This document shows, piece after piece, positions 1-64,000 of a stretch of 64,000 bases of DNA. Position 1 is the stretch's first letter; each line of letters begins with the position of its first letter. This DNA is from Haliotis rufescens. Lineage: Eukaryota. Made by a program: the position numbers and the translations under genes. A model generated the notes under the pieces. It worked only from the letters and a program-made list of their open reading frames with translations. It made no database searches and had not been told where the DNA came from. The stretch is from the NCBI RefSeq assembly GCF_023055435.1, contig NW_025963846.1, positions 4,278,001 to 4,342,000 on the forward strand. Reading direction: 5' to 3'.

Positions 1-417
1 CTGAGGTCCTGGACAAGGATATATTAAAAAGAATTGGTTCTCAGGCAATGACTTTTGAAAATAGAGAGCAGACGGGCGGTGTTTCTTGTTTGTTTGCTTG
101 TTCAAACTAGTATGTAACCATGTAAACAGTTGTGTACCATCAGTCTAGGAAAGGGCCTCCCTACATAAACAAGCATACAAACTCCTATTGTCGTCATGAC
201 AAAAACTCGAGATTCACAGTAAAGCAGTGTCCATGTAAAAGGAAAGCACCTTTTGCTATATTGAATTACATTGTTTTTAAGTTAAAGGTTTTTTTTATTT
301 GTTTGAAATTGAAATGAAAAAGAAATGTGCGTCTGACTGAATGATGCGGATGGTGCCTGAGAACCAAGGAATAACTGAAAGAAAAATAACAGAAACAGAT
401 AGGTACATACAAATTAG

Positions 418-423
418 TTTATT
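418..423 (-). terminator. Candidate polyadenylation signal (AATAAA) of ATP5F1C
   Basis: tttatt on the plus strand ~220 nt downstream of the stop codon. Confidence 0.5.
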
Positions 424-645
424 TTCTTGGGTGTCAACTTTCAAATACAGACTGGTCTGCAAACCGAACTTTCTGACGAAAACTGCGACACAGTATTTTC
501 AACACAGCACTAAATAGATTTTCAACAGCCTCTCAATGATATTTAGGCCAGTCAAGTGAGATGAACACGAGTTCCTCCCTGCCTGACTGCAAATGGTCCT
601 ATTTGTAGCTTATGTACAAATGTTGATGTCTAACAGTAACAACTA

Positions 646-3600
646 TTAAAGCGCAGAAGCACCAGAAATGATTTCAATCAACTCTCTGGTAATAACTGCC
701 TGTCTGGTTCGGTTGAAGGTCAAGGTCAGCTTGTCAATCATTTCTCCTGGAAAACAAGATCAATCAATTACAAATTCATTGGAACTCAATGTCAACCCAT
801 AATGTAACATAACTATAGATGATTGGATCACCTATGGCTAAACAGGGAATAACACAGACAGGATGGAAATGAAAGTCACAAATATCCTTGAATTAACAAA
901 TTGCAAATGATTCTGTGGCATTAGAAAGACTAATGAAACCTTTTTTTAGAGTTTATGTTTCCATAAACTGAGGAAAAATGGCCACACCCACTACTTCCTG
1001 ATTGGCTCATAACAGATTATTATGCCTCAAAGTGAGATTGACCAATCAGAGAGCAGAACTACTGACCCCCTATACCTTCAGTGAAAATCCAAGATGGTTG
1101 TTACTGACCTAATATGAGACCCTGTACCGTCAGTTACAGCCATTTTGGATTTTCCAACACCCACCTCATATATTTCACATGAATATTCCGGTACAGAAAT
1201 TCATTATTCGACACTGTTTTGTGTTTTAATATAATTAATTTTGATGTGTAAGAACGTTGATGTTCTTTGGGATCACGTTCGTGACTTTAATCAAAATTAT
1301 ATAAAGTTAAAATTAGGAACAAGGTTTGACTTCTGAGGTTTGAAGAGTAGTCTCCCTTTGACCCTTAGTCTCAGGTTGTAAGTGTTAAGTTTTCAGTTTT
1401 GACATGACATGTGCGACAAAGATACCAAATAGTGTCAACTTTTCGGCATAATAAATTGGTTATGGTGTCTTTAGTTGCCGTATATGTTGTCATATTATGT
1501 TAGCAGGGTAGGGCTTGTGTTGCATTCTTGCACTGAACAATATCACTGATTTTGTACAATTGTCAACAGCTTCTTGTGCACACAGTGTGTGTAAATAAGT
1601 GTTAATAGTATATTGTGTGGATAAGTGTGGACACTGGTTTTATGTGTTAATAACTCGGTAACCACAACAACATATCAAAGTCAATTCTCAAATTTTAAAC
1701 TGTGCAATACACTTTGTCCCATAAATGTTGTTTGCACAAACCTGCGTTCTTGCTGGCAGCGTCCATGGCTGTCATACGGGAGCTCTGTTCACTACAGGAG
1801 GCCTCCTTCAGGGCGTAGTAGAGGAGGCTGACGAGAGCGAACTCATTGTACGAGCGAACCACATCTTCATCCAGACTGTCATACAGGTTGAGCTTCTCAG
1901 CCCCGTTGACGCTATCGAGAGAGAAGAGGGGCTGCTCGGTTGTTCTGTATGACACCACACTCCTGAAATGAAAATAATATTTTTTTAAAAGAAATAGTGA
2001 GTGAGTGAGTGAGTATGGTTTTACGCTGTTTTTAGCAATATTCCAGCAATATCACGGCAGGGGATACCAGAAATGGGCTTCACACATTGCCCTCATGTCA
2101 GGAATCGAACCCGGGTCTTCGGAGTGACAAGCGAACGCTTTAACCACAAGGCTACCCAACCGCCCCTTTTAAATGAAATATCATTTATACTTATCCTGAC
2201 TCATACTTATTGCTAGACACATCTTATTTCCGATAGGTAGTGGAAACTTCCTTAACACTGTTCCCAGAAAACAGAACCCTGAGCACCGGAAGCATGTGAC
2301 CTATCTGGTAGACTTGTCACTCTCTCATCCTCTTGCCTGTAGCCAAAACATGTATCAGGTGGAAGAGGGGATGGATGCTTCAGCGCATGAGTCAGGATAA
2401 GTATTAATAATATTTTTACTTAAAAAATACATATTTTTACCTTATCCCGACTCATACTTATTGCTTGAATAACCCTGTAGGTGGTGGTTCCTTCAAGTGT
2501 GTGATTCAGACTGTGATCTGTTCACATAACCCCATGGGAACTTTAAAATCTTCTTGGTTCTTCATATATCCAAGTGGGGTACTACTTCCTTCTCGTTGAA
2601 AAGAGGGGAGTAAATTTCTTGGATACTTTAGATTTTGGAAAGTGCACTAACAGATGATTTTCCCCGCTTACTTTTAACAACTATAGTGTTAAGACAAGGT
2701 CGTAATCTTAAACACAATCAGTGTCACTCATGCTCTGAATTACGTAGTAAAACTCTGGATCATTTGTAATAGGACAGTAACCTGATGTCAACAAGTCTGC
2801 ATGAACGTGGGTAAGTGTAGAAGGTTCATCTCCTAGTAGGCAGTCAGTTGTTGTGCTACTACTAATAGTCCAAATTGATGACTTCAAGCCACATCCTCTG
2901 TGGCAATATCTCTAAGATAGTGATTTGCGAAGACAGTGTCCGGTCTCCCAAAACAACCTTCCATAATCGTCGGGATGGATGAGCTGCCATGTAAGACTAA
3001 GGTGGAAGCTATAGCTCTGACTTTGTGTGGGTTGGATGCTGAAGGTGGATCTAACCCTGCTGCCTTGTATGCTCTGAGTATGACTACTCTCATCCAATAG
3101 GAGACGGTTGTTCTAGAGGCTTCAGTTGAAGAATTCCTTTATAAAGGAATAAATAGCCTTCTTAACTTCTGCCTTCTGGAGCTGGTTCTTTGAAGATAAA
3201 TGTGTTAGGCTCTAACAGGAATAACTACAAATCTTTTGTATTCTCTGAGCCAAGAATGGATGAGAGTGGTGGGACGTGGAATTGTCTGTCTGGTTGCCCT
3301 GGGAGCTGATTCTTGGCGATAAAGTCCCCTCTTAGACCAAGATGAGCCAATGCGTGATCGCCGTTGTCAAATCTGGTAGGGTTGTCAAAACGATAGCATG
3401 AATCTGACATTCTGGCCGCCGTAGCTAGTGCCAGAAGAAACAAGTTCGAAGTCAGCTTGTTCTGGACGTTCACAGGCATTGCTGGTAAGATGCTTGAGTA
3501 CCATATTCAGGTCCAATGCTGGGGCTCTGAATTTCTTTGTTGATCTTCAAGTTTGTAAGATCTTAGAAGCGCTAGAATTCTGTAACTTTGGTTAGCTTGA

Positions 3601-6600
3601 TTCCGTCGACATAGTGAGGACAGAGATGCTGACTGCTAGATTCTTGTACTTCTCAGGTGGCATAAGAACTCTGCTACTTGTGGTGAAGTGGCTAAAGCTG
3701 CTAAAAACCCTTAGATCTCGCTAACTGGTCAAAACTCTTCCACTTATCATCATATAAATTCCTTGTGGATCTGCAAAGGGCTGAGGAGACTGCCTTAGCT
3801 GCTCTGAGTATCCTACCCTAATGAGGTTGATTGTAATATGTTCCATGAAGCTTGTAGAGATTGGGTCTGGTAATTGTGCAAACATTGATTTACAATAATC
3901 ATTTGGCACACATACAATGTTTTCAGCTAAACTTACTTGAAGATGTTGAAGATCATTGTTCCATGATCATACTTGTAGCCGGACTCCAGCATGGCACTGG
4001 CGATCAGAGTAGCATCAGCAAACACTGGGGGCCGCTTGCCAATATCATTAAATGACATTAATATGTTTTTAGGGTACTGCCTAGAGAAACAGAAGAAAGT
4101 AAACAAGGATTACAACATTAGCAAAAAAACAACTTGTGTCAGAGGGGTACACAAAATATGTGATCTAGACTACCAGTTGTTGGACTTTCATTTTTGTGGA
4201 AACCTGGGTGGCTGAGAGGGTTAGATCGCCGACTTTGTATGCTGGCGAATAGATGCCTCCTTCTGTGAGCTTAGGTTCGAAACCTGAATGGGAGTCAACA
4301 CCAAAAACACCAGAACATGTACTTTACTAACAAATGTGTTATCCAAAATATAACATTTGTTATATTTGAATTTTGACACATATTGTGTATTCATCATTAC
4401 AAAATTGTATTTCAATGCTAATTCATATCTATCTCAGCCATGTCAGGGGAGAGAACGAACGAACGAACGAACGAACGAACGAACGAACGAACAAATGTAC
4501 ATTTGGGCTGGGTTTGATGACACCTAATATCAGTTACCTCAAGGTGTGTGAGATTAATGTGGAAAGCCCAAAGAGTTGCAGCTAGTAGATGTTTATCTCT
4601 CTGGTGAAACCAAGAAGCAGAGATATTGTGCCAATGAACAAAGTATCAGTAGATCCTGAAAACCCCTTAGGGACACAACTCTGCACAGTAAATTGTGATG
4701 TCTTAGATAAGGTGAATATAATGACATATGGCAGTTTAACAAACCTTTGTAACATAGCTTTGGATTTATCTCCAATACAGACAATCTTTGTATCAATGCC
4801 TGGTTTCTGTGCCCCAAGTGTCGAACGGATGTGTTTGACAACATTGCTGTGGATACCACCACAGAGACCTCTGTCCGAGGTCACAGCTACGATCAGGTGG
4901 TTTGGCTGGTTTTCATCCTGCTCAACCTCAGCCTTCTCATAAAAAGCTGAAAACAGGAATTTAACACAATTTTGTGTCTGTTCACTGGTGTTTTTTCAAA
5001 AACCGAAACCCAAAATACAGATGGAAATAATCTTTAATTATGGCTTTTCCATCCAAACAAAAATTATACCTGGGTTTCAGACTGGTTCTTTTTCTTTGAC
5101 ACTGACTGACCATCATCCTAAACGTCTCAAAGAATTTACCCCAATTTGGTAATGATATAGAAGAATGTCCTCTCAAAAGCTGATGAAATCAGGAATATTT
5201 CAAGTTGCCATTTAACTCTTATCAAAATCATGGATTATACAAAATATTTGTATACATGTTGTAAAGTTCCTATGAAAATCAAGTAATCAAATAAAACATG
5301 TGGGGCTCAATGGTAAAGGCAATACAGATGTTATTTTTTTCAAATAATTATCCATAAAAGAAGACTAAATTATTATGGGCGCTACAATAACATATTTAGA
5401 CACTAGTCCTCACCATTTAACTATATTTTTTCATTGAATTTAATGTTGAAGATTCACTAACACATTCAATTTTAGAATATATCAGCTATTTTGTTTTAGA
5501 ACTAACACAATCTTTAAGAGGCTAACACTCCTTACCCTTAGCTCCTAATCCATAAGGTCTTGCTGGGCGAAGCTCTCGCTCAGCACGGGAGAACTTGGCA
5601 GCTGACACCATCTTCATGGACTTTGTGATCTTTTGAATGTTGGTGACGGACTTGAGTCGGATACGAACTGATTAGAAAACAACAGTATAAACTTTCAGAA
5701 GAAGCTCAATATTTAGTATACTACAAATAGGTTTCCTGTTTCTTACAAAATAATGAACATACTGATTCAGTTCACAGCTCATACTAAAACAGTTAGATTT
5801 TCACAAGCATCTGGACTAACTGACCTCTGGACTAACTGACCTCTGGCCATGTCTAACCTTTTACTTTAAGAAAATAAACATCAGAATATATAATAATTCT
5901 CATTCATTATAGGACACATTCAAACTATTAGAAGAATATTGAATATATTTGACATATAAATGTATACAACCATATGTTTTGTTTGTTTGTTTGTTGTTGC
6001 TTAACGCCGCACTCAGCAATATTCAAGCTATATGACGGCAGTCTGTAAATAATCCAGTCTGGACCAGACAATCCAGTGACTGACAGCATGAGCATCGATC
6101 CACGCATTTGGGATCGATGACATGTATCAACCAAGTCAGCGAGCCTGACTACCCGACCCCGTTAGTCGCCTTTTACGACAAGCATAGTCGCCTTTTACGG
6201 CAAGTATTGGTTGCTGAAGACCTATTCTACCCCTGGAATCTTAATGGGTGTACAACCATATGTAATATTTTGTGTTGCGAAGTAAGAATTGAAGACATAC
6301 GTACTATCCTTCAGTGTTGCCATGCCTCGCACTTGGGTGCTTGAGAAGAAAAACAACACATGGTAAATAACAAACAGCAAAATATGTTTTTTTGTCTATC
6401 AACAAGCCTGATGCCCACAACTACTGGGGTAATATTGAACAATACTTCTCTGTGAATATGGGTGACAATAACCCTCTACAGACCAGTGAAAATTTTTTTC
6501 CATAATTTCATAATTATGACCACAATTTACTCTGACAGCAGGAGATCATATGGCTGCATATCAGTTTCTTGACTAATTGAAGATATCAAGCATTTCCATC

Positions 6601-7059
6601 TGTATTTCGATTTTGTGAATGTTCTGATTAATTTTAGGAGTTTTGTAAAACATCTAAATGTTGGCCAACCAAAACTATTCCTCATTATAGCGCATATAAT
6701 ATGACAGCAGAAGTGGCTTTTTAGAACAAACCAATCAAATGAACAACTTTCAAATGAAACCGAGTTTGTAGAACATCATTCGATCATCTTTTATTACATA
6801 GCTACACAAACTATTTGCTAAATCGTGGCACCGACATTGAATGTCTGCTGTTTGGGTCAATCACCTTGAAATTGACTTTCATATTGCAAGGGGCAATTGA
6901 GTCAGTAACAGATAAGAAAGGCATCTGATATGCCAATGCAGTATTAATTATGTTATGAATGGCATATTTTTCACATTATTTTGAAAATGTAACTGTGATA
7001 ATGTTACAACAAACTACACACCATTGCGGAGAAATTACTTGCACCGTGCGTGATAACAT
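646..7059 (-). CDS. ATP5F1C: Mitochondrial ATP synthase F1 subunit gamma, 7 coding exons, ~290 aa
   Basis: Exons (minus): 7059-7022, 6339-6305, 5667-5536, 4946-4745, 4080-3937, 1962-1742, 746-646. All are GT-AG and total 873 nt in frame. Translation has hallmark motifs: [92 protein letters not shown]. An in-frame upstream ATG at 7068 is an alternative start. Confidence 0.97.
1997..2167 (-). mobile_element. tRNA-derived SINE, family A, with (ACTC)n tail
   Basis: Minus-strand A box (ggtagccttgtggttaaagcg) and B box (ggttcgattcc), ACTC tail, many copies in the window. Confidence 0.85.
2168..3870 (-). mobile_element. Decayed DIRS-type (tyrosine recombinase) retrotransposon, 3' part, in ATP5F1C intron 5
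   Basis: Broken ORFs 3479-3225 ([13 protein letters not shown]...FIAKNQ) and 3093-2884 ([10 protein letters not shown]...[10 protein letters not shown]) match YR motifs. A repeated/inverted motif cttatcctgactcatactta at ~2190, ~2388 (inverted) and ~2440 resembles the ITR/ICR layout. Confidence 0.8.
4454..4710 (-). mobile_element. Old diverged copy of SINE family D with simple-repeat tail
   Basis: Aligns by eye with 39101-39364 (ctgtgcagagttg.gtccct core; aagccc.aag; ggtgaaacc); (acga)n tract at the tail. Confidence 0.6.
5975..6250 (-). mobile_element. Short retroposon family B (non-tRNA structured 5' end, (CAAA)n tail)
   Basis: Matches copies at 14655, 17423, 24630, 44445 and 56464; flanked by TSD-like tacaaccatatgt. 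Confidence 0.85.
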
Positions 7060-7382
7060 GGCTTCCATCTTGCCGGTCTCCACAGCGAGGCCAAATAGCT
7101 CAGGGGAAACAATTCTTCCAGTTTGGGTATTGGATACCACGCACAAATAAAGATTGAAGCTCTCGTAAAATATTATACGTGTGCATAAAGCTACGTCCCA
7201 ACACAGATTTTGTGTTATTCCGTTCCATTGACTGTTTTAAGCTATCAATATCAAAATAAACTTGTTTGTCTCTTTTTCAGTCAAGCTATATGACGGCGGC
7301 CTGTATTTAATGGAATCTGGACCAGACAACTCAGTTGTTACAGCTTGAGCAACGTTATTAACAACTGACCCTTTTGTCCGAA

Positions 7383-7545
7383 CGGGGCATGCAGTGGGGT
7401 AGCCTGGTTGTTAAAGCGTTGGATCGTAACGACTCCCCACATGAGTATAGGATAGAATGTGTGAAGGTCATTTCTGGCGATCACGTCCATGATATTGCGG
7501 GAAAATTTCAAATAAAGGAGGAATCTATTTATACTCACTAACTCC
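7383..7545 (+). mobile_element. Diverged SINE family A
   Basis: ggggtagcctggttgttaaagcgtt head, actcact tail. Confidence 0.6.
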
Positions 7546-7639
7546 TGTCAGAGCCCGTAGCCCGAAAGACGCTGGAAGGGCATAAGTGACATAGGGATCT
7601 TCTAGTGAGGACTCAAACACAGTGTTAACATGACTCGGA

Positions 7640-8180
7640 ACACTGACAAGGTTAGGATATCATCTGTGAGATGACTCCACACTCTGCTACACGGACAGGG
7701 TAAGGATGTCATCTGTGGGATGGATAACTCCACACTCTGCTACACTGACAGGGTAAGGATGTCATCTGTGGGATGACTCCAGGCCCTGCTAAACTGACAG
7801 GGTAAGGATGTCATCTGTGGGATGGCTCCGCTCTGTTACACTGACAGGTTAAGGATGTCATCTGTGGGATGACTCCACGCCCTGCTACACTGACAGGGTA
7901 AGGATGTCATCTGTGGGATGGATGACTCCACACTCTGCTACACTGACAGGGTAAGGATGTCATCTGTGGGATGACTCCACACTCTGCTACACTGACAAGG
8001 TAAGGATGTCATCTGTGGGATGACTCCAGGCCCTGCTAAACTGACAGGGTAAGGATGTCATCTGTGGGATGGCTCCGCTCTGTTACACTGACAGGTTAAG
8101 GATGTCATCTGTGGGATGACTCCACGCCCTGCTACACTGACAGGGTAAGGATGTCATCTGTGGGATGACACCACGCCCTT
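7640..8180. repeat. Minisatellite, ~49-bp unit (ctgctacactgacagggtaaggatgtcatctgtgggatgactccacact), ~11 copies
   Basis: Direct tandem repetition. Confidence 0.95.
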
Positions 8181-8950
8181 CCATCCTTACCCCGACTTTG
8201 AAGGTGATTGCGTGCAATAGTACCCGTACGGTGGTTGCGTGTCATCCTACCCTGTTGCTGATTGCGTGTCATCGTACCCCTTTGGTAATTTCGTGACATC
8301 CAACCCTGACAGTGATTGCGTGACATCGAACCTTGTTGGTGAATGCGTGACCAGAGACCATATACCCTCATTACCGCGGCAGTGATCGTTAATGATAATC
8401 TACTGCTGAGGCCTGTCCCTCGGTATATGGTCTCTGGCGTGACATTGTACCCTTTTGGTGCAGATTGCGTGTCTTTGAACCCTGACGGTGATTGCCTGCC
8501 ATCGTACCATTGCGGTGATTGCGTGACATTGTATCCTGACGGTGACTGCGCGTCATCCTATCCTGACGGTGATTGCGTGCCATAGTGCCTTGGCCGTGAT
8601 TGCGTGATATCGTATCCTGACGGTGACTGCGCGTCATCCTATCCTGACGGTGATTGCGTGCCATAGTGCCTTGGCCGTGATTGCGTGATATCGTATCCTG
8701 ACGGTGATTGCGTGCCATAGTGCCTTGGCCGTGATTGCGTAATATCGTATCCTGACGGTGATTGCGTGCCATAGTGCCTTGGCCGTGATTGCGTGATATC
8801 GTATCCTGGCGATGCTGACTGCGTGTCATCCTATCCTGACGGTGATTGCGTGTCATTCCACCTTGGTGGGAATTGCGTGTCATCGTACCTCGTTGGGGGT
8901 TGCGTGTCATTTTAACTTGGTGGTGATTGCGTGTCAACCTATCCTGGCTG
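8181..8950. repeat. Minisatellite, ~30-bp unit (tgattgcgtgtcatcgtatcctgacgg-like) with local 2-unit higher-order repeat
   Basis: Direct tandem repetition; gives rise to the repetitive ORF 8389-9162. Confidence 0.9.
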
Positions 8951-9309
8951 CACGGGTTGCTGCTCATAATATCAAACATTCTTAAGTCTTTCCCCGAAAC
9001 AGGCAGTGACCATGTGTAGGATAGAACAGGTACGAGGGATTTTAGTGGAGGTTTAAAACTGACCCCGAGGTCTTGACTGAAAATGTAAGCTCGTGGAAGA
9101 AGGCCATAAGGGAAGCACACTTGGAGGCCTGAACCGACTTCCTCAAGGTTTTGCATTCTCAATCAGGACCGAGGAGGAGGCTTTGATGCAAATCAAAAAC
9201 CGAAAAAAAATCTGACACGACCTTGTCGTTTATCAGCGCCTCTGTAGCCTGGTAGGTCATGCTATCTGTAACATTCCCGGTATTGCACAAGTTGGGGATT
9301 TTATGAGTT

Positions 9310-10185
9310 TTTTGTTTGTTGTTTAAGGCTGCACTCAGCAATATGCCAGCTATATGAAGGCGGTCTGTAAATAATCGAGTCTGGACCAGACAATCCAGTG
9401 ATCCAACATCACGTAAGGAGAGAAGTTCTCCGACCCTACGTAAGGAGAGAAGTATCTCCGTTTTCCGTGTACACATCGTAGGATGAACACAGCCGCGGCA
9501 TCCATGTAAACAGGCACCCTTAACTCCGTGGGGACAAAACCGCCTGGGTGGAAAGATCACCATTCGTTATTACGAGGAAGAATTCTCGTGTGAACTGCTC
9601 AATAACATCAGAGATTCCAAAGTTCTGTATAGAACTGTTGTGACAGTGACAGTGGAGTGGCTTTGTATTGTTTGTGGTTTTTTGTGTGTGGTTGTGTGTT
9701 GTTGTTGTATATATGTACACACACAAAGTTTTATTGTGTATTAGTTGTGTTATTCTTAGAACATCTGTATTAGTGTTAGTATTGGTAGAAGTAGACTATT
9801 AGTATTAGGATAGTGTATCGTGATAGTTGTATTGTTAGTAGTAGATAGTTGTATTATTAGTAGTAAACATTTGTACTGTTAGTATTCAGATATTAGTATT
9901 AGTAGTAGATGGTAGTATTGTTAGTTGTAGTAGAAGCTAGATTAGTTAGTTGTGTTAGTTAATTTGGTATTAGTTTGAATTTAAATATTGTTACTGGGAT
10001 TTAAAATTACCTTAAGGGAGGGAATAAATCGTTATTACAACTTCATTTGTGTTTGTGGTTGATTCAATACGTGACAATGACATGCATCAACCAAGTCAGC
10101 GAGCCTGACCACCCGATCCCGTTAGTCGCCTTTTACGACAAGCAAAGTCGCCTTTTACGGCAAGCATGGGTTGCTGAAGAAATTT
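9310..10185 (-). mobile_element. Family B retroposon split into two parts (9310-9405 and 10075-10185) by an intervening sequence
   Basis: 3' part and more 5' part of the family B consensus in collinear order, separated by ~670 bp that include a low-complexity (gtatta/gtag) tract. Confidence 0.6.
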
Positions 10186-10465
10186 CACGGATCGGGGGAT
10201 TTTATGAGGAACTACGGGGAACAGGGTAATTTTTTTGTTCAAACGTGAGGAGGCTGAGAGACGAGATAGCTCAGTGGGCGATTGACAGCTTGGCATTAAT
10301 TGTTACCAGATGGCTCTAGCTGGGCTAGCAGACGACACACTATTCCAAGACGGATTGAAAAAAACAACAACTGAAAGTTTAATTATAAGCACAGGTACTC
10401 TACGTTATATTATCACTTTATGAAGTCTCTGTAACCATTTCCAAATAATACAGATGTAATAATTA

Positions 10466-10621
10466 GGAGATAAACATACTGTGTGTTTTCAATGTAGAAC
10501 TAGGTTACCGCGCTAAACTGAATTTGGAACACAACGCGCAGCGTGACGTTTTCAAATGTTTAGCGCAGTTAAATCTACAGGTAACCTAGCTCCACATTGA
10601 AAACACAGTATGTTTATCTCC
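10466..10621. mobile_element. Fold-back/MITE-like palindrome
   Basis: ggagataaacatactgtgtgttttcaatgtagaactaggttacc...ggtaacctagctccacattgaaaacacagtatgtttatctcc, with inner gcgctaaac/gtttagcgc arms. Confidence 0.75.
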
Positions 10622-12176
10622 ATTCTACCATGACTAAATAAAACGCAAACTCTTTGGTGTTAGCAAATATACTGAGTGGAACGGCATGGGTTGAGTTCAG
10701 TGTTAGGAGTGGGTTGTCGATCTGAATTTATGGAATCCCCGACAACAGCCTTTCAACAAGATATGGCGCTCTATATGCTCAAGCAGTTTATGTCAATAGT
10801 ATCCCAAAATAGGTTGGATTAAGGTGATATGAAACTAATATATTAAGATGACATAAAACGGAATTATATTTGCAGTTTACTCAAAGTTTGCTACATTGTT
10901 AAAACAGTTTTAAACCGCAGCAAGGCTACTCATTCTCAACTTGCTGGACACAATATAGCTGGACAGGGGCTCGAGAGGGGACATTGAAGGACCCTTCGCT
11001 CATCAGTCAACAGTAACCATATGGGATATTGTAGGGACATGCTTGGCATGAATGGTTGAAAAACTGCAGGGGACTGAGGGCAGGCAGCTGATGGTACAGA
11101 CAGATAAGAGGGACCATTTTAACTTCAAACCCTTATTCCCCACAGAAGATGTATAAAGACAATGTCGGGACAATGGAATGACGTCGCTGGAGACAACACA
11201 TTAAATATTATTAGATTTGTTTAGACTTGTTGTTTTTTAAGGTTAAGGTGCCAGATCTTTCCATAGATTGATTACATTTGTTTGTTAATTATTTTTGAAT
11301 TCATGATAATAGTGTCATAGCGCCTGATTTACGACACCCATTGTCTGAAGAACATTTAATTGCAAAGGCTCATTACCCTGGAGCCATGACATCTTTATGC
11401 CTTGAAACACTTAATTGCTGTTATTTATAAGATGCTAATCCTAATTGTTAATCCCCATTTTTGTGTACATCGACCGTCTGCCATCCTGAACGAGATGTGC
11501 AAGTATGTCACTGATGAATTACTGTTTATATCTATATTTATTACTTACTAAATGTCAGGTGACCTTGGCTATATAAGCCTTGGTCCAGAAAGATTGACGG
11601 AAAAAAAGAAGGTCTTACTCTTAGTCTAGCTGGGGTGAGGCTGGGTGCTCCGGGGCACCTAGACAACAACCACTACCACTATGTGCTGACCTGGCACATA
11701 GTGTCTTTTGTATGGATATATCTACATGTATAAAGTAAAACTGTATATACCGCAAGCCATCGTCTCCAAGTTGTCACTTCCTACTGAGAACCATACGTCG
11801 GCCCCTTGCATATACGAGTATGCAAATTATTCATTAATCAACGTCAGACCACACGCGTTGTTTATTGTGTTCAACTTTCTTAGAGCTTGTTACTGTTTTA
11901 TTCAGGCTGTATTCGTGTGACAGATACGAGCTTGACCTTCCCCTTACCGTTATAGTTATACACTCGAATGTATATAATAAATGCATTATTGTCTACAGCA
12001 TTATCCCATTGGAGGTAGAATATGTCCCAGGCACTATAGAGAGGCGACTTGCAGAACGGGTGGTCAGTCTCGGTGACTTGGTGTACTGCGCCATCATATC
12101 CCGGGTGCGGAGGACGTCGCTCATATCAAACACTTTTGTCTGATTCGATTATTTACAGTGCCGTCATACAAGAAGG

Positions 12177-12218
12177 TGAGGTGAAATGGGGTTCAACGTT
12201 CAACGTGTGTGTGTGTGT

Positions 12219-12268
<50 letters not shown>

Positions 12269-12543
12269 TTGCTTGTTCTAGTCCGGACTGATGCCGAGTT
12301 TATAGTGCCAGCTCACTGAGATACCATGCCACAGTTTAACTTGAATACCCCACTCAGACACAGTATACTGACTCTGAGCCTACCAGTCCTGGTTTTAGCC
12401 CCTTAATCCCGAGCGCCAGGCAGGGCAACAACAAGTACCATCTTTTTTAACCTCACTTAGTTTGACGCGGCCGGGGATCGAACCCCGACCTTCAGCTCTC
12501 TGCATGGGTGGGCGGTCTACCACTAGACTACAGACTCGGTCCG
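12177..12543 (-). mobile_element. tRNA-derived SINE family C with internal (CA)n
   Basis: Inverted homolog of 35252-35622; A/B boxes, (GT)n at 12205-12263. Confidence 0.85.
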
Positions 12544-12668
12544 TCATACGAGGATCAAAACCAGCGCCCAAATGTGTGTTAAGCAAACATGGAGATCTGT
12601 GTCAGGTAAAGTGTTGATTAAATTTTATTCTGTTTCATTCCCAAGGCGTATCAATAACAATCAGACAA

Positions 12669-15600
12669 TCAGCCAACCAGTGTGCCCACCATAGCCGCCA
12701 TAGCCGCTTCCTTCTTGAGGTGCTGCAACATAGGTTAGCATAGGATATATAGATATACGATGACAGACTGAACTCCGAGCTCCAGATAAGCGTTTGGTGT
12801 TGTGGTGTTTTACCCATGCATTTTAAAATTATTGGGTACCAGTAATTCTATCTGGGTATTCAAATTTCTGTTACCCACTAGTTTTTACACATGTGGGTAT
12901 TTAAGTTAAATATTTAAAAACACTATTCATCTAGTCCCTGCAAACTGGTGTCGTGTGGGTTCGAGAGCTTTATAGGACTCAAAAATAATCACGATACTTC
13001 CACAAGAAAGTGTGATGACCAATGATCAAGATGTAACTGTCATCGTGGAGTTTGGCAAGGTTGACGGAATGCCAGTCTATAATTTCAAAATAAGTTGCTG
13101 ATTTGCTAATCGAATACGCAGGGTTACTTGACAATATTTTGATGATACGCACAAGTTTTATTTTTGTAGCGTATCTGTAATGTTCGTTGCTTATTTGATA
13201 CGCTTGGATCTTATTTTACTGCATATTTCTGCATTTCTGATGCGTATTTTACGCAGATACGCAGCTTATCTGGGGCTCCGTGAACTGCTCTCAACATTGT
13301 GTTACAGTTATATGTGGGAGGACGTGACGTTTATCGCTCTGGCGACTTCTACGGATATCAATAGTGCATAACCAGGGCGAATCTGGGATTCGAACCCATG
13401 ACAAGCGATTCCTGGCAGCTTAAGAACCCTTCAGAACGAATTGTGGCACATTAGACAGGGACCATGTTTAAGTAAGTTCACGCNNNNNNNNNNNNNNNNN
13501 NNNNNNNNNNNNNNNNNNNNNNNNNNNNNNNNNNNNNNNNNNNNNNNNNNNNNNNNNNNNNNNNNNNNNNNNNNNNNNNNNNNNNNNNNNNNNNNNNNNN
13601 NNNNNNNNNNNNNNNNNNNNNNNNNNNNNNNACATAAGTGTTTTAGTCAATTGAAGAATACATATTTCATACATTTATCATTATTAGTGTTGGTGTTACA
13701 TGTTACATATTCTATCAATATTACTGAAGGCATTGAGTGAATAAGAACGTAGCAACGGATGCGTTTGAACTCCAAACACAATACAAGATCACACAGAGAA
13801 GCGTTAATGTGAAACAAGACGATGTGGGTTTTGCTTACCTCCTCCACCAGATGGTTGAACTCTTTAGCCTGATCAGCATCGACATCTGAAATTGGAATAT
13901 GAGATATTGTTATCATCTATTGGTCGGTGTTGTCGATGGGATAAGCTGATAAATTTTTAAGCTCCAATGATCGATGCAACGTACACTTGATAACAATATG
14001 ATTGCATTAGGATTCCAATAATTTTAGACATGGACGTTTGTGTTAATAAATAAAAGCTACAAAACCCTTTCCATATTCATAAGAAATCTCTGTCAAAAGC
14101 ATTTTACGATTCCGACTATATCATGAGAATGTGTTTGTGAATCACTATCATATAGTGATGACACAAGGTGGTCGAGAAAAGGTGAGGGTATCCTGCCCTA
14201 CCGGTGGAACCCGTCACAAACAGTTTGAAGATAAGTATTAAGTGGAACAGGGTTATGTCCTGCCTCATCTGGCAAGAAGAACCTGCTGTAACTTTATCAA
14301 CTGGAGGGGGGAGAACTGGATTGACGGATATCAAATTGATATGTGTTTTTTAGTAAGGTTTCTTTGAGACAAAAAGCCAATCTTGAATCAATACCTATAG
14401 TTCATTACATTCTTCTCAAGACCTCTGCAATTCTATTGTATAACGTTTTATGGATTCATGGTGCTTCCCCAGGAGGTGTATCATATGAACGTGAGGGAGA
14501 CTTTGTATTGCTTCTATTGGTGTCATGTGGAGATGTGGAGTTGGAGATGGACCTCTATGGGATCTCTAAAGTAGAGGTGGCCTTTGGTGGTGGTGCTTGC
14601 AGTTGCTCTTATTGCTGCTTTTGTCGTAATAATTTTTGTTGTTGTTGTTAGAAATCCGTGAAGATCCGGGGTATTAGGTCTTCAGCAATCCATGCTTGAC
14701 GTAAAAGGCTGTTTGTCGTAAGAGGCAACTAACGGGATCGGTGGTCAGGCTCGCTGACATGCAAGTCATCGATCCAAGTTGGGTAGATCGATGCTCATGA
14801 TATCAACCACTGTATTGTCTGGTCCAGACTCGATTATTTACAGACCGCCTTCATATAGCTGGAATATTGCTGAGTGCGGCGTTAAACAACAAACAAACAA
14901 ACTGAGAGACATACAAGTAAGCCTATCCACTTACTGGACATTAACAGCAAGACTGCACTGTATCCCTTTGAGGCGATGTATTGGGTGAGTTGATCGTGCT
15001 GCGCGGCGAACATCATCTCGATAAATATCTGCTTGTCGATGTCATTGAGGTCTTCCAAAATCAAGTTGATGATGTGTAGATCCTTCATAAAGCTGAACAA
15101 GTCTTGCTGACTTTGACGTTTCTGTGTATAAAGGAGTATTGTCATTGCAATGTCATTATATATACTACTTAAAATAAGTTAAAGAACACCCGATTCTTTC
15201 ATATTACTATAGTTAACCTGTCATGGCATGGCAGTACATTTTCCAACCGAGTTTCAATAACATATCACCGCTATTAGCTGCAATATTACCGATGCGGCGT
15301 AATAGCAATATTAGCCCACTCATTTCATGGACGCCGGAATATTATTTCATAGAGGTTTCAGGGTGGTTACATAACAGATCGCCGTGACATACCGGTGGCT
15401 GAAATATTGCTGACTGGGGCGTCAACTACAAAACAGAAAGCAAACAAAACCCAATTTCTAAATTTTTAATCCGTCGCTGACTCAGAGATGTGTTGCACAA
15501 TTACAGTTGAACTTCTTACCTTAGATATGGCCCCAGGTGTCGAGAGAATGCCTGGTGTCGTGAGTATGTCAGATGTTGGGGACACAGCATCTACGAACCC

Positions 15601-18600
15601 AGGCCTCAAGTGCTGAAAAGATATACATGTATGATCTTGTTGGAGTGTAGCTATTGTCCCATGCCTCACCAGCCGTTAGGTATCGATATGTTTCTTTTTG
15701 TATCGAGATTATATACATTTTAGCTACAGCAACAAAACCAGGTACTTTTTGGTTTAAAATTTTGCGCCTGAATTTGTCAACAATGACAGTTTGGTATCAG
15801 GCAATGTCTGCAATAACAGTAAGCTATGTTGGTCTCACACTGGGGATTCCGGGCAAGAACAGGTCACAAATAACCTATGCTGGTCTCACACTGGGGATTC
15901 CTGGCAGGAACAGGTCCCCAGTAACCTATGCTGGTCTCACACTGGGGATTCCTGGCAAGAACAGGTCCCAAATAACCTATGCTGGTCTCACACTGGGGAT
16001 TCCGGGCACGAACAGGTCCCCAGTAACCTATGCTGGTCTCACACTGGGGATTCTTGGCAGGAACAGGTCCCAAATAACCTATGCTGGTCTCACACTGGGG
16101 ATTCCTGGCACGAACAGGTCCCCAGTAACCTATGCTGGTCTCACCCTAGGGATTCCGGGCAAGAACAGGTCCCAAATAACCTATGCTGGTCTCACACTGG
16201 GGATTCCGGGCAAGAACAGGTCCCCAGTAACCTATGCTGGTCTCACACTGGGGATTCCGGGCAAGAACAGGTCACAAATAACCTATGCTGGTCTCACACT
16301 GGGGATTCCTGGCACGAACAGGTCCCAAATAACCTATGCTGGTCTCACCCTGGGGATTCCTGGCACGAACAGGTCCCCAGTAACCTATGCTGGTCTCACC
16401 CTAGGGGTTCCGGGCAAGAACAGGTCACAAATAACCTATGCTGGTCTCACCCTAGGGATTCCTGGCAGGAACAGGTCCCCAAATTACCTATGCTGGTCTC
16501 ACGCTGGGCATTCCTGGCAAGAACAGGTCCCAAATAACCTATGCTGGTCTCACACTGGGGATTCCGGGCAAGAACAGGTCCCCAGTAACCTATGCTGGTC
16601 TCACCCTAGGGATTCCGGGCAAGAACAGGTCCCCAGTAACCTATGCTGGTCTCACACTGGGGATTCCGGGCAAGAACAGGTCCCAAATAACCTATGCTGG
16701 TCTCACCCTAGGGATTCCTGGCAAGAACAGGTCCCCAGTAACCAATGCTGGTCTCACCCTAGGGATTCCGGGCAAGAACAGGTGCTCAGTAACCTATGCT
16801 GCTTTTAAGAGACGACTGCATAGATCGGATGGTCATCCTCGATGACTTGAGTGGCTACCAGTATCAGTGTCTGGTCCTCACATGGTTATTTACAGGCCGC
16901 CATCACACCTACATCATTACAACCTTTGACCCTTGTTATTGTGTACCCTAATGCGGAGAATGGTTGTTGCTCGTACTATCAACCACCAGTCAGCATGGAT
17001 ACAGCTGTTTCCAGGAAAACTAATGTCGTTTTATTGAGCATGCAGCTGGAGAGGAATGTTATACCTCAAACTTTCTTGTTCAGCTGCTGTAATCTTTGTA
17101 TTGGGACTGACAATAGCCAGGTATTACTTGAATCAATACCGGACCGATTGTCATTTTTAATGTTCGAAAAAGACATAGTTTTTTTTAATTCTTATTTATA
17201 TTTTTCAGAAAGCCTATGTTATATATTCATCCAATAAGTACACCAGGCCATTTTGAATCTTAAAACAGAAAGAGGAGAAAGCAGAATATATAGGAACACG
17301 TTATAGTTATTTATTACTTGACGTGCTGATCAGATGGTATTAATATATTCAGGTTACTGTGGACAAATCCCACACCCGAATCCTCACAGGGATAAACGGT
17401 ACCAGTGGTTACCGACATGCATACCCGTGAAGATCCGGAGTAGAATAGGTCTTCAGCAACCCATGCTTGCCCTAAAAGGCGACTATGCTTGTCGTAAGAG
17501 GCGACTAACAGGATCGGGTGGTCAGGCTCGCTGACTTGGTTGATGCATGTCATCGATCCCAATTGAGGGGATCGATGCTCATGATATTAATAACTGGATT
17601 GTCTGGTCCAGACTTAGTTATTTACAGACCGCCGTCATATAGACGGAATATTGCTGAGTGCGGCGTTAAACAACAAACGAACGTGGCACTGTAAACTAAT
17701 CTGTGTCCCACCCTGGAAGTTACTTATGCAGTACTTACCGCGGACAAGTACCCCTCTAAGTGAGGAATGTCATCTTCATCCAGAACTGAAAGTAACAGTC
17801 TCCATATAGTCTGTTGGATTACCGCAATAGTAATACTAATAAACTAATGAAGCAAGATTTATATAAAGCCTGGTTTCGATCACAAGGTGCTCAACGGCGC
17901 TCACAATATAAACCAATGGGCAACAGAAAGTATACACTTGAAATTTGGATTTGATCAAGAAATTACAAACGTTATCAAAACGTTACTAGGCTGAAAACAG
18001 TCGCCGAAAACACTGCAAACTTCAGGTCAAAAACACAACTATGATACCCGATCAAATGCATCACCATCGAATAACCATGTCTTGTAAGTTTTTGTCCCTG
18101 AGTATTTTTAAACATGGCGTCATATCCCTACGTCATATCCCAAAGTGGTAAACGTCTGATTCCTTCATCACTTCGGGCTCTCCTCCCACATTAAGCTGAC
18201 AAGCCGCGATATAACTGGAATACTGTTAAAAGCGGCGTTAAACACAACTCACCCACTCACTAACTCGTAAACGTTCATCCGTCTGTAATTGACAACCGGT
18301 TACGTTTTCGTTTGAAACGTTGATACCACTCGGCTCACCCCTATTACGTCATCTCACAGCACATGGAGGAGTCCATTTTGGAACTAGTCTTAGTCACGTG
18401 ACTATCACACGACACGACAGTATCTGACGCAGACTCGCCTCTAACATAAAATGTTAAAAGTCTTCGTATGTAGCTTTTGATTATTATTAGACATACTTTA
18501 GGCTGTTTTCAAAACCGGCCGTCATGTTGTACGAACATTATTAGGCGGGATCCGTCAGTAATTGGAATACGGTGAAATTATCTGATATCACTACACTTGT

Positions 18601-18913
18601 GTTTTCCGTGGTATTAAGGTGGAGGAAAAGGCCGAATGAACCCGAGTGTACACTGATACCTACGGTCAAAGAGTTCGAGAAGCTTGACAAATCCGATTTG
18701 ATCTATTAGAGCAGTCAGTTCGGTCGTTCCTTGCACGGCCGCCGACACCAGGCTGTTGAAGAGAGTCTGTGAATCACCAGGCAACCTCTTGAAGTCGTCA
18801 CTATCCCGTATCTCGTTCAGATAGTCGACGAATAATGACGAGTTGGTGTAGTCGTGATGTTGGTCTGCCACGACGGCCACCACAAGGAGAGCAGTAACGA
18901 GTACAAACTTCAT
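12669..18913 (-). CDS. Secreted two-domain helical pro-protein, paralog A (225 aa, unknown family)
   Basis: Exons 18913-18664, 17785-17739, 15612-15520, 15121-14935, 13885-13839, 12722-12669; all GT-AG, 678 nt in frame. MKFVLVTALLVVAVVA|DQHHDY...DEDDIPHLEGYLSAHL-(S/T/P linker)-KKR|QSQQDLFSFMKDL...HLKKEAAMAAMVGTLVG*. AATAAA at 12629-12624. Homologous to B and C. An N gap lies in the last intron. Confidence 0.88.
13484..13631. other. Assembly gap (N run)
   Basis: Ns. Confidence 1.
13975..14220 (-). mobile_element. Penelope-like element 3' fragment
   Basis: Similar to 23560-23700 (caaaaccctttc.atattcat...aatcactatca.a.agtgatgacac). Confidence 0.55.
14655..14901 (+). mobile_element. Family B retroposon
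   Basis: ccgtgaagatccggggg...gtcgtaagaggc.actaacggg...gcggcgttaaacaacaaacaaac. Confidence 0.85.
15820..16800 (+). repeat. Minisatellite, 51-bp unit, ~19 copies, in an intron of gene A
   Basis: Unit ctggggattccgggcaagaacaggtccccagtaacctatgctggtctcaca; explains ORFs 15654-16808 and 15791-16537. Confidence 0.95.
17423..17682 (+). mobile_element. Family B retroposon, full length
   Basis: acccgtgaagatccggagtagaataggtcttcagcaacccatg...gcggcgttaaacaacaaac. Confidence 0.9.
18140..18265 (+). mobile_element. 5'-truncated SINE family D
   Basis: Matches the 3' half of 39101-39364. Confidence 0.75.
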
Positions 18914-19051
18914 GGCTCGCTGGAAGTAGATCGGATGGCACTTAGTGATGTTAACCATCTTTTAAACAGTCCGGAAGGCAGGATGCCAAGTTTATAAAGC
19001 ATCACATCATACTCTCAGGACGGATATAACGAACCCATTTCGATTGGTTAG

Positions 19052-19355
19052 AACAGGACAGGACAGGACAGGACAGGACAGGTCAGGACAGGACAGGGCA
19101 GACAGGACAGGACAGGACAGGACAGGACAGGTCAGAACAGGACATGACATGACAGGACAGGACAGGACATGACAGGTCTGGTAAGGACAGGACAGGACAG
19201 GACAGGACAGGTCAGGTCAGGACAGGACAGGACAGGTCAGGACAGGACAGGACAGGACAGGACAGGACAGGACAGGACAGGTCTGGTCAGAATAGGACAT
19301 GACAGGACGGTACGGGGCGGGACGGGACGGGACGGGACGGGACGGACAGGACAAG
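19052..19355. repeat. (CAGGA)n/(CGGGA)n pentanucleotide microsatellite
   Basis: Direct observation; ~140 bp upstream of the gene A ATG. Confidence 0.97.
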
Positions 19356-19514
19356 ACTATATTTCTTTCAGGTCGAGAGCCTCGGTGCATTAGGTACAAA
19401 ATGAAATGAGAATGTATTGGCAGTTTGAATAATATATGTAAATTTACATGATTTTTTAAATATTGATAGCTTAAGAGAATTAAATACAGCTTAGAAATGT
19501 AATGCATTATGTTT

Positions 19515-19668
19515 CTATGTCAGCACCATATCCGTGCTCGTGGGTTTCACCGAAGTGGTAAACATCTGAGACCCGCATCACTTCGGGCTTTCATCCCGAA
19601 TTAAACAGACACGCCGTGATATAACTGGAATACTGTTAAAAGCGGCGTTAAAACCAACTCACTCACTC
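19515..19668 (+). mobile_element. 5'-truncated SINE family D
   Basis: Near-identical to 39213-39364. Confidence 0.8.
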
Positions 19669-21834
19669 TTCTGTTAATACTTGTTCAAGGAATTGTACAG
19701 GAATATCTTCAGTGTGTTTTACATTTTCAAACCCCAGTGTGTTTTTTTTATACCTATAAAGGAATTGGTTTAACAATAGCGTCAAAAAGATACAGCTGTT
19801 TTTTAAACGATGTATTTTATAAGCGTTTGGCCAGCCGTCGTATGGCAGGAGTACTGTTAGGAAACAAACACTTACTTTTTATGCAAATTGTGTGTGTAGG
19901 AAGTGACAACGTAAGGACAGGACGTGCTTATCTTTTTGCGAGCACACGGTGCTAACACTGTTTTTCAGTGATCCATTCATATTTTTTTTCATGTAATATA
20001 AATTAATAAAATACTTTTCATTTCAGAAGTGTTAGTCCAGTTGAATGAACGGGTACTACTACTTACTATGACGTTTTTCGCACTTCGAGGTCCTACTGCA
20101 GTGTAGGGTGTAGGACGTGTTGCAGTGAATGGTTGTATTTACGTAACATATTTATAGACACGCGACGCCACAGAAATAAGACATGTATAGCACACAGGTG
20201 GTAGGTTTCGGGAGCACGATACTGGCCTGATTTCTATTTTGACAATGCACGATGTCGTGCAGCGAAATCCTTGATGTTGTTTTGGACAGTGACGTGCACA
20301 TATTGTGTCAATTCCGTGACAAAAACCGGCAAAAATTCGTCAACACATCATGGTGTAAAGCCATTGGCGTACATCCCGTCCCTGGTGTTGCCTAGCCGAC
20401 CCAAATTTTTGCCATCTATGGTAAGCTGTTCGGGTCACAACCTTCACGGGACGCCTTGCTTTCAGGCAGCCTGCATAGAGAAGGTTTTAACGGTCGATGT
20501 TGAAATTCGCCCTTCCGTTATTGTACTGAAGTCTCTATTGATAACAGGAGCAGATTTAATGTGATCAGATGCAACGCCACGGCATTGTAAATGTAACCTT
20601 AATGATACCTATATTAACTATTTTTTATCGGTAGTATATATGTTTGGATTTTCTGTTTGGCTGAAAAGACTTATGCACTTGTTCCTGTGGTCAAACATCA
20701 TAGACAGATATACTATAAATATAGACGTCAATAGTTATGTGGGGTAAAAAAAAGATAAATATACATTAATAATCACGCCTTTTGTACCACCAAACCTCCT
20801 TGTCTGATCTTACGACGAGGTGCGTGGGGTAGCCTACTGGTTAAGGTCCGGGTTCGATTCCCCGCATGGGTATGTAATGTGTGAATTATTGGTTAGGCTG
20901 GAATAGCGCTAACAGCTGCGTAATACCTCACTCACTCACGACATGGGTTACTTCTACATATTCTATAAAGCAAGCCCCAGTGGGCTCTGATATTCGAACT
21001 TTTATGATATATTTGCAACTTACTACCACCACAAAAGCACTGAAAGACATCCAGGTCTTGTCGACTTTACTTGGCCTTGAAAAGCCAATCCCATCTCATG
21101 TAAAGAAGCATACGTCCTACGCGAAATGACCATGAAGCTGACCTTGGCTTAGCACAGTACAGACGAGGATTTATCAGTAACTTATTTTTTAATTCCATGT
21201 TCTACATTTTGTAGGTCAAGGATTTGTTTATATATATGATGTTACACAGGTACATGGTCGTCCATTCGTATCGGTGTTAATATTGTTTCGATGCTCTACA
21301 CTTTAAAAACGAAATGGTGTTCTCGATATGATGGACAAAAAGGTCTTTAACTTCATTTATTACACGTTACTTACGACCATGGTTAAAGCTGACGTCTTAG
21401 ATTTGAAAAATGAAAGACACATATTTCGTGACACATATAATCGGCCAACATAAGACAACGGTATTTTTTGCTGATCGAGTATATTTCTGTTCAGTCATAT
21501 TGCACATGTGCAACAACATCCAACATCTGGCCCACCTACACCTTTCATATTACTTCCCATGGGCACCTTTCATAGCGTGCCCTTTGTTTACATCACCGGG
21601 CTCAAGCTTCCTTGATGGACGGGCGTTTTCGTTTGTTTTGAATGGTGACGTCAGCCAAGTTGGTTACGGGTTTCGTACAGAGCGGTGCGTACCCAGTGTT
21701 AGAAACATGATATAGCATGGCCATTACTGCTGACTTTGCTTTCACGGGTTCGCCAGGAAAATTAAATAGTTGGCGATGTAATTTGGGAACATTGATCAAC
21801 AAAAATGAAATCAACTTTGTCTTGGAATTTATAC

Positions 21835-22260
21835 AGTCACTGGGTCATAGCGGGGGCATGTACATGTTGTTAATTAGTCTTGACATACTCCCCTTCGAAG
21901 TCCACACACATCTGCCAACGATGCTGGAGTTCCTGGTTCCCATTGGTGTAGAAAGTTTCCTACTGGGGGTGTAAGTCCTCCACAACAAGATTGACGTAAT
22001 CGTCATTTGCTTGCCAGGCAGTTCTTTGTTCAAGTGTTGGATGAGGTGGAAATCTGATGTCGAGTACGGAGGATGTTCAATGAGTTCAAAGCAACAGCGA
22101 TGAACTCCGGCCAATGGCGACAACAAACTTCTGCGCAGGCGCATTGTCCTGGTACAACAACGCACGTTTTGTGAGTTTCCCTCGCCGTTTAACCTCGATA
22201 TCCTCACGCTGTTGCCTCAGCAGATTAGGATAGTATTGATCTCCGAAAGGTAGTCCACCA
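21835..22260 (-). mobile_element. Decayed mariner transposase fragment
   Basis: FELIEHPPYS..SDFHL..HLNKEL.G resembles the mariner HPPYSPDLAPSDFHLF motif with a deletion; frameshifted. Confidence 0.7.
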
Positions 22261-22755
22261 GTAGGGTATTTTGGAATTCCAGAAAGCTAAGGGCATCACC
22301 TCACCAGCTGATGGAAGAGATTGTGCCTACTACGCATGAGGAAACGTTGGATGTTTCCAATGCCTTTGACTGTAGGTAATTCTCTGGCTGATAGGCGCGC
22401 TCGTCACGTCGCAGACCCTGGTCGAATCCCTACATGGGTTCAATAGGAAGCCCATCTTGGTCTCCCTGCCGAAATATATCACTGAGCTGCTGGTGTTTTC
22501 ACTTTATTGTCAGTCTATGTACGTACATGCGTACGTGCGTGTGTGCGTGCGTGCGTGTGTGTCCATATGTGACTGTGTGTGTCTGTATTCAGATTAATCG
22601 TAAAAGAAAGGGATCCTGTGTTCATGTCTGATAGAATGATAATCTGGCTAATTTTCAATTAGGCTGGGAAATCAATCTCTGAGTATTTGTTGAAGGAGAG
22701 GGGTATGAGTATTAGTTTAGGTGTATCACGTGCTTGTTAGTTAGTATAACCGTAC

Positions 22756-22802
22756 CCTATTGATCAGCTGATCAAAGCCGTGGGCTTCATCATGGTCAAT
22801 TT
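22756..22802 (-). pseudogene. Orphan 47-nt exon of the secreted-protein family (relic fifth paralog)
   Basis: cag|aa att gac cat gat gaa gcc cac ggc ttt gat cag ctg atc aat agg|gtac = IDHDEAHGFDQLINR, versus gene B exon QIDSDESHGFDLLIMR. Flanked by the same 38-bp minisatellite and by sequence (22600-22705) homologous to the gene B intron at 36770-36865. Confidence 0.8.
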
Positions 22803-22827
22803 CTGCCGCAAAGGTTAAAAAATGTCA

Positions 22828-23180
22828 ACTGCAGGAGGTTCTGGATAGCGCTATACTGAAGAGCAATTGCGGAAGGCTCTGTATAGCGCTATACTGAAGC
22901 ACAACGGGAGAATGTTCCAGATAGCGCTATACTGAAGAGCAACTGCATGAGTTAAGGATAGCGCTATACTGAAGAGCAACTGCATTAGTTCTGGATAGCG
23001 CTATACTGTAGAGCAACTGCGGAAGGTTCTGAATAGCGTTTTAATGAAGAGCAATTGCGGGAAGTTCTGGATAGCGCTATACTGAAAAGAAACGGGGGAA
23101 GGTACCGGATAGCGTTATACTGAAGAGCAACGGGAGGAGTTTCCGGATAGCGCAATATTGAAGAGCAACAGAGGAGGTTC
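22828..23180. repeat. 38-bp minisatellite (ggatagcgctatactgaagagcaact...)
   Basis: Tandem units; the same family occurs in the equivalent introns of genes B and C. Confidence 0.9.
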
Positions 23181-23539
23181 TAGTTAAGGAGGCTGTAACG
23201 TTTATAAATAGTTATCCGATTTATTTTTTCAAAACAAGACATTTTTATCTATTTAATCTTTAGTAAAGAGAATGTCTTTTAACGCATCAGTCAGCACTAT
23301 TTCAACTTCATTACGACGGCTTCTTAATTACTGAGTATGGGCCAGACAACCGAGGATTAACAGGATGAACAAAACTTGTCATCACGGGAAGGATGGCGCC
23401 AATAAGCCAGGTCGCCGGGCTTTGGAAATATCTGTGAGTGGGTTGGACGTGCGAAGGAGCTAGGGCAAGTCAGAGTGTTCTGCTGGTGTTATTACGACAG
23501 CTTTTTCTTATCTTCCACGTAGATCGTATTAAGTTGAAG

Positions 23540-24375
23540 AGGTGACAATTATCTAAATACAAACGACAAAAACCCTTTCTATATTCATTACAAATCTTTG
23601 CCAAAAGTAGACTCAATTGTACTATTCAGATTATATCATGAGTATGTGTTTACGAATCACTATCAAACAGTGATGACACCAGGTGTTTGCGAAAAGGTGC
23701 ACTTGTCACAAACACATGCAAAGGAAAGTCAAGTGTACACCTTCAAAAACATGGGAACATATGTGGAAATGTTCTCCACATGTCTACCATAATGCTTTTC
23801 AAAAGCTTTACTGAAGCCTTGAATGTTGTAACCCTGACTAATCAACTTTTGAGCAAGCGTCGTATGATACTCTTTGAAATCTTGGTGGACAAAGCAGGCT
23901 CGGATGCACCTCAAACGTTGTGAAATGAAAGGCTGGAATAGCGCTCGACATGAAAGGGAAAGTTGACTATTGGAAATGCAATCTTGTTGAGACTTTTTTG
24001 TCACTATATTTCTTTTTGCATAGATTGAGAAATGAAACAGACGGGGCGGTCTCAATAGTCACCTTTATATCTTGTTTAGATGGTTAAAATCCGTAGAAGG
24101 GGATTGGGTATTTGACTGTTATTGAACAAAATAAGATCTTTTAGGAAAACGTCTTTGCAAAATTCGAGGAAAAATTCCGATGGATATGCTAAGAGAAACA
24201 GATCAGCAAAAGGGGAACACTATAATTATTTGTGCCCATGGGGATGCCTTTGTCTTGCTTGAATGTTTTACCCACAAAGTTAAAATACATGTTATCAACG
24301 AGGAAATCTGACATTTCACATATTGTTTTTCAGTAAACTTCAGATGACCTTTACTATCAGTTTTGACAAAGTGCC
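23540..24375 (-). mobile_element. Decayed Penelope-like retroelement (RT and C-terminal region)
   Basis: ISQRLRCIRAC..HQDFKEYHTTLAQKLISQGY...KAFEKHYGRH; upstream FLVDNMYF...GIPMG motif on the minus strand. Confidence 0.75.
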
Positions 24376-24377
24376 TA

Positions 24378-24553
24378 GTGAGTGAGTGAGTGAGTGAGTA
24401 TGATTTTACGCCGCTTTTAGCAATATTCCAGCAATATCACGACAGGGGACACCAGAAATGGGCTTCACACATTGTACCCATGTCGGGAATCGAACCCGGG
24501 TCTTCGGCGTGACGAGCGAACGATTTAACCAGTAGGCTACCCGACCGCCCCCC
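24378..24553 (-). mobile_element. SINE family A, full length
   Basis: A/B boxes, ACTC tail, TSD-like caaagtg.c.ag. Confidence 0.9.
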
Positions 24554-24627
24554 AAAGTGTCCAGAACCTTTTGAAGATAGATATGCAACTATATTTATGG
24601 TCACCTCGTTTAGTATCATTTTCTTCG

Positions 24628-24818
24628 ACGCACTCAGCAAACTATTCCAGCTGTATGACGGTGGCCTGTAAATAATCGAGTCTGGGACAGACAGTCCAGT
24701 GATTGACACCATGAGCATCGATCTAGGCAATTGGGATACGATGACATGCATCAACCAAGTCAGCAAGCCTGACCACCCGATCCCATTAGTCGCCTCTTAC
24801 GACAAGCATAGTCTGAAG
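24628..24818 (-). mobile_element. Family B retroposon, partial
   Basis: Similarity to 17423-17682. Confidence 0.8.
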
Positions 24819-25449
24819 ATATCTCATACATGCGTGCTGAATTTCAACTTCATGTGGATGTTGGAGGGGTTTATAAAGAAACAGGTTGTCATATTTGTCA
24901 TTTGGTCAGTTTCAGTAATGTTTGTAAACTCTATATCAACGGATATCGGGTTATTATGACGTTATATATACACATACTATTTATACCATACAGGTTATCA
25001 TAATTATATTATTAATATGTGCTTACTAAATTTGTAGACAGACAGACACTCTTTCATATCTCTTTTTCCCAACATTTTGGGGACAAGCTAGAGTGAACAA
25101 GGCATCAATTAAGCATGATGCTTTACAACATGGCTTATTAACAGTACTGTGACAAGTCATTATCTCTGTCTTTCCTACCTGTAGCTTCTAACAGATCGTA
25201 AAATAGATTCATACATTATATTAAGTTACATTAAGTTACAAGATGACACGCAAGCGTTAATATGTCACAGTTTTGTACGCATGTGACTGGTTTGACAAAA
25301 GAAAGCATCTATGGGTACATATCAACCCCCTAAAATGACTGTGGAATATTTGCATTGTTCAACTTGTTTTGTTGTTATATTTCATTTGGAGTACACATAA
25401 AATCAGCATTCAGAATATAGTTCACATACAGTCTTAACTAAATATAAGA

Positions 25450-27610
25450 TACAAAGTATATCTATGGATAAAAACAAACAAAACTATTCCAGTGTCAGGA
25501 TGGCAATACATTTTTGTTGGAATTGTGTACGTTCGTGGGTTTACTTGAATCGACCATAAGTTTATGAACTGTGTGTATTAACATTGTGAATATGATATGA
25601 GTTGGTTATATTTTGTTTGAGGTGATGGAAATTTGGTAGGGAGTAGGGAATGTTTAATTTGGATATGTTTTGTTTTGTTACAGTTATAGCATGATTTAAA
25701 ACATCATTTAATCTTTCTTGATATCCTAAAAAAAAACTTTTGGGGAAAATTCTAGTTTTGTCTGATCCATTTTGCAAGGTTGATCACAATCAAATAACAT
25801 GTGCATTAAGGTTTGTTTTTCTCGTTTACAAAAATTTCAAAGAAATGATTTTTTGCTCAGCAACTCGTTTGTTAGTATAATATCTATGAATAATTTTGTA
25901 GGAAACGTTATACCTGATTAATGATATACGATTAATGATTTGGCAATCTTTTCCCGTCATTTTTTGGACAAGATCTAGTTCCCATCTTTAAATGTATTTT
26001 GGGGATGTCATATTGTTTGGCACCTTATTTATTGTATCATAAAATATTCTACACGTTATATTCTTCCCGTGTAATGTTTATAATATACCGGAGTGTTCCC
26101 TATTCTTATATTCGTATTTTGCCATAAAGGTTGTGATAATATATCTTCTTCCTCTTTGATAGAATTTCCTTGTTTGAAGCTTCCCCATGCATACAGAACA
26201 TCTTTCCAGAATACATTGGTCTAATCATTAATAACCGAACTATAAACTTGGCAGTTTTGCAGACAATCAATGTATGTTGGAGTTATATTATTAATCAAAA
26301 GAGTGGCAAGTTTAGAGTGTGGATGTGAATGGAACAAACGTTTAATCCAAGATGTCTTTTGAGCAGTGATTGTATGTTTAACAGCCGGCACTCTTATACC
26401 TCCCTCTTTATAAAGTTTTATTTCAATAGTTCTGCTGATTTTGTCTGGTTTATTTTTCCACAGAAAAGGAAAGCACGGTTTTTCGAGTTCCTTTATAAAT
26501 CTTTCACTTGGATTAGGTAGGATTGAGAAAATGTGGGTTAGTTTTGGTCAAATAAGACTTTTTAGTACAGTTATTCTACCTAATTGGGTCAGGTCATGTG
26601 CTAACCAAGTGTTCATGGTGCTTTTTATAGTTTAAAGTTTGTTTTTGTAATTTCCTTCTACCATTTCTGCCACATTATGAGTAAAAATAATACCGAGTGG
26701 AGTTAACCTTTTTTGGACCAATCTAAATTCCAACTTTTGCGAGCCTATCCACAACGCTTGCTTTTTGCTTTTGTTAACTTTTAGGACTGAAAAAGACGCA
26801 TATGTATAAAGAGTTGTTATTGTGTTTGGGGGACATTCTTCAATTCCATCTAATATGAGAGATGTTTCGTCTGCTTATTGGAAAATTAGATATTCTGTAT
26901 CATCAATACTTATTCCGCTTATTTTTATATAAGTGCGTAGCATTAATGCTAAACTTTCAGCGCATAACAAGAATATGAAAGGAGATAAATGATCACCTTG
27001 TCTATATCCTCTTGTTACTTTAAACATACCTGAAGGAAAACCATTTACTAAAACACTAGATTATATATCGTGATATATCCAGTGCTTAACTGAAGGCCTG
27101 AAGTTCAAACAGTCAAAGCTTCTTGAATGAAATCCCAATCTACTGAATCGAACGCATTTTAGTCTTTAAGTAATAACACTTCTGAGATTTCCATGCATTA
27201 AGCAAAGTTCATAATATCGTAAAATGATCTAGTGCGTTATCCAATGTTTCTTTTAGACATAAAACTTCTTTGATTTTCGTTAATTATTGTTGGCAGGACT
27301 TTTTAAATTCTATTTGCTATTGTGAAATTGGTCTCCATGTATTTAAGAGATGCCTTGGTTAGTGTTTTTTTAATGCTTGCTATTAGACACTGCTTTTGAC
27401 TAACTGATAATTCTCCTCTGGAAACCTAGATTCAATGATCGTATCAGATATTTATACAGATCTGGATCTAGAATTCTACAGTAAGCCCATCAGGGACCGG
27501 ACTTTTTTTTAATTTTCCATAATTTTAAAGACGTTAAAACATCGTCATAATGTAACTCACCTTTAAAGGTCTGATTGTGTGGCGTGCTTAGTTTTGGAAT
27601 ATTAAGGTCC
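25450..27610 (-). mobile_element. Decayed L1/Tx1-like LINE ORF2
   Basis: Minus-strand remnants of RGYRQGDHLSPFIFLLCAESLALMLR, ISGISIDDTEYLIFQ*ADET and FSVLKVNKSK; many stops. Confidence 0.75.
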
Positions 27611-28449
27611 TTAGACATATCACTTTTGGGACACTGGCGGCAATTTTTCAGCATAAAAGACAGTAGACGAAATAGAGTTGTGTTTTTATGGGCAGAAAGG
27701 CGTCAATCAAGGCAATGTAAGAACTGGAATTTATTGTACAGCTATTCAAAATATGAGAGCTTACTGTAAACGTTTGTATGCCTTATTCATATGTTTGGTG
27801 CACTTGACATAATTATTGTAGCAGATTTACTGATTCATGGTCTCAAAATATTGACACAATAATGTAAAGGTACGCACCTACTGCATGTTCAAAACTGTAT
27901 GTGATGTGAAACATTATGCTGCCCAGAATATGCCCAGGCATTACCTAAAGGTCCTGGCCAAGTTCAAAAGTTCAATGCAGATATCTGTTGGTGCAATGAC
28001 GCATATAAATATATAAAGGTCTTTGGTTGGCATATCGGGTTCGTGTTCGTAAATTGTCTTCTTCAGAATTTGAATTGCAGCTGCCATAGCTACTACCATA
28101 ACGTACTAATATCGGACCTGCAAACGCAGGCATGGCACGTACAGCACCGGGCCAGCCAACAAGTATCTGTTTTATATTTCCAGGTATCTCCAGCGCCAGT
28201 AAAAGTTAGATTTGTTTTGTATACAATAAATGTTTTTGAAACTTTCACGTTCTGATGTTGTTCCTGAGTTCAAGTCACAAGTTGTGACACGGTTCGTCCA
28301 CATTTATAGCAGTATCCTTCTGAACTAGTTATTTTGTTTTGCAGATTAATAACAGAATCAGTGGACACATCATCTGCAAATAAGAGCAAAAATATTTCAT
28401 CAATATCACAATCAGTGAAGAGTGTCATCACTCTTCATAACATTTACTA

Positions 28450-29350
28450 GTTCATCTATGTACATAATAAACAGTCACGGTGAAACCGCATGAGGTGTCA
28501 AATAAATTTGTACACTGCGAAGAACTAAGCATCACAGAAGCTTTAACTTTGCTATTCATACATTTAAGTACATTAAATACATTTCCATGGATGCATTGTG
28601 TAATATAGTAATTTTGTTCTTTCAACCATATCAAAAGTTTTCTTAAGATCAATGAACAAACAATATAAATGTACTTCCCTTTTTTCTTAGATAAACAAAT
28701 ATATGATCAATAGTCGAATGACTCTCTAAAACCAAATTGTGATTCTGATATGCAATATTAAAGTTCAAACACAAGAGTAAGTCTTGTATTAATTACTGAT
28801 GTTAAGATTTCCCCATAATATCTAGGAGTGTGATATCTCCATTATTATTTGGGTCAGGTCACCTTTTTTGCTTAAAGACAGTGGTAATAGGCCTATTATT
28901 ACAATCCTGTAGAAAATATCTCTCCTTTAGTACTTCATTAAAAAATTATCAATAAATAAGGCAATAGGAGTACATGATTCTTTAAATATTTCAGGTGTGA
29001 GACCATCCAGTCCTGGAGATTTCACAGTTTTCAGTTTCTCCATTGCATGTTTAATTTCTTCTTCTGTTATTACACCTCCTATTAATTCATCACACTGTGC
29101 ACATTATTCACAATTACCAATTTTTTTTATCTAGGATGTAATTCTTGACATATTCGTTGAACGCAGTATCTGATTCTATCTCTGGATTTAAAAGTGTCTC
29201 AAAATAGGTCAGTCATTCTTCTACTGATATATCTTGCCTTAATTGTTGTGAGATCCACAAAATGTCGCAACTAGTTTCCAGGTCTAAATTTGATATCTGT
29301 TTTTTAGCACTGTGGCAGCTGTTGGCAAACCATTTTGGTTGCTGGTAAAT
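28450..29350 (-). mobile_element. Decayed non-LTR retrotransposon fragment (endonuclease-RT linker and RT start)
   Basis: Minus-strand remnants ITEEEIKHAMEKLKTVKSPGLDGLTPEIFK and YNNRPITTV. Confidence 0.65.
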
Positions 29351-30239
29351 TATCTTGGTTGTGTTACTATGTATATATATAGTCTATAGTAGTTCCATAG
29401 GGTTGTGTAATCTTATCTGTGTTTTAAGGTTTTTATATTGTTGTACAGAAGGTGAGACTTCAATAAAATATATGTCTGTCTGTCTGTCTGTCTGTCTGAC
29501 AGGTCATGTACGCCGAGAAAAGAGGCGTCATTGGCTCAAATAAAATGCAGCAATATCTAGGTGTCTTTGAGTGTTTTTGTGACGGTAGCAAGTTGCAAAT
29601 ATATCATAAAAGTTCGAATATTAGCGTCCAATGGAGCTTACAGAGTAGACAAGGTAGAAGTTCCCATGTCGTTCGTGCGTTCGTGTGAGAGAGAAGTTTT
29701 ATGCCGCGGTTGGCACACTTCAAGCCATACCACTGCGGAGAACACCAATTATTCACACATTGTTTCCATATGGGGAATCGAACTCGGGTCTTAACAACTA
29801 GGCTGCCCCACGCACCTCGTGACGTAAGACCAGACAATGAGGTTTGGTGGTTGCAAAAGACGTGTTTTTCTGTAGTATATTCAACATTTTTACCCTACGT
29901 AAATATTGACTTAAACGTCTGTATTTATAGCATATTTAGAGACAATTTAACCACCGCGTTATTATTTATAGATTGTTTGACATGTTTTGCACATCACATA
30001 ATTATTGATTTAAACGTCGTTCTTAAAGTAGTTTATTATTTTACCTACGCCATTTGACCATCAATTTGTGAAATAGGTTCAAAATATTTTATCGCAAAAG
30101 AACACAAGTTTCCAAGACCTGGCTAACTGTGTGTCATAACACCGCGAAAGTCCAAATTAAAACCCACACTGTAGCTAAAATACAAGTCGCCTTGCTGTTG
30201 CTGTGGTACAGCAACGTATCGCAGTGAACCACCTTCATC

Positions 30240-30435
30240 ATCATTTGCAGAGGCTCAAACATAAAATCAAAATAAGGTTTGTGCTAGTTAAAACCGTGCC
30301 CTGTATCAAGACTACGAAGCAGCGTTGTGTGATCAAGTGAGCTTCTAGAAACCTATCCTGTTTGCTATCAGGGTTATAAGTAGGCCTGCAAGTCACTGAA
30401 GGTCCAGTCCTGTTCCCAGAAGTGATACACGACAG
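30240..30435 (+). promoter_or_regulatory. Putative promoter, TATA box (~30375) and short non-coding first exon of gene B
   Basis: Block conserved in inverted orientation upstream of gene C (50127-50300); TATAAG followed ~55 nt later by a cag|gtac donor; the coding exon starts right after an acceptor at 31181. Confidence 0.7.
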
Positions 30436-31182
30436 GTACCATCTTGATTTCTTACTTTCCTTACTCCTTGAAATATTACACTGTGACTTTGATTTTTAAT
30501 ATATTTTATGTCGAAACGTATTATGTTATTTACAGTTGCCCTCTAAAACGATATTAATTGTTTTCATTTTTGGGTTATTACAAATTACCAAATGTAATGT
30601 ATGTCTTGTGGATTTTCTGAACACAGTATATTTGATGGCGAAAAGAAGGTTTTTCACCTCATAATGAAAGCTGAGAAACAGAGACTTGATCTTTCATTTT
30701 GTGTAAAAGTGTATTCACACTGCTTGAAATAGACTTAACTAACAATGCGTGGATTACAATACGACATCGATTCCTGTAGTACCGTTATGGAAAGCTAGAT
30801 GATGTTTGAGGGAGCGGGAGCTATCAAGATACTTTTAAACATGTCGCTTTTCACTCGGATAATGTGATGTGTCATTTTGTCAGTTTTTGCGTGGAACACT
30901 TTCAAATTTTTATTTTGGGTCTTAAAACCACCGTTTACCGCCTGGACAGCCATTGCCAAGATAAAACATGTAATTTGTGACAACATTCGCCTCATTCGCG
31001 TCATGTTTGTCTTTGATGTCTATTTGAGTTAGGTATGTCCCAGCCGCATCAAGGCAAGGGACATGAATGATGGACCGTCTCTAAAGTGGGATTCGCTTGC
31101 CTGACGAACATAGCAGTCATTCCTTTCTAAAACCCAACACGGGCTTCACGTGCGATACAGCAAACTCTTTTTCTAATTCAGT

Positions 31183-34100
31183 ATGATGAAGTTCCTGATT
31201 GTTGCTTTGGTAGCAATGACTGCCGTCATTGCCGACCACCATCACGACTACAAAGACCCTTCTAAATTCGCCGACTGGCTGAAGGATGTGCAGAAGAGCC
31301 ACGAGTTCGCTCACATGACGCCAGAAGATAAGCTCCTCTACAGTCAACTCACCCAGGCTGCCGAACAGGGAAGTGCCGCCCTCACAACCTTCATCGATAG
31401 CCAGACCTTCGACAAGATTGTTGGCCTCATTGATCGTATGTTTATATGTTTGACCATGTGTATGCTCATGGACACTAATTACACACAACCATGGCTCAGA
31501 TGGACACTTATTACACACAACCATGGCTCAGATGGACACTTATTACACACAACCATGGCTCAGATCGACACTAATTACACACTACCCTGGCTCAGATGGA
31601 CACTTATTACACACAACCATGGCTCAGATGGACACTTATTACACGAAACCATGGCTCAGATGGACACTAATTACACACTACCCTGGCTCAGATGGACACT
31701 AATTACACACAACCATGGCTCAGATGGACACTTATTACACACAACCATGGCTCAGATATGGACACTTATTTCACACAACCATGGCTCAGATGGACACTAA
31801 TTACACACTACCCTGGCTCAGATGGACACTAATTACACACAACCATGGCTCAGAGGGACACTTATTACACACAACCATGGCTCAGATGGACACTGATTAC
31901 ACACTACCCTGGCTCAGATGGACACTAATTACACACAACCATGGCTCAGATGGACACTTATTACACACAACCATGGCTCAGATGGACACTTATTACACAC
32001 TACCCCGGCTCAGATGGACACTTAATACACACAACCATGGCTCAGATGGACACTAATTACACACAACCATGTCTCAGATATGGACACTAATTACACACAA
32101 CCATGGCTCAGATATGGACACTAATTACACACAACCATGGCTCAGATATGGACACTTATTTCACACAACCATGGCTCAGATATGGACACTAATAACACAC
32201 TACAATGGCTCAGATGGACACTAATTACACACAACCATGGCTCAGATGGACACTTATTACACACAACCATGGCTCAGATGGACACTTATTACACACAACC
32301 ATTGCTCAGATATGGGCACTTATTACACACAACCATGGCTCAGATGGACACTTATTACACGAAACCATGGCTCAGATGGACACTTAATAGACACAAACAT
32401 GGCTCAGATGGACACTAATTACACACAACCATGGCTCAGATGGACACTTATTACACACAACCATGGCTCAGATGGACACTGATTACACACAACCATGGCT
32501 CTGATATGGACACTTATTACACACAACCATGGCTCAGATGGACACTGATTACACACAACCATGGCTCAGATGGACACTTATTACACACAACCATGGCTCA
32601 GATGGACACTAATTACACACAACCATGGCTCAGATGGACACTTATTACACACAACCATGGCTCAGATGGACACTAATTACACACAACCATGGCTCAGATG
32701 GACACTTATTACACACAACCATGGCTCAGATGGACACTTATTACACACAACCATGGCTCAGATGGACACTTATTACACACAACCATGGCTCAGATGGACA
32801 CTTATTACACACAACCATGGCTCAGATGGACACTAATTACACACAACCATGGCTCAGATGGACACTTATTACACACAACCATGGCTCAGATGGACACTAA
32901 TTACACACAACCATGGCTCAGATGGACACTTATTACACACAACCATGGCTCAGATGGACACTGATTACACACAACCATGGCTCTGATATGGACACTTATT
33001 ACACACAACCATGGCTCAGATGGACACTGATTACACACAACCATGGCTCAGATATGGACACTAATTACACACAACCATGGCTCAGATGGACACTAATTAC
33101 ACACAACCATGGCTCAGATGGACACTTATTACACACAACCATGGCTCAGATGGACACTAATTACACACAACCATGGCTCAGATGGACACTTATTACACAC
33201 AACCATGGCTCAGATGGACACTGATTACACACAACCATGGCTCTGATATGGACACTTATTACACACAACCATGGCTCAGATGGACACTGATTACACACAA
33301 CCATGGCTCAGATATGGACACTAATTACACACAACCATGGCTCAGATGGACACTGATTACACACAACCATGGCTCAGATCGACACTAATTACACACAACC
33401 TTGTCTCAGATGGACACTGATTACACACAACCTTGTCTCAGATGGACAATAATTACACACAACCATGTCTCTGATCGACACTAATTACACACAACCTTGT
33501 CTCAGATGGACACTAATTACACACAACCATGGCTCTGATCGACACTAATTACACACAACCTTGTATCAGATGGACACTGATTACACACAACAATGGCTCA
33601 GATATGGACACTAATTACACACAACCTTGTCTCAGATGGACACTGATTACACACAACAATGGCTCAGATATGGACACTAATTACACACAACCATGTCTCT
33701 GATCGACACTAATTACACACAACCTTGTCTCAGATGGACACTAATTACACACAACCATGTCTCTGATCGACACTAATTACACACAACCTTGGCTCAGATG
33801 GACACTAATTACACACAACCATGGCTCTGATCGACACTAATTACACACAACCTTGTATCAGATGGACACTAATTTCAACGCCGATATAAGACCGAACGTG
33901 CGTTCGGGGCAATAGATTATTGTCCTCCTTTAAAACATTTTACCCATATTGAATATTTATATATGCACAGCAATGAATGTTATTATCAGTTCGGATGACC
34001 GACAATAGGCATTTGACAGGTAAACGTTTGTTAGACAAATAATCCCCCCAAACATATCAAACTCCAGATAATAAGATCAAACTCCAGAGAATAAGTATCG

Positions 34101-35517
34101 ATTCCTTACTTACAAACAATACAGAATCTGACAACCTATAACCCTATATCCCTCTCCACCATCCTCATGACGTTGAAATGTAGCACGCATGTATGATGTA
34201 TCTTCAGATTTCGACGATGACGACATTCCCCACTTTGAAGCGTACCTTGCCTTTGTAAGTACCGTGGTGTTTAGTCTGCTACCCATCATTAAGATCGTAA
34301 GAAATTATATATTGATATGCTGAACAATTGCAAAATTTGTACTTTTATCTTCAACGATCATGACAAAAGTTACATTATTCTGTTTCAGCACCTGCACGGC
34401 ACAATAACCGCAGCTGGCGTGAGTATATGTGCACCAACCTAAGTTTTTGTGGTTATAATTAGTCATTAAGGAAGACAAATAATACAGTATGTTATACCAA
34501 AGAATAATATCTAACCGTTATAACTGTGGTATATTTTAGTTATGATATAGTTTATATTTATATACTTTTATTGCATATTCTTTTGTTTTTTTTGGTACAA
34601 TCGAAATAGTAGAATTGTTAAAATAGCGTCCTACTGCTGGATGTTGATCATGATCATGTTCGTACCAACTATATTATAGTGTGTATTAAGGGGAGACGGG
34701 TGGGCATGTCCGTTGTGTAAAGACTGTTCAAATTGTGTACTCATCTGCCAGTTTATTTGGTTTTACAGACATTTGTTTTAACTTTGGATTCTAATATGAA
34801 GCTGTCCTACCAAGATATAACTAAACTACTGTTCAAACCAAACTTAACAACACACTTGGGGCACCCCACCCCATCATATACGTGCTGGGGCTGCCAATTG
34901 GCCCGGGTCTAGGCCGTCTATAAACTTAACTTATTCGATCAATTATTCTTCACGTAAAACCACGATGTTTCCTATCTTTGATCAGAAGCGACAGAGTGGC
35001 TCAGACCTGTTCAGTTTCCTGAGGGACCTTCACCTTATGCACAAGATCGAGGACGATCTCTCCCATTCTGACATGCGAGTGTTCTTGGAGATCATGTTCG
35101 CCGCTGAACACGACACTCTCACCCAATACATTGACAAGAAGGGCTACGGCCCCGTCCTGGACCTCATGTCACGTAGGTATTTGATGTACAACTGCTGTAT
35201 ACAGTGAGTAGGGATATCCAATATCTACCCAATCTCGTCATGGTCTTAGAGGACCGCCGCCGTGGTCTAGTGGTAGAGCGTCCGCCCGGAGAGCGGAAGG
35301 TCCGGGGTTCGATCCCCGGCCGCGTCATACCAAAAGACGTTAAAGGATGATACTTGTTGTTGCAATGTCTGGCGCTCGACATTAAGGGGCTAAACAAGGA
35401 CTGGTTGACTCGGAGTCAGTATACAGTGTCTGAGTGGGGTATTCATGTTAAACTGCGGCATGGTATCTCAGTGGGCTAGTACTATACATCGGCATCAGTC
35501 CGGACTAGTACAAGCAG

Positions 35518-35556
<39 letters not shown>

Positions 35557-37208
35557 GCTATATAGCTATATATTGCTATGCAATAATCTTCGACGCGACG
35601 TTAAACCCAATTTCACCTCACCTCATGGTCTTATAGAATGAGATTTCGAGAATTGCCACCTCTGCAACTAAGTAGGATCTGTATTGAAGATGAGAACAAG
35701 GGGACATCTCCCTACTCTTCTTATGTCACATTGACACCAGTAGAACACTATTTATTCGGCTTGCTCCATTTACTCTTTCTAAACTCTGTCCCGAACTCCC
35801 CCATTCACACTTCAGTATAACGCTACCCGGAAACTCTTGCAGTTGCTCTTCAATATAGCTATACAAAACCTCCTTCCGTTGCTCATCAATATAACGCTAC
35901 CGGGAACCTTTTCCAGTTGCTCTTTCAGTATAACGCAGTCCGACACCTCCATCTGTTGCTCTTCAGTATAAGGCTGTGTGGCACCTCTTCCAATTGCTCC
36001 TCAGTATTCCGTTGCCCGTAACGTCCTTCCGCTGCTCCTCATTATAACGCTGCCGGAATCTCCTGAATCTCCTGAATTTGGCTTTGAAGGGGACTCACGT
36101 CATTGTTCATATATATTAAACTTTTGTTGCAGAAATTGATAGCGATGAATCCCATGGCTTTGATCTGCTGATCATGAGGGTAAGGACACACATACATATT
36201 GTTTAAACACATTTATTGGATATTATATTAAAAAGGATTATATAGGACTTCCTCTATTTTACAACAGCACAGCAGGTTTTGGCCGTTTCACTATACATAC
36301 CACATGACGATGGAATAAAACAAACTTTTTTTGATATTACACAAAGTCATTATTAGTACTATTTACCTAGGTTCATTTATAAATCAGGATGGCACGTTCC
36401 CCACTTTAGACAGGACAATATAGCAGGACAGGAATTTCGTCTTCAACACTTTTTGTACAGTCAAACATGTTCTTTCTTCCATTGGGAGGCTGCTGTATCG
36501 TCCTGTCTCCAAGTGTATTGGAGCAGTGCCACACCCGAATTAGCCAGTGGGCTTCTGTGGGGTCGGGGGTTAAGACGTTTCAGGCAAACATCTTCTAGGT
36601 TTTTTTTAATGAATTTTGAAATTCCAATTTCTTTTCCTGTTTATGGTCTTGTTTATGTTTATATTTATTTCCACGAAGAAGTAGTTTGTGTGAGAACTAA
36701 CAAGCACACGATACAGTTATCCTAACATTCTTACATCAACAGCTAGTTCAACGGTCACATCTTCCCAGATGCCCCTCTCCTTCAACAAATACTGTTAACT
36801 CCGCGATGGCGTTTCCTGTCAAAATAAAAATCAGCCAGATTATTTTTCTTGCAGACAGGAACACATTGCTTTCATGTTACGTGAAACTTGAATAATCTGA
36901 ATACGATATCACACATTGTGCAAAGTAACCATAGACCAGGCACAAAGGTAAACCCATCACGAACGTACTTAAAGAAAGCTTTTGCAGTTCATTTTGTGTA
37001 TTTCATTCGACTCCAAGTAGGGAGAAACGGGAACATATGAATCAGAAGAGAAAGAAGATTGGTGTTGATGGAATTGCTAATTTGCCAGAGTCTGATTCCC
37101 TAATAATCGTTTATCTTTGCCGTATTTCAGCATCTGGAACATGAGGCTGCGATGTCACAAATGAAATCTACTGTCGGCACCAACGTTGTCAGCACAGTCA
37201 TCGTCTGA
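31183..37208 (+). CDS. Secreted two-domain helical pro-protein, paralog B (213 aa, unknown family)
   Basis: Exons 31183-31435, 34208-34254, 34389-34418, 34986-35172, 36133-36179, 37131-37208; GT-AG, 642 nt in frame. MMKFLIVALVAMTAVIA|DHHHDYKDPSKF...HFDDDDIPHFEAYLAFHLHGTITAAGKR|QSGSDLFSFLRDL...QIDSDESHGFDLLIMRHLEHEAAMSQMKSTVGTNVVSTVIV*. Confidence 0.9.
31467..33874. repeat. 32-bp minisatellite (atggacactaattacacacaaccatggctcag), ~75 copies, in the first coding intron of gene B
   Basis: Direct tandem repetition with 34-bp variants; explains the many repetitive ORFs at 31715-33388. Confidence 0.97.
35252..35622 (+). mobile_element. tRNA-derived SINE family C with internal (CA)n, specific to the gene B intron
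   Basis: A box gtggtctagtggtagagcg, B box ggttcgatcccc; TSD-like tcatggtctta on both sides; absent from the paralogous intron of C. Confidence 0.9.
35808..36060. repeat. Diverged 38-bp minisatellite in a gene B intron
   Basis: Reverse complement of the units at 22828 and 46735. Confidence 0.8.
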
Positions 37209-38499
37209 ACAAGTCCACTACATGGATAGTTCGCCTGCATCCTACATACTACTGGTAATAATATTAAGGTCATATTATGAACAGATGCTTGGTATGACAT
37301 TTTGTACTAGCCAATCGGTTGTGACGTCATGAACAATATATTATCTTCAATTGCTTGCGATTGTGCGTTCATCAGCCAATCGGCTTGAATCGACAATCAT
37401 AATGTTCTGTGAGAATGCAGAAAATACTTTCACCTATAGCCGTGCATATATCCATGAAAATGGCATTGTATAATCAGATTAGATTAGATCTGAGATGTAT
37501 ATGAGAGATGAAATTATAATCAGAATGAGGAATAAATTATGTTGTGCTTGGATGATGTTGTTAGGGATTTGAAAGTATAAAATGCCTCTAGTAAATGTTT
37601 ATTCAAATTTGTAATTCGATATAACTGTTTTCTTTGCAGATGTACCATTGGCAGTTGTGAATAAAATGAGTATAAAGATTGGTTTTACTTTTGTCAGTGT
37701 GTTCATCGGATGTCACTTGTGTCAGATATATCATTATAGTGGGGCGGTTAAGGCTGGATTTTAGTCAAAATTGTGCACTTTGGGTTCAAAGCACCAAACT
37801 TGGCACACTCATACATTGAAACATTCCGAACATTTCTGGATATGGATCCACCTCAGCAGCGCCACCTTGTGGTAGAAAATCCAAGATGGCTAAATCTTTT
37901 ATGACGTCAATTTATATTCAATATATCATCATTATTTTGTCAATTTAAGTCATTTATATAAATTTAATTGCGTCAATGTTGTATACAATTCAAATCTAAT
38001 ATGCAGCGCCCACTGGTGGCGAAGATAATCCAAGATGGCCGCCCAAATGACTTAATCTTCAAAAAATGTTAAATGTTTGTCCACAATATCAGTATCATTT
38101 GCTAATTGCAATCATTTTAATCAAATCTGGCTTTAAAACAATTCCAAGTAATGCTTTACTGAATATATAAGCTTTTGGTACTAAAATTCATTCATTTGAA
38201 GCAAGATCCGTATTCAGTAAGGCAGATCCGGGGAATATATTGGTACTGCATGAATTTGATTAAAATTCTGTAACTGAACTTGGAATGTGATAAAGATATT
38301 GGACCAGCACTGAAACATGCCTTTTTGATTCTGAATCATTAAGGCTAACTAAACGAGCAACACTTATCCACAGACGTGATTTAAGGTTGAAACAAACTTT
38401 TAGAGGAACATTTCCTTCTGACTGCCATAAACAGTATGTACCTGACTCTTTGAAAGCTCTAGTCAGTATGAAATAAAAATCTTCGAGCATTAAAAACTA

Positions 38500-38667
38500 C
38501 AGTAAACTACGGTTATAACGAACTTAAAGGGACCACTAATTTTAGTTCGTTGTAACCGTAGTTCGTTATAAACATATATACACCATATATACAGCAAATG
38601 GCTTGGACCATAAAAAACAGTTCCGCCAGTTCGTTATAAGCGTGTTCGTTATAAACGTAGTTTACTG
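38500..38667. mobile_element. Tc1/mariner-pogo type MITE nested in the transposon
   Basis: TIR cagtaaactacggttataacg / cgttataaacgtagtttactg; TA TSD. Confidence 0.85.
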
Positions 38668-39097
38668 TATCTCAGAACATCTTGTCTTCAAAGCGTGAAA
38701 TCTCGGTGCACCAGCTCATCAATACAAAGACACCATTGAGACCGAGAAATACAAATCCCAGGTTACTTGGTATTAAAACAAGAAAACGTGATCTTGTTGA
38801 CCCATTTCAAAATATGGTGTATTTGAACAGATATAGCACAGTTTGCGGTGTTTATGAAGACGAAGATGTGGTATACCCACCAACATTCTCAAAAGATAAC
38901 ATCTATCATAATCCCTGCTCTACAACAGCAACATATCCACTTAATGGTACCAACATTTCACTATTGCAGCAGCGTTCAACATCTGAAGAGGAAGGAACAC
39001 CACATGCTGTTCTTTTGGCTGAAACCACACAAACCAGGGAAACCATTTCCAAACAGCCCGCAGTATATACTAATGTACCCCCATCCTGTTGTTGCAA

Positions 39098-39364
39098 GAA
39101 GGGGGCACGGGTGGCCCAGTCGTCTAAGGCGCCGCGATTCACTGTGCAGAGTTGCGTCCCTTGGGCACGCAAGAACCCTATGATTGTGGGTTCGAATCCC
39201 GGTTCGCCCTAATTATGTCAGCACCATACCCGTGCTCGTGGGTTTCACCGAAGTGGTAAACGTCTGAGACCTGCATCACTTCGGGCTTTCCTCCCACATC
39301 AAGCTGACACGCTGTGATATAACTGGAATACTGTTAAAAGCGGCGTTAAACCCAACTCACTCAT
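39098..39364 (+). mobile_element. Full-length tRNA-derived SINE family D
   Basis: A box gtggcccagtcgtctaaggcg, B box gggttcgaatccc, ACTC tail, 11-bp TSD tgttgttgcaa. Confidence 0.9.
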
Positions 39365-41193
39365 TGTTGTTGCAAAATGGGTAATTATGTGCCTCAAATA
39401 AAATGACCTTTCACCCAGGATGTAGATAGTGTTAACACAATGCCTGACCATGAGTAAAACTGGTCATATCTCAGGAAGTACTAGGAAAACAAAACAAACA
39501 TAGCCTCCAAAAACAATTGCCCATATGCCAATGTTCTAGAATGTGCACACTCTGTTTCCATGATACAGTATTCAATTAATGTGGTAAAAAAGGGTATTGA
39601 GCATTTGAATCCTGGTTAGATGCATGTGCTTGGTTTGGATGAACCACCATACACAACTGCTAAAACAATACAGTGGAACTGTCCTGAATTATATGTTGAA
39701 CTTCCTTATCATGTTTGGTAGATTTGCATTTAGAAATAGTTGCTTTCAGGATTCTCAGAAACTGTCCCGGAGGAAGTAGATGGAAAACTGCAATCTGAGC
39801 TGCTGGAATTGCCTCAGAAAGATTTGCTGATTCCTTCATCATGTGTACCCATCTTACTACAACATCAGACATATGTGCGATATAAGAGAAACAGAAGCGA
39901 ACACAGACGATCCTTTCAGAAACTGGTGTGCACTGAAGTGAGCTGCTCAGCCCCTTTTTCACAACTGGCCCCTTGTTCTTGAACAAGAACTTTGCATATT
40001 GTGTCTGGTGGGTGCAGTTCAAAAAGCAGATTTCCCAAAGTTTGCAGCATCACTTGTCATATTAATGGCTTGCATTTCACAGATATGTCCCTCTTACAGT
40101 AGAGCCCGAGCACCGCTGTACCTCGAAAATTGTTCCGGTGGATGTTCTCTTGTGTGGCACAAGGTCAGACACATAAACAATTCAATAGCCGTATGAAAGG
40201 AGATGGAGGTGCAGTTGGATTGACTGAAACAGTCGAGAGTTTTCTTCTAGCGGCCCACGGAATTCAAAGACATTGTCACTATTTCATGCCTACACCGGTT
40301 CATATGCTTGGGATACGTGTCAAGTATTTCCTGAAGTCACCTATGCTTTCCCACCATCAGCAGTTTGTCGTTCTCACTGGTTTATTGGGAAGGTCAATGG
40401 CAGGCAAAATCTCTGTTCATAAATATCTCAGACAATTGACATTTCAACCCAAATAGGCAGCTCTGAGACAGCACCAATGCATATTTGGGGACAGGTGCTT
40501 GACAAACGTCCCACACTATAGAATCTTGTAGTCAGGGGTCGGGAGTTGACATGCAGTAATACATAGATACCCAAGTGGACAGCACTTGGTCAGGCACAAA
40601 GAAGTTTTATAAACTAACACTACACCTGTAAGAAGTCTTGCAAATCTTTGTAAACTTTACACTGCCTTTCTTGAGTACAGTGCTATGTGATACTTTGAAG
40701 GAAAGTGTTCACTGTAAGTGAATTATAGAACCGTAAACACATACACTGAACCGATATTCCTGGCCCTACTTAAGTAGGAAGTAAGTTAATGCCATAGGTT
40801 CATGACAATAATGTCAATAATACTTTTACATACATTCTATGATGTGTTGAGATAGATATAGATTGATATCATTAGAGATTTCAGCCATGCTGGCGGTCAT
40901 CTTGGATTTTCTACCTCTAGGGGGCGCTGCAAACTATATTTGAATTATATACAGCTCTGGTACAATTCATTCCGCATGCATTACTATAGATATATGTATA
41001 AATGGATCAGATAAGTATGATATATTGAGTATATATTGAAACCATTAGAGAGTTCAGCCATGTTGGCGGCCATCTTGGATTTTCTACCACGAGGGGGCTC
41101 TGCTGAGGTGGGATCCACATCCAAAAGTTTTCGGAATGGTTAAATGTATAAGTGTGCAAAGTTTGGTGCTTTTTAAACTTAACCGCCCCACTA

Positions 41194-43205
41194 TTACACA
41201 GTACATGGGCGATATCTTAAGGTATAAACTCGATATCACCAATCAAGGGAACAGGCGACGGTACCGTCGAAACAATTGAAATGCAAGTTATGAAACACAA
41301 ATTATGAAACACACGTGGTGTCTTTTTGGTCGTTTGAAATGACATATGTTCATCCATCATTGAATGGGTATTGCAACAGGGCCTAAATGTAGATTGATTG
41401 TGTCGCATGAGTGACACGTGGTCCAGTATTCAGGGCACAGGTCAGAAATCAGGCGACTTAAGCAACGCTTGCGAGTTGGTGGAGGGCAGATAGTTGACCG
41501 GGCGCAAGCTCCTGAGAGTTTCCAGAGCTTCGGTACTGCCCCACACATATTACATATGGTATCTTCGTAGGCAATTGACGTTTTTCAAAATATGCTTCTC
41601 TTCACCCAGCAGAAAATGGGTACTCGGTAGGATGAGATGTGCGCCAGGATGAGAAATATCACATTCATTAGTATTGTTACAAAACAATACCAATGAATGT
41701 TTGCTTCAAGTTGAATTATTGTGACACACTCAATATGTACACCACAACAGTCTTCATTCAGAAAGTGTGCTTCTAGCAGAGATTTCTTGCGGCTATGGAA
41801 AGAGTTGTGTCGCCTTTATTTCAAGATCATTCATAAACATTGAAAGCAGTAGTGGTGATATTTCTCACCCTGACGCACACCAGTCTCATGTGAGAAATAA
41901 AGCATGGGATTGTAAACAATGCTTTTTATTGTTTGATAAATACAATTGATTTGATTTTTAAAGTCTAGCTGTTATTGCTTTCCATTGTTCAATTATAATA
42001 TACTCTGATTCGAGAAATCTGCCCCCTTTTAGTGTAAAACTAAATGTCCTTTCAGAATAGTAACGAGTGATTGAGGTCACATGTTAATTCAAAATGAATA
42101 CACACAGATCATTGCATGCATACCTACTTACTGTCTACAAATGATAATGCATGTCGACAATCATTCAATACCCATTCAGGTAAGGAGGTCACATGAACAT
42201 CTTAAAGCGTCAGACCTGTATGCCCAACTGAACAGGGGGAACTGTATGCCAAACGGAACAGGAGTAGAATACTGTAGAAATTTAAGGGTTTGATATGAGC
42301 CCAACGGGGAGTGACATGAGCCTCGGCGGCAAGAACTCTAGAGTAGTTTGGACTTAGGCTTTAATCACTCACTCTGGAGTGAATTTTTAAGGGATTGATT
42401 TGAGCTTGCTGCACTGTCCCTGTGCGACGAGAGAGAGTGCTCATTTGTGCGACACTGTGGTTAATTTTATCATGTTTGAAAGTTGTTGTGATCAAGTGCT
42501 TGTGCAGTGACAACATCTGATAATGTTCCAATTGGCCATTGCTTTTATATTCATTGATATGTAGGCTATCAATAGATAGCTGTATTCACACGTACGTTTA
42601 TCCGAGAAAGGGCGTGTTAATGAAATTAGATACCTGAATGTAATGGTATTGTGAACAATCAGAATCAATCTTCAGTGCCATGGTAGAATGGTAGAATGTG
42701 TTCTAAGATGTCATTTGCAGCAAACAATTCAAGCTGCCTATGATGCACGAGAAGGTTAACCTCACATCATTACCATCTCATCCCGTCCAGTACCCATTCG
42801 CTGCTGGGTGAAGAGAGGCATATTTCGAAAAACGTCCATTGCCTACGAAGACACCATATGTAACACGTGTGGTGAAAGGATATAAGCTCTGGAAACTCTC
42901 AGAAGCTTGCGCCCAGTTCATCCATCAACCTTCTCACCACCATCTCTCAAGAGTTCTTTAAGTCGCCTGATTTCTGACCTGTGCCCTGAATACTGGACCA
43001 CGTGTCACTCATGCGACAAAACCCATCTACATTTAGGCCCTGTTGCAATACCCATTCAATGATGGATGAACAGATGTCATTTCAAACGACCAAAAAGACA
43101 CCACGTGTGTTTCATAATTTGTGTTTCGACGGTACCGTCGCCTGTTCACTTGATTGGAGATATCGTGTTTATACCTTAAGATATCGCCCATGTACTGTGT
43201 AATGA
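41194..43205. repeat. Centre of the B/C inverted duplication: arms 41194-41640 and 42770-43205, spacer ~1.1 kb
   Basis: The arms are reverse complements (ORFs 41217-41417 minus and 43002-43202 plus are near-identical). Confidence 0.9.
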
Positions 43206-43548
43206 GACAGATTCAGGATCTCCGACACAAGTGACATCTGATGAACACAATGACCAGAGTAAAACCAATCTTTATACACATTTTATTCACAACTGCCAAT
43301 GGTATATCTGCAAAGAAAAGATTTATATCGAATTAAACATTTGAATAAATATTCATTAGTGGCGTTTTATACTTTTAAATTCCATAACACCATCATACAA
43401 GCACAATATAATTTCTTCCACATTCTGATTATAATTTCATTTCCCGTATTTATCTAACATCTAATCTAATCTAATGACATAATACCATTATAATGGATGT
43501 AGGCACGGCTGTAGGTAAAATTATTTTTAGTATTCTGACTGAGCATTA

Positions 43549-44171
43549 CACCGTAGAAAATGTGTTTAGATCCTAAACACAAACTTAAACATGTTCCTTG
43601 TCCCATAATTTTGATATGTTTAGGTCTTTACGTGTGTAGGATTGAGTTAAACAGCGAAACGTGTATAGGGTCTAAATGTGTATACCTCCCTTGAAATTCA
43701 TTGTAGGTAATTAAAAGAGGTGATCTCTCCATGTTTTTATTAACGTTTAATGGGGATACAGAGGTACATTTGTATATCAGCATTGTACCAAGTTCTGTGG
43801 ACGCCCTGGTGGTATATGTGTTATGCAAGTGTCTGTAAACCTGATCTGCACTTCTAATTTCAATATGAATGTATAATAATATACATCTTATCTATATTTG
43901 TTTTATTGCCTAATAATATGATCTTTATTGAAACAGGTTTAAAATTCGAAACATGTTTTCACTTTGAAATTCGAAATATGTTTCAAGTCTAAAAATGTAG
44001 GTGGTGTTTAGCCTGAGGCGGTAGCTCATTTCATGTATGTAGACCTAAATACGTTTACGTAGAACACACCACATGTGTATTCCGTGTAGGATTTAAACAC
44101 ATTCCTAATCATGTTAAGATCTTGACATGTCTGTTGTCCGTTTTTATGTTCTAAACACAGTTTTTACAGTG
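43549..44171. mobile_element. Non-autonomous DNA transposon, CAC(T)GTA termini, TA TSD
   Basis: caccgtagaaaatgtgtttaga...tctaaacacagtttttacagtg; empty site in the gene B arm (~37400). Confidence 0.8.
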
Positions 44172-44444
44172 TATAATTGCAGATTCATGATGATTGGCTA
44201 GTTCGTCCAAAGTGTTCTCATCGTCACGATATGGCTTAAAAAATTGCCGATGTGACGTTAAATATTAAATATCAACTCACTCACTCCAAATTGTTCTATG
44301 GTCTTCATTGTTAGTGAGGAGACCCCTAGCAAAGTGACGTCACATGAATGCAAGCAACCGATGATGATGTCATATTGATCATGACATCACAACCGATTTT
44401 ATGCGCCGTCGTTCTAATAATAAACCAACTACGTTGTTCAGCGC

Positions 44445-44615
44445 CAATATTCCAGCTATATGACGGAGGTAAATGACGGAGGCCAGACAATCCAGTGATT
44501 GATATCATGAGCATCAATTCACGCAAATGGGATACGATGACATGCATGAACCAAGTCAGAGAGCCTGACCACCCGATCCCGTTAGTCCTATCCTACCCCG
44601 GATCTTCAGGGGTCA
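44445..44615 (-). mobile_element. Family B retroposon, internally deleted
   Basis: Similarity to the family B consensus. Confidence 0.75.
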
Positions 44616-44758
44616 ACTACGCTTGAGATGAGGAAAGCCATTATTCACATGTTTTCATTAAAAAAAAGACTATGGGTAGTGCAGGAAGTAACCCACTTGC
44701 CAGGAGTTATTTACTGTGCCCCGTGAATTAATACTGAAAAGGCTCCTTACATACTTAA

Positions 44759-45173
44759 CATTCGTCACCACTCGCCCCTTTCCGTAACCTGCAAGAAGAC
44801 TCGTCCTCCTATCGATGAATATTATGTGCGAAAATACGACAAACCAATCAGAATGCGCATATGATTTCAAGTTCTTCGTCAAAGAATCCCTCAGAAATAA
44901 TTTTTGAATTTACATATGTCTTGCATCTAAAAATATACCAAAGACACAGTTAAATGTGTTCAATCATACTGTATAATTCCGCACGCCCCGGTGAGCTTTA
45001 AATTGCATCTGAAATAATGTGGGAAATCTGGGGAAAATATGTGAACCATGTGTGACAGTTGTTTTAGGTATGCCCGTTTGCGCTAAGACGGAACCCGGTC
45101 GCAAAAATGGCCACAAGAGGGGCAGGAGCCGCTATTCGGCTTGTCCCGGAATAACACGAGTTGGTCACGAATG
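44759..45173. mobile_element. MITE with CATT...AATG TIRs and 10-bp TSD
   Basis: TIR cattcgtcaccactcg / cgagttggtcacgaatg; TSD acatacttaa; second copy at 59251-59702. Confidence 0.85.
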
Positions 45174-45794
45174 ACATACTTAATTCACTCGGGACAGAAA
45201 ATTCGTAATTCCTCCTAACTTGTAAGTTGTTTCCTAGATATACAGTGTGCCACTCAACGCGCCATACATTTGAACGAGCCAGAAACTTACGATCATGGGT
45301 TCAAACCCCATATTCGCAGTGATTGTCTTTCTATGTGTATCACTACCATAGCCGTGCTCGAGTGTTTCACTCAGTTGTTAACTACGAAAAACTGCATCTC
45401 TTGGCCGATTGCCGTCACACAACTGAGATAATATTCAGAGCAGCATTAAACCATCCTCGCTCACTCCATTGTCGAATAATATTGGTTTTCCTTGAAGGTT
45501 CACACGAAATGTCATACAAAAGATGTTTTTTTTAATGTGACCGTGCTCATATTATTATTACCAGCAATATGCAGGTGATCTTTCCATCATCGGTTTTATT
45601 GTTTCTGACCCATAGCAACTTGACGTCACATGAACGCACTGTCGCAAGCAATAGAAGATAATATATTGTTCATGACGTCACAACCGATTGACTAGTACAA
45701 AATCTCATACCAAGCATCTGTTCTCATAATATGACCTTAATATTATTACCAGTAGTATGTAGGATGCAGGAGATCTTTCCATCAGCGGGACTGT

Positions 45795-48700
45795 TCAAAC
45801 CACAACTGGAGCAGCAGTGCTGGCCATTGGGGCAGCCGTGCTGGCCATAACTGGAGCAGGTGTGCTGACCATTGGAGCAACCGTGCTGTCCATAACTGGA
45901 GCAGGTGTGCTGACAACGATGGCGCCGACAGTAGTTTTCATTTGTGACATCGCAGCCTCATGTTCCAGATGCTGAAATATGGGAAAGGATACAAAGGATT
46001 TAGGGGCTGGCAGTCCCACCCAAATCCACTTTCTTTCTATTCTAATTCATATGTTTCTATTCTTCCAAAGCGTTAGAGTCATATGGAATACACACAAAAT
46101 GATCTGTAAAAGCTTTCTTTAAGCAGGCTCGTCTAAGGTTCCTTTGCACAATGATTCTGTATTCAAATTAAGACAATAAAGATAAGAAACTGGAATTTCA
46201 AATTTCATAAAAAAACTGTTTTAATATATTTTGCATTGTGTCAGAGGTGAAGGTTTTACAGTTTAGCTGTGTGTATAAACGAGTGGAATATGATTATTAC
46301 ACGCGATGAGGACAGTAATGTCACATTGTATTCTAATTATAGAACTGTATTTGGCGCCCACGATTATGACACACGCCCTATCCCCCGATCCCACAGAGGC
46401 GCACTGGCAAATTCACTGCTCCAATGTGGCACTGCTGCAATACGCTTACAGACAAGACGTTAAAGCAACCTCCCAATTTAAGAACATGTTTGAACTGTAC
46501 AGAGACTCAGTATCCTATAATTCCGTATCGAGTTACCAGCTTGTTTCACATATTCTGTTTACCATTTTTATTGTTATATTTTGGATGTGACAACCTGTCT
46601 GTGTGTCCTTACCCTCATGAGCAGCTTATCAAAGTTGCGAGTTTGATCTTTATCAATTTCTGAAACAAAAAAATTGAAAATAATTAATCAATTGACAAAG
46701 ACATCATTCCTCTTCAAAGTCACATTCAGGAGGTTCCGGGTAGCGTTACACTGAAGAGCAATTAGTAAAAGGTTTGGGATAGCGCTCTACTAAAGAGCAA
46801 TGGGAAGAGGTTTGGGATAGCGCTATACTAAAGAGCAATGGGAAGAGGTTTGGGATAGCGCTATACAAAAGAGCAATGGGAAGAGGTTTGGGGAAGCGTT
46901 ACACTTAAGAGCAATGGGAAGAGGTTTGGGATAGCGCTATACTAAAGAGCAATGGGTAGAGGTTTGGGATAGTGGTATACTAAAGAGCAATGGGAAGAGG
47001 TTTGGGATAGCGCTATACTAAAGAGCAATGGGAAGAGGTTTGGGATAGCGCTATACTAAGAGCAATGGGAAGAGGTTTGAGATAGCGGTATACTAAAGAG
47101 CAATGGGAAGAGGTTGGTATAGCGCTATACTAAAGAGCAATGGCAAGAGGTCCCGGATACTGAAGAGTTTGTTTGCTCTTTAACGCCACACTCGGCAGTA
47201 TTCCAGCTATATGACTGCACTTTACACTGACGAGTAAAGGGTGGAAGCCGTGTCATTGTGTATAGCGCTATACTGAAGAGTAACTGCAATAGTTTCCGGG
47301 TACCGTTATACTGAAGGATAGAGGAAGGAAGTTCCGGACAGAGTAAAGAGAGCAAGCCGAATCATAGTGTTCTACTGGTGTCAATGTGACATAACAAGAG
47401 TAGGGAGATGCGCGTTAGTTCTCTTCTTAAACACAGAGGCTTTTAATTTGATGAGGTGGCAATTCTAAATCTCATTATAAGACCATGGCTAGATTAGTAG
47501 ATATTGGGTATTCCAAACAGCTGTATACATTAGTTGTGCATCATATACCTACGTGACATGAGGTCCAGGACGGGGCCGTAGCCCTTATTGTCAATGTATT
47601 GGGTGAGCGTGTCGTGTTCAGCGGCGTACATGATCTCCAGGAAGACCCGCATATCTGAATGGGAGAGATGTTCCTCCACCTTGTGCATAAGGTGAAGATC
47701 CCTAAGGAAGCTGAACAGGTCTGAGCCACTCTGTCGCTTCTGATTAACGAAAGAAAACATCTATACTTTTTTGTCCTTTTTTAAATCTAAAACAATATAT
47801 GAGTGAATTAGTTCAGTTTAAAGGCAAACTAGCCTCAAGATAATTGCCAGGCCAAGCATTTATGTGACTGCTTCCCCCCTCCCCTCCGCGCCCCCAGTGA
47901 GTGAGTGAGGTTGGTTTGAACAGTATTTCAGTAATGTCTCAGTTATGTTACATATACTTCTTTGGTATGAAAAACTTATTTTTGTCATTTAATGACTTAT
48001 TATAACCACTAAAACTTAGGTTTGTGCCCATATACTCACGACAGGTGCGGTTGTTGTTGTGCCCTGCAGGTGCTGAAAGAGATTAGTATTGACAATATCA
48101 TTGCAGATATAAATACAAATTATTTCAATGTCTTACGATCTTAATGATAGGCAGCAAAACAAGCACAACGGTACTTACAGCGGCTAGGTAACCTTCAAAG
48201 TGGGGAATGTCGTCCTTGTCCAGATCTGAGGACATATCAAACATACGGGCTACATTTCAACTTCAGCAAGATATATATCAGCGGATATCGAGCTATTATA
48301 ACATTTCGAAGACATATTTTATGGATGATATATAGGTTGTTATGAAAAGTGTCAAAGAACAACGATGGAGGTAGCTGAACACAGGTAAGATGGTCATTAT
48401 ACAAATGTGAGACACTGCCGAAAACCATAGACTATTTTAAGAACGCGTGTTCACTATAGTTTTTGGCAAGCGAAATGTGTCGGCAGATAATGAAGGCTAA
48501 TTATTCTCTGGTATTGACGTTAGATATTTTGGGAACAATTTTTCGGAATGATTTAATCAGTTTTCTAGGACTGCCGATTGTTCCTACATGAAAGAGCATA
48601 TACATGGACATAAATGTAGACATACGATCAATGAGGCCAATAATCTTGTCGAAGGTCTGGCTATTGATGAAGGTTGTGAGGGCGGCACTTCCCTGTTCGG

Positions 48701-48878
48701 CAGCCTGGATGAGTTGACTGTAGAGAAGCTGATTTTCTGGCGTCATGTGAGCGAACTCGTGGCTCTTCTGCACATCCTTCAGCCAGCCGGCGAATTTAGA
48801 AGGGTCTTTGTAGTCGTGGTGGTCGTTGGCAATGACCGCAGTCATTGCTACCAAAGTAACAATCAGGAGATTCATCAT
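45795..48878 (-). CDS. Secreted two-domain helical pro-protein, paralog C (247 aa, with mucin-like C-terminal repeats)
   Basis: Exons 48878-48626, 48225-48179, 48072-48040, 47739-47553, 46659-46613, 45971-45795; GT-AG, 744 nt in frame; close paralog of B; tail STPAPVMDSTVAPMVSTPAPVMASTAAPMASTAAPVVV*. Confidence 0.9.
46735..47340. repeat. 38-bp minisatellite (gggatagcgctatactaaagagcaatgggaagaggttt), homogenised, in a gene C intron
   Basis: Direct tandem repetition. Confidence 0.93.
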
Positions 48879-49259
48879 ACTGAAGGAGGAAAAGAGTTTC
48901 CTGTATCGCATGTGAAGTCAGTATTTGGTATTAAAAGGAATGGCTTCAAAGTGGTTAAACTGTGAGACAGGCAGGTTCGAATCCCACGTTGGTGAACTCC
49001 ATCATTGCCTTGATGTGACTGGAACATAACTCAAACCGAAATCAAAGTCAGACAGATCTAAATTGTTGACGAATGTTGTCATACAGTACGTGTTTACGTG
49101 TTTAGTTTGGGCAATGGTTGTCCTGGCGATTATTGTTTGAAAGTGTTTCGCATCCTGCAGTTGCTCACACTGGCAATGACAAGAAATCGAAAATCCTTTC
49201 GCATCACACTATCCCAGAGAGGAGAGAGGTGCATAAATCGTGCCTCATTTACCTAGTTA

Positions 49260-49760
49260 TTCTGGCCAAGAAGCTTCATGTATATCGATATATTTGATGA
49301 CCGGCTACAGTTCAATAATGATCAAATCGCCATTTCTCTTCCGCTGATTTACCCACCTGAACTAGAAATTAAAGAGACAAGTGACACCACCTGATCTGTT
49401 TCATCTTTCAATCTCTGCACGAATGTATGATAAGAAGGATGACTTCATCTTTCCAAAAGTCATCTTTCCTTAATGTCGAGCCTTTTCCAGCAGCTACAGG
49501 CCTAGGTGGCAGCGTTTTACCCCGTAGGTGTGGTAGATTGAGGTACAATCGTTTCTACGAAGATTTCAAATAGCGTCACACGACGCTTGCTCAAACGCCT
49601 TTTGATCAGGGACATAACATTCAAGGCCTCAGAGAAAGATTTCAAAATGCTTAATGCTAGACTTATGGGGAAAATATCCAAATGCCAAAGATGATGTCTG
49701 ATGCAGGTTTTTGTGACTGGTGCCTACGGTGGAATGGGGCACGCTCACCTTTTCTTATAT
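49260..49760 (+). mobile_element. Decayed Penelope-like RT fragment
   Basis: Remnants of Y.DD, IYPPELEIKET and YDKKDDFIF; similar to 23540-24375. Confidence 0.65.
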
Positions 49761-50126
49761 GTAAATGGTTTTTTCAACACTGACTGAAACAAAATGGACC
49801 AAAAAAAACCCCAAAAACAAACAATATCACATCACACAATTCTAGAGAAAAGAGGGATAATACAAAGGTATCTTCAGAGCTTAGGCTACTTCAAACATCA
49901 TCTGGCTTGTCACAATGTACTGCAGGAATGAAACTCGTACACAATATCCAATTCCTGACAGTGTTAGTTCAAACAAACTAGATTACGAACATCCAAATAA
50001 TACAGATATATTGATAGTGAATCTTCAGTAACCCCGATATATATTTTTTTCGACTTAATGTACACTACATACATACACTGAATAGTCTGCTTTTTTTAGG
50101 TAAGGAGCGTGAGAAAACAAACAGTA

Positions 50127-50300
50127 CCTGGCGTGTATCACTGCTGGGGACAAGTCTTGAACTTTCGTGACTTCAGCCTTCTTATACCCTGATAGGAAAC
50201 AGGATAGGTTTCTGGAAGGTCACCTGGTCAAACAACCCTGCTTCGTATTCTTGATACAAGGCACGTTTTTTGTTTTGATTTTATGTTTGAGCCTCTGCTA
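50127..50300 (-). promoter_or_regulatory. Putative promoter, TATA box and non-coding first exon of gene C
   Basis: Reverse-complement match to 30240-30435 (ctatcaggg.tataag...agtgatacacg.cag|gtac). Confidence 0.7.
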
Positions 50301-52448
50301 ATGTGATGGTGGTTTAATGCGTTGCTTTATCGAGCACTGATAGCTGTCGTATGAGTTTTAATTTGGACTGTCATGACATGACGACGCACAATTAGTTAGC
50401 TTGCAGCCCCAGGTTTCCTCTTGAGGACGTCATGGGCAACTGAGGTGTGCAGTGGGAGGGGTTACAGCTATGTCACGGTGGCCTGTAAATAATCAACAAG
50501 ACCCTCACATTGACAGCATGAGCAACGTTTCCGCCTCTACGTACAATGACATGCAGGCATTGCAACCACCTAATCGACATTTTAGTCGCCATTTAAGCTG
50601 AAATGGGTAACGTCGAAAATTCACCCATCAGTTTTAACATTTTTATTCTCATCAATAATTATCCGTAACCATGAAATATCTCCAACAGTTTATGAAACAC
50701 ACCAGATTCTGTTTTGTTGCAAGGGCAACGTCAGACAGTCATATCATCGTACGGCACAGTATACGTGGTTACTTGGATGCATTCCAAGATGGAGTGCACC
50801 AAGGAGATCAATGTTGTCTGAGGTCATTGACGCATCAGTGACAAGAAAGATGTCCGATGCAATTCCCTATTTTAACTTGTGACATATGTTCACGTGTTTT
50901 TTCAAATGAACACTTGACATGCCTTTGCATGTGTTTGTGATGTGTGACACTAGAGGGACACGATACATGGTATCATCGCTATTTGATAGTGATTCATAAA
51001 CAAATGTTCATTGATATAGTAGGAATCTTCCAATGTACGTTCCTTTAGGCAGAGATTTATTTTGATGATGGAAATGTTTTTTGTCGCTTTCAATTATCCC
51101 ACTCTAACTATTGCCCGAATGTTCTTTGTCTTGAATTTCTCCATATTAAATTCAAAATTTTGTCAGACATCATCTTAGTATGCGAGCTAGTCCAGTGAAC
51201 GGCGTCACATCATCATGCGAGCTCGAAAGGCGACAGTTTGAGTTTTTTTCCAAAACACTAGTCTCGGTCTAGAGACCGCACCGCTTCCCTCTCTCTTTAT
51301 TGTCCGGCTTCTGTCACCAGTTGTCACCGGCGGTCATCGATGTCCAGTGACTTTACATTCGTTGTTAGAGAATTGGTGATCCGTCCTATTCCCTAGCGGT
51401 TTAATTGCATACCTTTCTCATGGATGATTTTATATGTTTTTATGTTTGATTCATGCATGGAAAAGTTTTAGTAAGTTTGATTTTGAGGCTGTAGCGGGAT
51501 CATATAGTAATTGTAGGTTTTCTCATCTATTTATGGTCATTTTTGCCACCTCAATAATTGTAAATCTTTAGTGGTATCGTAGGATAGCTGCTGTTCAGCG
51601 CTTTAGTTTGGTACCCACTTCTTCCGTATTGGTGTAGTTGCTCTCAGGTTGTTCTCTCCGAGGTCCGCGCACACGTATATAACCCTTGGCGAAATCATCT
51701 GTCTTTACCGTCAGGGATTGGTTGGTCATTCGAATCGCAGGTTTCCTTCGTAGGTAATAATGGGACACATTTAAATGACTTACTTCTGTTGTATTAAATT
51801 GAGCTAAATTTATGAGCTTGAGTTTTTCTCTCTGATAATTCGTGTTTTACCAACTTTCCGGCGATTGTCTAGTTTAGATCAAGTACCTATTTACGATTGG
51901 GAGTCAAGTTACTCTTTTACTCAAGTACCCTTCTTAATGATGGTGAGTCTAGACACTCATTAGGTCAAGTACCTTGTATTTTAGGGCAGGATTTCCTTTG
52001 CCAGTCAAAGTGACTGAGTCTTCACTCTATTGTTGATATTCAGGCGTTTTGGTCTTTTACATTGTCCAAGAGTCTTTTAGAGATACGTCCTTTGTGTTAT
52101 TTCTCCGTATTTAACTCAACCGAGGTTATTTACTCATCAGAGTGTTGAGTTAATTAACTCTCAGGTGTTATTTGGTCGCAGCCTACTTAATTGAGTCTAT
52201 GGATCTTGTGAATTATCGTCAGTGTTGATTTAGCTACTTGTTTTTGTATTACTGTCAAACAGTTGCTTAGCTAATTGAAGGTCACACACCCTGTCACACA
52301 GCAAAACAAGACTCCAGTGTTTGGGGACGTACCTCTAGGCTAGTGAGGCTAGTATTGATGTGTATAAATTCCGTTGTTCTAAACAGATCTGATTGGCGAA
52401 AAGATAAGTCGGTTAAATATTTAAAGAGAAAACATTACTGTGTAAAAG

Positions 52449-52610
52449 NNNNNNNNNNNNNNNNNNNNNNNNNNNNNNNNNNNNNNNNNNNNNNNNNNNN
52501 NNNNNNNNNNNNNNNNNNNNNNNNNNNNNNNNNNNNNNNNNNNNNNNNNNNNNNNNNNNNNNNNNNNNNNNNNNNNNNNNNNNNNNNNNNNNNNNNNNNN
52601 NNNNNNNNNN
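52449..52610. other. Assembly gap (N run)
   Basis: Ns. Confidence 1.
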
Positions 52611-53190
52611 CCGATATAGTAAAATGGTATAGCCATTTACAGTTAACATAGACCAGCATTGTGGCATACTCTCGATTTGTTCCTAAAAGGTGCACGCTAA
52701 GAGTTGCAAGCTCCGGTCTTTGAGGAGAGTGTGAGATACATTCCACAGAGAGACCGTCTTGTTTGCATTGCTGAGAGTCGCCAGATGGACTGATGTCTGT
52801 GTAGGTGGTCTAGTTACATGGAACACACATGATACACACATGAAGCGTCATCAGGTTTTTGATGAGTCATTTGAGATTAACCTATCTTCACGAACAAGCG
52901 TGAGTGAGTGAATGTTGTCAAAAGCCGCAGATGACAATATTCCAGCTCTATCACAGCGGTATGTTAAGAATCGAATCAGGCCTCAGTAAAGCTTTCAAAA
53001 CGTTTTATGGTAGACATGTGGAGGACATTTCCAAATTTGACGCATCAGTGACAAAAAATGATGTCCGATGCAATTTCCTAGTTTGACTTGTACCATATGT
53101 TCCCGATTTTCCCCGACTTTTCGCGAACTCCTGGTATCATTACTATCTGATAATTGTAGAAGAGTCTCAAGTTGTCTGCTCATTCCATGG
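52611..53190 (+). repeat. Left arm of an inverted repeat with 61490-62431 (includes a Penelope 3' fragment)
   Basis: Reverse-complement identity, e.g. 52650-52900 versus 62040-62300 and 52980-53190 versus 61490-61716. Confidence 0.85.
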
Positions 53191-53619
53191 GCGTTAGTTG
53201 TGGTCCCCCTCCCCTTCTCTCTCTCTTCCTCCCTCTCTCTGAAATATATCTTAAATCTAGTTCATATATTGCCAAAATACTATTATCAAATGCTATAAAG
53301 TAGACACTTCATACAATTTGGTGAATGAATGATAATACGCATAACGTTAGCATATCGAAAAAATGTTTGAGATAGGCCCTCGTTGACAAATTTAGACGCG
53401 ACCTTAACCTCGATTTGAACGCCAGATGGTTTCTAAGTATGTTACACAGGAAACTAATCTTATCTTCCTTCACTCAAGTATACACTAAAATAGGTTATAT
53501 TGATTCTTAGATTGCCTTTATCATACAAGCAGCCTTTAGTCTGACTGACTTTGCAGAGCAATGTGTTGAATGTCTTCATAAACTGTTTTTCTCATTTGAG
53601 CCACCGTCAAACAGGTGTA

Positions 53620-54140
53620 CGGACAAAAGCCCCCATGGACATAAGCCCTCATGGAAAAAAAAACCCTTGGACGAAAGACCTCTGGACATTACCCCCAACA
53701 CCTAGGAAAAAAGCCGCTATAAGTTTCATTAGTAAAGAAACAGAAGCTGTAAGGTTTTTAAAAATATTTTATTATTTTACTTCACACAACAGCTTGTTAT
53801 TCTGGGAGTCCTTTAGCATTGCATATTCTGGGACTGTCCTAATGTTACCTACTGCTATGTCCTATACCGTGCAGAAACTCTACAACACTTATCTTTTGAT
53901 CATGTCCCAGGTTCTGCAGTCGGAGCTGTCTGAAATATCTTGATCTAGAAATCATTTTGATGTTTTCTTAATTAATACTTTGAGGCTCCCCTTATCAATG
54001 GTTAATTTTTACAAGTTGGTTAAACTTGTGGGTGTTTTTAAACATTTATTTTAAGCAAAACATTTACTTATATAAATGACAAAATAATAGCTGATAGGGC
54101 TTTTGTCCTAAGGGGATTATGTCCATGAGGACTTTTGTCC
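53620..54140. mobile_element. MITE-like element with repeated ggacaaaagccc subterminal motifs
   Basis: ggacaaaagccc/ggacataagccc at left, gggcttttgtcc/ggattatgtcc/acttttgtcc inverted at right. Confidence 0.65.
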
Positions 54141-54186
54141 AGAATGTTATATCATTTGTGTTATACCACGTGTATATATCATTATA

Positions 54187-55663
54187 TACTGAACCGCAAA
54201 AGAAACGTCACATGGATAGATATTTGAGAAACCTTATTTTTCCAAACACTGTTAACATACTTTGAGACATATTAAAAAGATGAAACTTGGCAAAACTGAT
54301 CATCAAGGTTGAAATTAAAGTGTCAACTGTTCTCAAAGTGAAACACAACACTGAGAAAATGGCATCACAAGTCAGTGTCTCGTGTGTCCGCCATGTGCAT
54401 TGATGACTGCCGTGCAACCTCGATACAGCGAATGGATGAGGCGGTGGATGAAGGCCATAGGCACTTGGGCCCACACTCTGAGGAACGCCCGACGCAGTTC
54501 AGCCGCAGTTGTCGGCCTTGGTCGGACGTCATTCAGCCGTCTTTGAATCTCGTCCCACAGGTGCTCAATGGGATTTAAATCGGGTCTGAGGGAAGGTCAC
54601 TGCATGGTTCTGATGCCATTCTGCTGGAGTCTCTTGTTGCTCTTGTTGCTCTCGAAGTGTGGACACGGGCGTTATCATGCTGAAACTCGTTGTTGCGGCG
54701 ACGTGCCAAATGAGGTATGGCGTGTGGTCTCAAGACTTGATCAATCTACAGAGCTGCTATGACACCTGGACCGATGTTCTGGAAGACCCCAGGGCCGACA
54801 CTCTGTGTAAGACCAATTCCTACCCACACCATGATGCTCGGACCAGCCAAGGAGTCTCTCTCAACAACACAAGCATCCGAATAACATTTCCCACGGCGTC
54901 GCCAGACTCTCTCTGTGTCATCTGCTGTTGGGATACAGTAACGGCTCTCGTCTGAGAAGAGGACTCTTCTCCACTGCTGGTGGCGCCAATGCTGGTGCTG
55001 CGATGCACACTGACGACGGTCCCGGCGATGACGTAGTGTCAGAATGGATCCTCGGTGTGGCCTGTGACAGTGGAGGTGTCTGCTCGTCAATCGTCGACGC
55101 ACGGTGTCCGCACTAATGTGTCGCTGGTGTGTCCCCATGGTCTGTCGAACAGTTTCCGCAGCAGTAACAAAGCGATCTTGAAGATGCTTTCGTACAATCC
55201 CTGGTCTTCCCCTACGTGGTCGGTCATCTGTAGTGATGGTGGTCTGTTACCGTTGCTGGAGCCTGTATGGTCCTTACGTGAATTCGAAATGCATTGGCTT
55301 CTTGCCGGGCGGTTTGTCCAGCTTGCAGTCGTCCAATGGCTTGGTGTCGCTGATTTCTTGTCAATCTTGGCATGTGGTAGAAATTCAAAAACGAATGAAT
55401 GTTATCTTAGTGGATTTTTATAGCTCAAGAAATGGGGGAATGCATGTGCATTTCAATTTGCACAGAAATCACGTGTATCGGGTTACCATGGCCGTTGCCG
55501 TGATGCTTTTGGGCGTTCGGTTTTATTGTCATCTGCTTTGTTTTTTATCATCAAATTTCATTTTTCCGGACAAAGTAATGTTAAATTTTAGAAACTTTGA
55601 CAGAATGACCCAGATATTTAAATGCAATGTTACTTGGGGTGCCGTTTCTTTGGCGGTTCAGAA
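54187..55663 (-). mobile_element. Tc1-family transposon, full length but frameshifted
   Basis: TIR tactgaaccgcaaaagaaacg / cgtttctttggcggttcagaa; TA TSD; transposase motifs WRRVLFSDESRY, IMVW, FQHDNARVH, PDLNPIEHLWD. Confidence 0.92.
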
Positions 55664-55669
55664 TATATA

Positions 55670-56160
55670 GTGCAGGATGTTATATTATGTGTATATATCA
55701 ATGAACAGAGTGAAAGTTGTTATACCACGTGTATATATAAATAAACATAGAACAAGATCTGATATTATGTGTGTATATCTGTATGCACAGTTAAGGATAT
55801 TATATCACGTCTATATATCAATACACACATTGCAGGAAATTGTATCATTTGTGTATGTTTATGTTCATGTGCGGAATGTTATACCATGTGTGTATATCAA
55901 TATACATATGCAGAACGTTATACCATGTGTGTATATCAATATAAATATGCAGAATGTTATACCATATGTGTATACCAATATACACATGCAGAATGTTATA
56001 CCATGTGTGTGTGTGTGTATATCAATATTCATAGTGCATGAGGCTATACCAAGTGCATTGTTCGATTTACTCATCGCAGAATGTTATAGCACTTGTAGTT
56101 TCCATACACGCAGTACAGGTGTTATACCATGTGCATATATCAGTACATGTTGTGTGTGAT
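55670..56160. repeat. Degenerate ~40-bp tandem repeat (cagaatgttataccatgtgtgtatatcaatatacatatg)
   Basis: Tandem units; further units left of the Tc1 insertion (54141-54186). Confidence 0.8.
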
Positions 56161-56381
56161 GTTATGAAAACACGAACATCATTTCCATAACCATAAGAAA
56201 CAGCACGTGAACACTAAGGAGGAGTATAGGTACCCCGGCGAGTAAACATCAAGATGTGATGTTTACGTATTGCTGTGGATAAAGGTAACTGACACAGACA
56301 TAACACATTCAAGGGGAAAAATTTTGGTTCCCATATATTTAGAGTATGCCTAGTGGCGGCACAGTTCTGTCAGTAGCCAGA

Positions 56382-56800
56382 GTGAGTAAGTATGATTTTT
56401 CGTCCTTTTTAGCAATATTCCAGCAATATCATGGCTTGCGACAACAGAAATAAGCTTCACACCTTGTTTTGTTTGTTTGTTGTTTTACGCCGCACTCAGC
56501 ATTATTCCAGCTATATGACGGCAGTCTGTAAATAATCGAATCTAAACCAGACAATCCAGTAATTGACATCATTAGCATCGATCCACGCAATTTGGATATA
56601 ATGACATGCATCAACCAAGTCAGCGAGCCTGACCACCCAATCCCGTTAGTCGCCTCTTACGACAAGCGTAGTCGCCTTTTACGGTAAGCATGGGTTGCTG
56701 AAGACCTATTCTACCCCGGATCTTCACACCTTGTACTCATGTCGGGAATCGAACCCTGGCCTTCAACGAATGCTATAACGACAAGTCTACCCACCCACCC
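56382..56800 (-). mobile_element. SINE family A with a nested family B copy (56469-56727)
   Basis: SINE A is split; TSD cacaccttgt flanks the family B insert. Confidence 0.85.
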
Positions 56801-57169
56801 ACCCACCCGCATTTGCCTGAGAGTGTGGAACTGCTGAACATATATGTCATTCTCTTGATTATGATTCACATCTTGAATATATTTGGGACATTCACGGTAA
56901 TAATCATAACGTGGCAACATACGTTATATGTAGGCGTCTTAATATTGTGATACCTATACGTACAGGTGAGAATGTGAGAAGCACCGACCGTGTACGTGCT
57001 AAACAAATGAAACAGGAGACAGAAAGTGGGTACAATTATCAATATTCGTGTACTCATCCAAATCCATAAACTTATAGCGTATCGGTCAATACACCTACGG
57101 TTTGGTTAACGAAACGACTAAACTGTACATACCTGTATTCATACAGTGATGTAATAACAGTGAACATTG

Positions 57170-58278
57170 TCATGGGTCATGATACGAGTGTTCATGGGTC
57201 ATATGACCGGTATTCATGGGTTATGTGACGGATGTTCATGGGTCATGTGACCGGTATTCATGGTTCAATTGACGGGTGTTCATGGGTCATGTGACCGGTA
57301 TTCATGGGTTATGTGACTGGTGTTCATGGGTCATGTGACTGGTGTTCATGGGTCATGTGACGGTTGTTCATGGGTCATGTGACGGGTGTTCATGGGTCAT
57401 GTGACCGGTTTTCATGGTTCATGTGACTGGTGTTCATGGGTCATGTGCTAGGTGTTCATGGGTCATGATACGAGTGATCATGGGTCATGTGACTGGTGTT
57501 CATGGGTCATGTGCTGGGTGTTCATGGGTCATGATGCGAGTGTTCATGGTTCATGTGACTGGTGTTCATGGGTCATGTGCTGGGTGTTCATGGGTCATGA
57601 TACGAGTGTTCATGGGTCATGTGACTGGTGTTCAAGGGTCATGTGCTGGGTGTTCATTGGTCATGATACGAGTGTTCATGGTTCATGTGACTGGTGTTCA
57701 TGGGTCATGTGCTGGGTGTTCATGGGTCATGATACGAGTGTTCATGGGTCATGTGCTGGGTGTTCATAGGTCATGATACGAGTTTTCATGGGTCATGTGA
57801 AGGGTGTTCATGGGTTATGTGACTGGTATTCATGGTTCAATTGATATTCGGTATTCATGGGTTATGTGACTGGTGTTCATGGGTCATGTGACTGATGTTC
57901 ATGGGTCATGTGACGGGTGTTCATGGATCATGTGACCGATATTCATGGTTCATGTAACGGGTGTTCATGGGTCATGTGACGGGTGTTCACGGGTCATGTG
58001 ACGGGTGTTCATGGGTTATGTGACGGGTGTTCACGGGTCATGTGACGGCTGTTCATGGGTCATGTGACGGGTGTTCATGGGTCATGTGACGGGTGTTCAT
58101 GGGTCATGTGCCGGGTGCTCATGGGTCACGTGCCAGATGTTCATTGGTTATGATACGAGTGTTCATGGGTCATGAGACGGGTTCTAGGACCGGAGTTCAT
58201 GGGTCATGTGACGAATGCTCATGGATCATGTGACGGGTATTCATGGGTCATGTGATTGTGTTCATGGGTCATGTGGCG
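57170..58278. repeat. 22-bp minisatellite (catgggtcatgtgacgggtgtt), ~50 copies
   Basis: Direct tandem repetition with local 66-bp higher-order periodicity. Confidence 0.95.
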
Positions 58279-59250
58279 GGCGGTTTCCAATGGTACTATA
58301 AATAGAAATCTCCGTAGCATGTGAACGGGAGCAGGCAGAATCACTTGTTATGTTCTAATTCGCTTCGCTCAAACGAACATAAAATATTTACCATGTACAA
58401 CATACGCATCTCAAGGGTTATGCCTACCGCAGCTGCCAAGCGAGCAGGTTTATTAACAAACACAAATAAATACACTGGTCATACTCGTAAACAGTCTTTC
58501 AAGTCGAATCCACGAATCTGTCGAAACGGCGTCCGTTTTCAGTTCCCTGAAATATACAATTCCAAACTAAAATTGTGACCAAAGCAAACGTGATGTAACA
58601 CGTTTTGCAGTTGTTATTCAGAAATGTTTGAAATTATAACCATGATATACTTATCTTAAATTAATCTTCTTTTTCTTCCGTTTTCCTTGGCTCAGTTTTG
58701 GATCCCAACTGTAACTTTACCAGCAACTTCCCATATCACACACATCGTATCACTCAAATAAAAGGATCTGCCCAACGGCCGAACTTTGTCCATCGGCTCA
58801 ACTTTGCCCAACGGCTAAACACTCCAATACTCTGTAACCTCAAATTCTTGAGCCAATATTTAGCAAGATGTAAAATCTGCCCGCCTGTGTGATGCGAAGA
58901 CCTCGAATGGTGCAACACAGTCAGTGAACACTTCCTCACGTCACTTCGTGACACCACATTCACGTGCAATGTACCTGGCTGCGGCAGGCAAACTCTTACC
59001 GAATTTAACCCATAATAAATTAATGTACAATTACCTTGAACGAAACATCTGCGGTGGTCGTGACTGCCATGCTGTGTCAACAACCGTTATCTTCTTTCTG
59101 CCTGCATCTCACACGTGTAGTGTCAGGGTTCTGTAATGGGTTGATAATCAGCCACATTTAATAGTTGAGGTTTCTGTCAGAATATGAAAATACATGGATT
59201 AGTGTAACTGTTTCACTTTTTAGTTTCCCATTGCAGTTGTGCTATGTTCT

Positions 59251-59702
59251 CATTGGTGACCAACTCGTGTTATTCCAGGACAAGCCGAATAGCGACTCGT
59301 GCCCCTCTCTTGGCCATTTTTGCGACCGGGTTCCGTCTTAGCGCAAACGGGCATACCTAAAACAATTGTCAACTCGTTGCGTAATGGTTCACATATTATT
59401 TCCCCATGTATTATATATATTTCAGATGCAATTTAAAGCACATTGGGGCGTGCGGAATTATACAGTATGATTGAACACGTTTAACTGTGTCTTTGGTATA
59501 TTTTTAGATGCAAGACATCTGTAAAATCAAAAATTATTTGTGAGGGATTCTTTGACGAAGAACTTGAAACCATAAACGGATTCTGATTGGTTTGTCGTAT
59601 TTTCGCACATAACATTCATCGATAGCCCCCTATCGATGAATGTTATGTGCGAAAATACGAGTCTTCTTGCAGGTTACGGAAAGGGGCGAGTTGTGACGAA
59701 TG
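59251..59702. mobile_element. Second copy (inverted) of the 10-bp-TSD MITE
   Basis: Reverse complement of 44759-45173; degenerate TSD gctatgttct/gctttgtttt. Confidence 0.85.
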
Positions 59703-60175
59703 GCTTTGTTTTATGTACTATTTTTTGTCATTTGGTTTTTACTGAAATTATGTTTATCAGGTGCCCGTGAAACGTGTCCAGGTGACTTTCGGCAAGATAA
59801 GCTTATCAGTGTCTGTGAGTGAGTGACTTGGGTTTAACATCGATTTAAACAGAATTTCAGCTATATCAGACTGTCCCTCTGGTTTAGTACCAACAATGCA
59901 ATCAACATTTGTAGGGCAGATATGGGATTCCAACACACGGTTATCAGATTCTGGCTAAGGGAGGCTACTCTGCAAAGCGAATCGCGGCACCATGGATGAC
60001 TATACAGGAACTGAATACGGTTCATCCTCCAATTTGAAGAACCTAACTCCGAGTTGGACGTATGCAGAGTGTAAAGTATTTATGTATAGGTGCTCATGTA
60101 CAAACAAAGCAACTGTTAAGATATCTATTACCTGTTCGTTTATCCCTACTATTTCATGAAAGGCGCGTAGTCAGT

Positions 60176-60344
60176 TGAGTGAGTGAGTATGGTTTAACGC
60201 CGCTTTTAGCAATATTCCAGCAATATCACGGCGGGGGACACCAGAAATGGGCTTCACACAGTGTACCCATGTCGGGAATCGAACCACCCGGTTCTTCAGC
60301 GTGACGAGCGTACGCTTAAACCACTAGGCTACCCGACCGCCCCC
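60176..60344 (-). mobile_element. SINE family A
   Basis: A/B boxes, ACTC tail, TSD gtagtcag. Confidence 0.9.
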
Positions 60345-60443
60345 GTAGTCAGATGAAGAAAATGGTGCCACTTAACATTTCAGAAAACGTCCGCTCCATA
60401 CTTTGCCACAGTGCAAATTAACAAATCTGTTTGAGTAATTGCT

Positions 60444-60592
60444 TTGAGTATGTTTTTACGTCGCTTTTTCCTCGCTATATCACGGCGGAAACACAGGAAA
60501 TGGGCTTCACCCATGGTGCCCTTGATGGGAATCGAACTCTGGCTGTCGGTGTGACGAGCGAACACTTTAACCACAAGACTACTCCGCCACCC
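60444..60592 (-). mobile_element. SINE family A, diverged
   Basis: Similarity to the adjacent copy. Confidence 0.75.
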
Positions 60593-61093
60593 AAGAACAT
60601 AGCGAGATATGTGAGTTCATTTCTGCAACTACCGCTTGTGTTGTGGCAGAAATTGAGTATCCCGCTCTTTGAACAATTTTTCAGTTGTATTACTGTGTTT
60701 TTGTTTGGCACTTGGGTGAAAATCACAAAAATAGGATTTTATGCTAATACGCCAAGAATCATATTCGGGGCGAATCTGGGATGAGAACCCATGACTGGTA
60801 ACGCAATTCTTCACAGTATACTCCTGCGACACTTTCATCCGTGTCTCTTATTCCATCAGATACTGATGACCAACCAGGGTATGTAGGTAACAACGTGTAC
60901 ATTCATTCCTAAGAGAAAGGTACGCAGTAGAAATCGTTGGTGTATTGATAAGCCACGCCTTGTGCCGATATCTCGCGAGGTCGGACAAGGTGCGCCGCTG
61001 ACACGCTGCCGTTTTTCTTCACAGCTCGCAGTCTTCTGAGCGGCAGGTACCTCGTTCATTACAAGAATCTAATATACACTTTAATCGATGACA

Positions 61094-61194
61094 GGGACCC
61101 GCTCCCCAAAGTGGTCGTATCGCTACGACTGTCTATGTTAAGGTATGGGAGTTACGATCGTTTTAGCGTTGTGACCGCTTTGTGAAACGGGCCC
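61094..61194. mobile_element. Small palindromic MITE
   Basis: gggacccgctccccaaagtggtcg...tgaccgctttgtgaaacgggccc imperfect TIRs. Confidence 0.55.
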
Positions 61195-61489
61195 AGGTAT
61201 GTAGGGGGATTTTCATACTGGCAACTCCTCAGCCAAATAATCAGATGCTATTCAGGTGTGTACGCCTTGATAACAATATAGCAATTAAATAATTTAGGGA
61301 CACCACTCATATGTCACGTGTACATTTAGGAACACAATTGTTTATTGTCTCTACATGTAATGTTGAATACGTTAGATTCGTTGCTGAGGCTGCCTGGTAT
61401 TTCCGGTGTGATCCGGAACTCATATCTGCATCCGGGTAACGACAAGTTGCACCAGGAGTGGGGAAGGTAACCTTAGCAACACAACTTAC

Positions 61490-62431
61490 GCCCATGGAAT
61501 GAGCAGACAACTTGAGACAGTTCATCAAACTCTTCTACAATTATCAGATAGTAATGATACCAGGAGTTCGCGAAAAGTCGGGGAAAAACGGGATCATATG
61601 GTACAAGTCAAAATAGGAAATTGCATCGGACATCATTTTTGTCACGGATGCGTCAAATTTGGGAATATCCTCCACATGTCTACCATAAAATGTTTTGAAA
61701 GCTTTGCTGAGGCCTTGAATGTTGTAACCTTGACCAAACAACTTCTGAGCAAGAGTCGTATGATGATCTTTGAAATCTTTGCGGCAAGTGCATGCTCGAT
61801 TGTATCTCAAACATTTACTGGAATATTGCTCGACGTGAAGGGAAAGTTGACTATTGGAAAGTTGAGTCATCCCTCTTGTCATACAGTCTTGTATGGCGAT
61901 AGGTCAACGTGTCCTGATGGCGTGAATTGTTGCCCATGCAGTCAACCTCTAGTCTGTCTGACCCAGATTCGATTCTTAATATACCGCTGTGATAGAGCTG
62001 GAATACTGCATCTGAGGCTTTCGACAACATTCACTCACTCACGCGTGTTCGTGAAGATAGATTAATCTCAAATGACTCATCAAAAACCTGATGACGCTTC
62101 ATGTGTGTATCATGTGTGTTCCATGTAACTAGACCACCTACACAGACATCAGTCCATCTGGCGACTCTCAGCAATGCAAACATGACGGTCTCTCTGTGGA
62201 ATGTACCTCACACTCCCCTCAAAGACCGGAGCTTGCAAAACTCTTAGTGTGCACCTTTTAGGAACAAATCGAGAGTATGCCACAATGCTGGTCAATGTTA
62301 ACTTCTCGTTAAAGGTTCCCACTTCCTTGAATTTTGTACAAGAGCATAAGGTTTAAAATCTGTATTTCATATCTACTCAATAGGTTGAATTTTAGATATG
62401 TTTAGCAGACTATACCATTTTACTTTATCGG
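61490..62431 (-). repeat. Right arm of the inverted repeat; Penelope-like C-terminal fragment at 61490-61870
   Basis: RACTCRKDFKDHHTTLAQKLFGQGYNIQGLSKAFKTFYGRH; reverse complement of 52611-53190. Confidence 0.85.
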
Positions 62432-62437
62432 TGATCA

Positions 62438-62579
62438 NNNNNNNNNNNNNNNNNNNNNNNNNNNNNNNNNNNNNNNNNNNNNNNNNNNNNNNNNNNNNNN
62501 NNNNNNNNNNNNNNNNNNNNNNNNNNNNNNNNNNNNNNNNNNNNNNNNNNNNNNNNNNNNNNNNNNNNNNNNNNNNNNN
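62438..62579. other. Assembly gap (N run)
   Basis: Ns. Confidence 1.
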
Positions 62580-62580
62580 T

Positions 62581-62755
62581 AGGGGAGAGAGAGGAAGAGA
62601 GCGAGGGACAGAGGGGAAGAGAACGAGGGGAGAGGAGAGAGGAAGAGAGCGAGAGACAGAGGGGAAGAGAGAGTGGGAAAAGAGAGTGAGAGAGAGAGGA
62701 AGAGAGGGAGAGACAGGGGGAAGGGAAGGGAGGGGGGAGAGAGAGAGGAAGAGAG

Positions 62756-62821
<66 letters not shown>

Positions 62822-62837
62822 CGGAGACAGAGAGGGG
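62581..62837. repeat. GA-rich polypurine microsatellite
   Basis: Direct observation; ends ~50 bp before the gene D acceptor and ATG. Confidence 0.95.
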
Positions 62838-62886
62838 ATAAAGATGGGGGATGACGTGTGATTTGTATAGTTGATCTGTTTCCAGA

Positions 62887-63992
62887 ATGAGGCTGAGCGT
62901 GATAGTCCTGAGCGTCCTCTGTGTTGCCTGCGCTGCTACCGTGCTGGAGCAGAAGCTTCATGAGTTTGTAAGTGGGCATGTGTTGGATCAACTGCCGCAG
63001 AATGAGAGGATCCTGCTGGCGCAGCTGGTGGCTACAGCTGAAAGAAATGAGCTGAAGGAGTTCCTGGACTTAGTGGGGCCATTACCTGTCTTCCAGCTCA
63101 TCTCAGGTAGGGCCATTACCAGTCTCGCAGCTCATCTTAGACTGTCATAACCAGTCTCGCAGCTCATCTTAGACTGTCATTACCAACTTACAGCTCATCT
63201 CAGTTAGTGTCATTACCAACTTACAGCTCATCTCAGGTAGGGTCATTACCAGTCTCGCAGCTCATCTTAGGCTGTCATTACCAACTTACAGCTCATCTCA
63301 GTTAGGGTCATTACCAGTCTCGCAGCTCATCTTAGACTGTCATTACCAACTTACAGCTCATCTCAGTTAGGGTCATTACCAGTCTCGCAGCTCATCTTAG
63401 ACTGTCATTACCAACTTACAGCTCATCTCAGTTAGGGTCATTACCAACTTACAGCTCATCTCAGTTAGGGTCATTACCAACTTACAACTCATCTGAGTTA
63501 GAGTCATTACCAACTTACACATCATCTCAGTTAGGGCCATTACCAACTTACAACTCATTTCAGTTAGAGTCATTACCAACTTACAACTCATTTCAGTTAG
63601 AGTCATTACCAACTTACAACTCATCTGAGTTAGGGTCATTACCAACTTACAACTCATCTGAGTTAGGGTCATTACCAACTTACAACTCATCTGAGTTAGA
63701 GTCATTACCAACTTACAACTCATCTGAGTTAGGGTCATTACCAACTTACAGCTCATCTCAGTTAGGGTCATTACCAACTTACAACTCATCTCAGTTACCA
63801 TTATCTTGTGGTTCATCTCAAGGTAGGGCCTCTTATTTATGGAGAACGTGTAATATTACCAACTTACAAGGCCTAGTTTATAGTTAAGATATGATCGTTA
63901 TATTTCTACACGATGACTGCATTATTCCATGTTTCGTCTTCACAGATCTGCCAGCAAAGCAAATTCACAACCTGACTCGCTATCTCAGCCAG
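62887..63992 (+). CDS. Secreted helical-domain protein, divergent paralog D (3'-partial)
   Basis: Exons 62887-63106 and 63946-63992 (47 nt), GT-AG, same phases as A-C. MRLSVIVLSVLCVACA|ATVLEQKLHEF...LPQNERILLAQLVATAERNELKEFLDLVGPLPVFQLISDLPAKQIHNLTRYLSQ. Confidence 0.82.
63077..63800 (+). repeat. 33-bp minisatellite starting at the gene D exon/intron junction
   Basis: Unit gtcattaccaacttacagctcatctcagttagg, ~22 copies. Confidence 0.93.
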
Positions 63993-64000
63993 GTAAATGG

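What the first reader, a model, noticed from the sequence alone, without database searches (positions are those of the whole stretch)
13839..18913. Exon-module duplication: each domain is a large phase-1 exon, a 47-nt exon and a 'His-Leu' exon
Seen: eight exons of exactly 47 nt (17739, 13839, 22756, 34208, 36133, 48179, 46613, 63946). In the four genes each is entered in phase 1 and left in phase 0, and in A-C each is followed by an exon starting CAC/CAT-Leu. This shows that the two halves arose by internal duplication and that D is homologous despite low identity. A phase-0-bounded module can be concatenated freely, so relatives with one or many domains are predicted.
Basis: seen in the sequence. 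Interest (0 to 1): 0.7.

Follow-up and report, generated by a model that had tools for sequence, protein, structure and literature searches.

The report
Mollusc polyproteins from a three-exon cassette
Four neighbouring abalone genes belong to an unnamed snail-and-bivalve family of likely secreted proteins built from one to seven copies of a small three-exon unit, and the copies are likely cut apart after synthesis into separate small proteins whose job is untested.

Summary
The exon pattern is real. All eight 47-nt exons have AG..GT ends, phase 1 in and 0 out; seven lie in genes A-D, the eighth (22756) is a relic of a lost copy. Transcript contigs confirm the coding junctions of A and B. A equals RefSeq Haliotis rufescens LOC124144258. 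Halves are only 18-24% identical, but a profile of six single-unit paralogues scores each 28-37 bits (shuffles at most 6), and both halves model with the same helix series. D has one unit. A profile search gave 85 hits (83 kept); relatives have 1, 2, 3, 4 or 7 units, and all 22 species-named clusters of 30 looked up are gastropod or bivalve and uncharacterised. No Pfam family or solved fold matches. 'His-Leu' is not invariant, and only internal units are phase-0 bounded on both sides. Function is untested; a secreted carrier is my best guess (0.3).

The parts
18664..18913 (-). Gene A coding exon 1: signal peptide (by eye, about 16 aa) plus large exon of unit 1, ends in phase 1
   Evidence: junction 17785/18664 in 3 of 4 runs and 5'-UTR intron 18919/20067 in 2 of 4
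17739..17785 (-). Gene A 47-nt exon, unit 1 (phase 1 to 0)
15520..15612 (-). Gene A His-Leu exon: end of last helix plus Thr/Pro-rich linker
   Evidence: pLDDT under 50 at residues 104-134
14935..15121 (-). Gene A large exon of unit 2; opens with Lys-Arg-Gln (15113-15121), the likely convertase site
13839..13885 (-). Gene A 47-nt exon, unit 2
12669..12722 (-). Gene A last coding exon (His-Leu to stop)
   Evidence: whole protein identical to P0001
22756..22802 (-). Orphan 47-nt exon, relic of a further B/C-like copy (38 of 47 nt equal to B's fifth exon) inside homologous block 22617-23168; second relic 24812-24895
31183..31435 (+). Gene B exon 1: signal peptide plus large exon of unit 1
34208..34254 (+). 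Gene B 47-nt exon, unit 1
34389..34418 (+). Gene B His-Leu linker exon
34986..35172 (+). Gene B large exon of unit 2, opens Lys-Arg-Gln
36133..36179 (+). Gene B 47-nt exon, unit 2
37131..37208 (+). Gene B last coding exon; a 3'-UTR intron follows (37253/37639)
   Evidence: UTR joint in 2 of 4 runs
48626..48878 (-). Gene C exon 1 (inverted paralogue of B, 86% aa identity per unit)
48179..48225 (-). Gene C 47-nt exon, unit 1
48040..48072 (-). Gene C His-Leu linker exon
47553..47739 (-). Gene C large exon of unit 2, opens Lys-Arg-Gln
46613..46659 (-). Gene C 47-nt exon, unit 2
45795..45971 (-). Gene C last coding exon with a repeated Thr/Ala/Pro-rich tail
62887..63106 (+). Gene D exon 1: signal peptide plus large exon; single-unit gene
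   Evidence: 117-aa single-unit orthologues in H. rubra and H. asinina
63946..63992 (+). Gene D 47-nt exon; third exon lies beyond the window at G000:C68:4343880 (31 aa, stop)

Best explanation
Genes A-D encode likely secreted precursors of a mollusc protein family whose unit, a predicted all-helical domain of about 77 residues, is encoded by a large phase-1 exon, a 47-nt exon and a short third exon, and in two-unit precursors a Lys-Arg site is likely cut so that each unit is released as its own small protein. Shown: exon structure, splicing of A and B, homology of all units, 1-7 units per precursor, KR/RR in most linkers. Inferred: signal peptides (by eye); cleavage by a furin/prohormone-convertase-type enzyme (about 0.7), leaving Gln at the start of unit 2; origin of the two-unit gene by duplicating the cassette between the 5'-UTR and 3'-UTR introns of a single-unit gene, with loss of the first stop and of the second signal peptide, after which internal units are phase-0 symmetric and can multiply (about 0.6). 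Function, committed guess (about 0.3): bulk-secreted extracellular carriers of small hydrophobic ligands or metals in gut or mucus, working like nematode polyprotein allergen units without being related to them.
For: Splicing. Homology: HMM from six single-unit genes on two other contigs scores A1, A2, B1, B2, C1, C2, D at 28.1-36.7 bits, 0 of 200 shuffles each reach it, best shuffle 5.9. Same intron in all 6 of those 6 genes and a 47-nt exon in all 6. In 36 of 36 database proteins whose unit stops at the end of the large exon the next residue is R/S/G/C, the read-through of a phase-1 GT donor, against 14 of 94 in units that continue. AlphaFold: single unit pLDDT 87, pTM 0.70; both units of A give the same helix series with a disordered linker. 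KR/RR in 36 of 46 linkers against 8 in 8,414 dipeptides in unit cores; the Arg is among the columns at least 90% conserved in 20 multi-unit proteins. YAG 1-7 nt before the ATG in 9 of 10 genes, confirmed as an acceptor for A; 3'-UTR intron in B. Later expansions of unit 2 within one gene (Plakobranchus units 3-7, Elysia units 2-3). Two Littorina members are also filed under Digyalum oweni, a parasite of the Littorina gut epithelium whose samples held host contaminants (PMC6733595, passages): a hint of gut expression.
Against: No cleavage, tissue or ligand data. 10 of 46 linkers lack KR/RR (5 Mytilus with a single Arg; 5 with almost no linker, probably incomplete gene models), and the 46 include near-identical sequences. 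A1 and A2 give no BLAST alignment and the three-sequence profile comparison is weak (probability 7.5, E 0.005). The two-unit model's pTM of 0.65 would also fit units that pack together. No residue set points to a ligand; the best-kept positions are hydrophobic or Gly. The age of the first fusion is unresolved: the quick tree groups A-C units with other gastropods' units 1 and 2 (SH-aLRT 92 and 90, unstarred), the careful tree does not, and an abalone-only origin is not rejected (p-AU 0.31).
Confidence: 0.65

Rival explanations
1. The precursor is not cut: the two units stay joined and act as one two-domain protein, and KR is a leftover of the junction.
For: pTM 0.65 for the two-unit model; Mytilus linkers have one Arg only; PMC3079579 (passages) notes that some NPA units are not separated.
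Against: KR/RR kept in 36 of 46 linkers that otherwise vary widely in length and sequence, across gastropods and bivalves, and avoided inside units; single-unit genes show the unit stands alone (7 of 10 genes found in this genome).
Confidence: 0.22
2. The units are released as in the best explanation but act as signals (peptide hormones or water-borne pheromones) on receptors, not as carriers.
For: Signal peptide, dibasic sites and Gln after KR in A-C (Gln follows 6 of 39 KR/RR sites counted) are prohormone hallmarks (established knowledge); fast divergence between units.
Against: Units are large, folded, Cys-free and acidic (pI 4.2-5.3), with no amidation signal; I saw no such family in the passages read from a mollusc prohormone survey (PMC6425005; its sequence lists were not searched).
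Confidence: 0.25
3. The released units are mucus or gut defence proteins (membrane-active or metal-withholding), a disulfide-free functional analogue of saposin-like proteins.
For: Small amphipathic helical units, His 6% of residues; gene turnover with an inverted pair and a relic copy; a multi-copy His-rich peptide precursor lies about 4 kb beyond D's last exon.
Against: Units are acidic rather than cationic; no Cys; adjacency is not evidence of shared function.
Confidence: 0.15
4. The equal exon sizes and phases are coincidence between unrelated halves.
For: 18% identity and no BLAST hit between A1 and A2.
Against: Profile scores, ranks 1-8 of 64, same helix series, same intron in 13 of 13 units in this genome.
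Confidence: 0.02

Closest known systems
Nematode polyprotein allergens (ABA-1/NPA), tandemly repetitive polyproteins
   Same: Tandem small all-helical units cut at regularly spaced protease sites; units can be very divergent; some carry His-rich extensions (PMC3079579, abstract start and passages).
   Different: NPA units have seven helices, a conserved Trp and a conserved disulfide, very short linkers, few or no introns in the array, and occur only in nematodes. Here the unit is about 77 aa, Cys-free, intron-defined, with long linkers, mostly 1-3 copies.
Prosaposin / saposin-like proteins (recalled)
   Same: About 80-aa helical units, single or in a tandem precursor that is processed.
   Different: Saposins are defined by six Cys; A-C have none and the family 0.4%.
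Insect Bla g 1 / major-allergen / NSP repeat family (recalled)
   Same: Gut-secreted helical repeat proteins with single- and multi-unit genes made by internal duplication of an exon set.
   Different: No Pfam or PDB sequence match; different phylum; shorter unit.
Exon shuffling of symmetric (class 0-0) modules (recalled)
   Same: Internal units are flanked by phase-0 introns and have multiplied up to seven.
   Different: The ancestral single unit is not a symmetric module: it is fused to its signal peptide and ends in a stop.

Membership tests
Tandemly repetitive polyprotein (as a kind) | Several homologous units in one ORF behind one signal peptide | tested here: met
   33 of 95 proteins have 2-7 units
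Tandemly repetitive polyprotein (as a kind) | Protease sites between units | tested here: met
   KR/RR in 36 of 46 linkers, sequence level only
Tandemly repetitive polyprotein (as a kind) | Units actually released in vivo | not testable with these tools
   needs proteomics
Nematode polyprotein allergen | Conserved Trp and disulfide Cys pair | tested here: not met
   no Cys in A-C; family W 0.3%, C 0.4%; feature from PMC3079579
Nematode polyprotein allergen | ABA-1 fold | tested here: inconclusive
   not listed
Nematode polyprotein allergen | Fatty acid / retinol binding | not testable with these tools
   needs binding assay
Saposin-like proteins | Six conserved Cys (recalled) | tested here: not met
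Saposin-like proteins | Saposin fold | tested here: inconclusive
   not listed
Insect allergen repeat (Bla g 1/NSP) | Match to the family profile or solved members | tested here: not met
   not among Pfam families listed at E<=0.1 for 20 and 56 members (25 of 26 families shown; 54); no PDB sequence hit at E<=0.05
MgtE N-terminal domain (PF03448) | Pfam gathering score | tested here: inconclusive
   weak hits in 7 of 20 and 2 of 56 members, best E 4e-4; the one score shown is 18.6 bits against a cut-off of 25.9
Symmetric class 0-0 exon module | Phase-0 introns on both sides of the unit | tested here: not met
   true only between units; unit 1 shares the signal-peptide exon, last unit ends in a stop
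Neuropeptide / hormone precursor | Signal peptide and dibasic sites | tested here: met
   (signal peptide by eye)
Neuropeptide / hormone precursor | Neuroendocrine expression and a receptor | not testable with these tools
   runs carry no tissue labels

The most novel reading that the evidence does not exclude
An undescribed, mollusc-wide class of secreted polyproteins with a helical fold not yet in the PDB, in which an intron-defined cassette was repeatedly concatenated behind convertase sites to co-release fixed ratios of divergent ligand-carrier or signalling units: a molluscan counterpart of nematode polyprotein allergens that arose independently.
Probability: 0.3. Interest if true: 0.7.

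Novelty: new variant of a known kind. Interest (0 to 1): 0.48.

Why it matters
Internal duplication with conserved intron phases is textbook. What adds value is the family behind it: conserved across gastropods and bivalves, transcribed and spliced, with no Pfam family, no named member among those looked up and no clear structural match. The KR sites make a sharp, cheap prediction (10-15 kDa mature units starting right after KR), and single-, two-, three- and seven-unit genes side by side show how a polyprotein can grow from an ordinary three-exon gene. It concerns farmed species (abalone, oysters, mussels, scallops).

Tried and rejected
Pfam on 7 exons and on 20 and 56 family members: nothing at a curated cut-off was shown. 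PDB by sequence: best E 0.06-1.2. Foldseek: no match at E<=0.001 for either model. VIA-align against 48,161 chains: best Z 7.0 (rmsd 3.9, 85 aligned) and 7.2 (rmsd 3.2, 86 aligned), none at 8; generic helical matches such as influenza M1 (Z 6.9), which show neither kinship nor a new fold. Atlas: no usable feature hit, best TM 0.35; the single-unit query could not be read. Complex prediction of unit 1 with unit 2 of A: no answer, score 0.01, alignments not used. Shell-matrix idea: motifs not found in family context in 12 of 27 supplements of PMC6003135. Motif searches in supplements of PMC8158898 (3 files) and PMC8614816 (1 file): none. Paper searches for 12 accessions and 6 motifs: 0 papers; topic searches showed no description of the family; most subscription journals and unsearched supplements could still hold one. 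A recalled likeness to Aplysia seductin could not be tested (listing only). Earlier findings: none. P0080 and P0081 were dropped from the 85 hits as short, repeated partial matches in long unrelated proteins. Weak genome hits on C113, C68:33.58 Mb, C605, C179 gave no unit in the HMM scan; those on C1, C101, C113:5.46 Mb and C445 were not scanned.

Full report
Observation. The eight coordinates mark 47-nt stretches between YAG and GT. Gene models read from the window give three six-exon genes, A (minus, 12669-18913), B (plus, 31183-37208) and C (minus, 45795-48878), and the first two exons of D (plus, from 62887). Each unit is a large exon left in phase 1, a 47-nt exon left in phase 0 and a short third exon. 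Of 64 open YAG-47-GTR candidates in the window, the eight named rank first to eighth under a family profile built without A-D and their orthologues. The exon at 22756 belongs to no gene: it sits in a block homologous, inverted, to B's introns 4-5, and no large or last exon was found within 19.5-30.5 kb. B and C are an inverted pair, 70-93% alike over exons and introns, with dN/dS 0.75 for unit 1 and 0.31 for unit 2.

Splicing. Contigs of public runs (RNA by guess, but joined at GT..AG) confirm all five coding junctions of A in 2 of 4 runs, four in a third, none in the fourth, plus a 5'-UTR intron. B's junctions appear in 3 or 4 of 4 runs from three studies, one 764-nt contig holds exon 1, exon 4 and exon 6 sequence, and a 3'-UTR intron follows the stop. 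A is letter for letter RefSeq H. rufescens LOC124144258 (P0001), with a 94% orthologue in H. cracherodii. C rests on open frames and splice sites; D also on annotated orthologues.

Homology of the halves. Units 1 and 2 are 18-24% identical within a gene, BLAST finds no alignment for A1 against A2 and a small profile comparison is weak. Genome searches found six further genes on two other contigs (three more queries added none). All six are single-unit genes with a signal peptide, the same phase-1 donor and a 47-nt exon. An HMM of these six scores the seven window units at 28.1-36.7 bits; none of 200 shuffles each exceeds 5.9. AlphaFold models a single unit confidently (pLDDT 87, pTM 0.70) and gives both units of A the same helix series around a disordered linker. 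D is single-unit: its third exon is 1.9 kb past the window and its orthologues are 117 aa.

The family. A 12-sequence profile against 1.84 billion representatives gave 85 hits at E<=0.001; I dropped two as unrelated. Among 95 proteins (hits, cluster members, B and C) 62 have one unit, many of them fragments, 25 two, 6 three, 1 four and 1 seven. Of 30 clusters looked up, 22 carry a species name, all gastropods or bivalves and all uncharacterised or hypothetical. The phase-1 intron is family-wide: in 36 of 36 proteins whose unit stops at the end of the large exon, the next residue is R, S, G or C, as an unspliced N|GT codon gives, against 14 of 94 otherwise. Five distinct unit-2 fragments also show an in-frame Gln (CAG acceptor) just before their basic site. 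The species of these fragments were not looked up.

Unit 2 of A, B and C opens with Lys-Arg-Gln. KR or RR lies in 36 of 46 linkers but in only 8 of 8,414 dipeptides in unit cores. Of the ten exceptions five are Mytilus with one Arg and five have almost no linker. This is the layout of a convertase-processed precursor (established knowledge). Predicted products are 10.5-14.7 kDa, pI 4.2-5.3, without Cys. Cleavage itself is untested.

How the cassette grew. The unit is not a symmetric module in single-unit genes: it shares an exon with the signal peptide and ends in a stop. Nine of ten genes have YAG 1-7 nt before the ATG and B has an intron just after its stop, so I infer a duplication between the two UTR introns, followed by loss of one stop and one signal peptide; internal units are then phase-0 bounded and can multiply, as in Plakobranchus and Elysia. 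The first fusion predates the split of A from B/C: A1+A2 as a clade is rejected (p-AU 0.0016). Whether it is abalone-only or older is open (p-AU 0.31, 39 selected rows, 77 columns, groups named); the quick 74-row tree favours a shared gastropod origin without strong support.

Function. No Pfam family, PDB sequence or fold explains the unit. The only tissue hint is that two Littorina members are also filed under a parasite of the snail's gut epithelium, whose samples held host contaminants (PMC6733595 passages). I commit to secreted carrier proteins (about 0.3), by analogy with nematode polyprotein allergens (PMC3079579 passages), whose defining Trp and Cys are absent here; signalling (0.25) and defence (0.15) are close rivals, and an uncut two-domain protein remains possible (0.22).

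Print record. Searches for 12 accessions and 6 motifs found no paper; topic searches and three papers' supplements, one searched in part, showed no description. Subscription journals and unseen supplements may hold one.

Verdict. Observation confirmed, interpretation partly supported. The duplication is ordinary in kind; the uncharacterised, mollusc-wide, likely polyprotein family behind it earns moderate interest (0.48).

Noticed in passing
G000:C68:4348353-4350785 minus (L004 8353 to L005 785), about 4 kb beyond gene D's last exon: Single ORF of about 800 aa: likely signal peptide and tandem 46-aa repeats with 29 KR sites; each repeat holds a His-rich amphipathic peptide ending Gly-Lys-Arg. 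Looks like a multi-copy antimicrobial or neuropeptide precursor.
   Followed up: no
G000:C334:64081587-64083076 (L087): In one single-unit paralogue the 47-nt exon and its donor are expanded into a 45-nt tandem array of about 30 copies, each still reading AG..47..GT in frame: a possible bank of alternative exons or a minisatellite born from an exon.
   Followed up: no
window 1741-6330, minus: Exons that read by eye like the mitochondrial ATP synthase gamma subunit (name recalled, not searched); a synteny anchor for the cluster.
   Followed up: no
window 29500-37700 and 43200-50300: B and C form an inverted duplication that includes introns and flanks; relics of a third copy lie at 22617-23168 and 24812-24895.
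   Followed up: yes
window 34254/34986: Run X1 holds a second form with a different 30-nt His-Leu exon between the same neighbours: another allele or paralogue of B.
   Followed up: no
window 15770-16800, 31470-33870, 57170-58270, 63120-63790: Long intronic or intergenic minisatellites, several starting right after a splice donor of these genes.
   Followed up: no
G000:C334:64070524 and 64080272; P0060, P0068, P0070, P0076, P0082, P0084: Subfamilies of single-unit proteins carry a Cys at the turn after the long helix and a second Cys outside the core, a possible added disulfide.
   Followed up: no

What the first reader, a model, noticed from the sequence alone, without database searches (positions are those of the whole stretch)
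12669..63992. Cluster of unrecognised secreted pro-proteins built from a repeated ~80-aa Cys-free helical domain
Seen: four spliced genes (A -, B +, C -, D + partial) plus an orphan exon. Each has a signal peptide, and each ATG lies 1-6 nt after a splice acceptor. All domains share the pattern L/M-[PST]-x4-[LIV]-[LF]-x2-[LIM]-x2-[AT]A-x3-5-L-x2-[FYL][IL]-x3-[GT]-[FYP]-x2-[VIL]-x2-L-x3-[LIFV]-x4-5...HL. The ORF track shows only fragments, so the family is easy to miss. Synonymous changes between B and C (e.g. agt/agc, ctg/ctt, gac/gat in the KRQ exon) indicate purifying selection. Inference: a lineage-specific secretory system (mucus/adhesive, shell matrix, pheromone or defence). I cannot assign it to a known family.
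Basis: partly seen in the sequence, partly recalled or inferred. Interest (0 to 1): 0.9.

Follow-up and report, generated by a model that had tools for sequence, protein, structure and literature searches.

The report
Mollusc secreted helical-domain gene cluster
This stretch of red abalone DNA holds four expressed, neighbouring genes (plus one decayed copy) of a mollusc-wide secreted protein family built from a roughly 90-residue helical domain that matches no described family or solved fold and whose function is unknown.

Summary
The window (Haliotis rufescens, contig C68) carries genes A(-), B(+), C(-) and D(+, last exon outside the window), plus a decayed fifth copy that explains the "orphan exon". 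Each domain is encoded by a three-exon module: a large exon ending in phase 1, a 47-nt exon and a short "His-Leu" exon. Spliced contigs from public runs that are probably RNA (library type not on record) confirm all five introns of gene C at the predicted bases. Gene B's exons e1, e2 and e4 translate 100% identical to RefSeq LOC124144257 ("uncharacterized protein"); I checked the other three by eye. The three assembly gaps lie in an intron or between genes and were not filled.

A profile search of 1.84 billion proteins found 71 hits at E<=0.001. Three look spurious, and every named hit is from a gastropod or bivalve. No Pfam, PDB-sequence or fold match is convincing, although the single-domain AlphaFold model is confident (core pLDDT above 90). 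Two abalone orthologues are labelled "perlucin 2" in databases. That is a misnomer: they have no C-type lectin domain and no cysteine.

A dibasic site, often GKR, lies between domains in 47 of 60 linkers. This suggests convertase cleavage into acidic, His-rich units of about 10-14 kDa. Function is untested. The genes are already annotated, but the family is undescribed. Interest is moderate.

The parts
12669..18913 (-). Gene A: six coding exons (18913..18664, 17785..17739, 15612..15520, 15121..14935, 13885..13839, 12722..12669). It encodes a signal peptide, domain 1, a KKR site and domain 2. Assembly gap 13484-13631 lies in intron 5.
   Evidence: Exon-by-exon match to H. cracherodii XP_071083132 (P0001).
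31183..37208 (+). Gene B (RefSeq LOC124144257, 213 aa): exons 31183..31435, 34208..34254, 34389..34418, 34986..35172, 36133..36179, 37131..37208. A 2.4-kb 32-bp minisatellite lies in intron 1.
   Evidence: P0090 is identical over exons e1, e2 and e4, and the rest agrees by eye. B-type exon 3 letters appear in spliced contigs (table 5c).
45795..48878 (-). Gene C: exons 48878..48626, 48225..48179, 48072..48040, 47739..47553, 46659..46613, 45971..45795. It has a C-terminal Thr/Pro/Ala/Val/Met-rich tail.
   Evidence: All five introns are confirmed by spliced contigs in up to four runs. Match to H. cracherodii P0087.
62887..63992 (+). Gene D (single-domain type): exon 1 62887..63106, 47-nt exon 63946..63992, and a third exon about 1.9 kb beyond the window end.
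   Evidence: Match to H. rubra XP_046542639 (P0016, 117 aa).
22617..24895 (-). Decayed fifth copy. It keeps the end of intron 1 (24895-24812), has exon 2 replaced by a SINE-like insert, and keeps the intron-4 minisatellite, an intact 47-nt exon (22802..22756) and part of intron 5.
30770..49929 (.). Inverted segmental duplication that made B and C (tail to tail). The arms are 68-93% identical, introns included, and are centred near 42.2 kb.

Best explanation
This is a tandem cluster of paralogous genes of an undescribed, mollusc-wide family of secreted proteins.

Shown:
- Each gene encodes a signal peptide followed by one domain (D) or two domains (A, B, C).
- The domain has a conserved core of about 76 residues (units of about 90-100 residues with flanks). 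It is acidic (pI about 4.3-5.3), His-rich, almost Cys-free and predicted to form a bundle of five or six helices.
- Each domain is encoded by the same three-exon module.
- Gene C is spliced as predicted, and its contigs are deep in the runs laid.

Inferred:
- In the secretory pathway a furin/PC-type convertase cuts the conserved (G)K-R site between domains.
- This releases single-domain proteins of about 10-14 kDa. The second would start with Gln (possible pyroglutamate). The first would end in an amidated residue where Gly precedes KR.
- The released units act as soluble extracellular binding or carrier proteins rather than as enzymes.
- The ligand is unknown. Metal ions and small hydrophobic molecules are the best candidates.

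The cluster grew by local duplication: an inverted B/C pair and one dead copy. The 47-nt exon of the second domain changes fastest.
For: - Gene models and expression.
- Family range: 71 hits at E<=0.001 among 1.84e9 representatives; every hit that carries a source name is a mollusc.
- About 10 genes in this genome, on three contigs.
- Domain model pLDDT 81.5, core above 90, pTM 0.69, all helical.
- Composition: Cys 0.0%, His 5.9%, D+E 15.3% against K+R 6.6%. pI and mass of the units.
- Dibasic site in 47 of 60 linkers across gastropods and bivalves, and GKR in many Haliotis paralogues.
- The 47-nt exon is kept in paralogues that share only about 25% identity.
- First-domain and later-domain types each hold both gastropods and bivalves in a domain tree (short alignment, supports not examined).
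Against: - Cleavage at KR has not been observed; it is read from sequence alone.
- I have no tissue data, no proteome hit and no ligand evidence.
- The runs are only presumed to be RNA and are Logan contigs, so depth is a poor measure of expression.
- Mytilus linkers have a single Arg rather than a pair.
- No fold relative points to a binding function.
- A test of whether domain 1 and domain 2 bind each other gave no verdict.
Confidence: 0.6

Rival explanations
1. The released domains are signalling molecules (protein hormones or water-borne pheromones). They would be made like neuropeptide precursors, with dibasic cleavage, GKR amidation signals and acidic spacers.
For: GKR and KR sites, an N-terminal Gln after the cut, and poly-Asp/Ser spacers between seven repeats in Plakobranchus. 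A fast-changing 47-nt exon.
Against: Units of 90-100 residues with a conserved hydrophobic core are large for peptide signals. Contig depth in the thousands in several runs is unusual for a hormone. No receptor or tissue evidence exists.
Confidence: 0.15
2. They are structural components of a secreted matrix (mucus or the organic shell matrix). The helical domains would be joined to O-glycosylated Thr/Pro/Ala-rich tails or to Asp-rich spacers.
For: Mucin-like tails in C and in H. rubra and H. asinina paralogues. Acidic domains and poly-Asp linkers. The database label 'perlucin 2' may hint at a mantle or shell cDNA source.
Against: B and A lack the tail. Shell-less sacoglossan slugs have the largest versions. 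No paper or peptide match was found. The 'perlucin' label has no sequence basis.
Confidence: 0.15
3. They are true perlucins (C-type lectin nacre proteins), as the names of two orthologues say.
For: UniProt and GenBank names 'Putative perlucin 2' (H. discus discus B6RAY9) and 'Perlucin 2' (H. diversicolor G5CT92).
Against: No Lectin_C match and no cysteine at all. The predicted fold is all helical. A published perlucin tree notes that 'Haliotis perlucin 2' groups apart from mollusc perlucins (PMC11591584).
Confidence: 0.02
4. They are distant members of a known domain of unknown function (DUF4476, DUF4473) or of MgtE_N-like helical repeats.
For: UniRef names one Mytilus homologue 'DUF4476 domain-containing protein'. 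Language-model features put DUF4473 first, at 0.80. Weak MgtE_N hits recur: 5 of 15 members at E of 0.02 or weaker, plus 21.3 bits for P0007 (E 0.0004) and 26.1 bits against a cut-off of 25.9 for the seven-repeat P0003, which has no single significant stretch.
Against: PF14771 and PF14747 hit none of the family loci or proteins. A score of 0.80 is reached by a third of shuffled proteins. The MgtE structure matches poorly (TM 0.26). These intracellular or bacterial families do not fit a secreted animal protein.
Confidence: 0.08

Closest known systems
Nematode polyprotein allergens/antigens (NPA, e.g. ABA-1); from established knowledge, not tested by alignment here
   Same: Secreted precursors made of tandem small helical, nearly Cys-free units separated by regularly spaced basic convertase sites and released as separate proteins. 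Copy number varies between species.
   Different: No sequence match to any solved chain, and no ABA-1-type structure among the best fold matches. The units here are smaller (about 90 against about 130 residues). The site is KR or GKR rather than RxKR. Lipid binding is untested.
Insect allergen repeat (Pfam PF06757, Bla g 1 type)
   Same: Secreted, Cys-free helical repeats of about 100 residues that occur in tandem. The spacing of hydrophobic residues is superficially similar.
   Different: No Pfam match at E<=10 in any member tested. No Bla g 1 structure appears in the fold lists.
'Perlucin 2' database entries of Haliotis discus discus (B6RAY9) and H. diversicolor (G5CT92)
   Same: These are orthologues of genes B/C, 59-66% identical to the H. 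asinina query, with the same two-domain layout and KR site.
   Different: The name is wrong. Perlucin is a C-type lectin with disulfides, and these proteins have neither.
RefSeq 'uncharacterized protein' models of Haliotis rufescens, rubra, asinina and cracherodii
   Same: The same genes or their orthologues. LOC124144257 is gene B.
   Different: The annotation gives no family, domain or function. The repeat structure, the exon module and the spread across molluscs are not recorded there.

Membership tests
Perlucin (C-type lectin nacre protein) | C-type lectin domain (Pfam Lectin_C) with conserved disulfide cysteines | tested here: not met
   No Lectin_C hit for P0089, P0093, P0090 or P0087 at E<=0.1. 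No cysteines in P0090, P0087 or P0001. All-helical models.
DUF4476 (PF14771) | Match to the Pfam profile at or above 22.5 bits | tested here: not met
   No hit at E<=10 in the Mytilus protein that UniRef names this way, nor in 9 other members. A genome-wide six-frame search gives no hit at the family loci.
DUF4473 (PF14747) | Match to the Pfam profile at or above 25.9 bits | tested here: not met
   The genome-wide search gives one unrelated hit at 17.4 bits. It is never listed in the Pfam scans. The only link is a language-model score of 0.80.
Insect allergen repeat (PF06757) | Match to the Pfam profile, and the Bla g 1-type helical capsule fold | tested here: not met
   No Pfam hit. Absent from the Foldseek and VIA-align lists.
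Nematode polyprotein allergen (NPA) | Sequence or fold similarity to ABA-1-type units | tested here: not met
Nematode polyprotein allergen (NPA) | Tandem helical units separated by conserved basic cleavage sites | tested here: met
   47 of 60 inter-domain linkers carry [KR][KR], with one to seven units per protein. This is an analogy of layout, not membership.
Nematode polyprotein allergen (NPA) | Binding of fatty acids or retinoids | not testable with these tools
   Needs recombinant protein and ligand assays.
MgtE_N (PF03448) | Match at or above 25.9 bits with a significant single stretch | tested here: not met
   In the two-domain set, 5 of 15 members match at E 0.02 or weaker. Other members: P0007 21.3 bits (E 0.0004), P0016 13.5 bits, and the seven-repeat P0003 at 26.1 bits summed with no significant stretch. 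The MgtE structure matches at TM 0.26.
Proprotein-convertase substrates | Signal peptide plus a conserved dibasic site in an exposed linker | tested here: met
   The linker has low pLDDT (residues 104-110 of the two-domain model).
Proprotein-convertase substrates | Cleavage observed in vivo | not testable with these tools
   Needs proteomics or N-terminal sequencing.

The most novel reading that the evidence does not exclude
The family could be a molluscan counterpart of the nematode polyprotein carriers: abundant secreted precursors cut into small helical ligand-carrying units. The abalone A/B/C subfamily may have added an N-terminal copper/nickel-binding (ATCUN, NH2-X-X-His) site. In all ten Haliotis A/B/C-type sequences whose N-termini I read, His sits at position 3 after the predicted signal cleavage (DHH, DQH, NDH, NSH, DNH, DSH, DDH). 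This would make them extracellular copper-handling proteins in an animal whose blood pigment depends on copper.
Probability: 0.12. Interest if true: 0.7.

Novelty: new variant of a known kind. Interest (0 to 1): 0.45.

Why it matters
Molluscs have many abundant secreted proteins of unknown role. This family is conserved across gastropods and bivalves, has a confident predicted fold without known relatives, has no Pfam entry, and carries a misleading 'perlucin 2' label in two databases.

Defining the domain and correcting the label would improve mollusc genome annotation. The family also makes a clean case for studying exon-module duplication, convertase processing and fast change in one small exon.

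If the units prove to carry metals or lipids, that would be a new carrier system in animals of economic importance (abalone, scallops, mussels, oysters).

Tried and rejected
- **Pfam:** scans of the window exons and of about 35 family proteins gave no family above its cut-off. The one exception is P0003, where the summed scores of seven repeats pass for NADPH_Ox (31.6 against 27) and just pass for MgtE_N (26.1 against 25.9), with no single significant stretch in either. I read both as repeat artefacts.
- **PDB sequences:** a family profile against all PDB sequences gave nothing below E 0.1.
- **ESM Atlas:** no usable hit for P0002. For P0036 the only lead was DUF4473 at 0.80, and it failed the profile test.
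- **DUF4476:** the label on a Mytilus homologue was not reproduced.
- **Domain 1 with domain 2 of gene B (complex prediction):** no verdict, score 0.01. This counts neither for nor against binding.
- **Literature:** searches by accession, by the 'perlucin 2' name and by peptide words found no characterisation.
- **5' leader:** the 28 loose letters at 48881 in run X6 are not in the window at up to 3 mismatches, so the 5' exon is unresolved.
- **Spliced models:** I searched exons by reference and used full-length database proteins returned by the searches, including gene B's own RefSeq product.
Full report
**What is in the window**

The ORF list and a self-comparison show seven stop-free stretches that share one domain. 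Three of them follow a hydrophobic N-terminal signal sequence in genes A, B and C, and one does so in gene D. Three more start with K-R-Q. Reading the DNA around them gives a regular structure. Each domain is encoded by three exons:
- a large exon that ends one base into a codon,
- a 47-nt exon that restores the frame,
- a short exon that begins His-Leu in A, B and C.

Genes A (minus strand, 18913 to 12669), B (plus, 31183 to 37208) and C (minus, 48878 to 45795) each have two such modules, so six coding exons. Gene D (plus, from 62887) has one module, and its third exon lies about 1.9 kb beyond the window end. All borders are AG/GT.

**The assembly gaps**

Gap 13484-13631 lies inside intron 5 of gene A. 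Gap 52449-52610 lies between C and D. Gap 62438-62579 lies about 300 bp upstream of D's start codon. No reading frame in my models crosses a gap. I did not fill them or look them up.

**Independent support for the models**

I laid Logan contigs of four public runs from four studies on 45400-50400. The runs hold only the exonic share of the words and are probably RNA, but their library type is not on record.

Joints with CT..AC ends (GT..AG on the minus strand) fall exactly at 48626|48225, 48179|48072, 48040|47739, 47553|46659 and 46613|45971. These are all five predicted introns of C. Contig depths are in the thousands. Letters of B's own third exon appear between joints in the same contigs, so B is probably transcribed too.

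A later protein search returned P0090, RefSeq "uncharacterized protein LOC124144257 [Haliotis rufescens]", on a contig of 35,286,876 bases, which is the length of this window's contig. Its sequence equals the translation of B's exons e1, e2 and e4 at 100%, and the three short exons agree by eye. So the genome is red abalone and B's model equals the RefSeq model. A, C and D match RefSeq proteins of H. cracherodii, H. asinina and H. rubra exon by exon.

*The "orphan exon".* The exon at 22802..22756 (minus) is intact, but it belongs to a decayed copy. The end of intron 1, the intron-4 minisatellite and part of intron 5 are still recognisable between 24895 and 22617. Exon 2 has been replaced by a SINE-like insert.

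*Origin of B and C.* They are the two arms of an inverted duplication that includes the introns.

*The AG before each ATG.* It is there. Whether it is used is open. One run has a loose end exactly at 48881, another has a contig that runs unspliced to 49363, and the run closest to this genome has no depth beyond about 48906. A RefSeq isoform of a paralogue on contig C235 does join a 5' exon at the equivalent place.

*Selection between B and C*. Counts are small.

| Part | dN/dS | Note |
|---|---|---|
| KRQ exon | 0.13 | 9.5 synonymous against 5.5 replacement changes |
| Exon 1 | 0.94 | dS only 0.06, which suggests recent conversion |
| Second 47-nt exon | 1.24 | all seven changed codons are replacements |
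| All exons | 0.50 | |

*"Cys-free".* This holds for A, B and C. D's two cysteines are in its signal peptide. Two paralogues elsewhere in the genome have two cysteines in the domain.

**The family**

A profile of the seven large exons was searched against 1.84 billion representative proteins. It found 71 at E<=0.001, 25 at E<=1e-10 and 7 at E<=1e-30. Three weak hits look spurious: a repetitive protein, a PPR-like protein and a 2430-residue protein.

All hits that carry a source name are molluscs:
- Gastropods: Haliotis (four species), Gigantopelta, Littorina, Batillaria, Aplysia, Elysia, Plakobranchus.
- Bivalves: Mizuhopecten, Pecten, Ylistrum, Mytilus, Saccostrea, Pinctada, Mya, Potamilus.

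One entry filed under a gregarine parasite of Littorina differs from the Littorina saxatilis protein by a single residue. It is probably host contamination. All are "uncharacterized" or "hypothetical", with three exceptions discussed below.

Within the red abalone genome the profile finds about ten genes: the four here, one or two on C235 and five on C334. The 47-nt exon is kept in paralogues that share only about a quarter of their residues with A-D.

An iterative domain search over the collected proteins gives 153 domains in 93 proteins, with one to seven per protein. Its composition is 14% Leu, 5.9% His, no Cys, and twice as many acidic as basic residues.

In a quick tree of domains, first domains and later domains form two groups, and each group contains both gastropods and bivalves. 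This suggests that the two-domain layout is old and that the seven-repeat slug proteins grew from the second type. The alignment is short and I did not examine branch supports, so this is suggestive only.

**What it is not**

- No Pfam family reaches its cut-off on the exons or on full-length relatives. The only exception is summed repeat scores in the seven-repeat slug protein, with no single significant stretch.
- A family profile finds nothing among all PDB sequences.
- The two-domain AlphaFold model has pLDDT 71.5, and the linker between domains and both termini are below 50.
- The single-domain model, built on 44 sequences, is confident: pLDDT 81.5, core blocks 87-94, pTM 0.69, and five or six helices.

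Three labels or leads were tested and failed:
- **"Perlucin 2".** This is the name of the H. discus discus and H. diversicolor orthologues. They have no C-type lectin domain and no cysteine. A 2024 perlucin paper notes that "Haliotis perlucin 2" falls outside mollusc perlucins in its tree (PMC11591584).
- **"DUF4476".** This is UniRef's name for one Mytilus homologue. PF14771 hits neither that protein nor the abalone loci.
- **DUF4473.** This lead came from language-model features, at a score that a third of shuffled proteins reach. It failed the profile test.

**How it most likely works**

The signal peptide and the absence of any membrane segment or retention signal point to secretion. This is inference from sequence.

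Between domains, 47 of 60 linkers carry a pair of basic residues just before the next domain. This holds in both gastropods and bivalves. Most exceptions are either models in which adjacent domain envelopes overlap (Batillaria and three others) or cases where the pair fell inside my domain boundary. Mytilus has a single Arg.

In many Haliotis paralogues, including gene B, the site reads G-K-R, the classical cleavage-plus-amidation signal. The residue after the cut is Gln. The linker is the low-confidence part of the two-domain model.

I therefore take convertase cleavage into single-domain, acidic units of about 10-14 kDa as the most likely maturation. It is inferred, not observed.

The layout is that of the nematode polyprotein allergens: tandem small helical units released at basic sites. 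I draw that comparison from general knowledge. It is an analogy of design, because no sequence or fold link was found.

What the units do is unknown. I favour a soluble binding or carrier role because the domain is small, well packed, has no catalytic-looking conserved polar residues and is probably abundant. The candidate ligands are guesses.

One pattern deserves a test. In all ten Haliotis A/B/C-type sequences whose N-termini I read, the third residue after the predicted signal cleavage is His while the first two vary. That is the ATCUN copper/nickel site, if cleavage is where the -3/-1 rule puts it. I could not run a signal-peptide predictor.

**Verdict**

The family is real, expressed, old within molluscs and undescribed as a family. 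The genes themselves are already in RefSeq, and function remains open.

I rate it a new variant of a known kind (secreted tandem-domain pro-proteins) and of moderate interest.

**Limits**

- The runs are coded, so no tissue can be named.
- Joined spliced models of the window were not sent to any search or fold tool. Exons were searched by reference, and database proteins were used for folding.

Noticed in passing
L018:5587-7076 (G000:C334, about 64081587-64083076): In a paralogue on another contig the 47-nt exon has been amplified into a 45-bp in-frame tandem array of about 30 copies (VSTGETHFLNTYLSA...). Each copy is flanked by AG and GT. It could be a long repeat-coding exon or a run of alternative exons.
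   Followed up: no
window 31468-33874: A 32-bp minisatellite of 74 copies fills most of intron 1 of gene B. Gene C lacks it at the same place. It gives many overlapping spurious ORFs (MAQMDTYYTQPWLRW...).
   Followed up: partly
window 15820-16801; 46730-47151 and 22826-23181; 63090-63797; 57170-58182: Further minisatellites: 51 bp in intron 3 of A; 38 bp in intron 4 of C, with its counterpart in the decayed copy; 33 bp in intron 1 of D; 22 bp between genes.
   Followed up: partly
window 47070-47236: A short stretch in intron 4 of C has contig depth of 14,000-34,000 in all four runs, with many loose ends (GGCGGTCTGTAAATAAT...). It looks like a very abundant, transcribed SINE-like element. Copies occur elsewhere in the window, for example near 17500, 24700 and 44400.
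   Followed up: no
window 54746-55138 (-): The ORF has a sub-threshold match to the Tc3-type transposase HTH domain (PF01498, E 4e-5, 24.2 bits against a cut-off of 31.5). It is probably a Tc1/mariner remnant between genes C and D.
   Followed up: partly
window 23729-24055 (-) and 61544-61882 (-): Two ORFs share a motif (…GYNIQG.SKAF..(H/F)YGRHVE.I…) and have no Pfam match. They are probably copies of an unclassified repeat element.
   Followed up: no
P0008 / P0075 (not in the window): A protein filed in EukProt under the gregarine Digyalum oweni differs by one residue from the Littorina saxatilis family member (same 90% cluster). This is likely host (snail gut) contamination of the parasite's transcriptome, and a weak hint of gut expression of the family.
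   Followed up: no

What the first reader, a model, noticed from the sequence alone, without database searches (positions are those of the whole stretch)
34389..35172. Conserved KR|Q processing site splits each precursor into two homologous subunits
Seen: in A, B and C the second-domain exon begins exactly with Lys-Arg-Gln-Ser (15121, 34986, 47739), after a variable S/T/P-rich linker exon (93, 30, 33 nt). Established: KR is a prohormone-convertase site, and an exposed N-terminal Gln is cyclised to pyroglutamate. Inference: a polyprotein released as two ~9-11 kDa folded proteins through the regulated secretory pathway, possibly as a heterodimer. This is unusual because the products are folded domains rather than short neuropeptides.
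Basis: partly seen in the sequence, partly recalled or inferred. Interest (0 to 1): 0.8.

Follow-up and report, generated by a model that had tools for sequence, protein, structure and literature searches.

The report
Conserved Lys-Arg site in abalone two-domain proteins
Three neighbouring, very highly expressed abalone genes encode secreted proteins made of two related helical domains joined by a floppy linker that always ends in Lys-Arg, and the same kind of site sits between the domains of distant relatives across molluscs, so the proteins are probably cut into single domains, although nobody has yet shown the cut.

Summary
Genes A (-, 18913-12669), B (+, 31183-37208) and C (-, 48878-45795) each have six exons with canonical splice sites. 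Exon 4 begins Lys-Arg-Gln-Ser at 15121, 34986 and 47739, after linker exons of 93, 30 and 33 nt. RNA contigs from four runs confirm every junction of B from exon 1 to exon 6, at depths of thousands against about 10 in the introns.

B and A are identical to RefSeq Haliotis rufescens LOC124144257 and LOC124144258, both "uncharacterized". The domain has no Pfam family and no solved relative by sequence or fold. Two GenBank entries call it "perlucin 2", which is a misnomer.

- **Conservation.** K-R is invariant in 17 Haliotis sequences from six species, while the linker runs from 5 to 29 residues. In 16 representative family members (gastropods, oyster, scallop, mussel), 21 of 26 inter-domain junctions carry a dibasic pair, against 4.2 expected.
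- **Site context.** Residues after linker sites are Q, D, S, N, E or A. Residues after dibasic pairs inside domains are mostly V, I or L.
- **Exposure.** The site lies in a predicted disordered segment.
- **Autonomy.** A 100-aa single-domain paralogue exists.

Cleavage into two units of about 10-14 kDa is therefore well supported comparatively but unproven. The heterodimer and regulated-pathway ideas are untested. Precedents exist, such as nematode polyprotein allergens. The only earlier scan notes come from this same window.

The parts
31183..31435 (+). Gene B exon 1: signal peptide (MMKFLIVALVAMTAVIA) plus most of domain 1; ends in phase 1
   Evidence: The end of this exon is the loose end joined to 34208 in RNA contigs. 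Identical to P0030 residues 1-84.
34208..34254 (+). Gene B exon 2: 47-nt exon encoding the last helix of domain 1 (FDDDDIPHFEAYLAF)
   Evidence: joint 34254>34389 in four RNA runs
34389..34418 (+). Gene B exon 3: 30-nt linker exon, HLHGTITAAG. The Gly precedes KR, giving a G-K-R amidation-type motif.
   Evidence: joint 34418>34986 in runs X8, X9 and X10. In X19 (another species label) the donor is 9 nt earlier, at 34409.
34986..34991 (+). Gene B Lys-Arg codons (AAG CGA): the proposed processing site, first two codons of exon 4
   Evidence: These are residues 111-112 of P0030, inside the pLDDT<50 segment 104-116.
34986..35172 (+). Gene B exon 4: KRQS plus most of domain 2; ends in phase 1
   Evidence: RNA contigs cover 34986-35172 with no differences at depth of about 6000
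36133..36179 (+). Gene B exon 5: 47-nt exon encoding the last helix of domain 2 (IDSDESHGFDLLIMR)
   Evidence: joints 35172>36133 and 36179>37131
37131..37208 (+). Gene B exon 6: HLEHEAAMSQMKSTVGTNVVSTVIV plus stop
18664..18913 (-). Gene A exon 1: signal peptide plus domain 1
   Evidence: identical to P0037
17739..17785 (-). Gene A exon 2 (47 nt)
15520..15612 (-). Gene A exon 3: 93-nt Ser/Thr/Pro-rich linker ending in Lys, so the site reads K-K-R
14935..15121 (-). Gene A exon 4: KRQSQQDLFSF...; Lys-Arg codons at 15121-15116 (AAA CGT)
13839..13885 (-). Gene A exon 5 (47 nt)
12669..12722 (-). Gene A exon 6: HLKKEAAMAAMVGTLVG plus stop
48626..48878 (-). Gene C exon 1: signal peptide plus domain 1
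48179..48225 (-). Gene C exon 2 (47 nt)
48040..48072 (-). Gene C exon 3: 33-nt linker, HLQGTTTTAPV
47553..47739 (-). Gene C exon 4: KRQSGSDLFSF...; Lys-Arg codons at 47739-47734
46613..46659 (-). Gene C exon 5 (47 nt)
45795..45971 (-). Gene C exon 6: HLEHEAAM... followed by a Ser/Thr/Ala/Pro/Val-rich, mucin-like tail, then stop

Best explanation
**What it is.** A, B and C are tandem paralogues of a mollusc-wide, so far undescribed family of secreted, acidic, His-rich, Cys-free proteins. The family is built from a helical domain of about 80 residues. Each window gene encodes a signal peptide, domain 1, a short disordered linker of variable length ending in Lys-Arg, domain 2, and a short or mucin-like tail.

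**Proposed mechanism.**
1. Shown: the gene models, splicing and very high expression of B.
2. Shown: conservation of the dibasic pair and its sequence context, and disorder of the linker in the model.
3. Shown: the domain also exists as a stand-alone secreted protein.
4. Inferred: in the secretory pathway a kexin-type proprotein convertase cuts after Lys-Arg. A carboxypeptidase then trims K and R, releasing two single-domain proteins of about 10-14 kDa.
5. Inferred: where Gly precedes KR (B and most Haliotis paralogues), the new C-terminus may be amidated. Where Gln follows KR, the new N-terminus may cyclise to pyroglutamate.

**Function of the released domains.** This is unknown. My best guess, at low confidence, is binding of divalent metals through the His-rich segments that start most domains.
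For: - **Gene models.** Canonical splice sites in all three genes, and RNA joints for B in four runs. The models are identical to RefSeq proteins P0030 and P0037.
- **Conservation in Haliotis.** K-R is invariant in 17 sequences from H. rufescens, cracherodii, asinina, rubra, discus discus and diversicolor. The linker between them varies from 5 to 29 residues and is barely alignable.
- **Silent changes.** The K, R and Q codons each differ silently between A and B/C.
- **Distant relatives.** They carry KR, RR or RKR in their linkers: Plakobranchus 6 of 6 junctions, Elysia 3 of 3, Saccostrea RKR|D, Mizuhopecten RR|S, and unnamed gastropod-like transcripts KR|Q and KR|D. In total 21 of 26 junctions have a dibasic pair, against 4.2 expected from composition.
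- **P1' residues.** After the 30 linker sites they are Q10, D14, S3, N, E, A. After the 18 dibasic pairs inside domain cores they are V10, I2, L1, G2, S2, T1. From my own knowledge of invertebrate prohormone rules, aliphatic P1' residues disfavour cleavage.
- **Exposure.** In the AlphaFold2 model of P0030 both domains are helical with pLDDT of about 80, while residues 104-116, which include KR at 111-112, fall below 50.
- **Autonomy.** A natural 100-aa single-domain member exists (P0036). Six further single first exons with their own signal peptides lie elsewhere in the genome.
- **Enzymes.** Convertase P-domain genes and copper monooxygenase genes are present in this genome. Dibasic processing of abalone precursors has been shown by mass spectrometry for neuropeptides (PMC3434067).
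Against: - No peptide or protein evidence of cleavage was available.
- Mytilus-type members have K-L-R|D or Q-A-R|D, a single Arg, at the homologous place. Some Batillaria-like members have domains joined with no linker and no basic pair. Covalently linked domains are therefore viable in this family.
- KR abuts the conserved start of domain 2, so within Haliotis its conservation alone could be structural.
- A bare K-R without Arg at P4 is a poor furin site, so the responsible enzyme and compartment are unknown. The tissue of expression is also unknown, because the run labels are coded.
- The junction counts are not phylogenetically independent. The Plakobranchus repeats are recent copies of each other.
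Confidence: 0.65

Rival explanations
1. The protein is secreted and works as an intact two-domain molecule. Lys-Arg is conserved because it belongs to the N-terminal cap of domain 2 or to a binding surface (glycosaminoglycan, mineral or partner), and it is not cut.
For: - Mussel homologues lack the dibasic pair, and some gastropod homologues have domains fused with no linker.
- KR sits only five residues before helix 1 of domain 2.
- The short 8-9 residue linkers of B and C would let the two domains pack against each other.
- No cleavage data exist.
Against: - The dibasic pair persists in linkers whose other residues and length are not conserved, from vetigastropods to sacoglossans, oyster and scallop.
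- In sacoglossans KR lies directly after the preceding domain and before a 20-30 residue Asp/Ser spacer, so it is not a cap of the next domain.
- The P1' pattern separates linker sites from internal sites.
- The site is modelled as disordered.
Confidence: 0.2
2. The precursor is cut at the linker, but not by a granule prohormone convertase. Either a furin-like enzyme cuts it on the constitutive route, or trypsin-like proteases cut it after secretion (for example in gut or mucus). The basic pair then simply marks an exposed protease-sensitive hinge.
For: - The very high transcript level (contig depths of 5,000-27,000 against about 10 in introns) suggests a bulk secretory tissue rather than neurons.
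- Some relatives have furin-like R-N-K-R or R-K-R.
- Cockroach Bla g 1-type repeat proteins are thought to be cut in the gut (my own knowledge).
Against: - Most sites lack Arg at P4 (A, P, V, I, L or S in Haliotis).
- Gly-Lys-Arg in 9 of 15 Haliotis sequences, and Gln at P1', are typical of granule processing.
- A trypsin-type hinge would not need two basic residues or a non-aliphatic P1'.
Confidence: 0.12
3. The first codons of exon 4 are conserved at the nucleotide level for splicing (acceptor context or exonic enhancer), not for the amino acids they encode.
For: KR lies exactly at the exon start in all three genes.
Against: - All three of the K, R and Q codons differ at the third position between A and B/C while the residues stay the same.
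- Distant relatives keep the dibasic pair in quite different surrounding sequence.
Confidence: 0.03

Closest known systems
Nematode polyprotein allergens/antigens (NPA, e.g. Ascaris ABA-1)
   Same: Both are secreted, Cys-poor, all-helical small domains made as tandem units. The units are released by cleavage at regularly spaced basic motifs. Some NPA units also carry His-rich extensions said to bind zinc (PMC3079579).
   Different: - No sequence or fold similarity was detected.
- NPA sites are furin-type K/R-X-K/R-R, whereas here the site is mostly a bare K-R.
- NPA arrays have few or no introns, whereas here each unit is a three-exon module.
- There are only two units in Haliotis, and up to seven in Plakobranchus.
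- Lipid binding was not tested.
Molluscan neuropeptide and hormone precursors processed at dibasic sites (e.g. Haliotis APGWamide, myomodulin, whitnin)
   Same: They share a signal peptide, K-R or G-K-R sites and polar P1' residues, and would use the same enzyme set. Cleavage of this kind has been demonstrated in abalone by MALDI-MS (PMC3434067).
   Different: The products here would be folded 10-14 kDa domains, not peptides of 4-30 residues. Expression in neurons has not been shown.
GenBank/UniProt entries 'perlucin 2' (H. discus discus B6RAY9, H. diversicolor G5CT92)
   Same: They are true members of this same family, 59-66% identical to the H. asinina B/C-type protein P0002. P0032 is 89% identical to gene B's product P0030. 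Both have KRQS at the same place.
   Different: The name is wrong. They have no C-type lectin domain and no cysteines. A perlucin phylogeny used perlucins 1 and 3-8 but left number 2 out (PMC4019660). Another paper found it grouping apart from the mollusc perlucins (PMC11591584).
Multi-domain precursors of folded inhibitors cut at dibasic sites (locust pacifastin-related precursors); filaggrin
   Same: Several folded units are made from one secreted or stored precursor and released at basic motifs (my own knowledge; filaggrin is mentioned in PMC3079579).
   Different: Those units are disulphide-rich (pacifastin) or intracellular (filaggrin). There is no homology.

Membership tests
Proprotein-convertase substrate (secreted precursor cut at a dibasic site) | N-terminal signal peptide | tested here: met
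   By inspection: MMKFLIVALVAMTAVIA|D, with a hydrophobic core and small residues at -3 and -1, in A, B, C and all full-length relatives. No dedicated signal-peptide predictor was available.
Proprotein-convertase substrate (secreted precursor cut at a dibasic site) | Lys-Arg or Arg-Arg in an exposed segment between folded parts | tested here: met
   KR is residues 111-112 of P0030, inside the pLDDT<50 stretch 104-116 between two helical domains.
Proprotein-convertase substrate (secreted precursor cut at a dibasic site) | Site conserved among orthologues, paralogues and distant homologues while the surroundings vary | tested here: met
   17 of 17 Haliotis sequences have it. 21 of 26 junctions family-wide have a dibasic pair, against 4.2 expected. 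Exceptions are the Mytilus type and the linker-less Batillaria type.
Proprotein-convertase substrate (secreted precursor cut at a dibasic site) | Permissive P1' residue (not aliphatic, not Pro) | tested here: met
   P1' after linker sites is Q, D, S, N, E or A in 30 of 30. After dibasic pairs inside domain cores it is V, I or L in 13 of 18.
Proprotein-convertase substrate (secreted precursor cut at a dibasic site) | Convertase genes present in the organism | tested here: met
   Six P_proprotein (PF01483) matches over the cut-off in the window's genome.
Proprotein-convertase substrate (secreted precursor cut at a dibasic site) | Cleaved products observed | not testable with these tools
   No proteomic data could be searched. 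Peptide strings were not found in 8.4 million papers or in the supplements of the H. laevigata shell proteome paper.
Perlucin (C-type lectin of abalone nacre) | Lectin_C domain with conserved cysteines | tested here: not met
   No Pfam hit at E<=1 for P0032, P0035, P0030 or P0001. The mature proteins contain no Cys.
DUF4476 (PF14771; the UniRef name of one Mytilus member) | Match to the Pfam model at or above 22.5 bits | tested here: not met
   There is no DUF4476 hit at E<=10 for that Mytilus protein, P0022. A genome-wide scan with PF14771 hits nothing in this window, best 20 bits elsewhere.
Nematode polyprotein allergen | Homology to the NPA unit (sequence or fold) | tested here: not met
   No Pfam or PDB sequence hit. 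ABA-1 is not among the fold matches, best Z 5.9 and 8.2 to generic helix bundles.
Insect allergen repeat (Bla g 1, PF06757) | Match to the Pfam model or to the Bla g 1 fold | tested here: not met
   No hit. This was my first guess from memory, and I dropped it.
MgtE_N / FliG-type helical repeat (PF03448) | Match over 25.9 bits with a supporting fold match | tested here: inconclusive
   Weak hits recur in ten members, E 1e-5 to 0.3. Only the 7-repeat P0003 reaches 26.1 bits, summed, with no single stretch passing. The Foldseek match to the MgtE soluble part 2oux has E 2.9 and TM 0.22.
ATCUN (amino-terminal Cu/Ni) motif | Free N-terminus with His at position 3 | tested here: inconclusive
   If signal peptidase cuts after ...A, 14 of 15 Haliotis proteins start X-X-H (DHH, DQH, NDH, DDH, NSH, DSH, DNH). 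Two distant relatives read KR|DSH and KR|EEH. The cleavage points are predictions, and metal binding was not tested.

The most novel reading that the evidence does not exclude
Proteolytic processing creates the active ends of a mollusc-specific class of secreted metal-binding mini-proteins. Signal peptidase, and in many relatives the Lys-Arg convertase cut, would expose X-X-His or His-rich N-termini (ATCUN-like Cu/Ni/Zn sites) on autonomous helical domains of about 80 residues. The polyprotein would then be a way to mass-produce metal carriers or histatin-like antimicrobial factors, with an undescribed fold.
Probability: 0.15. Interest if true: 0.65.

Novelty: new member of a known kind. Interest (0 to 1): 0.45.

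Why it matters
- The family is among the most abundantly transcribed genes in several abalone RNA data sets. It is spread across gastropods and bivalves, yet it has no Pfam model, no structure, no literature and two wrong database names.
- If the Lys-Arg cut is real, genome annotations describe the wrong mature molecules, and shotgun proteomics with tryptic rules would miss the true termini.
- It would add a lophotrochozoan example, built on an unrelated domain, to the short list of polyproteins that release folded domains, alongside nematode NPAs.
- It gives a simple, directly testable prediction: two species of 10-14 kDa, a pyroGlu N-terminus and a possible C-terminal amide.

Tried and rejected
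**Searches that found nothing**
- Pfam found no family, either on single exons or on 23 family proteins.
- A PDB sequence profile search gave 0 hits at E<=10.
- Foldseek against PDB gave no match at E<=0.001, for the two-domain model or the single-domain model.
- VIA-align wide gave best Z of 5.9 and 8.2 to generic helix bundles. These included copper-storage and Fe-binding bundles, which I do not count as evidence.
- Paper searches for accession numbers, locus names and peptide strings found nothing. The H. laevigata shell-proteome supplements also held nothing.

**Ideas dropped**
- Bla g 1 and NPA homology, which I had guessed from memory, is not supported.
- The 'perlucin 2' and 'DUF4476' labels are rejected.
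- BLASTP of D1 against D2 finds nothing. Their homology rests on hhalign (E 0.01), on transitive profile hits and on the shared exon module.

Queries were single-exon translations or database proteins returned by the searches. Two of those proteins turned out to be identical to the products of genes B and A.

Full report
**What is in the sequence**

The window is eukaryotic, about 40% G+C, and full of minisatellites and SINE-like repeats. The region named in the finding belongs to gene B on the + strand.

I rebuilt three six-exon genes exon by exon. All acceptors are AG and all donors are GT.

| Gene | Strand | Exon 1 | Exon 2 | Exon 3 | Exon 4 | Exon 5 | Exon 6 |
|---|---|---|---|---|---|---|---|
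| B | + | 31183-31435 | 34208-34254 | 34389-34418 | 34986-35172 | 36133-36179 | 37131-37208 |
| C | - | 48878-48626 | 48225-48179 | 48072-48040 | 47739-47553 | 46659-46613 | 45971-45795 |
| A | - | 18913-18664 | 17785-17739 | 15612-15520 | 15121-14935 | 13885-13839 | 12722-12669 |

Each gene is two copies of one module: a large exon ending in phase 1, a 47-nt exon, and an exon that starts His-Leu. Exon 4 begins K-R-Q-S in all three genes, and the linker exons are 30, 33 and 93 nt. Only 'S/T/P-rich' is loose, because B's linker reads HLHGTITAAG.

**Transcription and splicing**

Contigs from four public runs, from three studies and three organism labels, were laid on 34150-37250.

- They skip exactly 34254>34389, 34418>34986, 35172>36133 and 36179>37131, each with GT..AG.
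- They carry the end of exon 1 as the loose end before 34208.
- Exon bins have depths of 2,000-27,000 in three of the runs (a few hundred in X10), while intron bins have about 0-20.

The runs are therefore RNA, the model of gene B is right, and the gene is very highly expressed. Sample labels are coded, so the tissue is unknown. In run X19, from another species label, the linker exon ends 9 nt earlier (34409) but joins the same KR-initial exon. That gives HLHGTIT-KRQS, which is what the H. discus discus protein P0032 reads.

**Identity of the genes**

A profile of the three exon-4 translations was searched against 1.84 billion representatives and found 17 proteins. Two word searches added close relatives.

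- P0030 (H. rufescens LOC124144257, 213 aa) is identical to the exon-by-exon translation of gene B.
- P0037 (LOC124144258, 225 aa) is identical to that of gene A.
- The genome is 1.33 Gb in 615 contigs, so the window comes from red abalone or something indistinguishable from it.
- All named relatives are molluscan and 'uncharacterized': Haliotis (six species), Plakobranchus, Elysia, Batillaria, Saccostrea, Mizuhopecten and Mytilus.
- Two entries are called 'perlucin 2'. They have no lectin domain and no cysteine, and perlucin phylogenies omit them or find them misplaced.
- One UniRef name, 'DUF4476', is not reproduced by Pfam.
- No Pfam family, solved structure or known fold matches.

**The domain and its autonomy**

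The AlphaFold2 model of P0030 has two five-helix domains with block pLDDT of about 75-90. It also has three low-confidence stretches: the signal peptide, residues 104-116 and the tail.

D1 and D2 are too diverged for BLASTP, but three lines of evidence tie them together:
- They align in register by hhalign, E 0.01.
- They share the exon module.
- The D2-only profile's best match in the Plakobranchus protein is its first, post-signal domain.

The window holds the only three D2-type exons in the genome. Six more first exons with their own signal peptides lie on two other contigs. One of them corresponds to a 100-aa, single-domain H. cracherodii protein, P0036. The domain can therefore exist on its own as a secreted protein.

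**Is Lys-Arg more than chance?**

Inside the window the evidence is thin. B and C are recent inverted copies. A against B/C is 60% identical over exon 4, so four matching residues prove little. Four observations make the case.

1. The K, R and Q codons each differ silently between A (AAA CGT CAA) and B/C (AAG CGA CAG).
2. In 17 Haliotis sequences K and R never change and Q changes once. The linker before them ranges from 5 to 29 residues with little similarity.
3. In 16 representative family members, 21 of 26 inter-domain junctions hold a [KR][KR] pair, where residue shuffling predicts 4.2. This includes lineages in which nothing else in the linker is alignable:
   - sacoglossans have ...LQSKR followed by Asp/Ser spacers
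   - oyster has GRKR|D
   - scallop has FRR|S
   - unnamed transcripts have GPVKR|Q, GPAKR|Q, RNKR|Q and TVKR|D.
4. The residue after linker sites is Q, D, S, N, E or A in 30 of 30 cases. The residue after dibasic pairs inside domain cores is V, I or L in 13 of 18 cases, for example the recurrent E-K-R-V in helix 2 of sacoglossans and F-K-R-L in gene A. By the rules used for invertebrate prohormones (my own knowledge), the former are cut and the latter are not.

These counts include related sequences, so they are not independent events. Even so, the pattern spans gastropods and two bivalve orders.

**Exceptions**

Mytilus-type proteins have K-L-R|D or Q-A-R|D at the homologous place. Some Batillaria-like proteins have truncated domains joined without a linker. 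Uncut multi-domain forms are therefore possible in this family.

**Most likely mechanism**

The proteins enter the secretory pathway. A kexin-type convertase cuts after Lys-Arg, and carboxypeptidase removes the two basic residues.

| Gene | Domain 1 | Domain 2 |
|---|---|---|
| B | 10.55 kDa, pI 4.9 | 11.47 kDa, pI 4.8 |
| A | 12.36 kDa | 10.53 kDa |
| C orthologue | 10.5 kDa | 14.0 kDa, plus a likely O-glycosylated tail |

Gly-Lys-Arg in B and in 9 of 15 Haliotis sequences would allow C-terminal amidation. Gln at P1' would allow pyroglutamate. Convertase and copper-monooxygenase genes are present in the genome, and abalone neuropeptide precursors are known to be cut at such sites (PMC3434067). 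All of these steps are inferred. None was observed for this protein.

The huge transcript level, however, suggests a gland rather than neurons. Nothing here bears on a D1-D2 heterodimer, since the two-domain model has pTM 0.51.

**What the domains do**

This is unknown. They are acidic, Cys-free and rich in His. If signal peptidase cuts after the Ala, 14 of 15 Haliotis proteins would start X-X-His, and several distant domains start His-rich directly after KR (DSH, EEH, AHDHH). That resembles amino-terminal Cu/Ni sites, which need a free N-terminus, so it would give processing a purpose. I rate this a lead, not a finding. Weak recurrent Pfam hits to MgtE_N and generic four-helix-bundle fold matches add nothing solid.

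**Comparison with known systems**

The closest working analogue is the nematode polyprotein allergen. It consists of helical units made in tandem and released at basic motifs, some with His-rich metal-binding extensions (PMC3079579). There is no homology to it, the motif here is a bare K-R, and the units are intron-split modules.

The claim that releasing folded domains is 'unusual' is therefore too strong. What is new is the family itself and the prediction that its annotated products are precursors.

**Limits**

- The earlier notes of this scan (s1-813677, s1-813756) come from this same window. They pointed me to the 47-nt exon 5 and to the three-exon module, and I confirmed both.

Noticed in passing
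G000 C334:64070605, 64080260, 65034055, 65039408, 65108494 and C235:4260777 (loci L007, L008, L014-L016, L020): Six more first exons of the same domain family, each with its own signal peptide and closer to the bivalve type. The one in L008 corresponds to a 100-aa single-domain H. cracherodii protein (P0036). The family in abalone is therefore larger than the three window genes.
   Followed up: partly
window 31340-33900: A 32-nt minisatellite of about 65 or more copies fills most of intron 1 of gene B. The open frame of exon 1 runs on into it (ORF 31183-31800).
   Followed up: no
window 15661-16930: A 51-nt minisatellite of about 20 copies lies in intron 2 of gene A and carries long spurious ORFs (15654-16808).
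   Followed up: no
window 35252-35625 (tRNA-like 35256-35327): A tRNA-Ser-like SINE sits in intron 4 of gene B. RNA contigs from many other loci pile up here (depth up to 270,000, with many loose ends), so depth in this stretch says nothing about gene B.
   Followed up: partly
window 22762-23206 and 46734-47104: The same 38-nt minisatellite occurs twice. The second copy lies in intron 4 of gene C.
   Followed up: no
window 52463-53165 and 61529-62579: Inverted repeat arms that are 96-97% complementary sit next to the N runs at 52449-52610 and 62438-62579. This is either a large inverted duplication or an assembly feature.
   Followed up: no
P0026 versus P0031 (H. rubra LOC124253041 isoforms X1 and X3): The two annotated isoforms share domain 1 but differ throughout the linker and domain 2. 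This suggests alternative use of a whole second-domain module, or read-through between tandem paralogues.
   Followed up: no
G000 C594 and C545: There are 23 exon matches to the copper type II monooxygenase domain (PF01082), mostly clustered on C594. This looks like a local expansion of that family.
   Followed up: no
P0003 (Plakobranchus) and P0013, P0016 (Elysia-like): Sacoglossan members have up to seven domains. Each KR is followed by a 20-30 residue poly-Asp/Ser spacer (DDDDDDSSGSSGSDDDDD), which looks like a calcium-binding or propeptide-like element. It is absent in abalone.
   Followed up: no
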